Shown here: in pieces, positions 1 through 64,000 of the stretch
How positions within the stretch are numbered: the first letter of the stretch is position 1
How the letters are laid out: each line of letters opens with the position of its first letter
Source: an uncultured virus (IMG/VR IMGVR_UViG_3300012920_000027)
Taxonomy: Duplodnaviria; Heunggongvirae; Uroviricota; Caudoviricetes
DNA: 64,000 nt
IMG/VR virus record: IMGVR_UViG_3300012920_000027
Reading direction: 5' to 3' (one strand)
Made by a program: the position numbers and the translations under genes
The notes under the pieces: generated by a model
Database searches by the model: none
What the model was told of the DNA's origin: nothing
What the model saw: only the letters and a program-made list of their open reading frames with translations

Positions 1-1494
1 ACGGCCACGGCCACGACTGCGACGGTTCTTTGCAGCCCTGCGGGAACTACTGCGTTGTTGTGTTGTGCCCGAGGATGGACGAATCGTAGCGAGAATGGTG
101 CCCTTCGGCACGAGGTCCTCGAAGCCTTTGTCCATGCGAGCGTGGACCAGCAAGCGGACAGTACGGTTGGCTTCGGAGATGCCACCTGCAGTAGCAGTCT
201 TGTTGATTGATCCGTTCTTTGGCTCGGCCTTGCTGTTGAGGGCTGCAAAGAAGTACACCCAATCCGTTGAAATCAGTGAACCTTTCTTGTTTGTGAACAG
301 CCTTGAGCCAGGAGTTCCTCCTGCTGCATCTGCATTCCCAATCGTACCGTTGGCTGCGATTTTGGGTGCTGGACCGGACATCCGATCTCGAATGGATGCA
401 ATACCAGGCCAACCGCCATCAGGCCCTACCGATTTGTCGATGGATACCAAGAGCTGTGTGTTGGGGCCCTTGATTGCGAAGTTTTTCGAGTCCTTGAGGA
501 CAGGTGTTCCAGCGTGGATAACGAACATGTCGGTCAAGCCTAGTTGGAACAGATCGGGCGCCAACCCGTATTCCAGTTGAAGTTTCTCAAGACCCATGCG
601 AGCTGTTGCGTAGTCGCCACGCTTGTAGGCGGAAACCGCTTCCTTTGCTTCGTTGAATGCGTCAATCAAGTTTGCTCCGAAGGTGCCATCGGTAAGCATT
701 TTGCGGACCTTGCCCTGAGTTCCGTGCATCATAGCGAGACGGAAGCGTTCGATGTTCCCCTGCTCGACGATCCGTTGCATAACCTGAAGCGTATCGTGTT
801 CCATTGGGTTGAGTGCGACGAAGTCTTGGAAGAGAGCATCGTACATTTGACGGTTCTCAATGAAGAGTTGGTTCAGCGTGTAGTGCGTGTAGGTGCGCTG
901 AGGCAGCATGTTGAGAAGCTCAATGTGAAGTCCGGTGAGATCGTGAATTGAGACGCCAGCTGGCAAAGACAGTTTCTTGGTCTTGCCCTTCGGAATCAGT
1001 TTCCCGTCTTTGTCGTGCGTGTTGATGATTTTCTGCCATTCGGTTGAGACTGAGCGACCCTTGCGGAGTTGCTGCCCTTCAACCTTCTTTGAACCACCAA
1101 TGCACCAGTAGAGGAGTTCTCCCATTTTGAGTGCTTCATCCTTAGGGAATCCGTCTGGAGTGTTGTTGAGGTAGGCCTCGTGGTTGATGTCGTTGCCGCC
1201 CCAGTCCACGAAAAACAGAGCCAAGCTCGTTCGAGCTTGCTCAGGAATCGACTTAACCGATGCGTAGCCCTTCGCCTTCGCAGTTGTAGCCGACCGACGA
1301 ATGTGGGCAAGCATGTGGCTGAGTTGGAATGCGTGAGTCTCCCCGTAGGGGTTGGATTTGACGCCCGACATTTTGGTCATGATTTGGTGCGTGGGAGTTG
1401 TGAACGGAGTGGTGGGGATGGTTTGCTCCAATTCGTTAGGCAGAGATCCTGCCTTTCCACGCTTTGCACGCTTCCTCGTTGCTTGTCGAGCCAT
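1..1494 (-). CDS. Large hypothetical protein, runs off the left edge; Arg/Lys-rich ends
   Basis: Not in the ORF track. Manually translated open frame MARQATRKRAKRGKAG...RRAAKNRRSRGRGR; GAGGTGA RBS upstream of ATG 1494. Confidence 0.85.
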   Translation of the reverse strand, partial: MARQATRKRAKRGKAGSLPNELEQTIPTTPFTTPTHQIMTKMSGVKSNPYGETHAFQLSHMLAHIRRSATTAKAKGYASVKSIPEQARTSLALFFVDWGGNDINHEAYLNNTPDGFPKDEALKMGELLYWCIGGSKKVEGQQLRKGRSVSTEWQKIINTHDKDGKLIPKGKTKKLSLPAGVSIHDLTGLHIELLNMLPQRTYTHYTLNQLFIENRQMYDALFQDFVALNPMEHDTLQVMQRIVEQGNIERFRLAMMHGTQGKVRKMLTDGTFGANLIDAFNEAKEAVSAYKRGDYATARMGLEKLQLEYGLAPDLFQLGLTDMFVIHAGTPVLKDSKNFAIKGPNTQLLVSIDKSVGPDGGWPGIASIRDRMSGPAPKIAANGTIGNADAAGGTPGSRLFTNKKGSLISTDWVYFFAALNSKAEPKNGSINKTATAGGISEANRTVRLLVHARMDKGFEDLVPKGTILATIRPSSGTTQQRSSSRRAAKNRRSRGRGR

Positions 1495-1503
1495 TCAATC
1501 ACC

Positions 1504-2934
1504 TCAAACCGATGGAGTTCCTGATGAACCTGAAGGTCTACGGCGTCGAGAGCCTTGATTCTTTTTCTTCTGCGCTTTGTGAACACCTGCGTCTAAGAGG
1601 TCCTTGCTTCGTTGAGTCTTTTCCGTTGTCGCTGCCTGAAACATTTTCACTGCAGCATAACCACCGACTACGAGAACCATCAAATCTACGGCCATCGGCG
1701 TTTTCACCGTCAAGTCTTCTCCCACGGTCACCGTCGCGCCGAGTCCACCGAGCCCCGCCATCCGTTGATCAGCCATCTTCTTCGAGACGGCGTTGTGGCG
1801 TGAACCCGACATAGCCCAGTACCCTTCCTTCGAAGCCGTACGAGGATCGCTTTGGCGATGGGATGGGAGGAACGAGGTATCAACCTCGAGGGCGAGCGTC
1901 TTTTGCATCGGTGGATGGAGCTGACTGTTCAAAGCACCAACCCAAGGCCAACCCGACGGACCCTCCGTGAGGGAATAAGCCCGAGGGTCAGAGCTGATCA
2001 TGTTCGGTACACCCTTACCGACAACCTGGGCAACATGGGACTTGCCCGTGAATCGCCAATCGTTGGTTCGGAACCCATCACCCTTCTCGCTGTTGTTCGT
2101 AGCTCCAAGCGCACGAGAAATAGCCGTGCCCTGCAAGGAGTCGTTGGCGATTTGTTGGAGGACATTCGATGCGGCTGCAACCGTTCGGTCCATCTGCTCG
2201 AAGATGTCGGGAAGATTGCCCGAGAAAGAAGGAACTGCGTCCAGTTGCTGTTCAAACAGAGAATTGCGTCGACCGATGAGCGACAACACTTCATCGTACT
2301 CGCCCTGGGTCAGTTTCCCTGCGGTCAGTGCGGATTCTGCCTGGGCAAGCATGATGGAACGGGCCGTTTCACGCTCACCGATTTGCTTCTTGGCGAAGGT
2401 CTTCTCGGCAGATGCGCGGAAGTTCACAATGGTCGCTTCGATGTTTGCAAGTGCGTGACCTGATTCTTCAGCAGCCTGTTGCTTTCCTGAGATGGTACCG
2501 TATGCGGGGATGGATTTGATTGCTTTGTCCTTCATTCGGTTGAGTTTGCCGATCTGGAATTGAGACAAGTTGCTGATGATGAAACCGTATTGGGACATCA
2601 ATGTGTTGAATCCTGAAGCAAAGGCTTCTCGAACCTCCATGAAGTTCACCTCGCCGCTTGCTCCTGCTTGGGTTTGACCCAACAGGTACAGTTCTTGTTG
2701 AGAGTTGGATTCCAAGCTCATTTGCACCATGATGTCCTCGATTTCACGGCGAACATCAAGCCAAGTGGTCTCCCTGGTCAATGAATCAGAATCCTGTGCA
2801 TTCTTCGCCCAAGCTTCCATCAATCCCTTGATTGGTGCAAAACGATCGGTCGTCACGAAACGGTCAACGCCCATTCTTCGTGCGAGGTTTGAGACCTCGA
2901 TTTCTTTGGGCTCCAGCAAGTTCGCTTCCGCCAT
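1504..2934 (-). CDS. Hypothetical protein with C-terminal membrane anchor (putative virion protein)
   Basis: Long ORF; likely start MAEANLL at 2934 (TTTGAAGT 30 nt upstream); hydrophobic stretch AVDLMVLVVGGYAAV followed by a basic tail. Confidence 0.75.
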   Translation of the reverse strand: MAEANLLEPKEIEVSNLARRMGVDRFVTTDRFAPIKGLMEAWAKNAQDSDSLTRETTWLDVRREIEDIMVQMSLESNSQQELYLLGQTQAGASGEVNFMEVREAFASGFNTLMSQYGFIISNLSQFQIGKLNRMKDKAIKSIPAYGTISGKQQAAEESGHALANIEATIVNFRASAEKTFAKKQIGERETARSIMLAQAESALTAGKLTQGEYDEVLSLIGRRNSLFEQQLDAVPSFSGNLPDIFEQMDRTVAAASNVLQQIANDSLQGTAISRALGATNNSEKGDGFRTNDWRFTGKSHVAQVVGKGVPNMISSDPRAYSLTEGPSGWPWVGALNSQLHPPMQKTLALEVDTSFLPSHRQSDPRTASKEGYWAMSGSRHNAVSKKMADQRMAGLGGLGATVTVGEDLTVKTPMAVDLMVLVVGGYAAVKMFQAATTEKTQRSKDLLDAGVHKAQKKKNQGSRRRRPSGSSGTPSV

Positions 2935-2956
2935 GGCTGATGCATCCATGATGCAC

Positions 2957-2964
2957 ACTTCAAA
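2957..2964 (-). promoter_or_regulatory. Putative archaeal TATA-like box
   Basis: TTTGAAGT begins 30 nt upstream of ATG 2934, in an intergenic gap. Confidence 0.35.
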
Positions 2965-2997
2965 TCGACCCGTCACACCGTTACGGTTTGATGGTGC

Positions 2998-3939
2998 TCA
3001 CCGTGCAATTCCTCGTCCTAACGAAACAGCCGCAGACCCAAGAGCTGAAGCAAATGTCCCAACGATAGGAGTCCATAACGGTGCTGAAACAACTGCAAGG
3101 ATCACCGAGCCAATCAGCGGTGTCGCCAGAACTGCGTCGCCGTAGAAGCGATACCCAGGCAAACCGCCAACTTTGTCCATCTTTTGACCGATTGCGGCTT
3201 CGACGATCGGCTTCGTTCCCAACCAATCGCTTTCAAGCGGTACCTCTGCAAATTCCGCAGCAGTCATGCGCGCCCCGTCTGTTGTTTGCCATGGCCACAT
3301 GAAGGTCGGAGTGAACTTTGAGAATGGTCCGTATATCGGACCATCTGAATGGCTTGCATCCGAATCGATTCTACCGACTTTCATCCAATCGAGTGGGTTT
3401 TGCCCTTGGATGAAGGGTGATGAGGGGTCGGCCTCCTCCTCCAGACCCAGCGCCGCCCTGGCGAGATTTTCACGGTAGTCGAGTGAAGGAGTGCCTTCCA
3501 TGAATGTGAACAGGTTTTGACGCTCGAGCATCTCGTTGGTTCCCTTGACCAAGCTGATGTGTTGTGGGTATCTGTAGTTCGGGTTGTACCCATCCGGGCG
3601 CGACATTCGTCCGTGTTGAACTCCGACCGAATCGGAAGCTCCACCGAAGACTGCTTCTACCATATCGGCCAACGAGTAATTCTTAACCGCGTCATACGCA
3701 TCCTGCGCTTCAAAAACAAGCACAGCGTTGATTTTATCGTCGAGGCTCCCGATGACAGGGAATTCGATGTCCTCAATCACATCTCCAATGTCTGTACGAA
3801 CTGCTGATTCGAGCGCATCTGTGACTGGGTCATAGGTCGTTTCTTTTGCTGCTCGGAACACATCAACAGTCGCACCTCCAACGCTCTTCAGTGCGTTTCC
3901 CGCTGCCCTGCCGGTGCTGATGAGAAGTGCTGGATTCAT
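2998..3939 (-). CDS. Hypothetical membrane-anchored protein
   Basis: 313-aa ORF, GAGGTG RBS, hydrophobic C-terminus. Confidence 0.8.
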   Translation of the reverse strand: MNPALLISTGRAAGNALKSVGGATVDVFRAAKETTYDPVTDALESAVRTDIGDVIEDIEFPVIGSLDDKINAVLVFEAQDAYDAVKNYSLADMVEAVFGGASDSVGVQHGRMSRPDGYNPNYRYPQHISLVKGTNEMLERQNLFTFMEGTPSLDYRENLARAALGLEEEADPSSPFIQGQNPLDWMKVGRIDSDASHSDGPIYGPFSKFTPTFMWPWQTTDGARMTAAEFAEVPLESDWLGTKPIVEAAIGQKMDKVGGLPGYRFYGDAVLATPLIGSVILAVVSAPLWTPIVGTFASALGSAAVSLGRGIAR

Positions 3940-3948
3940 GTGGACACC

Positions 3949-4647
3949 TCAATCCTTCAGAGGCTCCACGATTCCTTCATCAATGACTTCTGTGACCGTT
4001 TCTGCTGCGGCAGGGATCACCTTGCTCAATGTCTTGGCCAAAACGACTGTGCCGACTGCGATCATCAGCCATCCTGCCGGACCTTGAACCATGTTGATGC
4101 CGACTCGCTTGTACCACTTGTCTGCTTTGTGCGCTTGCACCCGTCCACCTTTTTCCGTTTGGAAGAGGTTGAATGCAGAGGGAATCGTGTCGCCAGCACC
4201 CGTGGCTACAAAGACTGAAGGTGAGGCGATTTCTGCGGCTTTTGATGTGAGGCTGATGTCTGCGTCACGAATGTACCCTTTGTACAGGGAGATCGCCTCT
4301 TCGTTCCGTCCAGATTCCATACGCCCTTCCCACCATGGCTGGACGACCAAAGCATCACGGTTGATGTCGGCGTTTGGATCAATACCGTAGAATCGGGTGT
4401 TCTCGTCTTCTGTTGGATTATCCAGCAGCACAACACCGTCGTCAAGTGGATCAAGAGTGTAGTCTGACCAGGACCGAGGTTTTGGCATTGCAGCCACGCG
4501 AGCTTCAAACGCTTCGGCTGATTCACCCTCACGAATGACGGCATCAGAACGCGCCCTCTTGCGAGCGTGGCGTTCTTCCAACCATTCAATCATGGTCATC
4601 GAATACTGGGGACTGTAGGTGAATCCACCAAGACCTGGGCGACTCAT
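3949..4647 (-). CDS. Hypothetical membrane-anchored protein
   Basis: 232-aa ORF overlapping upstream stop (ATGA), GAGGTG RBS, C-terminal TM segment WLMIAVGTVVLA. Confidence 0.8.
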   Translation of the reverse strand: MSRPGLGGFTYSPQYSMTMIEWLEERHARKRARSDAVIREGESAEAFEARVAAMPKPRSWSDYTLDPLDDGVVLLDNPTEDENTRFYGIDPNADINRDALVVQPWWEGRMESGRNEEAISLYKGYIRDADISLTSKAAEIASPSVFVATGAGDTIPSAFNLFQTEKGGRVQAHKADKWYKRVGINMVQGPAGWLMIAVGTVVLAKTLSKVIPAAAETVTEVIDEGIVEPLKD

Positions 4648-7600
4648 TGGTAGTACACCTCCTCATCTTCATCCTGCTGAATCGGAAGGAACAGCACCTC
4701 ATCATCGGCCTCGTTTTCGAGTTTTACCTTCGTACCTGCGGTAAAGATACCTCCTCGACCAGGAAGTGAAGTGATTGGGCCAAGAGAACCGCCTCCGACA
4801 AGATCGATGAGTTGTTCGGCTTGGCCTCCGCCTTTGATGTCGTCTTCGCTCAAGACTGGAGAAGTGCTCATCCCTCCGCCATCGTTCCGAATGACAGGAG
4901 CAAAGAACCAGTCCTCTGTTGCGGTCCAGAAGTCCTGGTGGTTTGATCCAGTTGGCGCGCCACCCGCATCGATGGCTCGCGTGATACGCTCATATGCATC
5001 CTCAGGTGGCATGTAGCCCATGCCTTTGCCGAGGTCTTGCAGGACAAAGAACCTTCCAGACAGAATACCTGCCTCCATGCTTGATTTGACCTTCAAGGTG
5101 ATTCTTCGGTAACTGGCAAGTCTGCCTTGGCTCATCGTTGGGATTGTGAACCGAGTTGAGGGCAAAGAGCTGATCACAGATTGACTGCCCTGAGCGATTG
5201 CGTCGGGTAAGGTCACCACACGCTGTAGTTCGCCTTGCATCGGGTAGAACGCCATCACTTCAATCACGCCAGGGGCATTGTAGCCTGAGGCAAGCTTACC
5301 CATGTCGTATTCATGGGTCAGGGATTGGCTGAATCTTGCTGCCTCGCCAATCGGTCGGATTCCGTACGAAGTGTCGTAGAATGCCCGCTCGATGTAGTAG
5401 CCTTTGTAGGCTACTCGCTCACCAACACGAGGCGTGCTTGGAGCAGGCGTGAGAACCGATGTACCATCTCGTTCTGCTTCGTAACGGCGCTCGTACTCGC
5501 CGATTCGGCTGATGTCCACCGTAGACTCGTCCATCAGCACGATGTTTGCAGTATCGAACAATTTCTCAGTTGTTTTGGTCGATTTACCGCTGATTGGCCA
5601 ACCGTTCGTTTCGCATTCCGGATAGGCAAGAGCAAGTGTGGCGTAGATTGTGTCGGTCACCGGTTCTTTGTCCCGGGGCAAAGGCGGGAACATTGCATTG
5701 AGTTGGTACCCAGACATCCGGATGAATTGACCAGTTCCACGATCAGTCCGAGGAAGCATTTCAGCACCAACAACACCCAAAGGTGTAGTGTCTCGCTCAT
5801 CAATCGTCCGATAGTAGAACCCTCCAGGGATCCGGAACCTTCCAACAGGGAACGACTTTGGCTTGAAAGACTTCCCAATTGGAGCAGTTCCACCGTTCAT
5901 CTCCGTAAGCATTGAGCGTGTCTCAGCGTTAAGTTGGTTGAACGGCATTGAACCCGGCCCGTAGCCTTCTACCAGGGCAGGTGTCCCATCGCCATTGAGG
6001 TCTTGAAGCCGAATCAACTCGTATTCACCAGGACACAGTTCGACATTGAATGAACCGCTGATGGAATCTGATTCGACGAAGATCGGTTCCTTTGCAGCCT
6101 CCCATGTGTTGCTGTCGTCTGGTTGAACCATGAAGCGCATGCCACGCACAGGGCGAGCTCCAATCACGCCTGCCTTGCTTGCGGCTTTGCCAGCATCGCT
6201 CACGAACTCGTTGTACTGCAGGATTTTGTCGTCATATCCGTCACGATCAGTCGGAGGCATTTTGTCTGCGTTTTCCCACATATCGTTCGCTTGCGGTCGC
6301 ATCACACGGAATTGCATGTTCACCTTTTGGTGGGCTGGGATCATGTCTCGAGTAGGCTCTAGCTCCCAGCGCAAACGGAGGTCGCCCGAACCTGCAGGCA
6401 TTTCGACAAGGTGCATCGGAAGAGGCTCCATGTGGACAGGAACGGTGATGTTCAGTCGCGTGTAGGTGCCCTGCTCGATCCGAATGTTCTCCGACCACAA
6501 GATCTGGAGAGGTTTCGCAGACACGATTTTTCCGTCGCGACGAATCGAACGAGAGGCTGGTTTCGAGTACACGCTCAGACGCTTGTTCTCCCAATCTCCA
6601 GCAGTTCTTTCAGGTGTGGTGACTGTGATTTTCACATTCCCTCGAGGCCACGGGAAACGACCGTTTCGCTCCTCGCCAGTCGCCTTGTAGGCATAGAGGA
6701 AGTGGAACAAATCTGAACCGAGTGATTGACCTTGCCAATCACCGCGCCCTGCCGTTTCCATGGAGATGTCGCCTGCCTTCCCCTCTTCGTACAGGGTTTG
6801 ACCTGATCCGAACTGACCTGGATTTGAGCCCATCGCTGTTTGTCGGCGAGCTTCCTCAAAGTTCACAGCACCACGGACGCTTATTCGGTAGGGTAGTTCC
6901 TTCAATTCCCGACCCTTTTGGTCCTCGAACCTGACCGAGATGGCGAAAAGGGGTTCTGTTGGCATCAATGGCACAGGATTGTCTGCAACCCCAGCATCTG
7001 TCATGAATGCTTCAAGTGAAAGGCCAGTTGCTTGCCCTGTTGCTCGCATTTTACGGTAGGTGTCGATGAGAAGGCGATTGCGGCTGATGATTTGTGAAAC
7101 GACTGCTGGGTCAAGGTAACGCGAGATGATGCCAATGTCGCAGTCTTCGAGAGCCCGAATCCTCGCGGTTTGTTCGTATGAAGCGTAGTACATCTTAGCG
7201 AGGGCGAAATCGTCCTTGTTGCCGATCAATGGAATGCCAGATGTGCGGGAGGTATTCAGTTTCAAAGCGAATTTGCTTCCACCATCGGGGGCCTTGCCCT
7301 TCTTCTGCAGTTCAAAGGTCAAGTCCTCTGGCAAATGCGTGTCTGCCATGAGTACTGCATCCAACTCGGCGAATGTCTGGGGCATGTTTGATGCGGAACC
7401 AGACACCAATCGGTTCTTCTCGATGGTCAGTTCTTGGAAAACAGCAAATGCTTCGTCTGATGAAAGGGTGTAGCTCGCCGTGCCCGTCGACGATGGTCGG
7501 GTCTTCGTTGGGAAAAGGCGTTTTTCTGCACTCGTTCCTTGACCTTCGACAATGGCAAAACCAACGCCTTCTGGCACAGGCGATTGAAGCAGCACAACAT

Positions 7601-7703
7601 CAGAATTCGGAATCGTGCCCACCACGGTCCAATCAGGTGCCCATGAATCTGAAGTCGCAGCGCCAAGTCCATTCTTGTAGGATCCGTATGTGCCCCAAAC
7701 CAT
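4644..7703 (-). CDS. Large hypothetical protein (~1019 aa), putative virion protein
   Basis: Start reassigned to MVWGTYG at 7703: GGAGGTGG RBS and TGATG overlap with the upstream gene. Confidence 0.8.
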   Translation of the reverse strand: MVWGTYGSYKNGLGAATSDSWAPDWTVVGTIPNSDVVLLQSPVPEGVGFAIVEGQGTSAEKRLFPTKTRPSSTGTASYTLSSDEAFAVFQELTIEKNRLVSGSASNMPQTFAELDAVLMADTHLPEDLTFELQKKGKAPDGGSKFALKLNTSRTSGIPLIGNKDDFALAKMYYASYEQTARIRALEDCDIGIISRYLDPAVVSQIISRNRLLIDTYRKMRATGQATGLSLEAFMTDAGVADNPVPLMPTEPLFAISVRFEDQKGRELKELPYRISVRGAVNFEEARRQTAMGSNPGQFGSGQTLYEEGKAGDISMETAGRGDWQGQSLGSDLFHFLYAYKATGEERNGRFPWPRGNVKITVTTPERTAGDWENKRLSVYSKPASRSIRRDGKIVSAKPLQILWSENIRIEQGTYTRLNITVPVHMEPLPMHLVEMPAGSGDLRLRWELEPTRDMIPAHQKVNMQFRVMRPQANDMWENADKMPPTDRDGYDDKILQYNEFVSDAGKAASKAGVIGARPVRGMRFMVQPDDSNTWEAAKEPIFVESDSISGSFNVELCPGEYELIRLQDLNGDGTPALVEGYGPGSMPFNQLNAETRSMLTEMNGGTAPIGKSFKPKSFPVGRFRIPGGFYYRTIDERDTTPLGVVGAEMLPRTDRGTGQFIRMSGYQLNAMFPPLPRDKEPVTDTIYATLALAYPECETNGWPISGKSTKTTEKLFDTANIVLMDESTVDISRIGEYERRYEAERDGTSVLTPAPSTPRVGERVAYKGYYIERAFYDTSYGIRPIGEAARFSQSLTHEYDMGKLASGYNAPGVIEVMAFYPMQGELQRVVTLPDAIAQGSQSVISSLPSTRFTIPTMSQGRLASYRRITLKVKSSMEAGILSGRFFVLQDLGKGMGYMPPEDAYERITRAIDAGGAPTGSNHQDFWTATEDWFFAPVIRNDGGGMSTSPVLSEDDIKGGGQAEQLIDLVGGGSLGPITSLPGRGGIFTAGTKVKLENEADDEVLFLPIQQDEDEEVYYQ

Positions 7704-10027
7704 CAATACCACCTCCCATTTGACCGTGGGTCGCTCATGAAGTTCCTGAAACCTCCGGAAGATCGTGACGATGAAGTCGTTGAGGTTGAAGCTCCAAAGC
7801 CTTGGGCGTACATCAAAGAACGGGTTCCTTGTAGTTGAACGACGACCTTGGAACCAGTAGCGTCGGTCGCGTTTGAGATGATCTTGTACTGGGTTGCAGT
7901 TTGAATCTCTGGCGCCACAAGGTTCAGTCCGCCTTGAGACCAAATCTGAGGCGCTGATTCTTGGCCGTCAACGATGAGAGGTGAGTCAGGTTGCACATAA
8001 AGCGAAGTCAAAGGTTGCAAGAATGCGCTGGGTTGCGATACTGCAGCGTGGTCGGCACCTGGCAACCACAAGGCTGCAGGCACTTGACCTTGTGAGATTC
8101 TTGATGAGATAGGCACTCCTGGGTCAAGGCCCAGCGTAGGGTCGAAGATGTACGGCAAAGAGTCTCCTTGTCCAAAGTTTCGGGGATTGACGCCGGGTAA
8201 CAAGCGCAATGTGTGATGAACAGCTGGAATCATCGGATGCCCTGGCGGTGGATCGGATCCTGGAGGAAGTGGTGGTCCGGAAGGATCAGGGACTTGAACT
8301 GGTGCTGAGATTGTCGCTACATCTCTTTCGACTGCGGTAGATGCGTTGCCTGGTGTGGTTTGTTCGTACACCAAACCTGTGCTATTTGGTTTGAATCGGC
8401 CGGTGTCTTTCGTCAAAGCGTTCAAGTTTGTGTCGTACACTTGCGTCGTCGATGTTTGCCCCGCAGCAGGTAGAATCACAGGATCGCCAATTGCTACTGT
8501 CACAACAGATGCTCCAGCTCCTGTTGTGTCGTACACGGTGCTGGTTCCTGGGACGACCAAGCCACGGGTTTTGTCTACGGGCTGGAGTGAGGCATTGTAG
8601 ACTTGCGCGGCTGGACCAATTCCGTCGGCATCTGCCGTTTCCGGGTGCGTTCGATCATACCCCGAACCGTCTGCGGTCGGCACTTCCTTGCCTGGTAGTT
8701 TTGTGTACTGAGAGTAGTCCGTATCGAACACCTTGTTTGTTTGTCCTGGATAAGCGTCTCCAGCAACATACGAGGCGGCCGCGCCCTGTTCATTGAATCG
8801 ACGGGTTGGGTTTCCGTCCCAAGGAATGTCGGCGCCTGCTACCCATGTGAGTTGGTTCGTGGCAACAGAGGATGTGTACACCTTGTTCCTCACATCACCT
8901 CCAGTTCCTGCACGGGCGCCAGAACCAGGCACAAACACTCCAGGTGCCACCGTAAGTGTACCCAACGCTTCGGAGTAGACTGTGCCGTCATTTGTTCCTG
9001 GTACGCTGACTCCTGCTGCCTTGAGTAGAGGGGTCCCGTCCGTCTTGAAAACATGGGACGAACCAGATCCAACCCAGGGGATTGTGTTTGCTACGACGAA
9101 TTGGAGCGGAGCGGCACTTGGAGAATCATCATGGACATGCGTCGACGCACGACTTCCTTTGACTGGATCACCTGCAGCAGGCACATAGAGCTTGGAACCT
9201 GAAGATTGAGCTGGAGTCACTGAGCTTGGAGTCGGAGGAATCGCCAATTTACCTGCGTACACTCCGTCATCGTACACCATGGACTCGCCAGCTTCGATTG
9301 GATTTGCATCGTAGTAGACCTTTGTAGAACCGGGTACCTTTGTCCCCGTCTCTACCGCTACTTCACTCAAATCATCTGCAAAAACATAGCGCCGTCCATC
9401 TGTGTGTGGCCACTTGTGCGGTACAGGGCGACCTGCTGCTTTTTGGACTGGAGTTGTGCCGTCTTTGCCGAAAATGTACCCGACAAGCCCGGGATAAAGA
9501 CCTCCGGGCAAACCTTGAATCTGATTGAAGGCTTTTCCTCTTGCGATCGCCTCGAACATCGTAGGTTGGGGTGCTCGGTAGTTCGTTGGCTGGAAGTTCA
9601 TGCTGAACTTAGGAACGAACTTCCCTGGTTGAGGCCCAAAGTCGGCAGTCGGACCCCGCTCAGGACCTTTGGGGCCGAATCCGTTGTTGATTGTGAATTG
9701 ATTGGAGAATAACCCAAAAGTAGCCTCAGCACGCTTGAGAACGGCGTCGATGAAAGAACCTGGAATAGCCGTGGACATCCCTTTGTTGTTGAACAAGGGT
9801 TGGTTTAGCGTCAGGCTTCCTGCATCAAGAGCTGTTTGGAGGGATGCTTTGAGTGCTTTCGCTTCACGCAGTTGCCCCATCAGTTGTGATCGCGTCCGAA
9901 ACGGATTTGGTTTTGCCAGTTCGCCTTCCAAGACACGAATTGTACGGTCAAGCCTGTTCAGAACATCACGGGTTGATTCCGTGTCCACGCCGTTTCCAGC
10001 GTTGTTCGAAGGCCTGTTCATCACCAT
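7703..10027 (-). CDS. Repeat-containing Gly/Pro/Thr-rich protein, putative spike or fibre
   Basis: 774 aa with recurring G-x-x-VPG-x(3-5)-VY units. Confidence 0.7.
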   Translation of the reverse strand: MVMNRPSNNAGNGVDTESTRDVLNRLDRTIRVLEGELAKPNPFRTRSQLMGQLREAKALKASLQTALDAGSLTLNQPLFNNKGMSTAIPGSFIDAVLKRAEATFGLFSNQFTINNGFGPKGPERGPTADFGPQPGKFVPKFSMNFQPTNYRAPQPTMFEAIARGKAFNQIQGLPGGLYPGLVGYIFGKDGTTPVQKAAGRPVPHKWPHTDGRRYVFADDLSEVAVETGTKVPGSTKVYYDANPIEAGESMVYDDGVYAGKLAIPPTPSSVTPAQSSGSKLYVPAAGDPVKGSRASTHVHDDSPSAAPLQFVVANTIPWVGSGSSHVFKTDGTPLLKAAGVSVPGTNDGTVYSEALGTLTVAPGVFVPGSGARAGTGGDVRNKVYTSSVATNQLTWVAGADIPWDGNPTRRFNEQGAAASYVAGDAYPGQTNKVFDTDYSQYTKLPGKEVPTADGSGYDRTHPETADADGIGPAAQVYNASLQPVDKTRGLVVPGTSTVYDTTGAGASVVTVAIGDPVILPAAGQTSTTQVYDTNLNALTKDTGRFKPNSTGLVYEQTTPGNASTAVERDVATISAPVQVPDPSGPPLPPGSDPPPGHPMIPAVHHTLRLLPGVNPRNFGQGDSLPYIFDPTLGLDPGVPISSRISQGQVPAALWLPGADHAAVSQPSAFLQPLTSLYVQPDSPLIVDGQESAPQIWSQGGLNLVAPEIQTATQYKIISNATDATGSKVVVQLQGTRSLMYAQGFGASTSTTSSSRSSGGFRNFMSDPRSNGRWY

Positions 10028-10039
10028 TTACTTCACCGA

Positions 10040-11785
10040 TCACAAGTCCAGCAAACTTCGGATACCACCGGGCAAGCCACGGCCCCTGTTGATTGGCTTG
10101 AAGTTCAACTCCTTCTTTTTGCTCTTGTTTTGGGCGTTTTGGTCAGGATTCAACTGGTTGGCGACATTGTTCTTTTGCTGGACCACTTGCGATTGCTGAG
10201 TTGTTTGCTGAACCAGGGTTGTTTGTTGGGATTGATTTGCTGACGATTGGACGACTGGTGCTGCTGAGAGAAATTCGATTTGGGTTTGCATGACGCCCAA
10301 TAGGTACTCGAGATACGCCTTGTCCTGATCGTCCCAGCTCGGGTTCGCCATCGTGTAAAGGAGGGCCTGTTTGATTGCATTGAGGTTCTCAAGACCCGCA
10401 GGCGACATACCGAACACCGTGAACGCGCCCTGCGGGCGGATCATAGAGGCATCATTGTTTGCTGTTGCAGTCCTGAAATCATTGTTGAGGTAAATCTGTC
10501 CTCCCGCTTGAGGATTGAAATACAAATTGCCGTCAATCGTGAACACATCATCCAAAACCGTGGCCATGTCGGGCTTTTGTCGTTGAATCGCTTGTTGGGC
10601 GACCGGTGAGAAGTTTAGAGATCTTGATTGGAATTCAGGCGATAGGCCAGACGAGGGTTGTCCCTGCTGACTCGTTTTGCCACCTCGGCGGATTGATTGC
10701 ATTGCATTCTGTCGCATTTCGATTGCTTCCATCAGTTGTGTGACCTTGTCCTCGTCACCCTGCTCAGTCGCTTGCTTTGCCATCGCCCTCAGCGTTGGAA
10801 GGTCAAGCGTTCCGAATGGCATGTTCAAAGAGGCAACTCTTGGTCGCATGTTGGACGGGTTGTAGTCCTGTCCGATGAAACGCTCACGACCAGGAAGAGG
10901 TGTTGAGTAGATCTGGTCCAAAAGGCCGGACCCAGGTCGGATTGATGAATGAGCTCGTGAACCCAGGCTGTTCAGGATTTTGTTTGCTTCCCTTAGGTCT
11001 GAAGCCATCTCGTACACGGCTTGCATTTCTGTGATTTCACCCTTCACTAAACGAGAAACAATCGCTGCCGCATCGTTGGCATCATACCCCATACCCGTGA
11101 GTTTCGCCCCTGAGGCGATTGCGAGATTGATCAGTTCTTGTCGGGCTTCGATTGGAGACGCACCGTTGGCAACCCGCTCTCGAATCAAGATGTTCACCGA
11201 GGCCGACAGGGCGCGTAGAGCCGCTTGGACCTCAGCGCTTGCTTGTAGGTTGGCCAAGATCGCTTCTGAGGATGCGCCTCTTGTCGAACCAAGGCCTGCG
11301 TTCAAACCGTTGGCATGCCGGATAGCTTGGTTGTAGAATGAATTCGTTGCCTGTGCTTGGTTTGCAACTGGTTGTGATTGTGCTTTGAGTTGCATCATGA
11401 TGTCGTTGCTGTTCCAATACTCGTTCGTTGCTAGGTTGAGCATTCCCTGGCGGACCTTGGACATGTCGTTGCCGACTGTCACTGGGCTTTGGATTGCATC
11501 TGTTGGAGATTGGCGGCCGTGAAGGGGAAGACCCTGCTCGAAAGCAAAGTAACCCACTGGGGCTGCCGAGTTGTTGATGAAGTTCCGTGCAAACCAGTTC
11601 CGAGTGTTTGTTTTTACAGCCGTGTTCTCTGCAACGGGCATCCTCAGGATGTCGTGAAGTCTTTCTCTTTGAGACACATAAATCCCACGAGTGATTTTTC
11701 CCTGTGAGTACCGTCGTTCCAAGCTTGCAAGCGCTTCTCTTGCTGTTGCTGCTTCTTTCCGTGAAATCGTTCTCTGCATGTTCAA
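10040..11785 (-). CDS. Hypothetical Gln/Asn-rich helical protein
   Basis: 581-aa ORF, GGAGGTG RBS, overlaps upstream stop. Confidence 0.8.
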   Translation of the reverse strand: MNMQRTISRKEAATAREALASLERRYSQGKITRGIYVSQRERLHDILRMPVAENTAVKTNTRNWFARNFINNSAAPVGYFAFEQGLPLHGRQSPTDAIQSPVTVGNDMSKVRQGMLNLATNEYWNSNDIMMQLKAQSQPVANQAQATNSFYNQAIRHANGLNAGLGSTRGASSEAILANLQASAEVQAALRALSASVNILIRERVANGASPIEARQELINLAIASGAKLTGMGYDANDAAAIVSRLVKGEITEMQAVYEMASDLREANKILNSLGSRAHSSIRPGSGLLDQIYSTPLPGRERFIGQDYNPSNMRPRVASLNMPFGTLDLPTLRAMAKQATEQGDEDKVTQLMEAIEMRQNAMQSIRRGGKTSQQGQPSSGLSPEFQSRSLNFSPVAQQAIQRQKPDMATVLDDVFTIDGNLYFNPQAGGQIYLNNDFRTATANNDASMIRPQGAFTVFGMSPAGLENLNAIKQALLYTMANPSWDDQDKAYLEYLLGVMQTQIEFLSAAPVVQSSANQSQQTTLVQQTTQQSQVVQQKNNVANQLNPDQNAQNKSKKKELNFKPINRGRGLPGGIRSLLDL

Positions 11786-13434
11786 ACACCTCCTTGGTAT
11801 TGGAACTCAAGTCCTGAGTTCGCAAGATGGTTCACAAGACCCTCGAGTTCATCGAGGGGCCGTGAGAAGTCGAATTTCAGGTTGAAGTTGCCTACAGAGA
11901 AGTTTGCGGACAAACCAGGTCCGGTGTCTTGACGCATTGCTGTCGTGCCCTGTGCGAGAATCTCTTCGATCATGGCCCTGTAAGCAGTCAATCGGTCTGT
12001 TCTGTTCATATCAATCAGCGCCATCACACGAGCGCTTCCAGGTACATACGACTGGGAAGCACCGAGTTTGGCGATCTTTTGAAGCAAATCGTACTCATCA
12101 TCATCGATAGCGTCGCCGATCATGTCCAGAGCGCTAAGGAATGCTTCGTAGTCCCGTATAACCTCAGGGCTCATCACGAATTCTGCCTGCATAGATGTAG
12201 GTGAATTGAGCAACGACCTCTGGGCATCACGCAGGTTTCGGAAGAGGTACAGTTCAACATCCATCTGGACGGCCGTTAGATGCGCTGCGAATACCTTCAC
12301 TACATCTTCGGGGTTGAAGGTGACGGTGTTTTGGGCAACCTTTCGGGCGTTGTCAAGCATCTTCGAGGCTGAATCGGCGTCAAGCGCTTTTGCGTTCAGC
12401 ATCTCTTGGGCATCTTGGATTGCTGCTACGAGCATTTGGTCTTCTTCCATCACACGGTTGCGTTCGTTGAGCACCTGGCTAAGGGACTTCTCCGTGACCC
12501 GGAGGTTTTGCTCGCACATTCGCATGCTTGTTTTCAATGTGGATAGGAGTCTCGTTTGGTCTCCTTCGCTGTGCATCCTCTCAAGTTGCAGACCTAGGTT
12601 TGAGATCCGTTGATGGAGCATCATGTTCCTGTTCGCAAGAGCTTGCGTCTCGTTGCGAAGCGACATCAAGTTCTCGCTTTGGGCTGTGATCGCGGCTGCG
12701 GGAATCCGCCCTTCGATGTTTTGGATCGTGCGGAGCTTGGATTGCATGTTTCGACCGATGTTCTCCTTCTCACGAACCATTGCGTTCATCTCAGCCTTCA
12801 GGCTCCGGTACAGTTCGATGTTCTTCGCCAAGTTGTTGTAAGCGTCTTGAGCATTCTTGCATTCAACCTCTGCCTTCTGGACTGCTTGCGTGAAACCCTT
12901 CACACTTGCATCAAGTTGCATGATTTGGTTTTGGGACGGGCGCTTTCCTTGCAAAGCCATGATTTCTACCTGCAGACGCTGTATGTCTTGAGCAGAGTCT
13001 CGAACTTGTTTGTCGAGGTTTGAAAGTGATGAGCCAGCATTGGACATCTGCCTCGCCGTTTCGAGGATGATCCTGACAGGTTTCTCGAAGGTGAATGCCG
13101 CGAAAGCGAGTCGTCCGCCGTCGGGTGATTCGGGTACAGAACGAATCGTGCCCCCATGGCGCCCGGTGACGGGAATGTTTGAGTTCAAATCAAGCGTTGC
13201 TCCGATGGCCCAAAGTTTGTCTGCCAACAGAACCCTGTAAGGACCGTTCACAAGCTCAATGATTTGATTCAATGCTGCTGCAATGTCGCCCTGGCTTGCA
13301 CGAATCTCTCTCGTAAGCTCACTTGCAATTCGACCGCTGTACCCCGACCAAAAGCCGTAGTACGGGAATCGTCCGCTTGCAGACCCTTCGGGAATTTCGA
13401 TTGTCAAGCCAGTAGCTTCGTCCATTTTTTTCAT
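11782..13434 (-). CDS. Long coiled-coil protein
   Basis: 550 aa with a heptad-rich central region. Confidence 0.8.
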   Translation of the reverse strand: MKKMDEATGLTIEIPEGSASGRFPYYGFWSGYSGRIASELTREIRASQGDIAAALNQIIELVNGPYRVLLADKLWAIGATLDLNSNIPVTGRHGGTIRSVPESPDGGRLAFAAFTFEKPVRIILETARQMSNAGSSLSNLDKQVRDSAQDIQRLQVEIMALQGKRPSQNQIMQLDASVKGFTQAVQKAEVECKNAQDAYNNLAKNIELYRSLKAEMNAMVREKENIGRNMQSKLRTIQNIEGRIPAAAITAQSENLMSLRNETQALANRNMMLHQRISNLGLQLERMHSEGDQTRLLSTLKTSMRMCEQNLRVTEKSLSQVLNERNRVMEEDQMLVAAIQDAQEMLNAKALDADSASKMLDNARKVAQNTVTFNPEDVVKVFAAHLTAVQMDVELYLFRNLRDAQRSLLNSPTSMQAEFVMSPEVIRDYEAFLSALDMIGDAIDDDEYDLLQKIAKLGASQSYVPGSARVMALIDMNRTDRLTAYRAMIEEILAQGTTAMRQDTGPGLSANFSVGNFNLKFDFSRPLDELEGLVNHLANSGLEFQYQGGV

Positions 13435-13554
13435 TCTAGTAGTCCCCCTTCACATTGGCGTGTGCTTGAAGCACGCCCAGGTATGATGCACATAGGATGA
13501 GCGTTGCATAGTCGGACATAGCGACCGTACGCATCATCGACAGCACCTGCACGA

Positions 13555-13953
13555 TCAGTCCTCCAGGTCAGGCATCACATCGTCGCCAGCTGATTCAAAC
13601 GCTCGAGTCGCTAAGGCCTTGGTTCCAGCGTACACGCCATACGCAAGCAGTCCGAAACCAATGCCAATTCCTACTTTTCGAGCTGTCCCCTTCAATTTAC
13701 CTTGTTTTGCTGGGACAGAACCCAGTTGCGATGAGACATGAGGCAGTACTGCACCTGCTGTGAATTGAGGTGGAGCATAATTTGGCGCCACTACAGGGGG
13801 AGCAGGTCCTCCACCGAGGTTTGTTTGTGGCATCTGTGGAGTTGGCATCGGTGCAGGAGTGGGAGCAGGTCGCTGAATGTGCCCCAAACCTGAACCGTCG
13901 GAGCCCATCTTGGGTTTGTCTTCAATCAGCGTCTTGTACAGTCTGGGGTCCAT
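13555..13953 (-). CDS. Small Pro-rich membrane protein
   Basis: 132 aa, AGGTGA RBS, TM segment VGIGIGFGLLAYGVYAG. Confidence 0.75.
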   Translation of the reverse strand: MDPRLYKTLIEDKPKMGSDGSGLGHIQRPAPTPAPMPTPQMPQTNLGGGPAPPVVAPNYAPPQFTAGAVLPHVSSQLGSVPAKQGKLKGTARKVGIGIGFGLLAYGVYAGTKALATRAFESAGDDVMPDLED

Positions 13954-13959
13954 GGTTCA

Positions 13960-14733
13960 TCACCTGAAGGCAGCGGGGATCAATCGCTCTTCCTTCGGGC
14001 GCAAATCGTAGTCCCGAACGATCAATGGAATGTACTGTGTTATTTTCACTGACTGCCCCAAGGCAAGCGGGTGGATCAGTTCAATTGGAAACCAATTGTC
14101 TCCATAAACAGAATTCGGCTGCAAAGTTTTGGTCGCAAGCATCACATGGTTGAATTGTCCTGGAGAGCCTTCATCTGCATCGACGATCATCAACATCGCT
14201 GGGCGCCCCGATGCGGCAATCACGCATGCGGCTGCAAGGGCGATGTCGTCGCAGTCTGCGCCGCTTTCCCCTGCTTGGATGTCTCGGATGACCTTAGCTG
14301 GTGATTGGAAGTATTCGGTGTCGTAAGGATCGTACTGGTATCGGAAGGAACCCCTGTCTCCATGGAGCAGAGGCTCTCCAACGCGCCCCTCTGGCGTGTT
14401 GCTTGTGAATGACCCTTGGAAGTAACGAGCGATTGCTGCAACCTCTCCAAGCTCGTCGTAGTTGCGTACAGGACCGTAGTCCCCGACTCTTCCGTTGAAC
14501 AACCTTCGAGCTAAACGAACAACCTCTGGATCGTCCTTGTACTTTTCACACATTTCTTGCAGAATAGCGATTGTTTGATGGAAGGAATTGTCTGTTGCAG
14601 GATCTCCTGAAAAGGTGTAGCGAAGCTGTTGATTGACGCCCCCCCGCATTGGTTTGGAGTAGTTCGCAGGGATTCCCCAGTTTGCATTCGCCAGGTTTCC
14701 CGGCGCGAACGCTGCTGTCGTGCGACCCGCCAT
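13960..14733 (-). CDS. Transglutaminase-like (papain-fold) Cys-His protein, putative maturation protease
   Basis: Motifs ADCDDIA and FNHV; likely start MAGRTT at 14733 with TTTATG 29 nt upstream. Confidence 0.65.
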   Translation of the reverse strand: MAGRTTAAFAPGNLANANWGIPANYSKPMRGGVNQQLRYTFSGDPATDNSFHQTIAILQEMCEKYKDDPEVVRLARRLFNGRVGDYGPVRNYDELGEVAAIARYFQGSFTSNTPEGRVGEPLLHGDRGSFRYQYDPYDTEYFQSPAKVIRDIQAGESGADCDDIALAAACVIAASGRPAMLMIVDADEGSPGQFNHVMLATKTLQPNSVYGDNWFPIELIHPLALGQSVKITQYIPLIVRDYDLRPKEERLIPAAFR

Positions 14734-14756
14734 GGCTCGTCCATGACTGTCCTGAG

Positions 14757-14763
14757 CATAAAG
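14757..14763 (-). promoter_or_regulatory. Putative archaeal TATA box
   Basis: CTTTATG about 29 nt upstream of ATG 14733. Confidence 0.45.
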
Positions 14764-14785
14764 GGAACCCGTTACACCGTTACGC

Positions 14786-16195
14786 TCATTCTTCCCAATC
14801 AAATAGCGTTCTTTGTCCTTCTCGGACTTCTTCTGCCTGTCCTTGAAGACGCTGTTCGAATCTAACGATGACCCGATTGATTCTTTCCTGTTGTTGTTGT
14901 GCGAATTGGTCGAGCCATTCATTGAAACGCTGTTGCATCCGAACGATTGATTCCTCCATCGTGTACTGAAGTTGTTGTACGATCGTCCCAAGTTGGTTTT
15001 CAAGTTGCCCACTCATGTTGTCCGTAGCTCGAACGGCGTGCTCTTCAATGGCTTCCAAGGAAGTGTCGGTCATCGCACGGAATTGCTCCATCATGTCCGT
15101 CATCCGATTCATCGTGTGATCGATTGCTTGGATTGGTGCTGCTTGGGCGGCTGCTTGCCCTGGAGTTTCACAATCGAGGTGGACAAAACCTTCCTTGAGA
15201 AGATCGTGAGAGCCGTCCGCTGTGATTCCATCGGCTACTTCAAGCATGTTCGGGTTGCTTTTCCTTCGCTCCTCGATGGTTTTCGCAAGTTCCGGGTCGT
15301 GGATGAGAACTCCGTACTCCGGCTTTTGGCGATGGGTCGGGAGGCCGAGAACAAAACCGAGTTGCTTTGTGATTTTTGTGATGATACCCATCACTTCGGA
15401 GCCCACAGGACCTTCGGGGTTGTCCAGAGTCAATGCTTCCTGCACGCTTAGGTTTACCCTCGGTCCAGTGATTCTGACAGTAGGAGACCAATCCTCCCAG
15501 GTTACGCCGATCTCGTTGTTGTCCTCGTCGCAAATTGAACGCCATCTTCGTTTGAAATGAACCTTGAATGTGCCGAGGTCTGTTTCGACTGGCTCCCATT
15601 CCCAATGGCCCCAATTGGATCTGTGTTCCGGTCGGCCCATCAGGGAGAATCCTTGGCGTCGACCTGTCTTTGGTCTCAATCCAAGAGCAGCCCAGGCTTC
15701 AATTGACCTGTTCACAGGCTGTCGGTGTCCACCTCCTCTGTCCGGTTGCAGTTTGACTTGGAAATCAAGGCGATGGAGGTCAATCGTCGGTTGCACCCCG
15801 GCTGGGAGCCTTGTGGCTTCGGCTGGGCGCTCCTGGGCCGGCTCTCCGCTTACCCCCATGTTGGCTGTGAGATGGTTGATTCGTTCTTGTGCGACCTTTG
15901 CTTTTGCACCTGGAATGTACGCTTTGTGAGTGCCCGTGACTGATCCATTCTTGACCTGCTCATAGTGCGCTTCGAGACCTGTGGCTCTTGCAATGAATCT
16001 GTCCCGCAGTAGGCTTTTGATGTGTTTGCTCACAGCTCCTCGACCGACACCCATTGTCTCGGCAATTCTCGATGCGATGAGTCGCTCGTTGATCAGCAGG
16101 TCGTAGACAATCCAACGGGCGTTGCCTCTTCTGGGAACCCTCGGGGAATCCCACCACCTTGTTTCCTTTCGTGTTTCCTTAGCCAACTCATTCAC
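14786..16195 (-). CDS. N-terminal HTH DNA-binding protein with C-terminal coiled coil (possible replication or regulatory protein)
   Basis: ASRIAETMGVGRGAVSKHIKSL HTH pattern; GGAGGTGA RBS; next to the repeat-rich divergent gap. Confidence 0.7.
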   Translation of the reverse strand: MNELAKETRKETRWWDSPRVPRRGNARWIVYDLLINERLIASRIAETMGVGRGAVSKHIKSLLRDRFIARATGLEAHYEQVKNGSVTGTHKAYIPGAKAKVAQERINHLTANMGVSGEPAQERPAEATRLPAGVQPTIDLHRLDFQVKLQPDRGGGHRQPVNRSIEAWAALGLRPKTGRRQGFSLMGRPEHRSNWGHWEWEPVETDLGTFKVHFKRRWRSICDEDNNEIGVTWEDWSPTVRITGPRVNLSVQEALTLDNPEGPVGSEVMGIITKITKQLGFVLGLPTHRQKPEYGVLIHDPELAKTIEERRKSNPNMLEVADGITADGSHDLLKEGFVHLDCETPGQAAAQAAPIQAIDHTMNRMTDMMEQFRAMTDTSLEAIEEHAVRATDNMSGQLENQLGTIVQQLQYTMEESIVRMQQRFNEWLDQFAQQQQERINRVIVRFEQRLQGQAEEVREGQRTLFDWEE

Positions 16196-16250
16196 CTCCT
16201 TTTTCTTGCGCAGGAGTTGGTCGTGGACATACCCCCTCTATGAACTATCC

Positions 16251-16530
16251 CCCTGTTTTTCACCATGTTTCCCCATGTTTCCCCATGGTTCGGACCATGG
16301 TAGATGCATGTAGATCCCCTAGGTCTGTGTTTTGAACCTCGTAAGGTGCGTATTTTTGCACCGATAACACGACTTTGCACACATTTTTTCTTGCAAAAAC
16401 GGAAAAACAGGCCGTTGTTGCCGAGGTACTGAGAACCATGTCCATGATTTTTGCGTGTTTGTGGCTCCTACCTCGTGAGGAAACCTAGGGGGTCGGGGTA
16501 AAAATCACCCGATAACGCGAAAATCGCGTT
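16251..16530. repeat. Repeat-rich divergent intergenic region (candidate origin or regulatory hub)
   Basis: Tandem CCATGTTTCC-like units 16263-16300; direct repeats ACCTCGT(A/G)AGG (16336, 16470) and CCGATAAC(A/G)CGA (16361, 16509); inverted pair GATCCCCTAGGT (16313) / ACCTAGGGGGTC (16483); hairpin AACGCGA-AAA-TCGCGTT at 16514. Confidence 0.6.
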
Positions 16531-16547
16531 TCAAGTAGAACGCATCC

Positions 16548-16554
16548 TTCATAC
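16548..16554 (+). promoter_or_regulatory. Putative TATA-like box
   Basis: TTCATAC 31 nt upstream of ATG 16579. Confidence 0.4.
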
Positions 16555-16578
16555 GGCTGATACGGGGTAGTCCCATTC

Positions 16579-16923
16579 ATGCTGAAGGTCAAGACCCTCA
16601 CCCTCCTCGACGGCACTACCATTGAAGACATCGACATGCTACCAGGGCTCGGCTCTTACTACATCATGAATGCGGATGGTTCCATCAAGGAACTGCCACG
16701 GGAGCGTGTGCAATCCATTGACTACACCGACAAGAGGACTGTTGAGTTGGTCAAGGGGCTAGCTCTGGTTCCGATCGTCGATGATTTGGACACTTTGGAA
16801 GAGATTTACGACGACTACGAGTCCCTTAACGCCTTGATGGCGGAAGTTCACGAGGAGGAAAAACCAACGGCAACTCCTGATACCGATGTGAGCCCGCTTT
16901 CCAAGAATCCATACGGAGAGTGA
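16579..16923 (+). CDS. Hypothetical acidic protein
   Basis: First ORF of a coupled plus-strand operon. Confidence 0.75.
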   Translation: MLKVKTLTLLDGTTIEDIDMLPGLGSYYIMNADGSIKELPRERVQSIDYTDKRTVELVKGLALVPIVDDLDTLEEIYDDYESLNALMAEVHEEEKPTATPDTDVSPLSKNPYGE

Positions 16924-17246
16924 TACCAATGAACTCTGATGTCGATGTCCTGGATGGTGAAACCATCCGTGAAGTCCAACAGGGTGCATTGAGGATCATG
17001 CAGATGCTCTCGAAATTTCTGCAATGGCCATCAAGCAAGCTCTCACTGCTGGATGAAATTCAGGAGGAACTCGACGGCTTGAGGGAACTCCTTGATCACA
17101 CAGTACCTCAAGATGATGATGATTTGCCTGCTTTGGCTCAACCCGCACAGCCGATGAACTTTGAACAGATGGCGGTGGCAACCGCATGGACTGGCGTCAA
17201 AGAGATGATGGATGGATTCTTTGGAGATTCATGGAGGCAAGGATGA
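16920..17246 (+). CDS. Hypothetical protein
   Basis: GTGA overlap with the previous gene. Confidence 0.7.
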   Translation: MIPMNSDVDVLDGETIREVQQGALRIMQMLSKFLQWPSSKLSLLDEIQEELDGLRELLDHTVPQDDDDLPALAQPAQPMNFEQMAVATAWTGVKEMMDGFFGDSWRQG

Positions 17247-18655
17247 TGGCACGATACAACCCCGAAGAACTGAAAGAAATGTTGACCAAGTACTTCACGA
17301 AGGTCTACACGGAACAACACATTGAGCAAGGGTACGATGCACAAGTGGGCCAACCAGTCTGGTACAACCCGGACGGCCATCCCAAGTACGATGTGATCGG
17401 AGGAAGATTGGGGATCAGCGGCGAGAAGGTCAAGATGTCGTTTGAGTCGTGGCTTGCAGCGGGCAACACTCCGCCAGGAGGCGTCAAGCCAGCGCAACAG
17501 CAGAAGCCCTTGGAGCCTTTGCAACTCAGTTCAGGTTCATCACCTTCTGTTACACCTCCAAGCGGAGGCCTCGCTGAAACGGTCAACACATTGAATCAAG
17601 TCGCGAGTCTGAAACAAGCGCAACACAACATTTCACAGATTGACCAAGCAGGGATGTCTGGAGGCAACACCGATCTTGGAGGCGTCGTTGGAGCTCTTGC
17701 TGCAGCCTTGGCAAAGCCACGGGACGATACCTCGTCGATGGCAATGATGATGCAGATGAATCAACAGTCACAACAGATGGCACAATCAGCGAGGAACGCT
17801 AGCGATGAACGCTTTACAGCACTCTTGAACATCATGTTTCAACAACAGGCTCAGAATCAAACCATGATGATGGAAGCAATGAGAGGGGGGGGAACTCGAA
17901 GTCCTCTCGAAGAACGCATCCTCAACAAGTCCGTAGATCAGATGCTTCTTGGGAATCAAAACCCTGAAGACACGATTTTGACGCAACTCGTTCAGTCCGG
18001 ACAACTTCCCGAAATCGGAAAGGGCCTCTTGGATGGAGTTGCCAATGTTCTCGCAGCACGACAGCCACCTTCCACCGAACAGCCCTCGTATCTCGCCCAG
18101 GCACCAGCACAGGCTATGCCGGCACCCGTCCAACCGATGGAACCCCAGCCACAGGTCGTCCCGCAGCAACAGCAAATCGCTCAACCGATCCAGCTCTCTT
18201 TCGAACAGAAGTGTGATGTTGTGATGGAAGGTTTCCATTCCAATCTTCCAGAAACCTACCAGCAAGACCTGGCTTACATTGGTGTTTTGAAGCGTCAGGT
18301 TGAGATTGCCGTTCGTCGAGCTGAGGATTCCAATCCGAACGACATCAGGCAGCAGTTGATTTCTGCAGACAAGGAGATGCACTTGATTGTGAATCTGCGC
18401 TCGATTGCTGTGAACATCCAACGAGTGGCCAAGGGTGAAGTCAATTCTGACATGGCCGCACAAGTCCTTCAGGGGATGCCCCTGTTCAACGACCACTTCC
18501 GTGGTGAAACATACGAATCGCTGATTTCGAAGGTAGACCCGTACGCTGCCGCTGATCCCCCAGGCCAGAAGATGTTCGGATGGGACATTGACTTCCTGAA
18601 GGGTGATGAAGCGGCAACCGTCATTCGGCAAATCCTCGCAACAGCGAATAGGTGA
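17243..18655 (+). CDS. Hypothetical Gln/Met-rich protein
   Basis: Start MMARYNP by ATGA overlap and GGAGG RBS. Confidence 0.8.
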   Translation: MMARYNPEELKEMLTKYFTKVYTEQHIEQGYDAQVGQPVWYNPDGHPKYDVIGGRLGISGEKVKMSFESWLAAGNTPPGGVKPAQQQKPLEPLQLSSGSSPSVTPPSGGLAETVNTLNQVASLKQAQHNISQIDQAGMSGGNTDLGGVVGALAAALAKPRDDTSSMAMMMQMNQQSQQMAQSARNASDERFTALLNIMFQQQAQNQTMMMEAMRGGGTRSPLEERILNKSVDQMLLGNQNPEDTILTQLVQSGQLPEIGKGLLDGVANVLAARQPPSTEQPSYLAQAPAQAMPAPVQPMEPQPQVVPQQQQIAQPIQLSFEQKCDVVMEGFHSNLPETYQQDLAYIGVLKRQVEIAVRRAEDSNPNDIRQQLISADKEMHLIVNLRSIAVNIQRVAKGEVNSDMAAQVLQGMPLFNDHFRGETYESLISKVDPYAAADPPGQKMFGWDIDFLKGDEAATVIRQILATANR

Positions 18656-18660
18656 GAACC

Positions 18661-19143
18661 ATGGCAGACGACAAACAATACTGGACATACGAACTACAGA
18701 AACCAATGCTCGGCAAATTCGCTGGGAAGACCGTCGGGATCCGCCCGTCTTGGGTGCGAAGGTGTCAGCGATACGCTGGCGCTACCGGCTTGAACATCCG
18801 AAGCGTGTACCGCTTCATCAACAACGGTTTGATTGACCGCTCGACTGAGGGTTTCAATGATGAGGGCCTCGACGGAGAGCTTTCTCAAGCGCAGAAGTGG
18901 GTGCTGATGTACCTCTTCCTCCAGGTGGGGGTTCCCGAGTACATCCAAGATCCTGCTGTTGATGAAGAGTTGCCCAATCTGGTCAATGCTGAACCAGAGC
19001 CCGAGAGCAAAGGCGTGGTCGGGCAAGTCACTGGCACAGCAGTCGCCGCTGCCAATGCGGTCACTGCCCCTGTGAAGTCCTTGACCGACATGGTGACTGG
19101 CAAGAAGAACCAGGAGACCAAGGAAGAACAGGATGGCGAGTGA
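18661..19143 (+). CDS. Hypothetical protein
   Basis: AGGTGA RBS before ATG 18661. Confidence 0.75.
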   Translation: MADDKQYWTYELQKPMLGKFAGKTVGIRPSWVRRCQRYAGATGLNIRSVYRFINNGLIDRSTEGFNDEGLDGELSQAQKWVLMYLFLQVGVPEYIQDPAVDEELPNLVNAEPEPESKGVVGQVTGTAVAAANAVTAPVKSLTDMVTGKKNQETKEEQDGE

Positions 19144-19145
19144 GA

Positions 19146-19373
19146 ATGAATCCTTGGGTAGCATCCATCATGACAGGCGCAGCCTGTTACGGAATTACCC
19201 TTGTAGATTCAGCACTTGCTTTGGTCGCTTTGGCCATGCTTCTTGGATGGATGGCAGCCAGTCAGCACTCAGATGGAACTGAAGTCTTGGATGAGCTTGA
19301 TCGCATACGGAAAACACAACTTGTGCAGGTCTACGATGGAGGTGAGGACGATGAAGTTGGTGCGAGCATCTGA
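19146..19373 (+). CDS. Small membrane protein
   Basis: Hydrophobic N-terminal half, in operon. Confidence 0.6.
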   Translation: MNPWVASIMTGAACYGITLVDSALALVALAMLLGWMAASQHSDGTEVLDELDRIRKTQLVQVYDGGEDDEVGASI

Positions 19374-20010
19374 TCAAGAGTGGGAAGCCCAATGGGAAGA
19401 AGAGACCCAAAACCTTGAGGCTTTGGGGACTCCAATCGTCGTCACCGATTCACGAACGCAAATGGACCGGCAAAGGAGGGTATTGATTGGAATCACGGTC
19501 ACTTTGGTCGCAATCATGCCCGTTGTGCAGTTCTACATGCCTAGCGCCAACTCCTACATTCTTTCTGCTGCGATGGCCTTCACAATCGGAACAAATCTCA
19601 CGATTTTCATCATCAGCACGCAGATTGAGGACAAGGCCTCCGAGATGGAGCGTCGTATCGAGAATTTGACTGACGAACTTGATCGTGCTCAAACCGGCCT
19701 AGACAACTTTCATTCTGAACTCTCAAGCGTGAACATCCCTGCAATCGTTGATGGCATCGACAGAGCTCGAAGTGAGATGTCTCCGAGCCTTGAAAGGCTT
19801 CAGGGTGTTTCTTGGGAACAACTCAGTGATTCAATGAACCAAATTTGGGCATTTTGGGATCGCGTCAACAAGGACAAGCTCAACAAATTCATCGCGCCTT
19901 TCATTGATGACGATTTCCAGTTGGTGCCGACGCCAGTTCGCACCTTTGATGAGTTCGACGAATTCCTTCCCGAACTTGAAGACGATGACGAATTCATGCC
20001 GGGGCTGTGA
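19351..20010 (+). CDS. Two-TM membrane protein with coiled coil
   Basis: GGAGGTGA RBS before MKLVRAS; two hydrophobic segments. Confidence 0.75.
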   Translation: MKLVRASDQEWEAQWEEETQNLEALGTPIVVTDSRTQMDRQRRVLIGITVTLVAIMPVVQFYMPSANSYILSAAMAFTIGTNLTIFIISTQIEDKASEMERRIENLTDELDRAQTGLDNFHSELSSVNIPAIVDGIDRARSEMSPSLERLQGVSWEQLSDSMNQIWAFWDRVNKDKLNKFIAPFIDDDFQLVPTPVRTFDEFDEFLPELEDDDEFMPGL

Positions 20011-20189
20011 ACATGACCGATGAAGACGCTAAGGAAAAGTTGGTTCCCGTCCAAACATGCTACATCGTTTGTCGGGACATTCCTGTCGACATCAAGGATC
20101 AGCTCGTCCGAATCAGACGGGCTCGAGGCTGGAGTTCTTGGAAAGACATGGTGTTGGAGATCGTAGCGATGTGGGGTGACCACGAATGA
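20007..20189 (+). CDS. Small ribbon-helix-helix-like DNA-binding protein
   Basis: YIVCRDIPVDIKDQLVRIRRARGWSSWKDMVLEIV fits an Arc/RHH pattern. Confidence 0.5.
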   Translation: MNMTDEDAKEKLVPVQTCYIVCRDIPVDIKDQLVRIRRARGWSSWKDMVLEIVAMWGDHE

Positions 20190-20641
20190 CCTTCACTTTG
20201 AGAGTCCCAGGTACGCCAGTCTCACAACCACGAGCTCGAGCAGCGTCAATCGGTGGCAAAGCACGAATGTACCAACCAAAGACTGCCGCAGACAACAAAG
20301 CGTTGGTGATGAGCTTGGCACAAGAAGCAATTGCAAAACAAGGAGGCCACGACTTGCCCTACAAAGGGCCAGTCGCAGTTCGCATCATAGCTTGCTTCAA
20401 GTGTCCGAAGTCTCATGAGCGAAAGCGCAAACCGAGAGAGGCCAAGTGGAAAGCAAACGGTTCAGACATCGACAACATCGCTAAACATTACATGGATGCT
20501 TTGTGTGCTTCTGGGATCTTTACCCAGGACGATCGTCAGGTTTCTTCCCTGCAAGTCATGAAGATTCAACTCAAGCAAGGTGAATCACCCTACACGCTAT
20601 TCGAAATCAGCCCTTTGGGGGACGAAAGCAATGAGGTCTGA
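20186..20641 (+). CDS. rusA: RusA-family Holliday junction resolvase
   Basis: PGTPVSQPRAR, DIDNIAKHYMDAL and DDRQV motifs. Confidence 0.9.
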   Translation: MTFTLRVPGTPVSQPRARAASIGGKARMYQPKTAADNKALVMSLAQEAIAKQGGHDLPYKGPVAVRIIACFKCPKSHERKRKPREAKWKANGSDIDNIAKHYMDALCASGIFTQDDRQVSSLQVMKIQLKQGESPYTLFEISPLGDESNEV

Positions 20642-21041
20642 TCACATCGAACAGGTCTTGGCTGTCCTCAAGACGATTTACACGGAACTCCCGCAAGAGG
20701 ATAGGGTGAGACGCGCCCTGGCGAATCTTGAGTTGGCCAAAGGTAGGCCAAAGAAGAGGAATACGGAACCGAGAGAAAGGTGGATTGAACAGGCACGAGC
20801 ATTCGCAAGGGACTACATCAGGACAAACGGGGTCGTGAACATTCACATCATCCGTGAACACCTTCCTCTACCCCCTGGCGTTGATGAGAGAGCTACGGGT
20901 GGCGTCCTGAAGCATCCTGATTTCGTGAAAGTACGCGACAAGCCTGTGAAGAAAAACGGCGGACGAATCAAAACGATCGGTGAGTACACGCTTGCCGATG
21001 AAGAGGAAGATGACGACTACGGATTTGTCCGTTTCGATTGA
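20631..21041 (+). CDS. Hypothetical protein, possibly winged-helix
   Basis: Start MRSDHIE at 20631, in operon. Confidence 0.65.
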   Translation: MRSDHIEQVLAVLKTIYTELPQEDRVRRALANLELAKGRPKKRNTEPRERWIEQARAFARDYIRTNGVVNIHIIREHLPLPPGVDERATGGVLKHPDFVKVRDKPVKKNGGRIKTIGEYTLADEEEDDDYGFVRFD

Positions 21042-21079
21042 GCGCAACGCTCAATTCACAAGACCTCTTGCGTTGAACC

Positions 21080-21601
21080 ATGTCGGAGTTCTTGTACCAG
21101 CCAGGCTCCATCCTCCGAAGGAAGCTTTCATTGGGCGGGAAGATGGAGAAGGGGCAATTCTGGCATTATGGGGTCGCCAGTCAGTACATCGACGGAAACG
21201 GGGAGCAAATGATCTTTCAATTCGGCGGTCCTTTTCCTGGGAACAAACCCTACTCGAACAAGGTATCGACTGTCTTGAACAAGTTGTGGCCGACTCAAAA
21301 CGGTTACACGGGAACCCACATCGGGCTCACCCCCTTTTCCTACTTTGCTGAAAGAAAGCCTGTGGAAGTTGAAGCCATTCCAAACGATCCAGTTCCTGTC
21401 CTCAACAGGGCTGAACAGCTGATGAATCACGGTGGCTACAACCCTGCTGTGAACAACTGCGAACACTACGCCAGGTACTGTTTGACTGGCTCTTGGCGAA
21501 GTCTCCAAGCTCGAGGAACGGCCATTCGAGGAGGAGCCATCGTCTCTTTGTTCCTCGCTGCAGGCCTTGTTGCTACGCTACGAAGGGTTCGCCAGGGTTA
21601 G
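21080..21601 (+). CDS. LRAT-like (NlpC/P60 superfamily) acyltransferase or phospholipase
   Basis: WHYGV and YNPAVNNCEHYARYC motifs; C-terminal TM helix. Confidence 0.85.
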   Translation: MSEFLYQPGSILRRKLSLGGKMEKGQFWHYGVASQYIDGNGEQMIFQFGGPFPGNKPYSNKVSTVLNKLWPTQNGYTGTHIGLTPFSYFAERKPVEVEAIPNDPVPVLNRAEQLMNHGGYNPAVNNCEHYARYCLTGSWRSLQARGTAIRGGAIVSLFLAAGLVATLRRVRQG

Positions 21602-21612
21602 GCGTAGCGAAG

Positions 21613-21620
21613 TTCATAAA
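21613..21620 (+). promoter_or_regulatory. Putative archaeal TATA box
   Basis: TTCATAAA 30 nt upstream of ATG 21643. Confidence 0.5.
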
Positions 21621-21642
21621 CCGTAAGCACTCCCGGGATTCT

Positions 21643-22170
21643 ATGCCCCGCAGAATCAGCACACAAATGAAGTTCAACGGCCAAGCCGACATGAACATTG
21701 AGATGAACTCAGACGAAGTAGCAGCATGGAACCGCCTCACCAATCAGGGCAGGCAGAACCTTGTTCAGAACATGTTCAACCACTTGTTGACGAGCAACCG
21801 ACCAGGAATGCTCACCGACACTCTTCTTTCTCAAGCCCAGCCAGTCGGACCGGATCAAATGAGCCAGGACGCTGCTGAGGAGGCGAAGGTCAGTTACACT
21901 CAGGCCTGCCGCCGAATCCTGAGGATGCTGAATCAAGCAGGAGACGAGGGATTCACGGACGAAGAAGGTCAAGAACTCCTTCACATGTCGGGCAACTCCT
22001 ACCGCCCTGCTCGAGTCGCATTGGTGAAGTTGGGCTTCGCAGGCAAGTCTGGCAAGTCCCGCAAGACTCGAAGCGGCCGCAAAGCCAACATCTGGGTTGC
22101 GTTGATGACGCCCGAGCAAGCAGAACTCGAGTGGACTGTTGAAACCACAGACGAGGAGGAATCTCAGTGA
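21643..22170 (+). CDS. Winged-HTH DNA-binding protein
   Basis: GFTDEE...SYRPARVALVKLG...RKTRSGRKANIW; start MPRRIS. Confidence 0.7.
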   Translation: MPRRISTQMKFNGQADMNIEMNSDEVAAWNRLTNQGRQNLVQNMFNHLLTSNRPGMLTDTLLSQAQPVGPDQMSQDAAEEAKVSYTQACRRILRMLNQAGDEGFTDEEGQELLHMSGNSYRPARVALVKLGFAGKSGKSRKTRSGRKANIWVALMTPEQAELEWTVETTDEEESQ

Positions 22171-22685
22171 ACCGACCACGAGCCGCTCTCCCTAAGAGGT
22201 ACTTGACCTCGGAAAACATCCATCCCCTTGCTCTGCCACCTCATCCCTTCGGTCCAGCAGGCGTCGCTGCCGTCTTGGAGTCCTATCGCGTGTCGGAAAA
22301 ATTGAGGGAACTTGGCGAGGCTATTTCGGACGATTATCCCCGCACCCTTGATGAAATCGATGATTGGGAATGTGAGCTTGCTGAGATCATGCTTGAAGAG
22401 GCCTACGCCGTTCTCGGCGGTAAAGGGAAGTTTAGCATCGCTCCAAGGGCTGCTGGTGCGTACATGGTCAAGCAAGAGGAACAGCACGGCAAGTATCGCA
22501 AGACAATCAATGAAGTGGATCCAAAAGCCTACACTTTGCTCGAACGGGTTCTTGAGGGGCTTTTGATTGAAGACACCGTGCATGAACGCTTCCCGGATTG
22601 GCGCCCTTACCACTACGATGGTCCTGATGATTGGGAAGCGACTCTCTCGGGTTGGTTCTACCACACCTGGAGGCCTGCCGAATGA
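22167..22685 (+). CDS. Hypothetical protein
   Basis: GTGA overlap, GAGGAGG RBS. Confidence 0.7.
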   Translation: MNRPRAALPKRYLTSENIHPLALPPHPFGPAGVAAVLESYRVSEKLRELGEAISDDYPRTLDEIDDWECELAEIMLEEAYAVLGGKGKFSIAPRAAGAYMVKQEEQHGKYRKTINEVDPKAYTLLERVLEGLLIEDTVHERFPDWRPYHYDGPDDWEATLSGWFYHTWRPAE

Positions 22686-22804
22686 TTGGGTACATTCTTG
22701 GCTTCGTCGCTGGTGTGATCGCCGTGCGGTTGTGGACGATTTACCGGCTGAACTCCTACAATCCATATGAGGAGGGCATCGAATGATTTACGAATTCGGT
22801 GTAG
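22682..22804 (+). CDS. 40-aa single-TM peptide
   Basis: MIGYILGFVAGVIAVRLW..., ATGA overlap, GGAGG RBS; below the ORF-track cutoff. Confidence 0.55.
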
Positions 22805-22874
22805 CCTTCCTGTTTGCAATCGGCGTCTTTTGTGCTTACGAGTTGCTCGCCCACCTCTTTACGGAGGAGAGTGA

Positions 22875-23543
22875 ATGATTGACGGTTTGCTTTGTGGCGA
22901 GTTCCTTCCGACGAGTGAGGCTGAATTGCAAGTAGGTCAGACGGTGTTTGACGCAAGGACGAACACCGACATGACGATCACCGAAATCAACCGTACTACC
23001 ATCATGGGTCAAGCGAAAGAGCATGCCAATCATGTACTGAGGCCGCTCACGATGTTGAAGAAGTCAAACCTGCATTGGGTCGGGACACATTGGATTCACT
23101 TGCCCCGACCATGGCTTTTGACCGTCGAAGACTGGGACGGGAAGACATTCATTGCGCAATTCCACGACAGCCAAGCAGAGCTGATGGTCGAGGCTTCTAG
23201 TGAGAAGGAAGCAGTCTTGAAGTTTCCCAAGAACGGTACCGTGACGCTCTTTCGTCTCCGTAGAATGTTGATTCGCCTTGATGCCGTGGCACTTGTTTCA
23301 GGCCTGAAGTCTGACTTGGGCGAGAACGGACCGTTCGGCTCAACCCTTGATCTTCTCATGTCTCAGCCTACCCTGAAGGAGACTTTTTCCCCGAAGATCA
23401 AGAACACGCTCATCGACGAGCTTGAGAAGGCGTGGGACAGGGCAGCACCCGAGGGTGTTTGGTGGGCTGTTGGTGGTCAAGGCGAGACTTGGTGTTGTGA
23501 CTGCACCCTTCCTGCACTTCGGTGCTCCTGCGGAGGCGTTTGA
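22875..23543 (+). CDS. Hypothetical protein with C-terminal Cys cluster
   Basis: 222 aa, ends CCDC...CSC. Confidence 0.7.
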   Translation: MIDGLLCGEFLPTSEAELQVGQTVFDARTNTDMTITEINRTTIMGQAKEHANHVLRPLTMLKKSNLHWVGTHWIHLPRPWLLTVEDWDGKTFIAQFHDSQAELMVEASSEKEAVLKFPKNGTVTLFRLRRMLIRLDAVALVSGLKSDLGENGPFGSTLDLLMSQPTLKETFSPKIKNTLIDELEKAWDRAAPEGVWWAVGGQGETWCCDCTLPALRCSCGGV

Positions 23544-23550
23544 TTTGCTG

Positions 23551-23706
23551 ATGCGTCTTGAGGTTCGGTGCTTATGTGGATCATGGGGTCGTTTGACCTG
23601 GACTGGTAAAATCGCTGACGATGGCCGTCAGATCTGCAAATTTGCCTGTTCCTGCGACGACCCTATGCCTGACTTCGATGACCCGTATCGAGACTGGTAC
23701 GCCTAA
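23551..23706 (+). CDS. Small Cys-rich (Zn-binding) protein
   Basis: MRLEVRCLCG...CKFACSC, GGAGG upstream. Confidence 0.5.
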   Translation: MRLEVRCLCGSWGRLTWTGKIADDGRQICKFACSCDDPMPDFDDPYRDWYA

Positions 23707-23744
23707 TCGGTAGGATTAACGCATTTGGCTTCTGTGCTCGTAGC

Positions 23745-24176
23745 ATGGGGAAGTTCATGATTTGGACAGATGGCTCGAGCTACGGGAACCCTGGCCCCTC
23801 TGGCTACGGGTTCAAAATGGACTTCGACGGTAGGACGATTCGTTTGGGTTACGGGCCACTGGGCACCATGACCAACAATGAAGCAGAGTATCTTGCCGTC
23901 AAGAAGGCTCTGGAAGAAGCCACAGTGGTTAGCGACGATCCAAGTGGCGACAAAATCATTCTCAACACCGACAGTCAGTTGCTCGTCCGACACGCGCAGG
24001 GCAAGTACAAGGTACGGAAGACTCCACTTGTCAAAATCATGGAAGACATCAAGCTTCTGCAAAAGGAGTTCCATGAAGTGATCATACGCCACATTGGACG
24101 GAAGAACAACGATGTCGCTGACTTCTTGGCCAACCAAGGTTCTACTCTTTCTCGTGAGCAGGTTTCAAACGACTGA
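23745..24176 (+). CDS. rnhA: Ribonuclease HI
   Basis: TDGSSYGNPG, TNNEAEY, TDSQL and NDVADFLAN acidic catalytic motifs; ATTAAC 30 nt upstream. Confidence 0.92.
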   Translation: MGKFMIWTDGSSYGNPGPSGYGFKMDFDGRTIRLGYGPLGTMTNNEAEYLAVKKALEEATVVSDDPSGDKIILNTDSQLLVRHAQGKYKVRKTPLVKIMEDIKLLQKEFHEVIIRHIGRKNNDVADFLANQGSTLSREQVSND

Positions 24177-24192
24177 ACACGCTCCGAATCTC

Positions 24193-24915
24193 ATGGACGA
24201 TTGGGCAAAACGCTTCATGCCAAACCCTGCGACGGAGGCAAAAGAAGAGGTGCCCTACGAGGACCCTGCGCCTCAGCCACCCATTCCTGCACCTGAACCG
24301 ACACCGACTCCGGTTGAGGAGACTCTGTCTTCCGCCATGCCACACATTCAAGAAATCGTAAGGCAGCAGGCTGTCCTCATGTCTGCCCTGGACATCATTC
24401 GAAACGATCTCAAGCTCAACGACAACAACCACAATCAAACACTTCTGGCTTTGACCGAGGTGATCGCCCAGCTCAATTCAAGGGTTGATGCCCTCCAGGG
24501 AGCCATGATTCGCAAGTTGGGTCAGTTGGAGTTTGCTCTGCAGCAACCTCCACCCGAACCCATGACGAACATCATGGAGGTTGCTCCTGAGCTTGTCGAC
24601 GAAATCCGAACGGAATTGTCCAATGTAGAGAATGCAGAGCCCGACATACCGCCGATTAGGGATGTGAACCCACACGGCTACCATGTAAAGAAACATCCCG
24701 AGGATGTGCTTGGAGGTGTTAAGAGGAGCGAGGAAGATGAAGGACCGACAATCCATGACCTCGTACAAGGCGTGCCTGCTGAAATCCTCGAATCGTATCA
24801 TGCATGGAAGCATGGTGGAGCCTCCAACGGATGGCATGACTTCATGCGTGTCTGCAAGGGACCCAAAGAAGCCAAACGCTTCAAGGAACTCATTGAGGAA
24901 CAGCTTGGCTTGTAG
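24193..24915 (+). CDS. Hypothetical protein with central coiled coil
   Basis: Start MDDWAKR. Confidence 0.7.
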   Translation: MDDWAKRFMPNPATEAKEEVPYEDPAPQPPIPAPEPTPTPVEETLSSAMPHIQEIVRQQAVLMSALDIIRNDLKLNDNNHNQTLLALTEVIAQLNSRVDALQGAMIRKLGQLEFALQQPPPEPMTNIMEVAPELVDEIRTELSNVENAEPDIPPIRDVNPHGYHVKKHPEDVLGGVKRSEEDEGPTIHDLVQGVPAEILESYHAWKHGGASNGWHDFMRVCKGPKEAKRFKELIEEQLGL

Positions 24916-24920
24916 CCACC

Positions 24921-24929
24921 GTTAAACGG
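24921..24929 (+). promoter_or_regulatory. Putative TATA-like box GTTAAACGG
   Basis: 30 nt upstream of ATG 24951; the same 9-mer lies 29 nt upstream of the convergent gene at 27696. Confidence 0.55.
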
Positions 24930-24950
24930 TTGGCCGCCATAGCCCGCACC

Positions 24951-27476
24951 ATGGCGGAAGACCTCGTCCAGTACCACCTGGACACGCTAAGGGAGGCTAG
25001 GGATTCGTCTGCTCACTCCCTCGTCAATGACCGCCAATTGCTGATCGTCGCAGAGATGCTTGGTAGCATCGACCCAACGACTGGCCAACCTCGAGGCAAG
25101 CGCTACCTTCCCAAAGAACTCACATCAAAGCAAGCTAAGGACATCCTTGATGGGATCCAAAAGAACACCAAGGCAGATGCGATTAGCCCAGGAGAGGCGG
25201 TGGGAGTCATCGCTGGTCAATCAATTGGCGAGCCCTTCACACAGGCCATCATGCGAACTTTCCACTATGCCGGTGTCGCATCCACCATATCGCCCGAACA
25301 AAGCCTCACAGATGCTGTTGGACACCACGAAAACCACAACCACTCCATTTGCCTTGCTTTGAGGGGCGATCATGGCATGGACTTCCGTATGGCCCAGAGA
25401 GTCAACAACAAGCTTCAACGCTTCATGCTTGGCAAGTTTGTCGAAGTCACCATCGAACATGCAAATTCGGACAAAGTGGCTCGCTTGGCTGCCCTCGAGA
25501 ATTTGATTCATGAATTTGAAGGGGACCGTTACCAAACCTCTGAGCGGTACAGCGAGATGCTCGAGGAAATGGTCACTGTCTACGGTGATCCCACCCTTGA
25601 GTTTGGGGCATTGCTTGACGAAGCGCAGGTTCTTCGTCAAGAACTCAGGGATGAAGCGTCTGTGTTGAGTGATTCTCGAACCCTTCGCTTTTCATTCAAA
25701 TCGGATGAGATGGCGGTTGATTTGAACACCAATAGGTTGCGTGAACTTGAGCACGGTTGGACTGAGGAAGAGTTCGGTTCAATCGCGTCATGGTCCGAAG
25801 GTATGCCCATGCCAAAGCTCAAGCCAGAGATGGACATGTCCAATTTGCGTTCAATCCTCACAAGGATCATGATGACGACCAGAGGGAAGTACAAGAGCGT
25901 CACAGGTATGCCTGGATTTTACGAATCTGTTCGTTTCTTTGATGCAGATAACGGAGATCTGCTCGTGCGCTATCCACAAATCACCTACACACATCTCGTC
26001 GACCTCGCAGAACTTCTGCCTACGCTGCAGATTTGTGCCGGTTGTTACAGCGCATTGAAGGCATTCAAGCTTGAGCCGAATCGAGACATTGGCGGGAAAG
26101 TTGGGAAGGTCACAGGCGATCTCACACAAGATTTGGATTTCGACATCACGAAGGTCGAGAAATACTTGCGAGAGATTCTCGACGACCCGACATCGAAGAC
26201 AGACATCAAGCAGAACCCTCCCGCAGAAAACCCGACTATCTACAAGAAGCGATTCACACTCCAAGAGGTGAGCTACGATCGGTGCTGCCAAGAATGCGGA
26301 GGCGGTTGGTGGAACATAAGCACGGCTTTGCTTCAAGTCGGTGGTTCCGACTACACCGAAGATTGGGCCACGGCAATCAAGACGCCTGAACAGCACGACT
26401 ACGCCATCATGACGGACACTCATTTGCAGTTCATGGGCGACGACCCCACGAACCCAGAGTCGTGGGACGCTTCAGAGCGAATGGCTCAAATCATGGTTCA
26501 ATGGCCCTACAGTCGCCCGGGCGCTGTTTCGGACATGCCGATGGTGTACAATCACTCCGGTTTGATTCCATTGACGCCTGATCGTGGGGAATACTTCATC
26601 ATCGCACGCTATGACAAACCTGAACTTCTCAAAGAGACGAAGTGGAGCCAGTCAAAGAGGTCCAACAAACCCCCTGGACACTTCGCAAACGCCAAGACGA
26701 TGCCGGAGGTGGATTTCTACCGTAGTTCAACAAATGATGTTCACCAGACTCATGCGAACCTCGGAATAGAGGCTGCTCGGACCGTGCTCCTTCAGAATCT
26801 CTACGCAACCCTGTCCGGTGGGAAGAGGCTTGCAGGTTCTGACTCGCACATTGACCTTGCTCACTATGCCCTTCTCGCTGATACGATGACGCACGGACCG
26901 TCAATCATTGGAGCTCCAACTGGAACCGCCAGTCGCAAAGGTGCCGCAGCCACCAAGGGCGGAGGAAATGCAGTTCTCGCGGTGGCTTACGAGCAGGAAG
27001 TCAAGGTCATTTTCGATGCCGCCGCAAGAAACATTCGTGACCCTCTTGAGTCGCCCAAAAGCGCTCAAATCGCTGGTGTACCACCACGGATGGGCTCTGG
27101 CATGATAACGGAAACGGGCCGTTTCTCTGAAACCATGAGTTTGGACTTGGAGAACGCTAAGAGGGTCGTGCGAATGATGGCTGATGAATTGCAACACATC
27201 TCCGTGAACCTGGGTTATGCGTACTTCACTACGGAGGATCAACTGGGCGTGCTTCAGTTGGACCTACCCGATCAAGGAATACCGATGCCTGAGGTCACCC
27301 GTAGGCAACTTCAGAGCAGGAAGGACGAACTCATGCAAGATCCAATGTTCAACGATGCGCTTGAGGCGTACCAAGGAGCTCTTGCTGACCTTCAGGACAT
27401 TTTGATGGAAACCTTCGATGAGAAGGGGAGACCCTCCAAGGGATCAACTCACTTCAAAGCAAGCCGCGCTTTGTGA
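24951..27476 (+). CDS. rpoA2: Divergent archaeal DNA-directed RNA polymerase subunit A'' (Rpo1C/RpoA2) with large insertions
   Basis: PGEAVGVIAGQSIGEPFTQAIMRTFHYAGVA trigger loop; TNDV...LGIEAAR; HYALLADTMT; AYEQEVKVIFDAA...DPL...IAGVPPRMGSG. Confidence 0.9.
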   Translation: MAEDLVQYHLDTLREARDSSAHSLVNDRQLLIVAEMLGSIDPTTGQPRGKRYLPKELTSKQAKDILDGIQKNTKADAISPGEAVGVIAGQSIGEPFTQAIMRTFHYAGVASTISPEQSLTDAVGHHENHNHSICLALRGDHGMDFRMAQRVNNKLQRFMLGKFVEVTIEHANSDKVARLAALENLIHEFEGDRYQTSERYSEMLEEMVTVYGDPTLEFGALLDEAQVLRQELRDEASVLSDSRTLRFSFKSDEMAVDLNTNRLRELEHGWTEEEFGSIASWSEGMPMPKLKPEMDMSNLRSILTRIMMTTRGKYKSVTGMPGFYESVRFFDADNGDLLVRYPQITYTHLVDLAELLPTLQICAGCYSALKAFKLEPNRDIGGKVGKVTGDLTQDLDFDITKVEKYLREILDDPTSKTDIKQNPPAENPTIYKKRFTLQEVSYDRCCQECGGGWWNISTALLQVGGSDYTEDWATAIKTPEQHDYAIMTDTHLQFMGDDPTNPESWDASERMAQIMVQWPYSRPGAVSDMPMVYNHSGLIPLTPDRGEYFIIARYDKPELLKETKWSQSKRSNKPPGHFANAKTMPEVDFYRSSTNDVHQTHANLGIEAARTVLLQNLYATLSGGKRLAGSDSHIDLAHYALLADTMTHGPSIIGAPTGTASRKGAAATKGGGNAVLAVAYEQEVKVIFDAAARNIRDPLESPKSAQIAGVPPRMGSGMITETGRFSETMSLDLENAKRVVRMMADELQHISVNLGYAYFTTEDQLGVLQLDLPDQGIPMPEVTRRQLQSRKDELMQDPMFNDALEAYQGALADLQDILMETFDEKGRPSKGSTHFKASRAL

Positions 27477-27696
27477 GCTTCTTGACTGAATGTGCGGCTT
27501 TGGCCTTTGCCTTGGATTTCTTAGGAAGAGCCTTCTTCTCCGCATTCTTGCGAGGTTTTTCCACGGTCTTCGGACCTTCCTCTCCCTCGACATTTCGTGG
27601 GACTTCGTACTCTCCAGCCTTGAATTTAGCCCAGAGTTCTGAGATTTCGGATTGTGCCCTGCCAGCGTGGGCTTTACGGAATGCATTCCAGCGCAT
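27454..27696 (-). CDS. Small Lys-rich basic protein, probably nucleic-acid binding
   Basis: 80 aa with a Lys-rich tail and its own GTTAAACGG box. Confidence 0.65.
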   Translation of the reverse strand: MRWNAFRKAHAGRAQSEISELWAKFKAGEYEVPRNVEGEEGPKTVEKPRKNAEKKALPKKSKAKAKAAHSVKKLTKRGLL

Positions 27697-27716
27697 GTAC
27701 CGTACACAGGGTTCAG

Positions 27717-27725
27717 CCGTTTAAC
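27717..27725 (-). promoter_or_regulatory. Putative TATA-like box GTTAAACGG
   Basis: 29 nt upstream of ATG 27696; matches 24921-24929. Confidence 0.55.
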
Positions 27726-27939
27726 CGCATTGCAAGATGGAGGTGGCAAAAATGGGGACGCGCCCTGGCGGGCGCTGCAAGTTGGTTTTGGCCGCAAAGC
27801 GGCCCCCCGAGGCAGGTTGCTTCGGGGGGTGAGCGGTCTTTTCATCTGTCTTGATTGCGCAGTCACGGCACCGATCTCCATTCTTCGAGAAATGGAGCAT
27901 TTTGTTCCGTCCGCAGATCACACAAGTACCTCTTGGCAT
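27721..27939 (-). CDS. Small Zn-finger protein (array)
   Basis: Motif-linked ATG; CVIC...CRDC; the 3' part overlaps the hairpins. Confidence 0.6.
   Translation of the reverse strand: MPRGTCVICGRNKMLHFSKNGDRCRDCAIKTDEKTAHPPKQPASGGRFAAKTNLQRPPGRVPIFATSILQCG
27748..27830 (-). ncRNA. Three-hairpin element at the distal end of the array (small RNA or terminator)
   Basis: Follows an ATG-less ACCGCTC; stems CCCCCCGA/TCGGGGGG, GGCCGC/GCGGCC and GCGCCC/GGGCGC, then TTTTT. Confidence 0.5.
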
Positions 27940-27945
27940 GAGCGG

Positions 27946-28089
27946 TCATTCGTCTTCATCACCATCAAGCTCGCGTAGGTACGCGCCTATGTTGCTGATG
28001 TTGGTGATGAGTTGCCAATCCTCAGCTCCACGGCTGATGATTTTTGCATGTTCGATGAGTTCTTCGACTACTTGTTTTCGAGTCTTCAT
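27946..28089 (-). CDS. Hypothetical 47-aa protein (array)
   Basis: Motif ATG to motif TGA, in frame; MKTRKQVVEELIEH... Confidence 0.7.
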   Translation of the reverse strand: MKTRKQVVEELIEHAKIISRGAEDWQLITNISNIGAYLRELDGDEDE

Positions 28090-28096
28090 GAGCGGT

Positions 28097-28387
28097 TCAT
28101 TCAACGATGCGGTAGGTCATTTTCAATCGACCTTCCCATGTTGTGATGGTGAATTCGTTCCCATTGAAAGAGAGTTCCTTTGCTTTCGGTATGTCCAACC
28201 AAGACACTGTGCCGTCCTCTGGACTTTGGAGAGCCCAAGATTTCGTCTGCACCTTCACAATTGTTCTCACACCTGAAGGGTGAGGCGGGCAACTCACTTC
28301 AACGCCGTTATCGATGTTGATGTGTTTTGTCTTTTCGATTTGCGTACCTACTTGGATTGTTCGTTTCAAATCTGCAAGTGTTTTCAT
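28097..28387 (-). CDS. Hypothetical protein (array)
   Basis: Motif-linked ATG. Confidence 0.75.
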   Translation of the reverse strand: MKTLADLKRTIQVGTQIEKTKHINIDNGVEVSCPPHPSGVRTIVKVQTKSWALQSPEDGTVSWLDIPKAKELSFNGNEFTITTWEGRLKMTYRIVE

Positions 28388-28508
28388 GAGCGGATTCGTC
28401 CTCCTTGCAGGCTCCTTTCCAGCCACAGCAAGAACAACAGACACACATTGACTCTCCGCCAGGAGAGCTCTCTGCACCACAGGTGCAAGGGAAGGTCTTC
28501 TTCTTCAT
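28308..28508 (-). CDS. Cys-rich hypothetical protein (array)
   Basis: Motif-linked ATG; reads through the next motif. Confidence 0.55.
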   Translation of the reverse strand: MKKKTFPCTCGAESSPGGESMCVCCSCCGWKGACKEDESAHENTCRFETNNPSRYANRKDKTHQHR

Positions 28509-28515
28509 GAGCGGT

Positions 28516-29136
28516 TCATTGTTCGAGCCAGTGGTGTAGGTGATGGTGTTTCCGGAGTTCGTCTTGCGTCCATTCTTCCCAGCATAAGCCGGCACCGATG
28601 GACAACACCTTGACTTCCTGGCCTTCAATCGTAATCGTGGCCATGTCTTCAAGGCTCCTGGACCATTCATCTTCGACCGTTCCATCGTGGGTCTCGACCC
28701 ATCGGAAGGTTCCATCCTCCCAACTTACATCGTATCCGTAGTCTCCCTCTATTGCGTTGAAGTACTCGCATACGGCATCAAGTTGGTCAAGCGGGAAGCT
28801 GGGCGTTGCCCATCCGTTCCATCGGTCAGCGCCATTCTTTTCTGTTCCCAGGAGGTATCCGTAGGCAACAGGTCGATCGCTGAAACCGATGGGGACAAGT
28901 CGATAGCCCCCGAAGTTGGTTTCAATGTAGTCGATGGCTGATGCCCAGATCTTCGTACGGAATACGATGGCTGAATCTCTCAAGCGACAGGCAAAGCCGC
29001 CACCGGCTGGAAACGCCTTGGTGGTGCCTTGTTTGTCTTTCCTCAATTCGCGAGGGATTCGGTCAAAGCTCTCATCCCAATTGACGGCTAGTGTGTCTGT
29101 GCTGTACAGGTTTCCTGTTTTCGTAACAAGGTACAT
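28516..29136 (-). CDS. Hypothetical protein (array)
   Basis: Motif-linked ATG; contains WNGWATPSF. Confidence 0.75.
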   Translation of the reverse strand: MYLVTKTGNLYSTDTLAVNWDESFDRIPRELRKDKQGTTKAFPAGGGFACRLRDSAIVFRTKIWASAIDYIETNFGGYRLVPIGFSDRPVAYGYLLGTEKNGADRWNGWATPSFPLDQLDAVCEYFNAIEGDYGYDVSWEDGTFRWVETHDGTVEDEWSRSLEDMATITIEGQEVKVLSIGAGLCWEEWTQDELRKHHHLHHWLEQ

Positions 29137-29143
29137 GAGCGGT

Positions 29144-29389
29144 TCAAACCTCTGCCACCCAGGGCGGCCAATCTTTGTTCGTGAAGTACAGTTCACGGTC
29201 AAAGTAGCCACATCCGAGTTCCACTTGCATCACATTCGCGTCTCCAACGATTTCTTCAACAGTGATCGTTGCTCCGGATTGCTGTTTCCACTTGGCCCAC
29301 ATTTGTCCCAGTAGGTCAAGGGCGTGTTGTTCTGTTTCCCCGTAGGCTTCGAGTTCGTAGTTTCTGGTTTCAGTCCAGGCTTTCCACAT
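29144..29389 (-). CDS. Hypothetical protein (array)
   Basis: Motif-linked ATG. Confidence 0.75.
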   Translation of the reverse strand: MWKAWTETRNYELEAYGETEQHALDLLGQMWAKWKQQSGATITVEEIVGDANVMQVELGCGYFDRELYFTNKDWPPWVAEV

Positions 29390-29397
29390 GAGCGGTT

Positions 29398-29709
29398 TCA
29401 ACCCCATTCTTCAGGGTTCTTGTAGCCACAAGCCTTCAAGGCCTCTGCCAAGCCTTCTCTCGTGAAGACGAAGTGCCCCAGTCTGGGGGCAGGTTGGCCA
29501 TGGGGGCCATCGTCACCGAAAACCGTCAGTACCATGTCTTTGTACTGAATTGAAGCTGTTTCGCCAGACATTCCAGCGAATTCCCAGTAATAAGTGTCGC
29601 CCCAATAGTACTTGTTGGGAAACATTGGTAAGATCAGTTGGCTAACAATTGCTTTCAAGCATGAGTCATCTTGATGTTCTATCATCGAGTATGCTGTTTT
29701 CTCTGTCAT
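29398..29709 (-). CDS. Hypothetical protein (array)
   Basis: Motif-linked ATG. Confidence 0.75.
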   Translation of the reverse strand: MTEKTAYSMIEHQDDSCLKAIVSQLILPMFPNKYYWGDTYYWEFAGMSGETASIQYKDMVLTVFGDDGPHGQPAPRLGHFVFTREGLAEALKACGYKNPEEWG

Positions 29710-29716
29710 GAGCGGT

Positions 29717-30844
29717 TCAGGCGATCACCGGAGGTTCGTGGTGGAAGTTGAGGAATTCTTCTGCCGGCGACGATCCTGTTCGAGTCTCGTAGGCCTTCTG
29801 CAGTATTTTCCTGTTCTGGCTGTGGTGATAGCCAGTACTGTTCCATTGTCCGGTGATGTGCTTGTGCAGGGCATCGGGGTCGTCGGCGAGTTCACCGAGC
29901 GTTTGTGCATCACGGTCGAGCTCCCAGATGTTGTGGAGACCTCGTGCCGAGGTGCCGATGGCCTTGTCTGCGCTGAGGGCAGCAAGCATTTCATCGAAGG
30001 TGTAGCCGTTCGCCTTTCCGAAAGGGTAGGTGTCCTCGTCGTGGATTGACCGGAGGTGGGCTTGAGCCCATTCCTTGTCGGTCGTCGACGACGAACCTAC
30101 TCTGATGAAGCGACCAAGGTCTGCTGCCATCAGCTTGCGGGTCATGGCGTTTAGGCGCCAACTGGTTGCATCAACACATTCAGCGCCCAGCATGGTGGCG
30201 ATCTTAGCGGCGTTCATGCCGCCGGCACCAAGAAGGAAGAATTGCTTGTCTTGGGCAAGGAGTCCTTCACTCGTTTCGATAATCACTTGCCACAAGTCCT
30301 CTTTGCGAACGAGGTCGTGGCTTGAGGCATTCTTCGCTGCCCCGATGCGCGACATCACTCGTTGGGTGGATTGGGCAAGGTTTGATCCAAAGCCCACCAT
30401 TCCATCGGTGTTGTAGTTGGTCAAGTGGTCGAGAGCTTCCGTCGCATTCCGTCCGTGAATCACGGGAATGGTCTGCGGGATGGCTGCACTCATCTCATTG
30501 AACCAGGAGCAACTCGTCTGTTGACGGGTCGCAACCTCCTGGGCGCTGAGGTTCGAGAACCTGGGCACAGGAAAGTCGGCTGCGATGATGATGTCGTCTT
30601 TGTTCACTCCGATGCGGTGGTGGCTCTCAATGAGCTCATTCACATCGAATCCGACGGCTGCTTCAGGGTTCTGAAGAAAGTGGAAGCCACCCGAGTCCTT
30701 TGCGACACGGTTCTTGGTCAGCTTCGTGCTGTACCCATCTTCGAGCTTCTCGTCCACGGTGATCAGGATGGTGTCCGTTTGGTTACGGATGTCCATCGGG
30801 CGTCTGCCAATCAGGCAGGCGGTCTCACTGGTGTAATTGTCCAT
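29717..30844 (-). CDS. tRNA-guanine transglycosylase-fold protein (DpdA-like candidate)
   Basis: KDSGGFHF, AADFP, IPVIHG, VGFGS, FLLGAG and GAECVDATSW in TGT motif order. Confidence 0.75.
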   Translation of the reverse strand: MDNYTSETACLIGRRPMDIRNQTDTILITVDEKLEDGYSTKLTKNRVAKDSGGFHFLQNPEAAVGFDVNELIESHHRIGVNKDDIIIAADFPVPRFSNLSAQEVATRQQTSCSWFNEMSAAIPQTIPVIHGRNATEALDHLTNYNTDGMVGFGSNLAQSTQRVMSRIGAAKNASSHDLVRKEDLWQVIIETSEGLLAQDKQFFLLGAGGMNAAKIATMLGAECVDATSWRLNAMTRKLMAADLGRFIRVGSSSTTDKEWAQAHLRSIHDEDTYPFGKANGYTFDEMLAALSADKAIGTSARGLHNIWELDRDAQTLGELADDPDALHKHITGQWNSTGYHHSQNRKILQKAYETRTGSSPAEEFLNFHHEPPVIA

Positions 30845-30853
30845 GAGCGGTGT

Positions 30854-31099
30854 TCAGCCTTTTCTTTCGAAGTAGGCCTCAGCATCTTTGATGATGCAAT
30901 GGTTACATTGGGGCATGCATTCACAACTGTACTGGCAGTCACATTGGACCAGTCCCTTGTACGGTAAATTGAGGACATGGAGCGTCCAGTCCTTTGCTTC
31001 CCTATCTTCGCCACAATCCACACATCCAAGTTCTTCGCCGATCATCTCGACGGCTTGTTCTATGAATTTCTTCCTTTTGTACATTGGAACTCCTGGCAT
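30854..31099 (-). CDS. Cys-rich hypothetical protein (array)
   Basis: Motif-linked ATG; several CxxC/CxC pairs. Confidence 0.7.
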   Translation of the reverse strand: MPGVPMYKRKKFIEQAVEMIGEELGCVDCGEDREAKDWTLHVLNLPYKGLVQCDCQYSCECMPQCNHCIIKDAEAYFERKG

Positions 31100-31106
31100 G
31101 AGCGGT

Positions 31107-31382
31107 TCATTGAGGCATAACCAGATACCAATCGCACCCGACCACATGTGCCATACTGAACAGATGCCCGTAGCCCGGCTCACGCCAGTCTTTCGGGTGT
31201 TCTGGATCGTTGGCCAACATGCGGTACCAGGCATCAAATCGCGCCCAGCTTGATTGGGTGATTCTTGGCAGATCGTCATGCGGGTATTCCGTTTCAAGCT
31301 TGCACGCTGAATTGACGGTCAAGCCGGCTGCTCCCATTCTCGCCTTGATGGCGATGTAGAGGTCTTCTTTGGTAGGTAGCAT
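31107..31382 (-). CDS. Hypothetical protein (array)
   Basis: Motif-linked ATG. Confidence 0.75.
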   Translation of the reverse strand: MLPTKEDLYIAIKARMGAAGLTVNSACKLETEYPHDDLPRITQSSWARFDAWYRMLANDPEHPKDWREPGYGHLFSMAHVVGCDWYLVMPQ

Positions 31383-31389
31383 GAGCGGT

Positions 31390-31695
31390 TCAGTCGTCGA
31401 GGAGACTTGTCTCGAACTCGACGCGACACCATGCCTCCATGATGTACTGGAGGGTCTGGATGATTTCCTTTTCAGTCATTTCCTTGAAGACGATTTTCGT
31501 CGGGGACTCTTTGTACGGCCCCCAAGGGCCACCAAGGGTCACCTGTTCGATGTCTTCATTCATCCAAGGTCCAGACTGATATGTGGCTTCTTCACCATTT
31601 TCCTCAGCAATCCATCGTAGTGGCGATGGGTCGCCGAGGTTGCTGTTCGGCACAATGCTGAAGGTGTACTTTTTTTGTTCAACAAAAACGGTCAT
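31390..31695 (-). CDS. Hypothetical protein (array)
   Basis: Motif-linked ATG. Confidence 0.75.
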   Translation of the reverse strand: MTVFVEQKKYTFSIVPNSNLGDPSPLRWIAEENGEEATYQSGPWMNEDIEQVTLGGPWGPYKESPTKIVFKEMTEKEIIQTLQYIMEAWCRVEFETSLLDD

Positions 31696-31713
31696 GAGCG
31701 GTTTGGCGTCAGG

Positions 31714-32277
31714 TCATCGCTTGGGCAGGTGGTCGGGGTAGTAGTTCACCCAATTGAAAAGTTGGAATAACAACGATTCCTCAAGGCGAGCCCTTACGAT
31801 TGGTTTGTCGTGAAAAATTGGAATGAACTCCATCCCCAGTTCGTACACCTTATCTGTTGTCCACTTTTGGGACTTCCAAAACGGTAGAGACGCTGCACAT
31901 GATCGTGAGCCATTGGGGCGCATGAATTCGTAACCGACGGTCAGCATTCCGTTTGAATAGTACGAGCCCCAAACTCTGAGGCTGTGCTTGCCTTGTTTGA
32001 GTTCAAAAATCTGGAGCTCTTCCTCTTTCGCAAAAATGCCACTACCGATTATGTCCGTACCTTGCTCCATCTCATATGCTTTGATGGCATCTGTCCAGGC
32101 ATCTTGGATCAATCTCCTTCCTTGGCTGTCCCCTTTGTAGGGGACGCCCAAGTATTCGTGGAACTCTGCGCATGTTTCCTGGCGAAGCCAGCTTTGGATT
32201 GCTGCTTCTTGGAGTTCAGCTGTGTTTTCTACGGGTATTTTCGGCTTTGGCCACCCGTTTGCTTCGTGCCATTCCAT
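31714..32277 (-). CDS. Hypothetical protein (array)
   Basis: Motif-linked ATG. Confidence 0.75.
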   Translation of the reverse strand: MEWHEANGWPKPKIPVENTAELQEAAIQSWLRQETCAEFHEYLGVPYKGDSQGRRLIQDAWTDAIKAYEMEQGTDIIGSGIFAKEEELQIFELKQGKHSLRVWGSYYSNGMLTVGYEFMRPNGSRSCAASLPFWKSQKWTTDKVYELGMEFIPIFHDKPIVRARLEESLLFQLFNWVNYYPDHLPKR

Positions 32278-32284
32278 GAGCGGT

Positions 32285-32596
32285 TCATTCGCACAATGGG
32301 CAATCCATTGGTGCGCACGGATCATCAGGATGTTCGGGGCAATACCACCACAATCCAAAGTCTCCGTCTTCAAAGGCGAAGGCTGTGTTGTCCGGTATCT
32401 CCAGGTTTTCGTTGAGCCAAGCAATCGCTTCGTCCGCCATTTCAGGTAGATGGTCTTCATTGATTCCGTTGCCTGGGCCCCAGTCTTCAACCTTGTAACC
32501 TACTTCTTCAGCAAATTCCAGCACCCGTAGCATGTTGTACTCGGCACCGTAAGCTCCATCGAAGTGGCATCCCACATTTTCCAGTGTGAATTTCAT
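32285..32596 (-). CDS. Hypothetical acidic protein (array)
   Basis: Motif-linked ATG. Confidence 0.75.
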   Translation of the reverse strand: MKFTLENVGCHFDGAYGAEYNMLRVLEFAEEVGYKVEDWGPGNGINEDHLPEMADEAIAWLNENLEIPDNTAFAFEDGDFGLWWYCPEHPDDPCAPMDCPLCE

Positions 32597-32603
32597 GAGC
32601 GGT

Positions 32604-32843
32604 TCATTCGTCAGTGACTCGACCCATCAGGGAGTCAAAGTTCCATCCGCAAATGGTTGCGAATACCCTGTTGATCTGGCGTCTTGTGCGGGGCGTGTAA
32701 TCATCCCACTCAAGAGCGAGATTATTGATTGCCCTCACAGCGTCTGGATCCTTTTCGTCCAGGACCGCTTCGACGAATTCATTCCATAGGCCGGTCCACC
32801 AAACATCATTGTCGATGGTTTCAATCAGCTTCTGTCGTTCCAT
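32604..32843 (-). CDS. Hypothetical protein (array)
   Basis: Motif-linked ATG. Confidence 0.75.
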   Translation of the reverse strand: MERQKLIETIDNDVWWTGLWNEFVEAVLDEKDPDAVRAINNLALEWDDYTPRTRRQINRVFATICGWNFDSLMGRVTDE

Positions 32844-32850
32844 GAGCGGT

Positions 32851-33129
32851 TCAATCGGCAAATTGCTCGATTGTCGGGAATTCCCAAGTGCCATCATCGA
32901 TCCATTCGTTGGCCACGATGAGGAAGTCATCGTAGGTACGACCTTGGTCAAATAGATCACCGAACTGATTGATTAGCTTCCATGCGTGCATGATATTGAG
33001 CTTCAGTTCTTCCCACTCACCTTTCGTCGAGTAGCACGCTTCAAACGCTGCTTGGATTGTTTCAGCAATGAGTGTTCTCGCTTCATGAAGCGAGTTCTCG
33101 TGCAGTCTTCCGTTCTTCAGGATGGTCAT
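32851..33129 (-). CDS. Hypothetical protein (array)
   Basis: Motif-linked ATG. Confidence 0.75.
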   Translation of the reverse strand: MTILKNGRLHENSLHEARTLIAETIQAAFEACYSTKGEWEELKLNIMHAWKLINQFGDLFDQGRTYDDFLIVANEWIDDGTWEFPTIEQFAD

Positions 33130-33136
33130 GAGCGGT

Positions 33137-33403
33137 TCAGCTGTGATACCACAGTCGTATTCGGATGTGATCTTCATCAGAGTCAAACGGGACGAGGAAG
33201 ATTCGGGTAATGTCGACCTTCTTTCTCACTCGAGTCTTTCCCTTCGCAGGGTAAATCTCAGATTTACCTTCGATGATGTCCTCGACGATCCACTTCTTGT
33301 AGCGCTTGGGCATATGTAGCAAGTTGTCGCCGAGGATGTCCTTGACCGTCTTTGCGGTCAACACATCACCGATGTTCATGTCGATTGGTTCAATGCGGGG
33401 CAT
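33137..33403 (-). CDS. Hypothetical protein (array)
   Basis: Motif-linked ATG. Confidence 0.7.
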   Translation of the reverse strand: MPRIEPIDMNIGDVLTAKTVKDILGDNLLHMPKRYKKWIVEDIIEGKSEIYPAKGKTRVRKKVDITRIFLVPFDSDEDHIRIRLWYHS

Positions 33404-33429
33404 GAGCGGTGCTAACGGGTGCAGTCGTT

Positions 33430-34200
33430 TCAGTAGTTCCCAAAGAGCCACATGACGGCCTTCTTTTTCTTGCCAAGGTTGTTCCTGGTGACCTTTGGGC
33501 AGTAGTAGCCTTCATCGTTAGTCCAGTCTTCGTAGAACATTGGCTCAGGCGCATCTTTGCATGTGCAACCTGGACCGTCAATGTCCATGAACTCCATCCA
33601 TGGTTTGTTGAAGGTAAAATCCTCCTTGGCCAATTCAACGAGCTCTTCGTACATGTACTCCATCAATGCGCCACTGTCTGCCATCGCCCATTGACGGGCG
33701 ATTTCAATCCAGGGCTCCCAAGAGCCGAGGTCCTCGTAGTACTCCTTGATCAATTCAGGCCAGCCCGATTCATCGGGCGCAAGTCCTCTTGACCATTGGT
33801 AGCGGATCACTCCGGCCATTGCGTCGATAGCGTCTTCCATGAGGTTGTTCGCTTTCTCCATGATGTATCGTTCGGTCACCTCGGGTGATTTCCAATCTTC
33901 ATTCCACAGTACGATGTTGCTGTGATGGGTTTGTCCATCACACCAAGGGCACTTGCAGGTAAGGTTGAATTCGAGGCCGTGGGGTCCGTCGTTGTCGGCA
34001 TCCCATTCAGATTGACTGAACGAGTGTACAGAGAGTTGGGAGACTGGGAGTCGTAGATCGTACTCGTTGTGAGCACATTCCGGGCCAACCCCGAGGTAAA
34101 TCGAGATTGGATCGGTCAGCTTGCGACTGCAAACCCGACATTTCGTAGGTTCGTGTTCGGACAACAGAAAGTTGTCCACCAAAGCGTCGAGTAGCTCCAT
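33430..34200 (-). CDS. DUF6011-like Zn-finger protein (array)
   Basis: CRVCSRKLTDPISIYLGVGPEC; motif-linked ATG. Confidence 0.7.
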   Translation of the reverse strand: MELLDALVDNFLLSEHEPTKCRVCSRKLTDPISIYLGVGPECAHNEYDLRLPVSQLSVHSFSQSEWDADNDGPHGLEFNLTCKCPWCDGQTHHSNIVLWNEDWKSPEVTERYIMEKANNLMEDAIDAMAGVIRYQWSRGLAPDESGWPELIKEYYEDLGSWEPWIEIARQWAMADSGALMEYMYEELVELAKEDFTFNKPWMEFMDIDGPGCTCKDAPEPMFYEDWTNDEGYYCPKVTRNNLGKKKKAVMWLFGNY

Positions 34201-34207
34201 GAGCGGT

Positions 34208-34420
34208 TCATTCGTAGTTGAAGGAATCAAGGTACCTATCTTGAATGATCGTAGAGACCTCAGTCACGGCTTCCTCAATTTTCTTCGCGCCGAGTGTGCT
34301 GTATTCTCCCCAGGTCAGGCGCATTGACTTGTCTTGTCGCCATGTTTCACACAGCAAATCTGCTGCCATTTGCCAGCAATACTTCACTAGATTCCGGTAG
34401 ATTTTCTCATCAGGGGTCAT
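34208..34420 (-). CDS. Hypothetical protein (array)
   Basis: Motif-linked ATG. Confidence 0.75.
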   Translation of the reverse strand: MTPDEKIYRNLVKYCWQMAADLLCETWRQDKSMRLTWGEYSTLGAKKIEEAVTEVSTIIQDRYLDSFNYE

Positions 34421-34427
34421 GAGCGGT

Positions 34428-34730
34428 TCATTCATCGGTCAGTTCCGTCGGTAAGACGCGCCCTTCAAGGGGCTCGACCATGATTCTGAAACCCCTGCGC
34501 TTGATGGTTGCATTCCATTGCAGTTCGGGGTTCAAGAGGTGCGGTGCCTTCTTTCCAAGGGTCACCTCGATAGCTCGGTAGGCGATTTCCCTGATCGTAG
34601 CTTCATTCAGACTTTCCTTGCCGTCGACCATGTCTCTGCATGTGTCCCAGATGTAGGAATGAATCTTCCTGAATAGGTCCCGGGCTTGGCGGTCGTTCAG
34701 TCTCATCGGATTGGTGATGTCGATGTCCAT
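34428..34730 (-). CDS. Hypothetical protein (array)
   Basis: Motif-linked ATG. Confidence 0.75.
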   Translation of the reverse strand: MDIDITNPMRLNDRQARDLFRKIHSYIWDTCRDMVDGKESLNEATIREIAYRAIEVTLGKKAPHLLNPELQWNATIKRRGFRIMVEPLEGRVLPTELTDE

Positions 34731-34737
34731 GAGCGGT

Positions 34738-35151
34738 TCAACCGTGGGCTTCACGGCATTCTTGGTAGTTGAATGTAGGCCTGTAGATGCAGTTTGGATT
34801 CAAGTGATGGACAGTCTTGATGCCATCATCATCTGTTGTGATGAGGCCGAGAGTCCATTTGCCATTGCTGAGGAGCTTCGTGTGGTGGGCGCTGTCGAAA
34901 TGCTTGTAGAAATCAGCATACGACAAGTGCATGTGGGATTTGTACTTGCCCACAATCTTTTGGCATTCGCCTTCCTCAAGGTCTTCAGTCAAATCCAAAC
35001 CTCGTTGATCAAGCCACCGTAGTAGCGATGAGCGATAGCGAAAAGCCGTGTGGCTTGTGGCACCGTCGGTCACGGTGAACTTGTAGCCAATCAGCTTTTG
35101 TCTCTCTTCATCCAAATGGCAGACTCGGAGGCTTGCGAATTCTCGTTGCAT
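34738..35151 (-). CDS. Hypothetical protein (array)
   Basis: Motif-linked ATG. Confidence 0.75.
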   Translation of the reverse strand: MQREFASLRVCHLDEERQKLIGYKFTVTDGATSHTAFRYRSSLLRWLDQRGLDLTEDLEEGECQKIVGKYKSHMHLSYADFYKHFDSAHHTKLLSNGKWTLGLITTDDDGIKTVHHLNPNCIYRPTFNYQECREAHG

Positions 35152-35158
35152 GAGCGGT

Positions 35159-35410
35159 TCAGAGTTTCCACGGGTCGAGTTTGTACCCGTCCTTTCCGAC
35201 GCTTGAATAATGAACATCAGCGTTTGATCCCCAGTATGAAGGCTTGTCGTCAATGACGATCTTCTTTCTGACTGGGTATTCAGGCTGGTTTTCTCGGTAG
35301 AGTTGCATTGTTGCATTCGCTGATTCAGCACATGGTTCAGAGCAAACGGTTTCCCAACCGTGCCGAGCTCCAGTGTAGATTTGAATCTCGTAATAGCGTT
35401 CTCGTGGCAT
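35159..35410 (-). CDS. Hypothetical protein (array)
   Basis: Motif-linked ATG. Confidence 0.75.
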   Translation of the reverse strand: MPRERYYEIQIYTGARHGWETVCSEPCAESANATMQLYRENQPEYPVRKKIVIDDKPSYWGSNADVHYSSVGKDGYKLDPWKL

Positions 35411-35416
35411 GAGCGG

Positions 35417-35509
35417 TCAGTCCTCGAGGACCAAGACGATTTCGTAAATCTCACCGTCCTCATCACAGTAGGCCACTACGGGCGTTGCTTCTCCGTGTCG
35501 TGTTTGCAT
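35417..35509 (-). CDS. 30-aa micro-protein (array)
   Basis: MQTRHGEATPVVAYCDEDGEIYEIVLVLED; motif ATG to motif TGA. Confidence 0.65.
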   Translation of the reverse strand: MQTRHGEATPVVAYCDEDGEIYEIVLVLED

Positions 35510-35516
35510 GAGCGGT

Positions 35517-35711
35517 TCAGCATGAATGGAAGGTCTTGCCGTTGTCGTCGAGCCAATCAATTTCAACTCGCACGGATAGCAGGGTTCCTTCCGCAAGGTG
35601 GCTGACTCTTTCTTCGATCCAAGCGAGGAACTCTTCCTTCGTAATCAAGTCTGTTCCGTCGCCAAACGATAGTCGCGTGCGGCGGCGACGGGGTTCTGTG
35701 TCTGTGGGCAT
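35517..35711 (-). CDS. Hypothetical protein (array)
   Basis: Motif-linked ATG. Confidence 0.7.
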   Translation of the reverse strand: MPTDTEPRRRRTRLSFGDGTDLITKEEFLAWIEERVSHLAEGTLLSVRVEIDWLDDNGKTFHSC

Positions 35712-35718
35712 GAGCGGT

Positions 35719-36156
35719 TCATTCTTCTTCGAGCCTGTCGGCCCAGTACCACGCCAGGAAGTTCTCCGATTGCGTGGCCCATTCTACGACGAATTGAGCA
35801 AATGGCCCCATCATACGGTGTAGGCGATAGTCGCCACGGCCGTAGGCCGGGTAGAATACTTGTTCTCCGAAGTGATGCACGATTTCAGGCGGTAGGCGGC
35901 GGTAAGCTCGCGCGAACCTGATTTTCGCTGCGCGGATCACATTGGTACCTCGAATTCCATTCGGAATCATTCCGAGAAGCTCAACGAGGTAACGCTCTTG
36001 GATTCCTTCCCCTGGGAGCATGTACGGTTCGAGATGGGGTTCTTCAAGTGAATTCATGGCGATTGCTGTCATGAGCGCAAGCGCATCGTGGTGCGCTGCA
36101 TTCTGCCTCCAATCCGCCGTGAGGTCATCCATCATGTTGTAGATGTCTTGTCGCAT
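35719..36156 (-). CDS. Hypothetical protein (array)
   Basis: Motif-linked ATG. Confidence 0.75.
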   Translation of the reverse strand: MRQDIYNMMDDLTADWRQNAAHHDALALMTAIAMNSLEEPHLEPYMLPGEGIQERYLVELLGMIPNGIRGTNVIRAAKIRFARAYRRLPPEIVHHFGEQVFYPAYGRGDYRLHRMMGPFAQFVVEWATQSENFLAWYWADRLEEE

Positions 36157-36163
36157 GAGCGGT

Positions 36164-37108
36164 TCAGACTGGTCCTGTGGAGTCGCCATACGCTCCTGCT
36201 GGAGCCTTCCATGGTTGCGAGCCTTTGAACCCAACCTTCAGGTGGAAGTCGCCAAACACGGAATCGTATGGTGTCCCGTCCTCGATGAGTTCAGGGATTG
36301 ATCTGTTTCGTTTGATCGTTGTTCCGAACTCTCGTTCGTACTTGATGATTTCATCCACCATCCAAGGGTACAAGGAATGGGCGCTTGCCCATTGGTCTGC
36401 GTTTCCAAAGATGCAGGTGAAGCATGAAAGCCTCCCCCAGCCACGGTAGTAGGCAGGATGAGGCACAATGTTCCACCGTTCAAGTGAATCCCATACCATC
36501 TTCTCCGTCCATTCAAGGATCGGTCGATGATGGTCCACGATTCGCCCCTTCTTTTCGGAATGACAGCGATGTCGTTCCAACATGGCGTATGTTTTCCGAT
36601 TGGGGCTTTCTTGACCTCGTTCTCCGGTGATCACGAGGGTTCGGCTATCGTTGAATCGTTCCTGGTTGTTGATGGCGATGCTCATCACATCGATCTTAAG
36701 TGCTGCGCTGCACCACCTGGTCCGGAGACTGGCTGAGACTTGAGGGAACTTCATCCGAGTCCCAAGGGGGCCACTCTTGCCGCCAGCAGAACCGACCGAT
36801 CCATCGGGGTTCTGCCATCTGACGGGAGCTGTCCTTTGGTTGTCTCGGAGCATCTCACGCTTGAAACCTCCTTCACGCCAGCTGAAGTACAGCGGGACGC
36901 CAAAGTGTTCAGCGAATCGGATGCAGTAAGGCTCAGTTTCGGGCCAATCCATGAAAGGAGTGCTTCCAGGCTCACCGTCAATGAGGTGGTGCCAAAGCTC
37001 AATCCGTTCACGGTCTGCCCCCTCTTCCAGTAGGTGCAATAAGCAGGCGGTCGAGTCTTTGCCTCCGCTAAAGGCGACAATGATTCGATCGTAACTGTTG
37101 TAGTTCAT
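36164..37108 (-). CDS. PAPS reductase-family (PP-loop) protein
   Basis: VAFSGGKDS, RWCSAALK, GERGQESPNR, RPILEW and HPAY..GWGRLSCFTC motifs. Confidence 0.88.
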   Translation of the reverse strand: MNYNSYDRIIVAFSGGKDSTACLLHLLEEGADRERIELWHHLIDGEPGSTPFMDWPETEPYCIRFAEHFGVPLYFSWREGGFKREMLRDNQRTAPVRWQNPDGSVGSAGGKSGPLGTRMKFPQVSASLRTRWCSAALKIDVMSIAINNQERFNDSRTLVITGERGQESPNRKTYAMLERHRCHSEKKGRIVDHHRPILEWTEKMVWDSLERWNIVPHPAYYRGWGRLSCFTCIFGNADQWASAHSLYPWMVDEIIKYEREFGTTIKRNRSIPELIEDGTPYDSVFGDFHLKVGFKGSQPWKAPAGAYGDSTGPV

Positions 37109-37122
37109 GAGCGGTCTTCAGT

Positions 37123-37281
37123 TCACTTGTTGCGACGCTGAAATCTGTAGTCGTGGGATGTAAATCCCATGGTGTTTTGATGCACATCCTCGCGGGTGTT
37201 GCCGTTCCAGCGCATCTGGTACGGGCTAACAAATCCGTGGCGCTTCCAAGGGCTTCGTCGGGTCAAACCTAGGTTTTTCAT
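37123..37281 (-). CDS. 52-aa basic protein (array)
   Basis: Motif-linked ATG; MKNLGLTRRSPWKRHG... Confidence 0.6.
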   Translation of the reverse strand: MKNLGLTRRSPWKRHGFVSPYQMRWNGNTREDVHQNTMGFTSHDYRFQRRNK

Positions 37282-37289
37282 GAGCGGTA

Positions 37290-37676
37290 TCAGTCCTGCT
37301 GTTGAAATCCAGGAATCTGTGGTTCAATCGGCAGTTCAAGGGTGTATTCTCTGCTCTTGGCGTAGTCGAATGCAAACCGGAAGTCGGTCGTCAATTCGGA
37401 GTATTCGCAAACCCAAAGGACGCCTTCTGAATCGACGATGCTGATTGGGTTACCTTTGTCTTGAAAGGTAATGTCTTCAAGCGTCCAAAAGGGCTTCAAT
37501 GGAGGGCAGGCTCGAGAAAATGAATGCTGGCCAATAAGGCCATCGGGCATTTTCGGGTCTTCTCTTCGTAGCCTGAAGACCAATTGGCCCTGTTTTTGGC
37601 ATTTCAAGAAGGTTTCAGCTGTCTCTTCATCGTAGTCGAATTCTGACCACTTTCCACGGTACTTGTGTCGTGTCAT
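37290..37676 (-). CDS. Hypothetical protein (array)
   Basis: Motif-linked ATG. Confidence 0.75.
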   Translation of the reverse strand: MTRHKYRGKWSEFDYDEETAETFLKCQKQGQLVFRLRREDPKMPDGLIGQHSFSRACPPLKPFWTLEDITFQDKGNPISIVDSEGVLWVCEYSELTTDFRFAFDYAKSREYTLELPIEPQIPGFQQQD

Positions 37677-37683
37677 GAGCGGT

Positions 37684-38190
37684 TTATTCCTTCTTTCTGA
37701 AGGTACGAATTTTGCGGGTTGAGATCCCCACGGATTTTTCCGCAAGTTCCCCCCATTCGGGGCAGGTTGCGCCGTGTTTCAAGTTCATGAGGATGTACGA
37801 ATTGATGTAAGCGAAGTAATTCGTCTGCATCACAAGGTCGTAGAAAGCTTCAGTTCCAGCTTCTTCCACCCAATCCACAATCGGTTGCCATTGTTGTTGA
37901 AGTTTGACTCGATTCTCATCGAGGTATTCCTTGTACATGTCTCTGCCTTTCCATGGACTCGGTCTCCCACAGGGGAGCATGTCTCCATTCTTGGCGGCGG
38001 CTTCTGATTCTTGGATGTCGTTCCATTGCTGGTCAGTGAAACCTGAGGTTTCGTAGTCCAGCCCGTCTGTCCATGTCTTGCCGACAATGATTGCGGCAGC
38101 GGCGTGTCCGATGTGCTTGATTGCACATTCATCACGGTCGCCTGTACGCCAAATCGTGTCCAACAGAGAGGTCATCGTTTCTATGTTCAT
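37684..38190 (-). CDS. Hypothetical protein (array)
   Basis: Motif-linked ATG. Confidence 0.75.
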   Translation of the reverse strand: MNIETMTSLLDTIWRTGDRDECAIKHIGHAAAAIIVGKTWTDGLDYETSGFTDQQWNDIQESEAAAKNGDMLPCGRPSPWKGRDMYKEYLDENRVKLQQQWQPIVDWVEEAGTEAFYDLVMQTNYFAYINSYILMNLKHGATCPEWGELAEKSVGISTRKIRTFRKKE

Positions 38191-38197
38191 GAGCGGG

Positions 38198-38551
38198 TCA
38201 ATCTGCAAGCACCGGTAGCGCTTCCAGTTGGGTCAAAAGCAAGACGATGGCTACTCGCTTACGCTTTACGGAGTTCGAAACGATGTTCGTCCGATCAAAG
38301 CGCCAGTACTTGCCATCTGTGTGCTTGGTGACGATGGTGTTGCTTCCCTTCTTGTAGTACGCGATCCACTCCTCGTTGCCTTGGAGGTATCCTGTGGAGA
38401 GGAGTTTCATTTCAAATTGGAGGGCTGCTTTCGTGCGGTTCGCTGGCGTCGTCATCGGCCATTTCACCCTGAGCACGGCAACTTCTTCGTTGTTCACCGT
38501 GAGCTCCAAGACATCCTGAAGCTCCGTCATCTCTTCAAACACATTCGTCAT
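38198..38551 (-). CDS. Hypothetical protein (array)
   Basis: Motif-linked ATG. Confidence 0.75.
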   Translation of the reverse strand: MTNVFEEMTELQDVLELTVNNEEVAVLRVKWPMTTPANRTKAALQFEMKLLSTGYLQGNEEWIAYYKKGSNTIVTKHTDGKYWRFDRTNIVSNSVKRKRVAIVLLLTQLEALPVLAD

Positions 38552-38590
38552 GAGCGGTGAGATGTGCTTCAGCCATTCAAGGGCTTCGCA

Positions 38591-38920
38591 TCACCATAGG
38601 TGCTTGTTCGAGGAGTTGATGAGGGTCAAGACCTCCCATCGGCTGAACGGTACACCATTGACCTCGTGAACGAAGTCGTCGTCTTCGGGAATCTTGGACA
38701 TGTCGGGGCGAGGCACCGGGATTCGTGCAGAACCAACTCGAGCTGTCGCCAGGTATTGGCTGAAGTACTCGAGAGTGAAATCTTGGCGAATCGATCCAGA
38801 TCGTGCTGACGAGTAGAACAGCTTCGAGTCTGCATCCCTCATTTTGCTCATGAGTTCTGCCCAGGTGTCCTTCTCGTCCCATACGGTGATGTCCATTCCA
38901 TCTTCGCGATTCGGTTGCAT
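38591..38920 (-). CDS. Hypothetical protein (array)
   Basis: Motif-linked ATG. Confidence 0.75.
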   Translation of the reverse strand: MQPNREDGMDITVWDEKDTWAELMSKMRDADSKLFYSSARSGSIRQDFTLEYFSQYLATARVGSARIPVPRPDMSKIPEDDDFVHEVNGVPFSRWEVLTLINSSNKHLW

Positions 38921-38927
38921 GAGCGGT

Positions 38928-39284
38928 TCAAGGCCGGTTCCCCCCGGGACCCTGGCCTTCAGGCCAGCGGTCAGAAATCCACATCATTGGAGTTTCCGGG
39001 AACATTGGCTTCAGTCGGGCATTTTGGAATTCGCGGTAAGCATCTCTGTTGATTGTGAACAGAATGACTCCGTTTTCACCCACTCCAACTATGTCTGAAC
39101 CTTGTGGCCATGGCATGTTTTCTTCCACAGTCACGATTCCCCTCTCTGCCAGTTTGCGTATTGCATTGACTTTCCGTTTCTCAAAGTAGAAAATTGGAGG
39201 CTGGTGACCATCCCTCACTACTTCAGGGTGTAATCGCCAATGGGTCAGAAACCATTGTTCTGTTTTGTTGATTTGTTTGGTCAT
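38928..39284 (-). CDS. Hypothetical protein (array)
   Basis: Motif-linked ATG. Confidence 0.75.
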   Translation of the reverse strand: MTKQINKTEQWFLTHWRLHPEVVRDGHQPPIFYFEKRKVNAIRKLAERGIVTVEENMPWPQGSDIVGVGENGVILFTINRDAYREFQNARLKPMFPETPMMWISDRWPEGQGPGGNRP

Positions 39285-39291
39285 GAGCGGT

Positions 39292-39726
39292 TCACTCCTC
39301 TTCTGAGGAGGACTTTCGAAGAACCCAATGGTAGGTACCATCACGCATCTCGTCTCTGTGGGTCCGGCTGTTTCGCCCGGGTTCACCACAGATTGAGCAT
39401 CGATTCTTGAATTTCGTCGGGATGCCTGCTGTGTCCATGTCCACTTCGGTCATTTGTTCCGTCAGAAGTTCAGGGTGTTCCTCATTCATGATGTCGGCGA
39501 TCTTGTTGATTGCTGCCCATTCTTCGTCGATTGTGAGTTCGCCGTCTTGGTCTGCAAAGACTTCGTCTGCATTGACGGGAGCTTCTCGTTCAGCAATTTT
39601 CGCGTACATCTGGTTTAGGTACTCCACATCAGACATTGCTGGTGGTTCTTCTTGGGTTGCGAGATCAAGGAAACGCTTGATGAGCTCAAGCAATTCACTT
39701 ACCTCTATGTCGATTTTGATCTTCAT
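39292..39726 (-). CDS. Acidic protein with C-terminal zinc-knuckle-like motif (array)
   Basis: Motif-linked ATG; CSICGEPGRNSRTH. Confidence 0.7.
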   Translation of the reverse strand: MKIKIDIEVSELLELIKRFLDLATQEEPPAMSDVEYLNQMYAKIAEREAPVNADEVFADQDGELTIDEEWAAINKIADIMNEEHPELLTEQMTEVDMDTAGIPTKFKNRCSICGEPGRNSRTHRDEMRDGTYHWVLRKSSSEEE

Positions 39727-39743
39727 GAGCGGTTGGACATGTT

Positions 39744-39968
39744 TCAGTCATTTGATGGTGACTCTTCACCTATCTCGAGCATGTAAATGGCCAAAGCCTT
39801 CTGCAGACTCTCCAATAGGGCTGAAGTTCCTGCTGCGACCAGTTGTGCTCGCGTGGCTCCGAACTGTTCCCATATCTGGTCGTCCATAACGAAGCGTATT
39901 CCGTTTGCGAGGTAGCCGTTTTCAGCGTCCTTGAGGTAAATGACTCCTTCAATGCGGTCAATTTGCAT
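39744..39968 (-). CDS. Hypothetical protein (array)
   Basis: Motif-linked ATG. Confidence 0.75.
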   Translation of the reverse strand: MQIDRIEGVIYLKDAENGYLANGIRFVMDDQIWEQFGATRAQLVAAGTSALLESLQKALAIYMLEIGEESPSND

Positions 39969-39975
39969 GAGCGGT

Positions 39976-40476
39976 TCAGACCAAGGTGAACTCAGCCCAT
40001 CCAGAAGCCTGGCAGTACAGGAAATGCTGGATGATAACTGGTCCATCGGTCGAATCAACGGTTTTCTCGAAAACAACTAGGTCACCCATCGACATGCTCG
40101 TGTGGTGGACTTTGTGTTCGTCCATCCAGTCTTGCCCCTTGCGGATGTCCTCTCTCCCGTAATGTGCGTGGAAATTGGTTGCAAGAGGGTTCCTGATGTA
40201 GTTGTTCATGGCGGAGTAGATCGCATCTGCAAAGTTCTCTCGCTTCCTGGACGACCATTCGTCGTCAGGATAACGATGTACATCTCCAAGACCGGACATC
40301 ACAAGGTCTTCGATGACCCAATCTGGCAGTCGTTGGTAGTAGCGGTCGATCTTTTCCTGCGTCATTTCCTCGTCGAGGTCCATGAAGCGGAACGGGTGAC
40401 GGTTGTTTCGTTCGTCTTCATGTTCATGAGACGAAGTGTAGTAGATGGCAAAGCCATCGTAGTATTCGTTGGTCAT
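39976..40476 (-). CDS. Hypothetical protein (array)
   Basis: Motif-linked ATG; HTSMSMGDLVV. Confidence 0.75.
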   Translation of the reverse strand: MTNEYYDGFAIYYTSSHEHEDERNNRHPFRFMDLDEEMTQEKIDRYYQRLPDWVIEDLVMSGLGDVHRYPDDEWSSRKRENFADAIYSAMNNYIRNPLATNFHAHYGREDIRKGQDWMDEHKVHHTSMSMGDLVVFEKTVDSTDGPVIIQHFLYCQASGWAEFTLV

Positions 40477-40483
40477 GAGCGGT

Positions 40484-41029
40484 TCAGGCGTGTTCCCTTT
40501 GAGCTTGCTTCATGGCAAGCCAGGTGAGGAACGCCTTCTTGTTGTCCGGGTCGAGTCGCCAGAAAACAGACCAAAATCTGTCTCCATTGGAAAACCATTG
40601 GGTGTGCAGATCTTCAATCCAGTCGTCTCGGACACCCCCGTATTCCACATAATGGAATGCCTCGAAAGGACAGCGGGCGGCGGGCGCTGGCGTCATGCTG
40701 GTCGGGATAGCATCATCCCAGAAGTGCAGGCAGGTCCCACATCGAACGGGGTCCTTGGCCTTGCTTGCTTCTTCTTCGGTCAATGGTTGAACAGGGTGGT
40801 CTTCAGGAATGTTCGGTCGAACAACGGCATGGTGGCCGTTTGCGTCCCAGTGAGGATCACACATGGCCATGGCGTAGTCCCAGATTTCATCTTCCGGCAT
40901 GCGCACATGGCTCAAGCTGGAACAGAATTCTGCGAAACCGTCTACTCCGTTGAAGTTGTTCCATCCATCAGCGACCAATTCAAAGGCCTTCAGGACAACA
41001 TCGTCGAGCAGTTCAAATGCTTCTTTCAT
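40484..41029 (-). CDS. Hypothetical protein (array)
   Basis: Motif-linked ATG; CGTC...RCPFE. Confidence 0.75.
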   Translation of the reverse strand: MKEAFELLDDVVLKAFELVADGWNNFNGVDGFAEFCSSLSHVRMPEDEIWDYAMAMCDPHWDANGHHAVVRPNIPEDHPVQPLTEEEASKAKDPVRCGTCLHFWDDAIPTSMTPAPAARCPFEAFHYVEYGGVRDDWIEDLHTQWFSNGDRFWSVFWRLDPDNKKAFLTWLAMKQAQREHA

Positions 41030-41044
41030 GAGCGGTCTGATGCA

Positions 41045-41272
41045 TCACAGGTACATCATCTTGGCGAATGCGATGTAAGGCGAGCCACAGATTGAGACGC
41101 GCCCCCAAGGAGGCCTGCAGTTCTCGACGGTGGCGATCACGACGATTTCAGTTCCATCGTCCATGGTCACACAGTAGCCCTTCCTTTCTTCGCAATCGAT
41201 GTAGTCAATCGTCGCACCGTCCAAGAGAGTGACGGTTCGTTCAACGGTTCCAATGCAGGGAGTATCGCACAT
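41045..41272 (-). CDS. Hypothetical protein (array)
   Basis: Motif-linked ATG. Confidence 0.7.
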   Translation of the reverse strand: MCDTPCIGTVERTVTLLDGATIDYIDCEERKGYCVTMDDGTEIVVIATVENCRPPWGRVSICGSPYIAFAKMMYL

Positions 41273-41279
41273 GAGCGGT

Positions 41280-41525
41280 TCAAGCCGGGAGTTCCGGCAA
41301 GACAATCGGGCTTTCATCCATCGCTTGGACCAAGGTCTTCAACAAATTGCGGTGTGCCGTCATGCGTTGTACGATCTCCTTCAAGAATCCAGGACCGTAC
41401 AATTTTTCGATGTTGGCAAGCAGGTTCTTGTCGTTCACCCACTCGCTTTCATGAATCATCTTCAGGTCCGATTCAAGCTTCACGAGGTCTAGTCCAAGGA
41501 CAGGATGTTCGTAGTGTTCTAGCAT
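41280..41525 (-). CDS. Hypothetical protein (array)
   Basis: Motif-linked ATG. Confidence 0.75.
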   Translation of the reverse strand: MLEHYEHPVLGLDLVKLESDLKMIHESEWVNDKNLLANIEKLYGPGFLKEIVQRMTAHRNLLKTLVQAMDESPIVLPELPA

Positions 41526-41533
41526 GAGCGGCG

Positions 41534-41788
41534 TCAAGCCAACAGATCGTCGTTCTTGTTGATGATTTCAATCAGGACGAACTGGTGTTTGTTGAGCATT
41601 GGAGCACCATTGACCAACGGCTCCCAATGAGGCGCCTTCATCAATGGGCGACTCCCTGGGCAGATGTCCGTTGGTTCATTGCTCCAATTCTCAAGTTCGT
41701 TCCGTGTCGTGTAGCCTTCTTCTGGGTAGCTGTGGCGCGAGCCACAGAACTTGCATTGGAAGAGGCCACGGTAGGCTCCTTTCGGCAT
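41534..41788 (-). CDS. Hypothetical Zn-binding protein (array)
   Basis: Motif-linked ATG; CKFC. Confidence 0.7.
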   Translation of the reverse strand: MPKGAYRGLFQCKFCGSRHSYPEEGYTTRNELENWSNEPTDICPGSRPLMKAPHWEPLVNGAPMLNKHQFVLIEIINKNDDLLA

Positions 41789-41795
41789 GAGCGGT

Positions 41796-42152
41796 TCAGT
41801 CGTACCATTTCGCATTGCACCAACCCTGGCATGTTTCGTCGTTGGGGAGGTATTCCCTCTGCTCGTCACTGAATTCCCATTCAGGATAGCCTGGGTTGCC
41901 TGGTATTGCAATCCCCAAACATTCGGGGCAGTACAAGACTGCCGTACGGTAGGCAATGAAACACTTTTTGCACCATGGCCCTTCCCTACAACTGAAAATC
42001 ATTTCTTTCACAGGGCGTGGGAATTCGCATCGATCGCAATCGATGTCCATGTTTTGCTGGTTATCGTAGTCGCAGAGTGAGCAGTTGCACGGATTGTTCT
42101 CCGCACGCTTCTTCTCCCATTCTGCTTCAGCCTCTTCTTGAGTAGTTGGCAT
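41796..42152 (-). CDS. Cys-rich Zn-finger protein (array)
   Basis: Motif-linked ATG; multiple CxxC. Confidence 0.75.
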   Translation of the reverse strand: MPTTQEEAEAEWEKKRAENNPCNCSLCDYDNQQNMDIDCDRCEFPRPVKEMIFSCREGPWCKKCFIAYRTAVLYCPECLGIAIPGNPGYPEWEFSDEQREYLPNDETCQGWCNAKWYD

Positions 42153-42160
42153 GAGCGGTA

Positions 42161-42883
42161 TCAACCCCCGAAGTTTCTGATGTTGTTTCGTTGGAGTTGG
42201 TGTGGGTAGACCCAGTTGTAGAGCCTGAGAAACGAGAACATCACATTCCCGAATGGCTTCTCAGGTTCGTAGATTGATGTCCCCGTAAGACCGAAGTACG
42301 CCTTCACATCCTTGATGCTCCAATTGGCGTTCGGTGCCATATGAGGTCCACCTGGGCGGATTTCACCTGTTTCAGAGTCGTAGCCTGTCCAAAGGGTAAG
42401 GTCACGGAGACTGATGATCAGGTTCCACATCGCGTTTCCCATCGGCTTGCCGTTCACGGTCATGATGGACTCTCCTTTCTGCAAGAGCTCCATCTCCTTC
42501 GTGTACTCTTTCATGAAGGGGCTCACGCGCATTGCGTGAGTCAGCGGTTCCTCATCTTCTCCTTCTCGAGGGTCCTTGCCCCCGTAGTAGTCGTTGATGT
42601 GTTCTTCGGTGAGTTCTCCGTAGAAGTCGTAGGTACGCCAGTTCGGGTAGACGAGCATGCGAATCCATCGGCCGTCGTCGTGCATGTGGGTACTGATGAG
42701 TCCCTTTTGCACGAGTCCAATCAAGATGTACTCCATTTGCTCTTCCGGCATGCCCATCTTCTCGGGAATCTCCGATCCGAAGACATCGCTGAAGTATGGC
42801 TCACCTGGTCCCCAGTTGTACCAGCCAACATTCTTTAGCCAGTCAAGGGTTTTCCTTTCGTTCGGTGTTAGGTAAATGGTCAT
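42161..42883 (-). CDS. Two-part hypothetical protein, N-terminal half wHTH-like (array)
   Basis: Motif-linked ATG; internal degenerate motif at 42541. Confidence 0.7.
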   Translation of the reverse strand: MTIYLTPNERKTLDWLKNVGWYNWGPGEPYFSDVFGSEIPEKMGMPEEQMEYILIGLVQKGLISTHMHDDGRWIRMLVYPNWRTYDFYGELTEEHINDYYGGKDPREGEDEEPLTHAMRVSPFMKEYTKEMELLQKGESIMTVNGKPMGNAMWNLIISLRDLTLWTGYDSETGEIRPGGPHMAPNANWSIKDVKAYFGLTGTSIYEPEKPFGNVMFSFLRLYNWVYPHQLQRNNIRNFGG

Positions 42884-42903
42884 GAGCGGTTGTAGGTATG
42901 TAG

Positions 42904-43281
42904 TCAGTGCCCCCTCCATGTGTAGTGGTCGGGGAAGCGGTCGGCCATGTGTCGCGAATCGTTCCACTTGGACTCGGGGCCTTCGTTGAAGCGGAAAAAT
43001 TCCGCCTCCAATTCAGGGAAGCCCTCGTAGGAGTCGAAGTGCGAGTCCATCGGCTCGCCCGCCCAGCTCCACGCGACGACGGCCTCGGGGATTTCCTGGG
43101 TTGGAACGCCGATTTCAAGGGCGTGTTCGATCAGATCGAAGACCCAGCCATCGCCGTCTTGAGCGTCAACGGCTACCAGGGTGAGGAATTGCTTCAGCGT
43201 GGAGCCGGTCGTCGGCAGCGTCGCGTCGATCCTCAAGTGTGCAACGGTCGTGTTTCCGTCTCTCATACGGTTTTCTGACAT
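42904..43281 (-). CDS. Hypothetical protein (array)
   Basis: Motif-linked ATG. Confidence 0.75.
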   Translation of the reverse strand: MSENRMRDGNTTVAHLRIDATLPTTGSTLKQFLTLVAVDAQDGDGWVFDLIEHALEIGVPTQEIPEAVVAWSWAGEPMDSHFDSYEGFPELEAEFFRFNEGPESKWNDSRHMADRFPDHYTWRGH

Positions 43282-43290
43282 GAGCGGTGT

Positions 43291-43506
43291 TCATTCCTCT
43301 GGAATGATGGCGTTGCCCATCAGATCTCTGCATTCGTGAGCTAAAACCCACCATTCCTCATCATCAAGATCTTTTGGCAATACATCTTCGAGAATACTCT
43401 CGAGGTAATCTTGGGAAAGTTCATACGCCCAACCTAGGATTTGTTCGGCTCCTTTCTCGATCATCTCTTTGTGTTCTTTCAATTGCTGTTCTTTGTCGTT
43501 CGACAT
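43291..43506 (-). CDS. Hypothetical acidic protein (array)
   Basis: Motif-linked ATG. Confidence 0.75.
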   Translation of the reverse strand: MSNDKEQQLKEHKEMIEKGAEQILGWAYELSQDYLESILEDVLPKDLDDEEWWVLAHECRDLMGNAIIPEE

Positions 43507-43521
43507 GAGCGGTTGGGTTGA

Positions 43522-44070
43522 TCATCCGTAGACGACCTTACCCATGACGATGTACTGGAGCAGCACATCGGCGGTGATTGCATCACCACCTTGCTTCATG
43601 AAGTCGTCAAAGTGGCGATGACCGTGTTCTGCGAAGAGATGGATTCCAGCTTCAATGGACCGAGCATTGATCACGCCGAGTTCTTCTCGCTCGTAATCTT
43701 CAATCTCCTCGTTCCACACACCAGATTCGCTGTCGTACACGGTGATTTCCCCGCCAAGAAGCGGGATTTGTTCCATGTACTGGAAGCCCTTCATTTGACT
43801 CAACGCATCGAGTGAGAAGGTGATGCTCGATTTGTAGGGCATCATACCTTTTGCGATTTCGCTGTAGGTCTGAAAGGCTTCAGGTCCTCCGTTTTCGTCG
43901 ATGAACTTCCGAATTTCTTCGTCGGTTACGCGGCGTAGTCCGTTGTAGTTCGTGACCTTCGTACGCGCCCAGTAGCCGCAGTACCCAAAAGCACTGCTCA
44001 GTTCATTTACGATGTCGTATGGTGTGATTTTGACGCTTCGCATCACTTCAACTTCCGTAATAGGGTTCAT
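43522..44070 (-). CDS. Hypothetical phage-type protein (array)
   Basis: Motif-linked ATG; C-terminus DAITADVLLQYIVMGKVVYG. Confidence 0.75.
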   Translation of the reverse strand: MNPITEVEVMRSVKITPYDIVNELSSAFGYCGYWARTKVTNYNGLRRVTDEEIRKFIDENGGPEAFQTYSEIAKGMMPYKSSITFSLDALSQMKGFQYMEQIPLLGGEITVYDSESGVWNEEIEDYEREELGVINARSIEAGIHLFAEHGHRHFDDFMKQGGDAITADVLLQYIVMGKVVYG

Positions 44071-44080
44071 GAGCGGTTCA

Positions 44081-44494
44081 TCAGATGATGAGTTCAGCGA
44101 TTTCGAGAATCTCGACTTCCTTGAATTGGAGATGAGGAAGGTATTTGCTGTTCTGTTCGAGCATTTCATCAGTCTTTGCTTTCAATGCTTGAAGTGATTC
44201 GTCTGCCAAAAGCAGTGCAATTTTCAAAGCCTCAATTTCATCCATGCCGTATTCGGTAAGGTAGTCAACAATCCACAGGACACTACGATTCAGATCGTGG
44301 TTCAATGAGTTGCCGTATACATTTTCGCCATAGGTCTCCATTGCTAGTTCGAAGATTTCTTTTCTGGTCATCAAGGGGGCTGACCCCAACACGGCTGTGC
44401 CGTTCCAGAAGTGGTCGTATGTTTCGTTGGATTCATCGAACAACTTGATCAGTTTGCAGTCATGTTCACTTGGGTACACAATTTTGCCTTGCAT
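44081..44494 (-). CDS. Hypothetical protein (array)
   Basis: Motif-linked ATG. Confidence 0.75.
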   Translation of the reverse strand: MQGKIVYPSEHDCKLIKLFDESNETYDHFWNGTAVLGSAPLMTRKEIFELAMETYGENVYGNSLNHDLNRSVLWIVDYLTEYGMDEIEALKIALLLADESLQALKAKTDEMLEQNSKYLPHLQFKEVEILEIAELII

Positions 44495-44502
44495 GAGCGG
44501 TT

Positions 44503-45438
44503 TCACCGTGTTGTTTCTGTTCCACACTGGTTTGGACAAACATTGCAGTTGGTGACGCAACCGATTGCCCAGGTGTCCTTATCTTTGTACGGATCTCCTG
44601 TGAAGTAAATGGCCCCAGCCGTCTGCTTCCTGCCTTCCTTCTCTGGGTTGGCGTAGGAATGGGCTTTCTCGTACTGGTCGCGGTCTACGAACTCCCATCG
44701 GGGGTCGTTGGCCTCCATTTTCCATGGCGTCTCAAGGATGCGCCATCCATGTCTTTTGGCCTCGTTTGCGAAGTACTCTTGGGCCTCCCACAGGGTCGCG
44801 CCACCTGGCGTGCTTCTGTCCCAAAGGAAGGTGCAGAGACGGATGAAGATGTTCTCCAAATCCGACATCTGGTGTAGCTTGAACAGGGTATCGAGAATGC
44901 GGCGAGAGCGTACGCTCACATCGGGGTGCTCGTCATATCCAGGGATAACGCTCCAATGGACAACGGCACCAGCGATTGCTAGGCGCGTAAGCTCTGCATG
45001 TGTTGGCATCCTCCAGAACTTGGTGATGATGACCGGAGTGAGTCCGGTCCCAGCGATCACTTCTGCGGTATCAACCGTAAGTGGCCAGTCAAAGCTGGGG
45101 TCGCCTTGAACACCGATGCGGACCCATCGTAGATCGGGTCGATTGAACATCAGGTTCATGCAGTCCATACGAAGTGATGCTCGGTCGAGGATTTGGGACA
45201 CCGGAGTGTCGAAATCGATTCGGCCAAAGGTCACCCCCATGGATGTTCGGGCGTAGCACCCCCAGCAACGACCAGCACATCCTTTGACGGTGTCGCAGAT
45301 GTTCGGGTCGGTCTTGGAGTTTCCGTGAATCTTGATGATTTGGGCAGGGTAAGGAGTCAATGGCAGACCTGCATCGGTATGCGTCTTCCTGGTCGCCCTT
45401 GGAATCACGGGTCCAAGTCTTCGTTCTTGCTGTTGCAT
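44503..45438 (-). CDS. Radical SAM superfamily protein (SPL-like)
   Basis: GCAGRCWGCYA (CxxxCxxC), RIGVQGDPS, ITK and C-terminal CVTNCNVCPNQC. Confidence 0.75.
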   Translation of the reverse strand: MQQQERRLGPVIPRATRKTHTDAGLPLTPYPAQIIKIHGNSKTDPNICDTVKGCAGRCWGCYARTSMGVTFGRIDFDTPVSQILDRASLRMDCMNLMFNRPDLRWVRIGVQGDPSFDWPLTVDTAEVIAGTGLTPVIITKFWRMPTHAELTRLAIAGAVVHWSVIPGYDEHPDVSVRSRRILDTLFKLHQMSDLENIFIRLCTFLWDRSTPGGATLWEAQEYFANEAKRHGWRILETPWKMEANDPRWEFVDRDQYEKAHSYANPEKEGRKQTAGAIYFTGDPYKDKDTWAIGCVTNCNVCPNQCGTETTR

Positions 45439-45455
45439 GAGCGGTAGGTTCCAGA

Positions 45456-45653
45456 TCACTCCTTGGGGAGTTCTTGGGTGTGCCTGATTTTCACGCCTCC
45501 GATGTGCATGAAGCCATCGTTGACGAAGTTCTGGGCGTACTCAAACACGGTTGTTGCGTGCCGAGCAAAGTCCCTATCGTTTTCATCACAGGTCATGAGG
45601 TAATCTCGGATGATGAAATCAACCAGCCTGTCGAGGTCCGATAATTCTGTCAT
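45456..45653 (-). CDS. Hypothetical protein (array)
   Basis: Motif-linked ATG. Confidence 0.7.
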   Translation of the reverse strand: MTELSDLDRLVDFIIRDYLMTCDENDRDFARHATTVFEYAQNFVNDGFMHIGGVKIRHTQELPKE

Positions 45654-45660
45654 GAGCGGT

Positions 45661-45906
45661 TCAGTCAGGATCGGTGTCAAGGAATGCTTCGATTTCATCG
45701 TCCTCGCCTCCCAACCCACTAAATGAGGCACCGCACTTGCGACAAGTGATTTCAATGACCCACTGGCCGTCAAACCACGGGTCTTGGGCTTCAAATTCAC
45801 AAGTGTGGGTTGCCACCTTGAGGGTGTACCAGTCTCCTGTAGCGAAAGCCTCTTGATTGTCTATTTTCGCTTGCAGTCGTTCTTTGTCCTCTTGTTTCAG
45901 GCACAT
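45661..45906 (-). CDS. Hypothetical Zn-ribbon protein (array)
   Basis: Motif-linked ATG; HTC...CRKC. Confidence 0.7.
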   Translation of the reverse strand: MCLKQEDKERLQAKIDNQEAFATGDWYTLKVATHTCEFEAQDPWFDGQWVIEITCRKCGASFSGLGGEDDEIEAFLDTDPD

Positions 45907-45912
45907 GAGCGG

Positions 45913-46149
45913 TCAAGCGGCAAGGAGTTCCTCGAGTTCTTTTTCAGCGAGTTCTCGCCAGTCCTCAGTATTGACTACGAACCGGCGTATCGTTACATCG
46001 GGGTAATCCTCAACGGGGAGGATTCGCCATGAACCAGGAGCCCAAAATGCCGCCTGTTCTGCATCCTTCATCGTCTTGATGAGGGAGCCATCAGGTAGCG
46101 TCATGATGACGCGCCTGCCGTTGGTAATGCACAACTTTGGGCGTTTCAT
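45913..46149 (-). CDS. Hypothetical protein (array)
   Basis: Motif-linked ATG. Confidence 0.75.
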   Translation of the reverse strand: MKRPKLCITNGRRVIMTLPDGSLIKTMKDAEQAAFWAPGSWRILPVEDYPDVTIRRFVVNTEDWRELAEKELEELLAA

Positions 46150-46156
46150 GAGCGGT

Positions 46157-46474
46157 TCATACCGATCGTCCTCGAGTGGCCTCGAGCTTGAGGATCAGCT
46201 TGATTGTGTTCCGAAGCGTCTTTTCTGTCGCTTCATTGAGTTCCTGGGATCGCAGAACCTCGTACTTCAGCCGTAGCTTGAACAGTCGGTCTTGCTTCTC
46301 AAGTTCAAGTGGAGTGAAGTTTCCTCCTTCTCGGTTGATGATGAGGGCCTCAATACGCAGCATCTCTTGACGATACTCGTGGTTGAGGGTTTCATACCAG
46401 CTCTTGGCTGCATCTCTCCACGCTCGTCGTAGACGGACAACTTGCCCAGCCCGTTCTCTTGTGCGTTTCAGCAT
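46157..46474 (-). CDS. Hypothetical helical basic protein (array)
   Basis: Motif-linked ATG. Confidence 0.75.
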   Translation of the reverse strand: MLKRTRERAGQVVRLRRAWRDAAKSWYETLNHEYRQEMLRIEALIINREGGNFTPLELEKQDRLFKLRLKYEVLRSQELNEATEKTLRNTIKLILKLEATRGRSV

Positions 46475-46481
46475 GAGCGGT

Positions 46482-46685
46482 TCAGTTGAGCCCCATCACA
46501 AATGTTGCGAACTTGGTCTTGCATTTCTTGTGTACCCAGAGGTTCTTTTGGATGGTCAGGCTTGAGCCAGGATGATTCTTCAGCATCACGGAGGGTTCAC
46601 CCTTCACCATGTTCTTGCCACAGTAGATGCAAATCTGCGAATCAGTCATTGGCTTCTTGATTTTGACTCGTTCCTTGAGCGTCAT
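46482..46685 (-). CDS. Small Zn-finger protein (array)
   Basis: Motif-linked ATG; CIYC...HKKC. Confidence 0.7.
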   Translation of the reverse strand: MTLKERVKIKKPMTDSQICIYCGKNMVKGEPSVMLKNHPGSSLTIQKNLWVHKKCKTKFATFVMGLN

Positions 46686-46692
46686 GAGCGGT

Positions 46693-46854
46693 TCATGGGT
46701 CCATCCAGTGTGGATTAAACGGGTCTGTCGTACCTGGTTCAAATGAGCCATCAAACAGTCTCACTTCAAAGCAATCAAGGCACATCCAGTCAAGGGTAGC
46801 TTCCCCTGTTTCATCGCATCCTTCGCAGATGCACTTTACCTTCTTCTTGGGCAT
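46693..46854 (-). CDS. Small Zn-finger protein (array)
   Basis: Motif-linked ATG; CICEGC...CLDC. Confidence 0.7.
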   Translation of the reverse strand: MPKKKVKCICEGCDETGEATLDWMCLDCFEVRLFDGSFEPGTTDPFNPHWMDP

Positions 46855-46862
46855 GAGCGGTT

Positions 46863-47165
46863 TCAGTAGGCGTCTTCCCAGGCAACAATAGCGTCGCGCC
46901 ATTTGGTGCCATTTGAATTGGAACCCATTCCGTAGGTCTCCTGTGCAATCACACAATCGTAAAGCGTGTTGTAGACCTTACGGATGAAGTTTTCCGCCTC
47001 TTCGGGGTCGATCACATCTCGGATCAAATGGCAGAAAGCCAGGTATCCGCTGTACACGCCCCCGCCTCGACGGGATCTGAGTTCTTCTTGGTGTTCACGA
47101 AGGTGCCCGACCTTTCCTTTCAGGTGCTCGGGACCGTAGTTTTGATTGTACACGATTCGTGCCAT
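46863..47165 (-). CDS. Hypothetical protein (array)
   Basis: Motif-linked ATG. Confidence 0.75.
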   Translation of the reverse strand: MARIVYNQNYGPEHLKGKVGHLREHQEELRSRRGGGVYSGYLAFCHLIRDVIDPEEAENFIRKVYNTLYDCVIAQETYGMGSNSNGTKWRDAIVAWEDAY

Positions 47166-47172
47166 GAGCGGT

Positions 47173-48012
47173 TCAGACATTCAACGCATTAACCGATGCA
47201 GACATCCAGATTGGTTCCTTTGTCCCTGATCGGTGGTTGATGATGAGTTGATGGTCGAGCACGAGAAGGTTGAGTTCACCTTTTCGGCAGGTTGGTTGCA
47301 GGATTTTGTTGACTGCGTAGGTGTCGAATGACGGTGCCTCTGTTTCATCGTCTGTGAGATGATTCAATTCGGCTTCATTCCCGTCGTAGATCACACGAAA
47401 CACTTCACCTGTGATTCCGCCGTTTGAGCAAATCATCACCACCTTTCCATCTTCTTGGATGAACTTGATGCGCGATGTTGTTGCGGAGGCGGTCTTGAGG
47501 TTCTTCATGAAAACCACCGGCTTGTTCACGCTAAAGCTAGAGTCAGCGTACCACAAGTCTTCCACATCCATTTTCCCTCCTGAATTATGCGAGTCGCAGT
47601 CTGAGGGGAGGATTTTGCGGTCGAATGGTTGCTTCAATGGGAACATGTCGTCGTCGATAGGGATCTTGCTGAGTCGGATGGTCGGACCGGTAACAGGTCC
47701 ATCAACCATCGAAGCGCGAAGGTCGACGCCCGCCAGGGCGCCCCAAAGTTTTCGTGTTCGTGTAAAACCGATCCCTTCAGGCGACACGATGATGTCGCTC
47801 ACCGTCTCGTAGGTAAATGGCGTAACCATCTTGCGGAATCGGTCAAACGATGCTCCGTCGATCTTGACCACGAAGTCTACATCCTGGACATGAATTCGTA
47901 CCTCGTCCTCTGGCTCCACCTCCTCGAACAGCTCGTCCATGACGAGCCCAAGTTCCTCTTCAGAGATGCCCAACCGGAGGGCGATGATTGGTCTTGCTTC
48001 AATCCATTGCAT
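47173..48012 (-). CDS. Possible DNA sliding-clamp (PCNA-like) fold protein
   Basis: 279 aa; the pattern FMKNLKTASATTSRIKFIQEDGKVVMIC...FDTYAVNKIL recalls PCNA domain 2. Weak. Confidence 0.4.
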   Translation of the reverse strand: MQWIEARPIIALRLGISEEELGLVMDELFEEVEPEDEVRIHVQDVDFVVKIDGASFDRFRKMVTPFTYETVSDIIVSPEGIGFTRTRKLWGALAGVDLRASMVDGPVTGPTIRLSKIPIDDDMFPLKQPFDRKILPSDCDSHNSGGKMDVEDLWYADSSFSVNKPVVFMKNLKTASATTSRIKFIQEDGKVVMICSNGGITGEVFRVIYDGNEAELNHLTDDETEAPSFDTYAVNKILQPTCRKGELNLLVLDHQLIINHRSGTKEPIWMSASVNALNV

Positions 48013-48018
48013 GAGCGG

Positions 48019-48270
48019 TCAGGCTGTCATTTGTTCGAGCCCTTCTTGGAGATCCATCAGATGGTTCCAGTAGTCAATGAACACCTTTGTCCCCTTGTCG
48101 GAACGACATTGCCACTTGATGGCTTCACCAAGGATTTCGTGTGCCTTTGTGAAATCAATGTCGTGTTCTTCACACAGGTCTTTGAGCATCGAGAATACCT
48201 TCTCGATTGGTCCTTTTGACCCATATTGCTTGAGGTACTTCAGAGTCCCCTTTTCGTCTTTCATAGGCAT
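48019..48270 (-). CDS. Hypothetical protein (array)
   Basis: Motif-linked ATG. Confidence 0.75.
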   Translation of the reverse strand: MPMKDEKGTLKYLKQYGSKGPIEKVFSMLKDLCEEHDIDFTKAHEILGEAIKWQCRSDKGTKVFIDYWNHLMDLQEGLEQMTA

Positions 48271-48497
48271 GAGCGGTCAGCTACTGTGAAGCGCTGCGGG
48301 GAGGTTTTGATGATTTTGAAGCGTTCATCACCTCCGAGGTAGGACTTGACTGCTCCGTGATGGATGTCGGGTCCCTTTGCCTGACGGACCTTATCACACA
48401 GGTCCAAAGCCAACAACGGGCTGTCGGCTTCGCAAAGGACCTCATACGCCTTATCACGGAAGCGGTCTCGTTTCCAGTGTTTGTTGATCCTGGTCAT
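48261..48497 (-). CDS. Small winged-helix-like protein (array)
   Basis: Motif-linked ATG; AYEVLCEADSPLLALDLCDKV...VKSYL. Confidence 0.6.
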   Translation of the reverse strand: MTRINKHWKRDRFRDKAYEVLCEADSPLLALDLCDKVRQAKGPDIHHGAVKSYLGGDERFKIIKTSPQRFTVADRSCL

Positions 48498-49314
48498 GAG
48501 CGGTCACGGTCATCGGAATGACCGTGCGGAAATGGACCTTTCGGGACTTGGTTGTCCTTTGTGTCTTCAACAGAAGCTCCAAAACCCGATCGTACATGTA
48601 GAGGGAACATTCACCCTTTTTCAGTACAGCCTTTCCGAGTTTAGCGAGATTGTCGACAGGCTTGAATGATAATCCTTCAGGTGTGTTTCCTGTTCCGTGG
48701 TTCATCCAAGAATCGTCTTCGGTCAGTTGAACCCGAATGCGGTCCATGTTTCTCCCACTTTTGTCTGTCCAACCACGGGTCATGTAGAGACCCGATTCGT
48801 TCCATTCCATTTCTAGTGGGAGCCCTGACATCAAGCGCAATGCCTTGAATGCCCGGTAGGGGGATTCTGTCAAATGAGTGCATTCAACCAGCTTTCCCTT
48901 TACTTTGTTCAAGACTGAGGCCTTCAGGATGTCTCTCTCACCGTAGGGTTCTAAACCTCCGATGACGGAATCCACTATTCCGGCCTTGACTTTCAGGTTG
49001 GTCTTCTCAACAGCGATATGGACTGTTTTTGCGGAACTATCTCGTAGTTTCTTGCGAAGTGTCCGGACATTCAACATGACGGTATGGGGTACAACATGCC
49101 CCCATTGGTATGCCGCCAGCGGTTTTTCTTGATCGCAGATCACTGCCCATGTAGGGCATGAGGTCACCATGCAAACAGCCATCACTTCGACGCTGTTTTT
49201 CGGCTTGCCTCCTTCAATCCATTCATCAATCGTGAGAAAAATGTAGTCTCCTCCAGCTTGGTTGGCCACCAGGTTGATGGCAAGGAGCAGATCCTGTTTT
49301 TCAATTTCAATCAT
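48454..49314 (-). CDS. Possible DNA sliding-clamp (beta-clamp/PCNA-like) fold protein
   Basis: MIEIEKQDLLLAINLV and VMLNVRTLRKKLRD...VHIAVEKTNLKVKAG recall the DnaN N-domain. Weak. Confidence 0.4.
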   Translation of the reverse strand: MIEIEKQDLLLAINLVANQAGGDYIFLTIDEWIEGGKPKNSVEVMAVCMVTSCPTWAVICDQEKPLAAYQWGHVVPHTVMLNVRTLRKKLRDSSAKTVHIAVEKTNLKVKAGIVDSVIGGLEPYGERDILKASVLNKVKGKLVECTHLTESPYRAFKALRLMSGLPLEMEWNESGLYMTRGWTDKSGRNMDRIRVQLTEDDSWMNHGTGNTPEGLSFKPVDNLAKLGKAVLKKGECSLYMYDRVLELLLKTQRTTKSRKVHFRTVIPMTVTAHDQDQQTLETRPLP

Positions 49315-49322
49315 GAGCGGTT

Positions 49323-50438
49323 TCATTCCATCAGTTCGTCAAGTGCTTGATCGAGGAGAGCTTGCTGCCGACGCTCGATGTGTTGCTTGACGGTGTACCT
49401 GATTGTACCCTTCGCATGTGGCTGGCTCCCATCGTTGGGGTAGCGCAGTTGAATCAATGCGGCCTTGCCGTGCTTGTTGTGGTCAGCACATTGGGGCTTG
49501 TCGCAATATCCAGTTGCATAGGGCTGCCGGTGGTGACCGGCAAAGCAGGTTCCATTGGACTTGACTGGCTCGCCATCGGCGTGCCATTGTGCGTGCTTGT
49601 CCTTGAGGTAGAAGTTTTCCTCGATGGCTAGGGCTTCTTTGAGCCCTTTTCCATCAGCATCAACCAGACGGTCCACTTCCCATTCTTTCACGAATGGACA
49701 CCACATGCACGACGACTTTTGGACTGGGGAACCATCTCCCCGGTAGTCCCATCCAAGGGCGTCAAGCATCTCGAGGCACTCCTTCCGGTCCATACCCAAA
49801 TCCATGAGAGGGTAGCCGTAGGTGTGTCCAAGGATTTGATTGCCCTTGAGGTCGTTCTTTCTGCGGTTTGCTGTGAACCTGTCTGATCGTCCCGACTCCC
49901 CTGCTTCAATGCCAAGGAGCCAGTGTTTGGTGCATACTTCATGGTTCCCGAAGGTTCGGTCGCCCCATTTCTGTTGGACTTGACCTTTGAACCTCATCGA
50001 GCACACATGGCCGCCGCTGCTTCCAGGAATCACAGGAAAGCTTCCGCCATCCATCAGCCATTCAAAAATCGTGTACACCTTCGGCGTCTTCTCGTACTCA
50101 GGCTTCACCTCCTTGTCGAGCTTTTTCCACTCGGTCCAACGAAGTTCCTCGCCTGTTTCGCGATGCTTGTAGATGTTGATCTCGTGACGGACGGTGACGA
50201 GAGGAAGCCCGATTTCTTCGCACCGCTTCTCAGCGTATGCAATGTTCTCGTAGGTCTCTGGCCATTCGGAGCCAGGATCGGAGAACACCGCCGCCACGAT
50301 TGGCGGCAAAGCTTGGTCGAGCTTCTCCCGAGTGATTCCAAGTTGTGCGGCTGCGCGGTCTCGGTCGAGGACCATTGCGAGAAGCGCCGTAGAATCGACG
50401 CCTCCACCGTAGGACAGGATGTTCACTTGTTCAGTCAT
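49323..50438 (-). CDS. PP-loop (adenine nucleotide alpha-hydrolase / PAPS-reductase-like) protein
   Basis: ILSYGGGVDSTA, FSDPGSEWPETY, CSMRFK, YPL and KSSCMWCPF motifs. Confidence 0.8.
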   Translation of the reverse strand: MTEQVNILSYGGGVDSTALLAMVLDRDRAAAQLGITREKLDQALPPIVAAVFSDPGSEWPETYENIAYAEKRCEEIGLPLVTVRHEINIYKHRETGEELRWTEWKKLDKEVKPEYEKTPKVYTIFEWLMDGGSFPVIPGSSGGHVCSMRFKGQVQQKWGDRTFGNHEVCTKHWLLGIEAGESGRSDRFTANRRKNDLKGNQILGHTYGYPLMDLGMDRKECLEMLDALGWDYRGDGSPVQKSSCMWCPFVKEWEVDRLVDADGKGLKEALAIEENFYLKDKHAQWHADGEPVKSNGTCFAGHHRQPYATGYCDKPQCADHNKHGKAALIQLRYPNDGSQPHAKGTIRYTVKQHIERRQQALLDQALDELME

Positions 50439-50444
50439 GAGCGG

Positions 50445-50591
50445 TCACTGCACCTCGATTGTATCGAGGGCCTTTTTGATTTCGTCTCGGAGCTCAAGAT
50501 CAAACGATGACGACTCTGCGTCCATGTAAAGTGTTTCCATGATGATCTCGTAAGCCCAATCGGGCATAACAAGGGTTACTTGCTTGGTCAT
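50445..50591 (-). CDS. 48-aa protein (array)
   Basis: Variant motif ACCACTCATG to motif TGA, in frame. Confidence 0.65.
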   Translation of the reverse strand: MTKQVTLVMPDWAYEIIMETLYMDAESSSFDLELRDEIKKALDTIEVQ

Positions 50592-50601
50592 GAGTGGTTC
50601 A

Positions 50602-50773
50602 CTTTCACTTTCACATCTTAGGGTGTAAGTTGATTGATATACCAGAGCCTCTGATTTCCGTTGCTCTGGTGGACGGCGAGGGTCGGGGTCTGCACTTTTG
50701 CGTGTGTCGACCTCCCCGAGGGAACTCGCCGTCCATCAGGCAACATGCAGATCACCCCTAAGATCGTGTCGGT
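50602..50773 (-). ncRNA. Putative ~170-nt structured ncRNA (long rod with an internal bubble)
   Basis: Follows an ATG-less motif; stems 50615-50623/50756-50764, 50660-50680/50725-50744 and 50681-50685/50708-50712. Confidence 0.6.
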
Positions 50774-50780
50774 GAGCGGT

Positions 50781-51221
50781 TCATTCCTGGTCGAGCCAGG
50801 AAAGGTCGATGGATCGGATGGCTTCGTCGAACTCATCCGACCGTAGAACTTGGTGGCAAAGGTTTGTGTTCCCATGCTTGTGTTCGACTCCTCGACCGCT
50901 GCCCAAAATTGTGGAAACAGCGAGGTAAGCGAGGTTTGCGATGAAGCGTGCGTCGTTGCAAGGGCTTGAAGCGTTGGTAGACCAACCAGCAGCAGCCATG
51001 CGCTTCACAAAGTCGAGGTCGACAAACGATGGTACTTCTTCACCGAAGGCGTTGGAAGTGGCGCAGAGGCGCCAGTACCAGTTCTCCGGGTCACGGCTGA
51101 TGAGTCTGTGTTCGTTGAACACATTGCACATCGAACCAAGAATCCAGCCATTTGTCCATTGCAGTTCTTTTTCTGAGAATCCCTTTGAGATTCCGTTCGT
51201 AATTCCTACTAGTAGAGGCAT
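50781..51221 (-). CDS. Hypothetical protein (array)
   Basis: Motif-linked ATG. Confidence 0.75.
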   Translation of the reverse strand: MPLLVGITNGISKGFSEKELQWTNGWILGSMCNVFNEHRLISRDPENWYWRLCATSNAFGEEVPSFVDLDFVKRMAAAGWSTNASSPCNDARFIANLAYLAVSTILGSGRGVEHKHGNTNLCHQVLRSDEFDEAIRSIDLSWLDQE

Positions 51222-51230
51222 GAGCGGTTT

Positions 51231-51653
51231 CTGCTGCTCCCAAAGTGGCGTGTCCGAAGACGCAGGCCAGGGTAGCGCCAGTTTTGTGACCGGGGCTCGA
51301 TCGTTTCCTCCCGTGGCAATAACCAGGGCTTGAGCTTCTGGACCCAATTGATGCCCCGGGAAACAGAGTGTGCTTGCGCGGCGCGCTGCAGTGACCCCTT
51401 CCAGGCGGGCATGTTCGTCCAACTTGCTATCTCCCAATGGTCTACCACGCCTCGGTTCCACGAACCCAAACGGTATGGCGCACTCTTCCAGTCACTGCCT
51501 AAGACTGCGTGACGGGGAGCGTGCAGAAAGCGGTCACCCTTCTTGTGAGCTTGCGAGGACCTGGATGCAACTGAGATTCTTCACGCTAGACCTTGATCTT
51601 GCGCTACTTCTTCTACGGTGCTGAGGTCTCCCCGTCTTGTCGTCAGGGTGAGT
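51231..51653 (-). ncRNA. Putative ~420-nt structured ncRNA
   Basis: Follows an ATG-less motif; no motif-led ORF; several hairpins including a cUUCGg tetraloop on the minus strand (51252-51261). Confidence 0.5.
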
Positions 51654-51668
51654 GAGCGGTTGAGGGTT

Positions 51669-52319
51669 TCATTCCTCTTGTTCCGAGTTCTTCTCGTTCA
51701 TTGCTTGCATGAACCTCTCGACGAGGGCGCGAGCCCCCCCGGCTTCAAAGTTCGGCGACAAGCAGTTGCGCGTAGGCATATCTTCCCATGTCTGCTCTTG
51801 GCCGGACATGAGGACCGTGCCTTGTACGCAGTCGTAGATGAGATTGCCGGAAACGGCGAAGTCCCCTGCGAAGCTACCGTACTGGCTCCAGATTGGATCG
51901 ACGAGTGCTTCCTCGAATCGGATGCCTCGACGGCGGTGGTAGTCTGGGTGCTTGCCATCCATAGCTTCGGGTTCAGGTTCAATGACTTGGTCGATGCCGT
52001 CGAAAAGATCCTTGTAGCAGAATTCAATGAATGAATCTTGACCGTTATTGATGTACATGGTGATATTTTCTACATCGCCACTGTCGTGGCCGCCGTAGAA
52101 GTGAATATCGAGCTTGGACACACCGATTTCCTGCAGTATCGCAAGGGTCTCACCAGGAGACGGCAACTTGCGCTTGGTGCGGATCTCGGTTTCACCACGG
52201 TAGTTCTCATATTCGTACTCGACGAATCCGAAAAGTTCCTTGGTTGCCACTAGGACTTCCATGATCTTCAAACGGAGGGTATCTCGGATATTGGTGTTGG
52301 CACTTTGTTCTTGTGTCAT
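51669..52319 (-). CDS. DUF6878-like protein (array)
   Basis: Motif-linked ATG; IHFYGGHDSGDVE. Confidence 0.6.
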   Translation of the reverse strand: MTQEQSANTNIRDTLRLKIMEVLVATKELFGFVEYEYENYRGETEIRTKRKLPSPGETLAILQEIGVSKLDIHFYGGHDSGDVENITMYINNGQDSFIEFCYKDLFDGIDQVIEPEPEAMDGKHPDYHRRRGIRFEEALVDPIWSQYGSFAGDFAVSGNLIYDCVQGTVLMSGQEQTWEDMPTRNCLSPNFEAGGARALVERFMQAMNEKNSEQEE

Positions 52320-52326
52320 GAGCGGT

Positions 52327-52722
52327 TCAAAGCATCCTGCACCGAGGGCATGCAACGCCGAAGCGTTCCACGACCGGGCATTCTGCCATCGTTCGTTGTT
52401 CATCTGCATTGAGGTTGCCCCAGCAATGCTCCTCTGCGTATTCCTTGACCTCTTCAGGGGCTTCAAGAGACACGGCGAGGATTGGGGTCCATTCGTACGG
52501 GTCGGGTTGGTCGTCTGGTATCTGGGTGTTATGGAGGCAGAATTGGTTAATTCCTTCTCGGCCAGTCACTACATCGGTAATCCAGTATTCCTCGCCGACC
52601 TCAAGTTCAAGCTCATCTCCTTTGCTGTTGGTGATGATGAACTTACGGCCTTTCAATTGGAAGGCTCTGTCGACGCCAAAAGGCATCTCAATGAAGTCTT
52701 CTTCGAACCAGTATTGTTTCAT
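52327..52722 (-). CDS. Hypothetical protein (array)
   Basis: Motif-linked ATG. Confidence 0.75.
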   Translation of the reverse strand: MKQYWFEEDFIEMPFGVDRAFQLKGRKFIITNSKGDELELEVGEEYWITDVVTGREGINQFCLHNTQIPDDQPDPYEWTPILAVSLEAPEEVKEYAEEHCWGNLNADEQRTMAECPVVERFGVACPRCRML

Positions 52723-52737
52723 GAGCGGTTGTGAGGT

Positions 52738-52941
52738 TCATTCCTCTTCGGCGTAGCGTTCTCCGTGACCTTCCATCACCCACGATCCGATACCGTTTCC
52801 GTTCGAATCGGTGATGAGTCCACCAATAGCTCCATTGCTCACGGATTGCTTGATCTCGTCAAGGATTTGCGTGATTTCAGGTAAAGGTGTCTCGTCAAAC
52901 GCTGCGTTGTCCATCATGAAATGCATTCTGAATTGGGCCAT
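52738..52941 (-). CDS. Hypothetical phage-type protein (array)
   Basis: Motif-linked ATG; DNAAF...DSNGNGIGSW. Confidence 0.75.
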   Translation of the reverse strand: MAQFRMHFMMDNAAFDETPLPEITQILDEIKQSVSNGAIGGLITDSNGNGIGSWVMEGHGERYAEEE

Positions 52942-53138
52942 GAGCGGTCGTAGTGGCGCCACAGTCGTTCGTAGACCGAGTAGATCGGAATGAACACGAT
53001 GGTGCTGTAAATGATGAATGGTCCTACCATCGTCATGTAGTCCATGTCCATGAACCAACACCACGCCAGGGCGAAGGGTTGGAAGACAATGGTCCCGTAG
53101 ACGGGGCGGAAGAAGTCCTTCCAAAAGTGAGGTCGCAT
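52914..53138 (-). CDS. Small membrane protein (array)
   Basis: Motif-linked ATG; two hydrophobic segments. Confidence 0.7.
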   Translation of the reverse strand: MRPHFWKDFFRPVYGTIVFQPFALAWCWFMDMDYMTMVGPFIIYSTIVFIPIYSVYERLWRHYDRSWPNSECIS

Positions 53139-53145
53139 GAGCGGT

Positions 53146-53391
53146 TCATTCTGTGATCAGTTCAAGGTCACGGGGGAAGATGTAGAATTTTGTCCAATTG
53201 TCCCAGACCAAATCCAGTCCGGCGAACAAAAATCCGTGTCTTTCACACTCCTTCTCAGCCTCTTCCAAGGCCTTCTCGATGTTTTCTTTCGTCACATCCG
53301 TAGGAAAAATCAGTTCCTCGGTGTCGCCGTGTTTGTCTTCGTTGTCTCGGTAGAAATGGACAAGCCAGAATTTCGAATCTGTGTTTTCCAT
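53146..53391 (-). CDS. Hypothetical protein (array)
   Basis: Motif-linked ATG. Confidence 0.75.
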   Translation of the reverse strand: MENTDSKFWLVHFYRDNEDKHGDTEELIFPTDVTKENIEKALEEAEKECERHGFLFAGLDLVWDNWTKFYIFPRDLELITE

Positions 53392-53398
53392 GAGCGGT

Positions 53399-53701
53399 TC
53401 AAAACACCATTGGTTTTTGGTGTAGCAAGCAAAAGTGGATTCCCCTCATCACTGCGTCGAAGACGAATTGAGCTTCACGCTCAGTCATCAACCCAGTAGC
53501 CAAGGGGCACTTGTTGTGTTTGGATTTCGTGACGGCCCAAACGCCCCACTCTTGTGAGGGGTCTTGGTCGCCGGGGTAGATCGTGTGAACAAGCACGATG
53601 TCCAAGTTTGCGTCGCAGACATTGGGTTTGGTCACATCCATGATGTCCTTCTCGAGCTTGCAAAAATCTGGTTTCTCTTGACGGATAACCTTGTGTTCCA
53701 T
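53399..53701 (-). CDS. Hypothetical protein (array)
   Basis: Motif-linked ATG. Confidence 0.75.
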   Translation of the reverse strand: MEHKVIRQEKPDFCKLEKDIMDVTKPNVCDANLDIVLVHTIYPGDQDPSQEWGVWAVTKSKHNKCPLATGLMTEREAQFVFDAVMRGIHFCLLHQKPMVF

Positions 53702-53709
53702 GAGCGGTT

Positions 53710-54099
53710 TCAACCCTGGTAGGGTTCGTATTCGTTGGTCGTTGAGTTCCATTGGAAGTACTGCCCATACCCTTGAATGTACCACTGGCCAGAGCCTGGT
53801 GGCATCTCAAAGGGCTCACCCCATCCTGTTGCGCCTTGCTCCATCGGGACCTCGAATTGAGAGGCAACAGGCGTGAGATTGACTTGTCTTCGGCTTGGGA
53901 TAGCCACCAAGACAGGAAGCCAACACCACACCAGCACCGTAAGGTAGCCAGCGTAGAAGGCGGGGGTATGAACGAATTCAGGCAGATCTACATTCGGCAG
54001 ATCGTACTCAAGGTATGTTGCACCTACATAACCGATGGCTCCGAAGAGCAAAATCAGTCCTGTGATGCGGCGGGTTGCCATTGCAACGAGGTTCGTCAT
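53710..54099 (-). CDS. Two-TM membrane protein (array)
   Basis: Motif-linked ATG; two TM segments and a Trp/Tyr-rich C-terminus. Confidence 0.75.
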   Translation of the reverse strand: MTNLVAMATRRITGLILLFGAIGYVGATYLEYDLPNVDLPEFVHTPAFYAGYLTVLVWCWLPVLVAIPSRRQVNLTPVASQFEVPMEQGATGWGEPFEMPPGSGQWYIQGYGQYFQWNSTTNEYEPYQG

Positions 54100-54120
54100 G
54101 AGCGGTTGTAGTGGGTTCAA

Positions 54121-54486
54121 CTAGAAAGGCGTGTCCGTGAGGAACTCTTCCATCATCTCAACCCTCTTCACCTGGTTTGTTCGGGCATCAAGGTCGATGA
54201 TGGTGTTCACTACCTGTGTTCCATCCATCTTTGTGACTGTGCAACGAGACCTTGGCTTGAGGTAAATGCGATACTTGCCGATCGTCCCATCCTCTTCTTG
54301 CCTGTTCTCGTCTACGATTGCGAAGTCTCCCGCCTTGGTAAGGCGACACTCCATTTGCCCATCCTCGGTCATGCGAGTGATGGAAATGTCGGGGCCGCAT
54401 TCTTCCAAGAGGAAAACCTTCAGCGCATCTTCTGATTCATGCCAGTCTTGTTCTTGGCCGTCACTCGTCGTGTACTTCAGGTTCAT
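54121..54486 (-). CDS. Hypothetical protein (array)
   Basis: Motif-linked ATG. Confidence 0.75.
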   Translation of the reverse strand: MNLKYTTSDGQEQDWHESEDALKVFLLEECGPDISITRMTEDGQMECRLTKAGDFAIVDENRQEEDGTIGKYRIYLKPRSRCTVTKMDGTQVVNTIIDLDARTNQVKRVEMMEEFLTDTPF

Positions 54487-54500
54487 GAGCGGTTTCCACC

Positions 54501-54893
54501 TTAAGCGCTACTGCGCACAACGGCGTCTGTGTACCCGATTGAAAGGTCCCAAGCCTCGACATAACGCTCCACCCCTGGAGTCAGCTCCAACATGAGCTGT
54601 GCTGTAAAGGGGTGAAGAAGCAGCCAGTCTTCCAGTTCGGGCAACCATTCCTTGGCTTGCTTCAGAACTGTAATCGGGTCTGTTTCCTCGTTTTCCATCT
54701 CAGGGTCGATGACCGGACAATGGGGTTCGGCCAGTTCCTCAAAGAGCAACTGATTCAGGGCATCGTGTACTTGCTGTTCTTCCTCCCAAAACGAGATTCC
54801 CCGAAGGAATCCTGGTTGTGTTTCGTTGGGCGAGTCGTATGATCCATCATCTCGAATGTAGAGGACATGAATCGTTCCTTTTCCAGCGTTCAT
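54501..54893 (-). CDS. Hypothetical acidic protein (array)
   Basis: Motif-linked ATG. Confidence 0.75.
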   Translation of the reverse strand: MNAGKGTIHVLYIRDDGSYDSPNETQPGFLRGISFWEEEQQVHDALNQLLFEELAEPHCPVIDPEMENEETDPITVLKQAKEWLPELEDWLLLHPFTAQLMLELTPGVERYVEAWDLSIGYTDAVVRSSA

Positions 54894-54900
54894 GAGCGGT

Positions 54901-55146
54901 TTAGCAGGGTTCTCCTGGGTCGAAGTTTCCACCTTCATCAGAATCCATGGCCTTCAGGGTCAATTCAACCCAAGCGGCATCTTTGTCGTCGTAGATCACC
55001 GACGCGCCCTCGTCGAAATGCATGATGCTCTCGACTTCTTGGCCTTCGAGGTTGTAGTTCTCCAAGTGGTAAAACACGACATCAGCCCCCGGTGGGCTCT
55101 TTTGGAGGATTTCAATGAGTTCTCCAACGGTCAATTGCTTTTTCAT
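54901..55146 (-). CDS. Hypothetical phage-type protein (array)
   Basis: Motif-linked ATG; LTVGELIEILQKSPP. Confidence 0.75.
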   Translation of the reverse strand: MKKQLTVGELIEILQKSPPGADVVFYHLENYNLEGQEVESIMHFDEGASVIYDDKDAAWVELTLKAMDSDEGGNFDPGEPC

Positions 55147-55152
55147 GAGCGG

Positions 55153-55239
55153 TCACTCACCAACGAATTCACCGTGGTAAGGCATTTCTGTGTGGTTATG
55201 GTCCGGACGGACCAGTTCAAGGTCGAATTGAGGCGACAT
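55153..55239 (-). CDS. 28-aa micro-protein (array)
   Basis: MSPQFDLELVRPDHNHTEMPYHGEFVGE; motif ATG to motif TGA. Confidence 0.6.
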   Translation of the reverse strand: MSPQFDLELVRPDHNHTEMPYHGEFVGE

Positions 55240-55246
55240 GAGCGGT

Positions 55247-55504
55247 TCACGATTTCTTTTTCGGCTTCTTTCGTCCCCATTTGAGGATTTCAAAGCTTGT
55301 TGCTTCTACGACGAAACCTGATCGTTGGGCAGTTTGGACTTCCAACGATCTGTAGGGTTTGAGTTCTCGAGGCAGTTCAATTGGCCCTGCGTCTCGGAGT
55401 TCCTCCAACAATTCCTCTTTGAGTTCGTCAACCTGTTTTTTCAATTGGTTTTGCTTGTCCATCAAGGTTCTAAGCTCCTTGATTTTGTCGATTTGCGAAA
55501 GCAT
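55247..55504 (-). CDS. Small coiled-coil protein (array)
   Basis: Motif-linked ATG. Confidence 0.75.
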   Translation of the reverse strand: MLSQIDKIKELRTLMDKQNQLKKQVDELKEELLEELRDAGPIELPRELKPYRSLEVQTAQRSGFVVEATSFEILKWGRKKPKKKS

Positions 55505-55519
55505 GAGCGGTTGTTGGAT

Positions 55520-55867
55520 TCACAGGGCATCCACAGACCAACGGTTCACCTTGATTTTCACATCCGGGTAGTAGTGGTCGTGGCATAGCTGTACTTGGTA
55601 GGCAAGCATTCCATCGGGTTCTGAGTCGTAAGCTCCGTATCGGCTAAACAGACCCATCACAATCCTCATGTCGTGCTGTAGCTTTTGGGCGAAGTCCATC
55701 GCGTCCTGTTGCCCAAAGGGCACCCCAGGCTTCTTGGTTGCGCCGTACATGTCCCGTGCCATCAAATTGAACGACATGTTCAGGATCTCTGCGACCTCAT
55801 CACAGTTCATCGTACTTGAGTACAGTTGCCATGATTCAGCGTCCATGTTGCAGGTGTAGTGTTCCAT
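55520..55867 (-). CDS. Hypothetical protein (array)
   Basis: Motif-linked ATG. Confidence 0.75.
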   Translation of the reverse strand: MEHYTCNMDAESWQLYSSTMNCDEVAEILNMSFNLMARDMYGATKKPGVPFGQQDAMDFAQKLQHDMRIVMGLFSRYGAYDSEPDGMLAYQVQLCHDHYYPDVKIKVNRWSVDAL

Positions 55868-55883
55868 GAGCGGTAGTTGACCC

Positions 55884-56108
55884 TCACAAGTCCTTTTCCT
55901 TTACCTCTTGACGAACTGTGATCACAGCCCTTTCTCTGTTCAGCAAGAGACGCAAATCGCTCAAAGAGATTTGCAGGGGGATGTAGGTCATCCCGTCCTG
56001 TGCAGTGTAGGTATCACAGTCCCGAAGGGCGTTCCTGTTCAAGGAAAGCTTGAGGCTGTCTTCGGCAGTCGAGCGTCGGGCGTATCCGGTTAGGATGTTT
56101 TCAGTCAT
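55884..56108 (-). CDS. Small protein resembling a conserved Thermoplasmatota hypothetical (array)
   Basis: Motif-linked ATG; GYARRS...LKLSLN...TYTAQDGMTYIPL...ERAV (resemblance recalled, not verified). Confidence 0.6.
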   Translation of the reverse strand: MTENILTGYARRSTAEDSLKLSLNRNALRDCDTYTAQDGMTYIPLQISLSDLRLLLNRERAVITVRQEVKEKDL

Positions 56109-56122
56109 GAGCGGTTTGACCC

Positions 56123-56383
56123 TCAGTTGGGTCGGTAGCAGTTCGATGGTTCTGTGACCACACGAATGCGGGCGTCAGCCATTGACTCAAGCGTGACGGC
56201 TTCACCGTCAATCTCAATCACGGTGGCAAAATCGCCTGCTTCGAGGGTCTTGTTGCCATTTGAGATTGTTGCGTAGACGGTGACGAAGTCGCCCTCTTCC
56301 AAATCGTAGGTGTTTTGCGTGTAGGTCTGTTCTGCTGCGGATTCCACCAGCTTGCGCAGGTGGGCGTTCACTCGGTTTCCCAT
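56123..56383 (-). CDS. Small SH3/KOW-like protein (array)
   Basis: Motif-linked ATG; LEEGDFV...GDFATVIEI. Confidence 0.65.
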   Translation of the reverse strand: MGNRVNAHLRKLVESAAEQTYTQNTYDLEEGDFVTVYATISNGNKTLEAGDFATVIEIDGEAVTLESMADARIRVVTEPSNCYRPN

Positions 56384-56395
56384 GAGCGGTTGGCT

Positions 56396-56899
56396 TCAAA
56401 AGCCTTCTATGGAGACGATCCATTCAATTTCAGCCTCGGTAAGTGCTGCAAAACCTTCAGGGTCGTCCTTCTCAAAGCGAATCTTGGTTTCTTCGGTGTT
56501 GGGTTCCCATTCGACCTTCTTGCGTGGGTCGTTTTCTGAGAGTTCATCCCATTCTCCATAGGTGAGACCATGGCGATCCACTCGCCAATCAGGTTCACCA
56601 CCGATTTCATCGCCCCACATGTCGTCTTCTCGAAGGTCCCACCAATGGCTTCCCAGCTCGATGGCGACATTCCTCACCGTAAAGCCTCGGCTTTTGATAA
56701 GGAATTCAAGCCATTCTGAGTCCGGGGTCCACTTGCAGGCCCATTCCAAAACCAAGGTGTTTTCATCGGGTCGTTCTACAATCATGTAGTAACCCCGAGG
56801 TTCCTTGTTCAGTTCGTTCTGCAGGGTGGTTATCGCCAGGGCGCTTGTTTCAAGCCCTGTGTGGGTAATCTTCGTGTAATTGTGACACCAGTTTGCCAT
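56396..56899 (-). CDS. Hypothetical protein, YubB/DUF1281-like N-terminus (array)
   Basis: Variant motif ACCTCTCATG; MANWCHN...CKWTP. Confidence 0.6.
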   Translation of the reverse strand: MANWCHNYTKITHTGLETSALAITTLQNELNKEPRGYYMIVERPDENTLVLEWACKWTPDSEWLEFLIKSRGFTVRNVAIELGSHWWDLREDDMWGDEIGGEPDWRVDRHGLTYGEWDELSENDPRKKVEWEPNTEETKIRFEKDDPEGFAALTEAEIEWIVSIEGF

Positions 56900-56906
56900 G
56901 AGAGGT

Positions 56907-56979
56907 GCTCTCCACCACCGATTCATGGTGGGAGTTCAAACCGCATTCCAAATTTGGTCCAGGGCGGCATCTGGAGAGC
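56907..56979 (-). ncRNA. 73-nt tRNA-like element (non-canonical)
   Basis: 8-bp terminal stem GCTCTCCA/TGGAGAGC; a 5-bp stem with 7-nt loop abuts the 3' strand; exactly bounded by two motif copies. Confidence 0.6.
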
Positions 56980-56988
56980 GAGCGGTTT

Positions 56989-57363
56989 TCAGACCAAGCC
57001 GGCTTCTTGCCAGTATTCCCTGATCTTTGCGATTGTTTCCTCGGTGTCCTCCGGGATTGGGAGGTCGAGGACGATTTGCTTCACATGGTCCGGACGACGG
57101 AGCACGATGTCTTCCCAAAACGGGCTTTCGATCAGTACCTCCTTGCTTCCGGTTTGGTGATAGTCGGGGGCCATGCTACGGATTCCCTCTTCGGGATGGA
57201 CGAACCAGGCTTGGATGAAGTAGCCGTACATTGGGCTCTCTGCTCCAAGCAATCCGCCGGTATCAAACCCGTAGCTCAAGGTCCATTCTCCTGTTACTTC
57301 CATGTCGTCGATTGAGCTGTGTGCTGTGCGATCTTCATGGGTGATTCCTTTGAATCGTGACAT
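56989..57363 (-). CDS. Hypothetical protein (array)
   Basis: Motif-linked ATG. Confidence 0.75.
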   Translation of the reverse strand: MSRFKGITHEDRTAHSSIDDMEVTGEWTLSYGFDTGGLLGAESPMYGYFIQAWFVHPEEGIRSMAPDYHQTGSKEVLIESPFWEDIVLRRPDHVKQIVLDLPIPEDTEETIAKIREYWQEAGLV

Positions 57364-57371
57364 GAGCGGTG

Positions 57372-57620
57372 CTATAGGCGGTATCCTTCCTTGTCGTGAA
57401 ATGCATGGAATTCGTATCCAGCTTCGATTTTTTCAACGATTGTGAAAATATCGGTGACTTCAAGGAGCAAGTAGCAATACTTCTTTTGGCGGTCGGACCA
57501 CAATTCGGATGGTCCGTTTCGTTCAGAGTAGATCAATCCTATCGTTCCTGTGCCTTCCGGCCATTTTCCTTTCGGAGGATAGGCCCAAGCTCGATTCCCG
57601 AACTCGAAATCACTTACCAT
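57372..57620 (-). CDS. Hypothetical protein (array)
   Basis: Motif-linked ATG. Confidence 0.75.
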   Translation of the reverse strand: MVSDFEFGNRAWAYPPKGKWPEGTGTIGLIYSERNGPSELWSDRQKKYCYLLLEVTDIFTIVEKIEAGYEFHAFHDKEGYRL

Positions 57621-57628
57621 GAGCGGTA

Positions 57629-58102
57629 TCAGCCTTCGTAATCGTTCTCAAGGAACGAGGCGACGGCCTTCAACCCTTCTTCGATTGAAGGGGCTTCATT
57701 GACTTCAAACAACACAGCATCGTGCAAAAAAGGACGAATCCGCTGCTTTGCTTCATTGGTCAACTGTAACCACAGGTGGTCCGGAATTATGGGCTCTCGT
57801 TGCGCGTAAAGGCCGATGAAGTATTCCATTCCTGTTGGGGTCGCTGTTGGGTGAATCCTGAGATGACCGAACTTGCTGATTTCTTCCATCAGCTTGTTGA
57901 GGTCGGGCAACAGGTTGTCCCAGACGACCTTCTTGACAGTCATGCGAAGGTCTTGGTCTGCATCGAAGATCCATGTTTCGTCTCCATTGTTTTCAATTTC
58001 GGCGTAGTCTGTGAGGTCTTCATCCTCAACCTTCCATTGGTCGTTGAGGGTATCGAAGAAGTGTCCAGCCATAGCGCCGTCATATCCGTACTTGATGTGC
58101 AT
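57629..58102 (-). CDS. Hypothetical protein (array)
   Basis: Motif-linked ATG. Confidence 0.75.
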   Translation of the reverse strand: MHIKYGYDGAMAGHFFDTLNDQWKVEDEDLTDYAEIENNGDETWIFDADQDLRMTVKKVVWDNLLPDLNKLMEEISKFGHLRIHPTATPTGMEYFIGLYAQREPIIPDHLWLQLTNEAKQRIRPFLHDAVLFEVNEAPSIEEGLKAVASFLENDYEG

Positions 58103-58110
58103 GAGCGGTC

Positions 58111-58335
58111 TCAACCGTACTCCCAATACCAGTTCTCTCCTGCGGAGGCGGCTTCGGCAGCACGGATAACAAGGTCGAATTTGCGTTCAAGTTCAATGAT
58201 TCGTTCCTCAAGTTGCTTCAGGAAAGCGAGCCCTTTGTCGCTGTCCCAAGCCTGTTTGAGATCGTGAAGCAATTTCCCTTGCTGAATGAATCGCCACTCG
58301 AGGTCATCGATGGCTTCTTCAGTCGTTTTGTTCAT
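58111..58335 (-). CDS. Small coiled-coil protein (array)
   Basis: Variant motif ACCTCTCATG. Confidence 0.7.
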   Translation of the reverse strand: MNKTTEEAIDDLEWRFIQQGKLLHDLKQAWDSDKGLAFLKQLEERIIELERKFDLVIRAAEAASAGENWYWEYG

Positions 58336-58570
58336 GAGAGGTGTTCCAGACCTGCACCTTGTATCGTCCACCAAGAATGCTGTCCGTGAAGGTGGATTCT
58401 ACCGATTGGATGTGGTCTGGGTTCTTCGAGAGCACATTCGTCAGCGTCTGCATGGTCGTACCATGCCTCGTCGTGTTGTTGATGTGCTCAAAAATAGCGG
58501 TTGTGGAGCTTGCGCCCTCGGAATTGAGGTACTTCACAACCAGGCTCAGGAGTCTCTTTGTTTTGCCCAT
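58319..58570 (-). CDS. DUF3860-like winged-helix protein
   Basis: HINNTTRHGTTMQTLTNVLSK...ILGGRY..W matches my recollection of DUF3860; degenerate tandem motif upstream. Confidence 0.65.
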   Translation of the reverse strand: MGKTKRLLSLVVKYLNSEGASSTTAIFEHINNTTRHGTTMQTLTNVLSKNPDHIQSVESTFTDSILGGRYKVQVWNTSHEQND

Positions 58571-58606
58571 AAACGGGCATAAGCGGGAGCGGTATTTCAA
58601 AACATC

Positions 58607-59506
58607 TCATGACCATTCTGTGATGCGTGAGCCCTTGGGCTTGTTGAATCCAAGATCGTTCTTCAGCCGATCAAAGCCGGCGGTCAGGAACTCCTTGGAC
58701 ATTTCAATCCCAACGGCGAAACGGTCAGTCAGCATTGCTGCCATGCCCAGGCTGAAAGACCCTGCAAATGGGTCAAGCACCGTGTCTCCAGGGTTTGTGG
58801 AGAACTTCAGGAGCTCGATTAGCAGTTCCACGGGTTTCTCGGTTTGATGCACCTTGTTCTTGCCCATCACTCGGGCGTGCGTAAGGACATCGGGAATCGA
58901 GTTGTTGATCCTGCGTCGCTTCCCCTTGGAGAAGAACAGGATGAGTTCGTGGCGTGGTCGTCCGTTGTAGCCAAGGGAGATGACCTTCTTGTCCCAGACC
59001 CATTGAGAGTTGAATGTGAATCCAGCATTCTCAGCGAGTTTGACCTGGTTGTAGATGTAGTCAATCGTGTCTGCCTTGGCGGCGGGCATGAAACAGAAGA
59101 AGTGGCCGTTTGGCTTGAGAACGCGGTGCATTTGCGAGAACAGGTCATGGTCGAGGTCTTTGGTCTCGAAGTCCCATCCCTTGTTCAGATTGCGCTTGCG
59201 TGTCGTTCCTCTTTGCATCTGGTCATTGAGCACAGCGTAGGGTGGATCGGTGATGATGGCGTCAAAGGAATCGTCCTCAAAATCAGCCAACACCTCCCAG
59301 GCATCACCCTCGATGAGGGCACATTGGGAGTCACCAACGGTTGCGATGTAGACACCGCGCCCTACGCGCTTGAAGCATGAATTGATGTTCTCATTGAGCC
59401 TACCTCTGATGGTGGACTCCTTCTCCCCAGGGAACGCCTCGTAGATCTCCGAGAGGTGATGGGCGTTCTTGAGAAGAAAGTCAATCAATCTGTCTTTCAA
59501 AGTCAT
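58607..59506 (-). CDS. N6-adenine/N4-cytosine DNA methyltransferase (beta class) with an N-terminal HTH-like segment
   Basis: ITDPPY, HQTEKPVELL and VLDPFAGS motifs. Confidence 0.92.
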   Translation of the reverse strand: MTLKDRLIDFLLKNAHHLSEIYEAFPGEKESTIRGRLNENINSCFKRVGRGVYIATVGDSQCALIEGDAWEVLADFEDDSFDAIITDPPYAVLNDQMQRGTTRKRNLNKGWDFETKDLDHDLFSQMHRVLKPNGHFFCFMPAAKADTIDYIYNQVKLAENAGFTFNSQWVWDKKVISLGYNGRPRHELILFFSKGKRRRINNSIPDVLTHARVMGKNKVHQTEKPVELLIELLKFSTNPGDTVLDPFAGSFSLGMAAMLTDRFAVGIEMSKEFLTAGFDRLKNDLGFNKPKGSRITEWS

Positions 59507-59514
59507 GAGCGGTT

Positions 59515-59787
59515 TCAGTCAAGGAAAAAATCCCTGAGGTCATTCGGATGCCATCGGGGAAAATTGGGACCAGGATTGAGGACTTTTAGGCATTCAGCAA
59601 TGAGTTCCATAACCCTCTTGTCTCTTGATTCAATCTCCTCAGGCGTCAAATCGTTGTCTTCACGACTTCCCAGTCCGAGAGCCCACCACAAGTAGTACAA
59701 TCCGTGATCGTCGCTGTTTGCTTCCCAGTAACGAACACAAGTCCAAATTGCGTTATGTTGGCTTGGAGTCAGTTCGATTCGTTTCAT
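59515..59787 (-). CDS. Hypothetical protein (array)
   Basis: Motif-linked ATG. Confidence 0.75.
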   Translation of the reverse strand: MKRIELTPSQHNAIWTCVRYWEANSDDHGLYYLWWALGLGSREDNDLTPEEIESRDKRVMELIAECLKVLNPGPNFPRWHPNDLRDFFLD

Positions 59788-59794
59788 GAGCGGT

Positions 59795-60178
59795 TCAATT
59801 GATTGGAGCCGGCTTGAACTCACTTGGACGGGGTTCGTTGTGCTTCCCAGAGCGAGCTTGCCGGATCATCCAGCTTTCGGTTCCGACCAGAGCTGAAACC
59901 CAATCACGAGGCGACGGGATGAACCCGAAGTCTTCGAGAAGGTGTTGTTCTCCGATCCATTGAGTTGGGATGGTCTGTCCGTCGCTGTTGGTCAATGACG
60001 GCCCGAATACCTCAACCATCGTGTTGATGCCCTGGCTGTGGTGCCTGAACATTCGATGGCGGAAGTCATGGATGTGCTCCTTCGGGGCGTCAAACCATTC
60101 GTGGATGGCGAGGTAATCCTCGACTTTTCCTCCGTACTTTTGGACAGAACCCATTGCATGGTGTAGTGCGTGACTCAT
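59795..60178 (-). CDS. DUF6915-like His-rich protein (array)
   Basis: HALHHAMGSVQKYGG..EDY..IHEWFD...HRMFRHHSQG...IGEQHLLEDFG. Confidence 0.75.
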   Translation of the reverse strand: MSHALHHAMGSVQKYGGKVEDYLAIHEWFDAPKEHIHDFRHRMFRHHSQGINTMVEVFGPSLTNSDGQTIPTQWIGEQHLLEDFGFIPSPRDWVSALVGTESWMIRQARSGKHNEPRPSEFKPAPIN

Positions 60179-60194
60179 GAGCGGTAGTGAGGTT

Positions 60195-60632
60195 TCACTG
60201 GTTCTTCCATTGAGATCCCTCGGGTTGCTTATTGGGCTCCCATGTCCCGTATGCGAGACTGTCGTCTCTGAAGTCAATCCAGAACCCTTGGCCAGACGCG
60301 ATGCCATCAAAGATGGAGTCGTCGATCGGCAGGCACTCCACGAAGTCATCGCCACCTACAGCTTCACGACTCTTTTCCCAGCAATCGGGGATTTCATCAG
60401 GATCGTAACCTTGGGCGAAGATGGCTAAGGACCATTTGTTGTCGCGTTCATTCACCAGTTCTTCGGTCGAACCGGACATGATGTAAATGCCTCTGTCCTT
60501 CACAAAGTCAATGTGTGCCGTGTCCTGCATCTCTGGCTGTACGCCATATGGATCAGTCCACTTGGTAGCGTTCTTTGTGTGTTCAAAGATTGTCCTCAAA
60601 TTGTCTGAGGGCACAAAAATCAGTTGGGTCAT
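60195..60632 (-). CDS. DUF3085-like protein (array)
   Basis: VKDRGIYIMS, AQGYDP and VGGDDFVE motifs. Confidence 0.75.
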   Translation of the reverse strand: MTQLIFVPSDNLRTIFEHTKNATKWTDPYGVQPEMQDTAHIDFVKDRGIYIMSGSTEELVNERDNKWSLAIFAQGYDPDEIPDCWEKSREAVGGDDFVECLPIDDSIFDGIASGQGFWIDFRDDSLAYGTWEPNKQPEGSQWKNQ

Positions 60633-60639
60633 GAGCGGT

Positions 60640-60930
60640 TCATGCGTCCTCGTAGACGCAATTGTCCATGTTTCCGGACTGATACTCTTCAATCAGAAGG
60701 AATGTAGCTTCGTACAAAACCGTGTGGTCCATCATTTCCCAACACATTTCATTCATTTGAATGATGTTCTTGGCGAGCTTGTTCGGCAAGCTCTGTGTGA
60801 TTTCCAGCAGTTGATTGTACCATTCGGGGTCTCTTTCTTTGATTGGGTCAACTTCGTAGCCGTTGAAGACAAACTGCCTCGGCTTCTGTGTGAATTCGTT
60901 AGCTGTGTCAAGCCGTTTATTCATGGTCAT
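60640..60930 (-). CDS. Hypothetical protein (array)
   Basis: Motif-linked ATG. Confidence 0.75.
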   Translation of the reverse strand: MTMNKRLDTANEFTQKPRQFVFNGYEVDPIKERDPEWYNQLLEITQSLPNKLAKNIIQMNEMCWEMMDHTVLYEATFLLIEEYQSGNMDNCVYEDA

Positions 60931-60937
60931 GAGCGGT

Positions 60938-61138
60938 TCAGGGCTTTCGTACCTCGGTGACGGCGTGGACGATTTCAATGTCCATCTCCCAGCCACAGTT
61001 GGAGCATGTGTAGGTGTAGGTGGTTGCATCACCACCCTCCTGCTCTAGCGTTCCTTCTGCTTGGCAATGTGGGCATTGTCCGCCCCATAGTTCTCCGGGG
61101 GCGAGAGTGTCTCCTTCTTCGTAAGAATGTCGGGTCAT
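60938..61138 (-). CDS. Small Zn-ribbon protein (array)
   Basis: Motif-linked ATG; CPHC...CSNCG. Confidence 0.75.
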   Translation of the reverse strand: MTRHSYEEGDTLAPGELWGGQCPHCQAEGTLEQEGGDATTYTYTCSNCGWEMDIEIVHAVTEVRKP

Positions 61139-61145
61139 GAGCGGT

Positions 61146-61451
61146 TCATCGGCGTTGGACAAAGTCCATCGTCGATTGCCAATACGAGATGACTCCCTCT
61201 GGCCTCTCGGCCCATTCCTGTTCGGAAGGTGCTTCAATCATGTCGTAGCGCCAGTCCCAGAAAAGTTCGAGGTCAAAGTCCCCACCAAGTTTGGGTGGCC
61301 GTGCGATCTCCCAAAGGTTCACATCCAAGAACCCAGGGATTGTTTTCTCCCAGTATTCCTTCGGACTTAGCGGTGTATCAACCAAGTAAGGTTCGTTTTG
61401 GTCCCCATCTCCTGTCGTTTCAACGATGTAAAATCGCGATTCGGTGTTCAT
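61146..61451 (-). CDS. Hypothetical protein (array)
   Basis: Motif-linked ATG. Confidence 0.75.
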   Translation of the reverse strand: MNTESRFYIVETTGDGDQNEPYLVDTPLSPKEYWEKTIPGFLDVNLWEIARPPKLGGDFDLELFWDWRYDMIEAPSEQEWAERPEGVISYWQSTMDFVQRR

Positions 61452-61459
61452 GAGCGGTC

Positions 61460-62557
61460 TCAGAGACGGCGTCGGACAGCGTCCCTCAGGGCTGTGAGCC
61501 TCTGCAGGTATTCGTCCAAGTCCGAAAGGGTCTCTTCGTAGGCGTCCACGATTTGCTCGATCTTGCGTTCGACCTGCTTCTCCTTCACAAAGATGGAAGT
61601 CATGGTCTTTGGATCGTTGTCGTGGACAACAGGGACTGGCCCCGAGTAGCCGCCTCGCTTGTTCTTGCGTAGAGGCTTGATGGTTCTCCCATCCGTGTCT
61701 ACCATTGGAGGCTCCACAGGGGGTTCCAGTACATGTTCTGTTTCGACCTGGTCCGACCATCGCAAATCAAGCGTTGCGGAGGTGTCGAGTTGTTCGTCCG
61801 TCACAGGTTCGGGCTCTGCCTCTGGCTCAGGCACCACGGGGGGTTCTGGCTCAGGGATTTCAACCGATGGAGATTCCGTTTCAATCACCGGCTCTGGCTC
61901 AAGTTCCACTTCGGGAACAGGCTCAGGCTCTTGCGTTGGTTCTTCCACGGGCTCCGGCTCGGTTTCCGGCTCGGTTTCTGGGTCCTCAGGGTAGAGGATG
62001 TCCAGAGATTTCTTGACGGCTTCAGCCTCTTCAGGGGTAAGGTCCTCTTCGGATTCCTCCCAAAAGTCGTCGGCTTCTTCCTCTTCCTCGTCGTCTTCTT
62101 CCTCAAGGAGGGACGCGAGGTCACCTGGTTCCTCAAGCTCATGTCCGAGTAGCTCTTTCATGGCGAGGATCGGGTCTTGGTCGTTCTGAAGTGCTTGAGT
62201 CGCTATATCCCACAGTTCTTCGCCCCGAAGGCGCTCTTCTGCGGTCAAATCGGCCATGAACTCGGTCACGGTATCGATGAGTTCGGGTTCAGGATCAGTG
62301 TCCTTTTCCGGAGTCTCTGTTCGGTCGTAATAGCTCACGAGGCGTTCGTTGAGGACGCGGGCCATCTCAATCATTCGAGAAGTCCCTGCGGGGAATTCGT
62401 CAAACGCGCCTTCTGCGACAGCGTCTTCAAGCACAATTTTTGCGAGCTTACGCTTCTTGCGAATGCGTCTCTTCAGTTCTTCATCTGCTTCAGCCTCCTC
62501 TCGCGAATTCATTCGTTCAAGGATGCTGTCGATGTCTTGCATCATTTCTGCTTGCAT
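61460..62557 (-). CDS. Highly acidic protein with Pro-Glu repeats and a C-terminal coiled coil (array)
   Basis: Motif-linked ATG; poly-E tract and PEPE repeats. Confidence 0.8.
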   Translation of the reverse strand: MQAEMMQDIDSILERMNSREEAEADEELKRRIRKKRKLAKIVLEDAVAEGAFDEFPAGTSRMIEMARVLNERLVSYYDRTETPEKDTDPEPELIDTVTEFMADLTAEERLRGEELWDIATQALQNDQDPILAMKELLGHELEEPGDLASLLEEEDDEEEEEADDFWEESEEDLTPEEAEAVKKSLDILYPEDPETEPETEPEPVEEPTQEPEPVPEVELEPEPVIETESPSVEIPEPEPPVVPEPEAEPEPVTDEQLDTSATLDLRWSDQVETEHVLEPPVEPPMVDTDGRTIKPLRKNKRGGYSGPVPVVHDNDPKTMTSIFVKEKQVERKIEQIVDAYEETLSDLDEYLQRLTALRDAVRRRL

Positions 62558-62564
62558 GAGCGGT

Positions 62565-62837
62565 TCATAGGTCGTAGAGACCTGATTCACGGATGAGTTT
62601 CGCAGCCTTGCCGGCGTTCGGCCCGATGTAATTCGGGTTCACATCCGTTGATTCAAGTGCAGCGACAATCAATCCGAGGATGATGTTTTGGTGCTTCAGT
62701 AGCGTGAGCTTCTGTCGAGTCAAGGCGATCTCAAGAGGCTTCGTGTCCTCTTGGTTTTCTTGGGATTGCTCGGCTGCTCGATTTGTTTCCTCAAGCACTT
62801 GTTTTGCAGTTTGGATCCATTGTGGTTCAGTTTGCAT
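62565..62837 (-). CDS. Hypothetical protein (array)
   Basis: Motif-linked ATG. Confidence 0.75.
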   Translation of the reverse strand: MQTEPQWIQTAKQVLEETNRAAEQSQENQEDTKPLEIALTRQKLTLLKHQNIILGLIVAALESTDVNPNYIGPNAGKAAKLIRESGLYDL

Positions 62838-62844
62838 GAGCGGT

Positions 62845-63318
62845 TCAGTCGACGCGAATCGCGCCGAGTTCGTCGTCCCAGTAGGAACCAATCACCTTCA
62901 CCTCGATGTCCTCGATTTTGAAGTGCTTCAGGTTCTCCTGGACACAATGGACGCCATAGACGGCCATGTTGATGTTGATTGAGACTCTCCAGAGCTTGTC
63001 CCTGTAAAGGGTGATGTACTCGTAGGACTCGTGAATTGAGTCCTTGACTGGAGGAAAGCGATCTGTGCTGGTGAAAGCAAGAACCTGCCCATCAATCGTG
63101 TGATCTTCCCAAGCATTCCATGTGTTGTACAGGACGAGGAACTTCTCCTCATCAATGTCGTCATGGCTCGAGAATGTCCACGGTATGAGTTCATCGTGTT
63201 CATGTCCTTCCCAGCTCCATTCGCCAGTCTCTGGATCTCCATCGTCACCCAATTCGCCGGTGCGAGGTGGGTAAAATTGGTTCAGCAGTTCAGTTTCCTT
63301 TTCGTTGAATCTGGTCAT
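62845..63318 (-). CDS. Hypothetical protein (array)
   Basis: Motif-linked ATG. Confidence 0.75.
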   Translation of the reverse strand: MTRFNEKETELLNQFYPPRTGELGDDGDPETGEWSWEGHEHDELIPWTFSSHDDIDEEKFLVLYNTWNAWEDHTIDGQVLAFTSTDRFPPVKDSIHESYEYITLYRDKLWRVSININMAVYGVHCVQENLKHFKIEDIEVKVIGSYWDDELGAIRVD

Positions 63319-63327
63319 GAGCGGTAC

Positions 63328-63564
63328 TCAGAATCCGTTCGTGACTCCATAGTCGTGCAGGATTTCGAATATGGCTTTCAAAGCCATGACTTCGACGGAT
63401 TTGATGTTTTTTCGATTCATTCTCTCGAGGGTACCACCACAGGTGATGTCGTACCAAGAAAGAACTCGGAAAAGTTGTCGAGTCAAGGCTGGTCCATCAG
63501 GACCATCCCATGGACCGGTGTTTTCCTCCAACCAATCGTCGAGTTGAGCGTGTAGTGCTTTCAT
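63328..63564 (-). CDS. Hypothetical protein (array)
   Basis: Motif-linked ATG. Confidence 0.75.
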   Translation of the reverse strand: MKALHAQLDDWLEENTGPWDGPDGPALTRQLFRVLSWYDITCGGTLERMNRKNIKSVEVMALKAIFEILHDYGVTNGF

Positions 63565-63578
63565 GAGCGGTTCCTGTA

Positions 63579-64000
63579 TCATTCTGCACACCAGGTTGCG
63601 TCGGCAGGCCATTGATGGTAGATGTAATCTTCATTCAATTCGCCGGAATCAAGGAACTTAGGGCCGTGGTACGATGCCGATGCGTGGTACGCATGGGGCT
63701 CGACATCGACCAGCTCAAGGGTGAGGGCGACGATCAGTTCCTTGAACATTTGATCGGTCATCGTCGTACGCCCACCGATGTGGAGGTTGTCGTCTTCTCC
63801 TTTCCAGTCGTAAATGGTGAATTGCTGACCACGGTAACGGCCCCAGAAGTTCACGGATGACTTGTACCCATCGTAAATCGGGTATTGTCCAGATACCGTG
63901 ATCAATCGGGCCACCGTTTCAGCGAAGGAGTAGGGAAGTGGTTGCCACAACCCTACCCGGCTCGTGCCAGTCATTTCGCCAGCACGCCATTCAATTTCGG
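63579..64000 (-). CDS. Hypothetical phage-type protein, 5' end beyond the window
   Basis: Frame open to the right edge; FTIYDWK...HIGG. Confidence 0.7.
   Translation of the reverse strand, partial: EIEWRAGEMTGTSRVGLWQPLPYSFAETVARLITVSGQYPIYDGYKSSVNFWGRYRGQQFTIYDWKGEDDNLHIGGRTTMTDQMFKELIVALTLELVDVEPHAYHASASYHGPKFLDSGELNEDYIYHQWPADATWCAE

Follow-up and report, generated by a model that had tools for sequence, protein, structure and literature searches.

A seven-base junction word precedes small genes and non-coding units in the accessory-gene array of an uncultured marine phage

Results

The array and its junction word

The window, which is the whole stretch of 64,000 nucleotides that was analysed, comes from an uncultured marine phage with an array of accessory genes on one strand. 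About 90 small genes begin directly behind one shared seven-base word, ACCGCTC, which is called the head here. The word occurs 90 times on the minus strand and once on the plus strand, where 7.19 copies would be expected for both strands summed. ATG abuts 84 of the 90 minus-strand copies; all 84 motif-linked starts are thus ATG, and neither GTG nor TTG was found directly behind any of the window's copies. If 23 related sources are added, there are 500 sense copies, of which 464 abut an ATG, a tally that includes near-duplicate contigs. At most array junctions the stop codon of the preceding gene ends 0-2 nt ahead of the head, and some heads sit 17-51 nt within the preceding ORF. The word is not significantly depleted within genes (5 seen, 3.95 expected). 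Most of these five are junction copies in overlapping ORFs.

Copies of the head that lack a start codon

Five of the array copies are followed by something other than ATG and are otherwise ordinary members of the minus-strand set. The original prediction had named four of them, and all four are real and read as it had claimed. The copy at 27831-27837 lies at the downstream end of the array and is followed by ACC; 50774-50780 stands directly behind the stop of a 146-residue gene and is also followed by ACC; 51654-51660 begins 8 nt past the stop of a 216-residue gene, followed by ACT; and 56980-56986 begins 2 nt past the stop of a 124-residue gene, followed by GCT. What had been overlooked is the fifth copy at 58587-58593, which is followed by CCG. 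It is separated by a 16-nt leader (58571-58586) from the ATG of a DUF3860 gene (58319-58570, minus strand), and therefore that mRNA would not be leaderless. The same layout recurs in the related contig Ga0181393. A sixth copy without ATG, at 25542-25548, is located outside the array on the antisense strand of an RNA-polymerase gene and is followed by AGA.

By count alone, roughly two ATG-less copies would be expected in 36 kb (an estimate, in which the figure for the window was scaled to one strand of the array), and the five seen are not far above this. However, chance placement is unlikely because the copies in the array lie 0-13 nt past the preceding stop codon and because relatives retain the motif at the corresponding positions. 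The copy at 56980 is kept in five of five contigs and that at 27831 in all five alignments with relatives, and in addition in L164, a sequence truncated behind the first hairpin. The rule that the next base is always a purine describes the four named copies and fails at the fifth, which has C. The window and its relatives together give 27 distinct ATG-less contexts, of which 20 continue with A, six with C and one with G; in 15 the next two bases are AC. If the ATG contexts are counted too, nearly every copy reads C|A across its downstream border.

The sequence behind the four named copies is non-coding, and the claim that the motif is not tied to a start codon is supported. The conserved block in relatives also starts exactly at the motif, and the sequence upstream differs. 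The four copies are best explained as ordinary junction heads behind which the unit is a non-coding cassette and not a gene. The units are called A to D in the following. B, C and D are closed by another head, which is the variant ACCACTC behind B, ACCTCTC behind D, and ACCGCTC itself behind C.

Anatomy of the non-coding units

Element D (56907-56979, minus strand) is a 73-nt, RNA-like three-way junction whose 8-bp closing stem starts from the first base after the head. The variant head ACCTCTC (56900-56906) follows in five of five copies and is itself followed by ATG (56899). The predicted fold is more stable than most shuffles (z -2.54, 2 of 200 as stable). D is found in five contigs at 86-93% identity, with one copy per genome, and is more conserved than the flanking genes, which are only 67-80% identical to those of two larger relatives. 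None of the 20 predicted pairs is lost in any of the five copies, and the first stem begins at +1 in each of them. The changes in the stems comprise one compensatory replacement of C-G by U-A and one wobble change from U-A to U-G; the rest are in loops. The G-U pairs are consistent with the array strand, and the only short ORF is broken by indels of one and two nucleotides. In the relative G001 the gene downstream of D is a different one. The size of D and its 8-bp closing stem stacked on a 5-bp arm recall a tRNA, which would be a cloverleaf with D arm, anticodon arm and conserved T loop. However, ARAGORN reported no tRNA in the window, Rfam gave no tRNA match, and the loop of the second arm (6-7 nt) varies freely among the five copies.

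Element A (27697-27830, minus strand) lies between a Zn-ribbon ORF and the gene of an 80-residue basic protein. From the head onwards it contains, all on the minus strand, hairpin 1 (about 27803-27829), hairpin 2 (about 27790-27804), the box CCAACTTGCA (27776-27785), hairpin 3 with a T run (about 27760-27775), the box CCATCTTGCA (27731-27740) and the signal AAACGGCTGAACC (27710-27722), 13 nt from the ATG at 27696. The promoter-like box is thus present twice, and AAACGGCTGAACC adds another kind of start signal for the gene that follows. The stability of the whole fold is marginal (z -1.56, 16 of 200 shuffles fold as well). Hairpin 1 is formed in five of five homologues and begins at +1 in four of them; in the window it begins 1 nt behind the motif. 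Here and at D, where the distance is 0 nt, the original prediction that the first stem lies 0-1 nt from the motif (at 27830 and 56979) proved accurate. The paired changes in hairpin 1 are CCCCCC/GGGGGG versus CCCUCC/GGAGGG, with a different stem in L138, and hairpin 3 shows a compensatory change from CGCCC/GGGCG to AGCCC/GGGCU. Homologues of A differ by indels that are not multiples of three. A is best explained as the terminal region of the array, in which the start signals of the last gene come after conserved hairpins.

Element B (50599-50773, minus strand) is a strongly self-complementary, lineage-specific non-coding insert of 175 nt, followed by ACCACTC (50592-50598) and the ATG of a 48-residue ORF (50446-50591). 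None of 200 shuffles was as stable (z -4.60). As a background, 113 mostly coding windows of 175 nt were drawn from the region between 64000 and about 47200. Their mean z was -0.96 (sd 1.32), and two windows other than B, both coding, reached -5.1 or lower; therefore the value of B is extreme but not unique. Both strands of B fold equally well, which is also true for D. Neither blastn nor tblastn found a homologue of B, and relatives carry an ordinary head at the gene where the window has B. Related strains show at least eight substitutions in B; among those listed, six fall on predicted minimum-energy pairs, and five of these six would break the pair with no visible change of the partner. Five of the eight listed are at first codon positions of the only ATG-started ORF in B.

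Element C (51229-51653, minus strand) is a non-coding spacer of 425 nt, which over its whole length folds no better than shuffled sequence (z +0.28, 59 of 100 shuffles as stable). No protein or DNA match was obtained at E 0.01. C weakly resembles three elements in two relatives, and this family shares a conserved 8-bp hairpin (51583-51604 in the window, minus strand) that is 100% paired in four copies with double changes at four pairs. None of 500 shuffles reached its score, and controls slid along the sequence pair at 11-43%. Over the last 233 nt of C the frame of the next gene is open (GTG at 51461); homologues of this gene start at the head-ATG. C is best explained as a spacer of a loose family with one covarying hairpin in common. 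To speak of four structured elements was accordingly too strong for C. The hairpin-rich sequence predicted behind every copy stands out from shuffles behind 50774 and 56980, is marginal behind 27831, and does not do so behind 51654. The observation behind the original prediction is thus partly confirmed.

At the gathering threshold Rfam gave no match in the window, A-D included, and in the relatives it gave one tRNA only. Permissive scans of 50400-51700, 56880-57000 and 27440-27850 returned nothing beyond one stray CRISPR-repeat match (E 1.2) in the gene that separates C from B. Translated in six frames, B and C had no match in relatives. D and A match equally in all frames, and therefore the conservation is one of nucleotides and not of coding. 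An intrinsic terminator, taken as a G+C-rich hairpin with a T run within 0-2 nt on the array strand, was not found in A-D in the window.

Cassette exchange among relatives

Cassettes have been gained and lost between related strains; the joints lie within the motif, and a 10-nt overlap is seen at the head. Among the differences listed, one loss joins 55143 to 55237 and skips 93 nt, another joins 57360 to 57618 and skips 257 nt, and insertions are found at 54496 and 55512, both at heads. Gene order is scrambled between relatives. Ga0181393 carries a non-coding unit that consists of ACCGCTC, 60 nt with a terminator and CCATCTTGC, and then ACCGCTC-ATG.

Signals for translation and transcription

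A Shine-Dalgarno 5-mer is found in only 5 of 84 array leaders compared to 10 of 18 non-array starts in the window, several plus-strand ones of the latter being uncertain. The structural genes on the minus strand have strong sites of the GGAGGTG type at normal spacing in seven of nine cases. With E. coli 16S rRNA as a stand-in, the best complement to the head was 6 nt at five places, with no 7-mer; about three such 6-nt matches are estimated to occur by chance. The array shows no enrichment of sigma-70-like promoters (6 versus 11.5 expected in 25-44 kb, 4 versus 11.2 in 44-64 kb), and none was found at array junctions.

In two relatives an ATG-less copy (G001 48352, Ga0181393 58284) is followed 10-12 nt later by a canonical hairpin-plus-U terminator and then by the promoter-like box CCATCTTGCA; the first gene past this module keeps its head. 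Because of these modules and the boxes in A, the role of some ATG-less copies may be limited to closing the cistron before them. The separate CCATCTTGCA box ahead of the next head suggests that the head alone may not start transcription. A second start signal, AAACGGYWGAACC, is located in G001 13-14 nt ahead of six ATGs and of the 5' ends of two tRNA genes (8 of 8 sites), and the signal at 27710-27722 in the window is of this type. Thus, this phage group puts signals at fixed distance before RNA genes as well as before ATGs. A gene for a beta-prime-like RNA polymerase subunit (RNA_pol_Rpb1_5, E 4.8e-22) adjoins the array and has a homologue in G001. In G001 neither Rpb2_6 nor Rpb1_2 was found by Pfam, which divergent subunits may escape, and tblastn with the polymerase protein matched no GenBank phage.

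Discussion

What the head might do

The head is probably more than a ribosome signal. What the sequences show is the anatomy of the units, their conservation and pairing, and the lack of Shine-Dalgarno sites, whereas an RNA end at the head, and the enzyme that would make it, are inferred. We give about even odds (roughly 50%) to the reading that the head fixes the 5' end of an RNA at the next base, with C at -1 and A at +1 (G in D). This could happen in two ways. The head could be a short promoter or initiator close to the start site for the phage's own RNA polymerase, or a long transcript could be cleaved at it. Obligatory cleavage at the head of A would fit poorly with the upstream Zn-ribbon ORF, which in the window lacks a stop ahead of the motif. 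In both cases the array genes would be expressed as leaderless mRNAs starting at AUG, and the non-coding cassettes would be released as small RNAs starting with their own first stem. In favour of this reading are the heads abutting ATG, the scarcity of Shine-Dalgarno sites in array leaders, the frequent A as next base, the pairing conserved in D, in A and in the C family, the units' lack of resemblance to decayed genes, the fixed-distance signal AAACGGYWGAACC, the sigma-70-like promoters below expectation, the polymerase gene beside the array, and the short promoters close to the start site that phage multisubunit polymerases are known to use. Against it stand the ordinary folding of C and the marginal folding of A, the coding windows that score like B, the equal folding of both strands of B and D, the missing homologues of B and its listed pair-breaking substitutions, the terminators and separate boxes behind ATG-less copies in relatives, the 16-nt leader behind 58587, the single polymerase domain detected, and the non-significant depletion of the motif within genes. 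The interpretation of the original prediction is partly supported.

The copies without ATG might also be remnants of the junctions themselves, if the head works only before genes or is merely a short recombination repeat. Nothing would then start at these copies, and the hairpins would be part of the preceding transcript's 3' end or of the control region of the next gene. If every unit is flanked by heads, terminators, restart promoters and inserts too will end up behind a copy, and indeed the non-coding units are head-flanked on both sides (that in Ga0181393, and B, C and D in the window). The loss and gain of units at heads and the scrambled gene order agree with this, as do the start signals that A holds for its next gene and the canonical terminators behind the ATG-less copies of two relatives, which a promoter at the head would not need. 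However, such a remnant does not explain why the first stem begins at the first base after the head (five of five in D, four of five in A), why 20 of 27 non-coding contexts continue with A, or how about 90 genes are translated without Shine-Dalgarno sites, and A-D in the window have no hairpin-plus-T terminator match on the array strand. We regard it as possible but doubtful.

It is unlikely that ACCGCUC is an element for Shine-Dalgarno-free starts or re-starts of the ribosome on polycistronic mRNAs, with the ATG-less copies left over from exchange. The zero spacing to ATG (84 of 90), the stops 0-2 nt ahead of the head at most junctions, and the array leaders without Shine-Dalgarno site would all suit such an element, and so would the head retained by the first gene past the terminator-plus-box modules of the relatives. 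However, the usual spacing to the P-site cannot be accommodated if the head abuts the ATG. The motif and its next base are kept before conserved non-coding RNAs in five contigs, heads 17-51 nt inside the preceding ORF are ill-suited to re-initiation, and the 16S complement of only 6 nt (E. coli stand-in) occurs in near-chance number.

Finally, it is highly improbable that A-D are decayed genes, i.e. former ORFs without their start codon, and none of them looks like one: 39-51 codons are open behind the heads of C and B, and the frame of the next gene is open over the 3' 233 nt of C, but no match in relatives was found for translated B or C, the gene behind C starts at the head-ATG in its homologues, D and A are conserved independently of frame with indels that are not multiples of three, and five of the eight listed substitutions in B hit first codon positions of its only ATG-started ORF.

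Comparison with known systems

Phages with multisubunit RNA polymerases use short promoters close to the start site, such as T(-3)ATG(+1) for late phiKZ genes and A(-11)ACA-N6-T-A/G(+1) for late AR9 genes (reviewed in PMC7598289). The array resembles these in a very short conserved word against the putative start site, the absence of a -35/-10 pair, a beta-prime-like polymerase gene and many copies on one strand. However, the word here is G+C-rich, has 7 nt, abuts the start codons of about 90 consecutive genes and also heads non-coding RNAs. A phage with such a polymerase would be expected to encode beta- and beta-prime-like subunits; here one polymerase domain, RNA_pol_Rpb1_5, was detected by Pfam, which may miss divergent subunits.

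In T4-type phages, PeSL (promoter-early stem-loop) cassettes combine a sigma-70-like promoter with a terminator stem-loop, according to Arbiol et al. 2010 (PMC2839356). They share with the array small, mostly unknown genes in a plastic region divided by a repeated unit, and gain, loss and exchange of genes at the repeat, here the 93- and 257-nt skips and the insertions at heads. The repeat here differs in being 7 nt long, in touching the ATG, and in having neither a sigma-70 signal nor, at ordinary junctions, a stem-loop. A sigma-70-like early promoter per unit does not apply to the array, with sites below expectation and none at junctions.

In their AUG starts and lack of a Shine-Dalgarno site, the array genes (84 starts) resemble the leaderless mRNAs of bacteria and phages, whose 5' end is the A of the AUG; likewise, ATG is the sole start codon and the coding start is A/C-rich. 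In known leaderless genes an ordinary -10 box lies some 7 nt upstream, whereas the conserved word here fills -7 to -1 and also heads non-coding units. In poxviruses, which are eukaryotic viruses, the initiator TAAAT of late promoters runs into the ATG and the transcripts carry a poly(A) head. An initiator of a viral polymerase fused to many start codons is an analogy only, with no likeness in sequence. An integron would encode a tyrosine integrase and contain inverted repeats of 60-140 nt as attC sites. The 89 array proteins and 18 other proteins of the window include no member of an integrase family, and the junction has only 7 nt without imperfect inverted repeat. What the array has in common with integron arrays is its single direction, small cassettes that look promoterless, and a repeated junction at which they are gained and lost.

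A short motif heads nearly every array gene

The window is a phage-like contig whose first 27,500 nt are occupied by large genes. PHROGs matched one of their 15 proteins, Pfam found a RusA resolvase among them, and the protein encoded at 24930-27476 on the plus strand contains RNA polymerase Rpb1 domain 5 (Pfam, E 4.8e-22). A tblastn search with this polymerase protein against 50,697 GenBank phage records gave no match. The rest of the window, from 27.8 kb onwards, has a dense array of small genes on its minus strand. The heptamer ACCGCTC, called the head here, is present 90 times on the minus and once on the plus strand of the window, while 7.19 copies are expected for both strands together. 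An ATG directly follows 84 of the 90 copies, and the stop codon of the previous gene usually lies 0-2 nt ahead of the head, with some heads sitting 17-51 nt within the preceding ORF. Heads with one mismatch, for example ACCTCTC and ACCACTC, are found at seven more starts. Within genes the head was observed five times (3.95 expected) and on their antisense strand never (3.0 expected, 5 of 100 shuffles being equally low), so that avoidance is too weak to be used in either case. Of the 89 array proteins, eight reach the curated cut-off of a Pfam family. The assignments comprise a DNA methylase, several DUFs, and two PAPS-reductase-like proteins, of which one falls just short of the cut-off. A score just short of the cut-offs was also obtained for a Zn-ribbon protein. 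A literature search for the motif word yielded only primer noise.

A search for a two-head pattern in IMG/VR identified a single record, G001, which has 127,570 bp, terminal repeats, and 43% GC. It contains 97 heads on one strand (11.4-57.6 kb) and two on the other, and in its first 70 kb 87 of 95 array-strand heads are directly followed by ATG. More than 120 metagenome stretches matched the pattern, and those with a GC content of 0.39-0.53 and dense one-strand copies were retained, namely the 66-kb contig Ga0181393_1000007 (47% GC) and about 20 short contigs with 39-53% GC. Nine G+C-rich matches were inspected, while the other high-GC loci were excluded by composition and copy density alone. 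Seven of those inspected (L194, L137, L166, L134, L174, L178, L193) consist of tandem repeats of protein or DNA, and two (L156, L191) are CRISPR-like arrays with a 66-nt period and a repeat that happens to contain ACCGCTCATG, which are unrelated to the phage and gave false matches to the pattern. Across all retained sources, near-duplicate contigs included, ATG abuts 464 of 500 sense heads. Gene order differs widely among the relatives.

Copies without a start codon

Copies lacking the ATG are a natural experiment: for a motif that heads about 100 genes, they can tell a ribosome signal from one marking RNA ends or cassettes. The original prediction named four of them, each in front of a structured non-coding element. 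All four are present, with ACC, ACC, ACT, and GCT as the next triplets in front of the elements A, B, C, and D, respectively. The claim that a purine always follows is limited to these four, because a fifth array copy, missed in the first reading (58587-58593, minus strand), continues with CCG. A pyrimidine-rich leader of 16-17 nt (16 nt at 58571-58586) separates it from the ATG of a DUF3860 (winged-helix-like) gene at 58319-58570. This is the sole array gene with such a leader, and the same layout is present in Ga0181393. The next gene's ACCTCTC-ATG is overlapped by the end of the DUF3860 gene. A sixth copy at 25542 lies outside the array, antisense to the polymerase gene. The predicted structure, expressed as z relative to shuffled sequence, held for B (-4.60) and D (-2.54), was weak for A (-1.56), and failed for C as a whole (+0.28, no better than shuffles).

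Element D (56907-56979, minus strand, 73 nt, head 56980-56986) folds into an 8-bp closing stem, which starts at the first base, and two hairpins. It is found in five contigs with 86-93% identity, whereas its neighbouring genes show 67-80% identity to the two larger relatives. All 20 pairs are retained in all five copies, with one compensatory and one wobble change, and the remaining changes are all in loops. Because the copies vary so little, the shuffle control for covariation was not significant (91/500). D is present once per genome and had neither an Rfam match nor a tRNA call. In each of the five copies it is followed by an ACCTCTC head (56900-56906, ATG at 56899), and in G001 a different gene lies behind it. 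D is thus a unit that travels. In 54 sources (373,199 bases), a covariance model recovered the five known copies, with one counted twice where loci overlap, and otherwise only a partial match with E 0.33. A 21-base core pattern matched once by chance among 185,579 species genomes, with flanks unlike D and no tRNA, and therefore no bacterial counterpart was found in this set. Hammerhead and k-turn readings were dismissed by eye against the consensus.

Element A (27697-27830, minus strand, head 27831-27837) contains three hairpins. Hairpin 1 (about 27803-27829) forms in five of five homologues with paired changes and opens at the first base in four of them. Hairpin 2 spans about 27790-27804, and hairpin 3 (about 27760-27775) covaries too. 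Next to hairpin 3 are two copies of a box, CCA(T/A)CTTGCA, in the forms CCAACTTGCA (27776-27785) and CCATCTTGCA (27731-27740), followed by a second start signal, AAACGGCTGAACC (27710-27722), which lies 13 nt ahead of an ATG (27696) that starts the gene of a conserved basic protein with 80 residues. Upstream of A is the Zn-ribbon ORF (27721-27939, CxxC...CxxC in the first 34 residues), which in the window has no stop ahead of the head and runs through hairpins 1-3; in three relatives the ORF on this side of A ends at or just ahead of the head.

Element B (50599-50773, minus strand, head 50774-50780) is equally stable on both strands, and two coding windows of equal length (175 nt, 60526-60700 and 49576-49750) reach z of about -5.6 and -5.1 with 25 shuffles each, as strong as B. 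At its end, ACCACTC-ATG (50592-50598) serves as the head of a 48-residue ORF (50446-50591), and in the relatives the gene after B has an ordinary head. Element C (51229-51653, minus strand, head 51654-51660) contains an 8-bp hairpin (51583-51604) that is common to C and three elements in two relatives. Double changes were found at four of its pairs, and none of 500 shuffles reached the observed score, in an alignment built from weak similarity only. A wider family of C with elements from L155, L173, L200, and L171 was rejected, the AGAGTA word being common but the hairpin different. Neither blastn nor tblastn detected homologues of B or C at E 0.01.

RNA ends, cassette junctions, or ribosome signals

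The four named copies are heads at cassette junctions with a non-coding cassette behind them. The head may set the 5' end of an RNA at the following base, regardless of whether it is a promoter or a cleavage site, and from the sequence features we give this a probability of roughly one half. It is favoured by junctions reading C|A or C|G, by stems opening at +1, by conserved blocks starting at the head, and by missing ribosome sites together with ATG as the only start codon. There is also a parallel with a tRNA-linked signal, AAACGGYWGAACC, which the window has at 27710-27722 in element A. In G001 it lies 13-14 nt ahead of six ATGs without ribosome sites and ahead of the tRNA-Lys and tRNA-Arg 5' ends, which accounts for eight of eight sites (59204, 60248, 60357, 65321, 65993, and 67514 on the plus strand; 11266 and 88523 on the minus strand). 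Thus, the lineage places fixed-distance signals ahead of RNA genes as well as ATGs, and the signal looks like a promoter placing the RNA end at the first base of the unit. A precedent is provided by the very short start-site-proximal promoters of phages with their own multisubunit polymerases (PMC7598289).

Alternatively, the copies without ATG could be remnants of cassette junctions, which we consider unlikely but the strongest of the other explanations. Among the 24 runs listed for the sequence, none was of RNA. DNA contigs from four runs show that single cassettes are absent or added in related strains, with the joint within the 10-nt head plus ATG. Deletions of 93 and 257 nt (window 55143-55237 and 57360-57618) have these 10 letters in common at the joint, and 123, 722, or 403 other letters are inserted exactly at heads (window 54496, 55512-55519, and 53063-53709). 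Therefore, cassette turnover happens at the motif. The remnant explanation is also supported by copies linked to terminators and a separate restart box: two ATG-less heads in relatives sit ahead of canonical terminators, after which CCATCTTGCA is fused to CC(G/A)CTC-ATG with the box 6 nt ahead of the ATG. After terminator hairpins, the box is found at 48292 and 52163 in G001 and at 58226 and 61773 in Ga0181393. In the window a copy at 11821-11830 on the minus strand lies about 40 nt ahead of a structural gene having a ribosome site, in addition to the two in A. The box could represent one more class of phage promoter. A sigma-54 reading of the CCATCTTGCA box was rejected by eye, since its spacing deviates by 2-3 nt and it lacks the GG. 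Even if the motif were only a junction remnant, it would still pinpoint where these phages swap genes.

It is less probable still that the head is a ribosome signal independent of a Shine-Dalgarno site. Two translation styles are present: the structural genes (window 1-16200) have strong GGAGGTG ribosome sites, which indicate that the host uses Shine-Dalgarno initiation, whereas the array genes (27800-64000) have none. No complement to the head longer than 6 nt was found in the 16S rRNA of E. coli, taken as a stand-in. Sigma-70-like promoters are, if anything, rarer in the array than in shuffles. That the elements behind the ATG-less heads are decayed genes is very improbable: D has indels of 1 and 2 nt, which rule out a conserved peptide, and six-frame translations of B and C had no match.

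Implications of a possible RNA 5'-end signal

Extending the RNA-end reading, we tentatively propose that ACCGCTC could be the universal RNA-5'-end signal of an uncultured marine phage lineage. The phage's own divergent RNA polymerase or a sequence-specific endoribonuclease would read the head, and the 36-46-kb accessory region would be split at the heads into about 90-100 separate leaderless messages. The heads would also launch a small set of new non-coding RNAs, including D as a conserved three-way junction without Rfam family that moves in its own cassette. Among known systems, those most similar are the PeSL cassettes of T4-type phages (PMC2839356) and the late promoters of jumbo phages. 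Compared with these, the word described here is 7 nt long and G+C-rich, touches the ATG, and also heads non-coding RNAs. Should the motif set RNA 5' ends, this lineage, which has no cultured relative, would express a large anti-host arsenal unusually compactly as leaderless messages, and the motif would be a short, portable expression signal and would mark D as a new conserved RNA of phages.

By eye, the GAGAG in the 3' strand of the D closing stem has a possible second partner across a 3-nt loop, namely the CUCUC in the ACCTCTC head ahead of the ATG (56900-56914). Such a switch would explain why ACCTCTC is retained in all five copies. At the upstream end of the array in G001 (L128, 53.6-57.6 kb), there are long G+C-rich non-coding stretches of at least 821 nt with repeated hairpin modules, which had no Rfam match at the gathering threshold, and the genes there are headed by ACCACTC-ATG.
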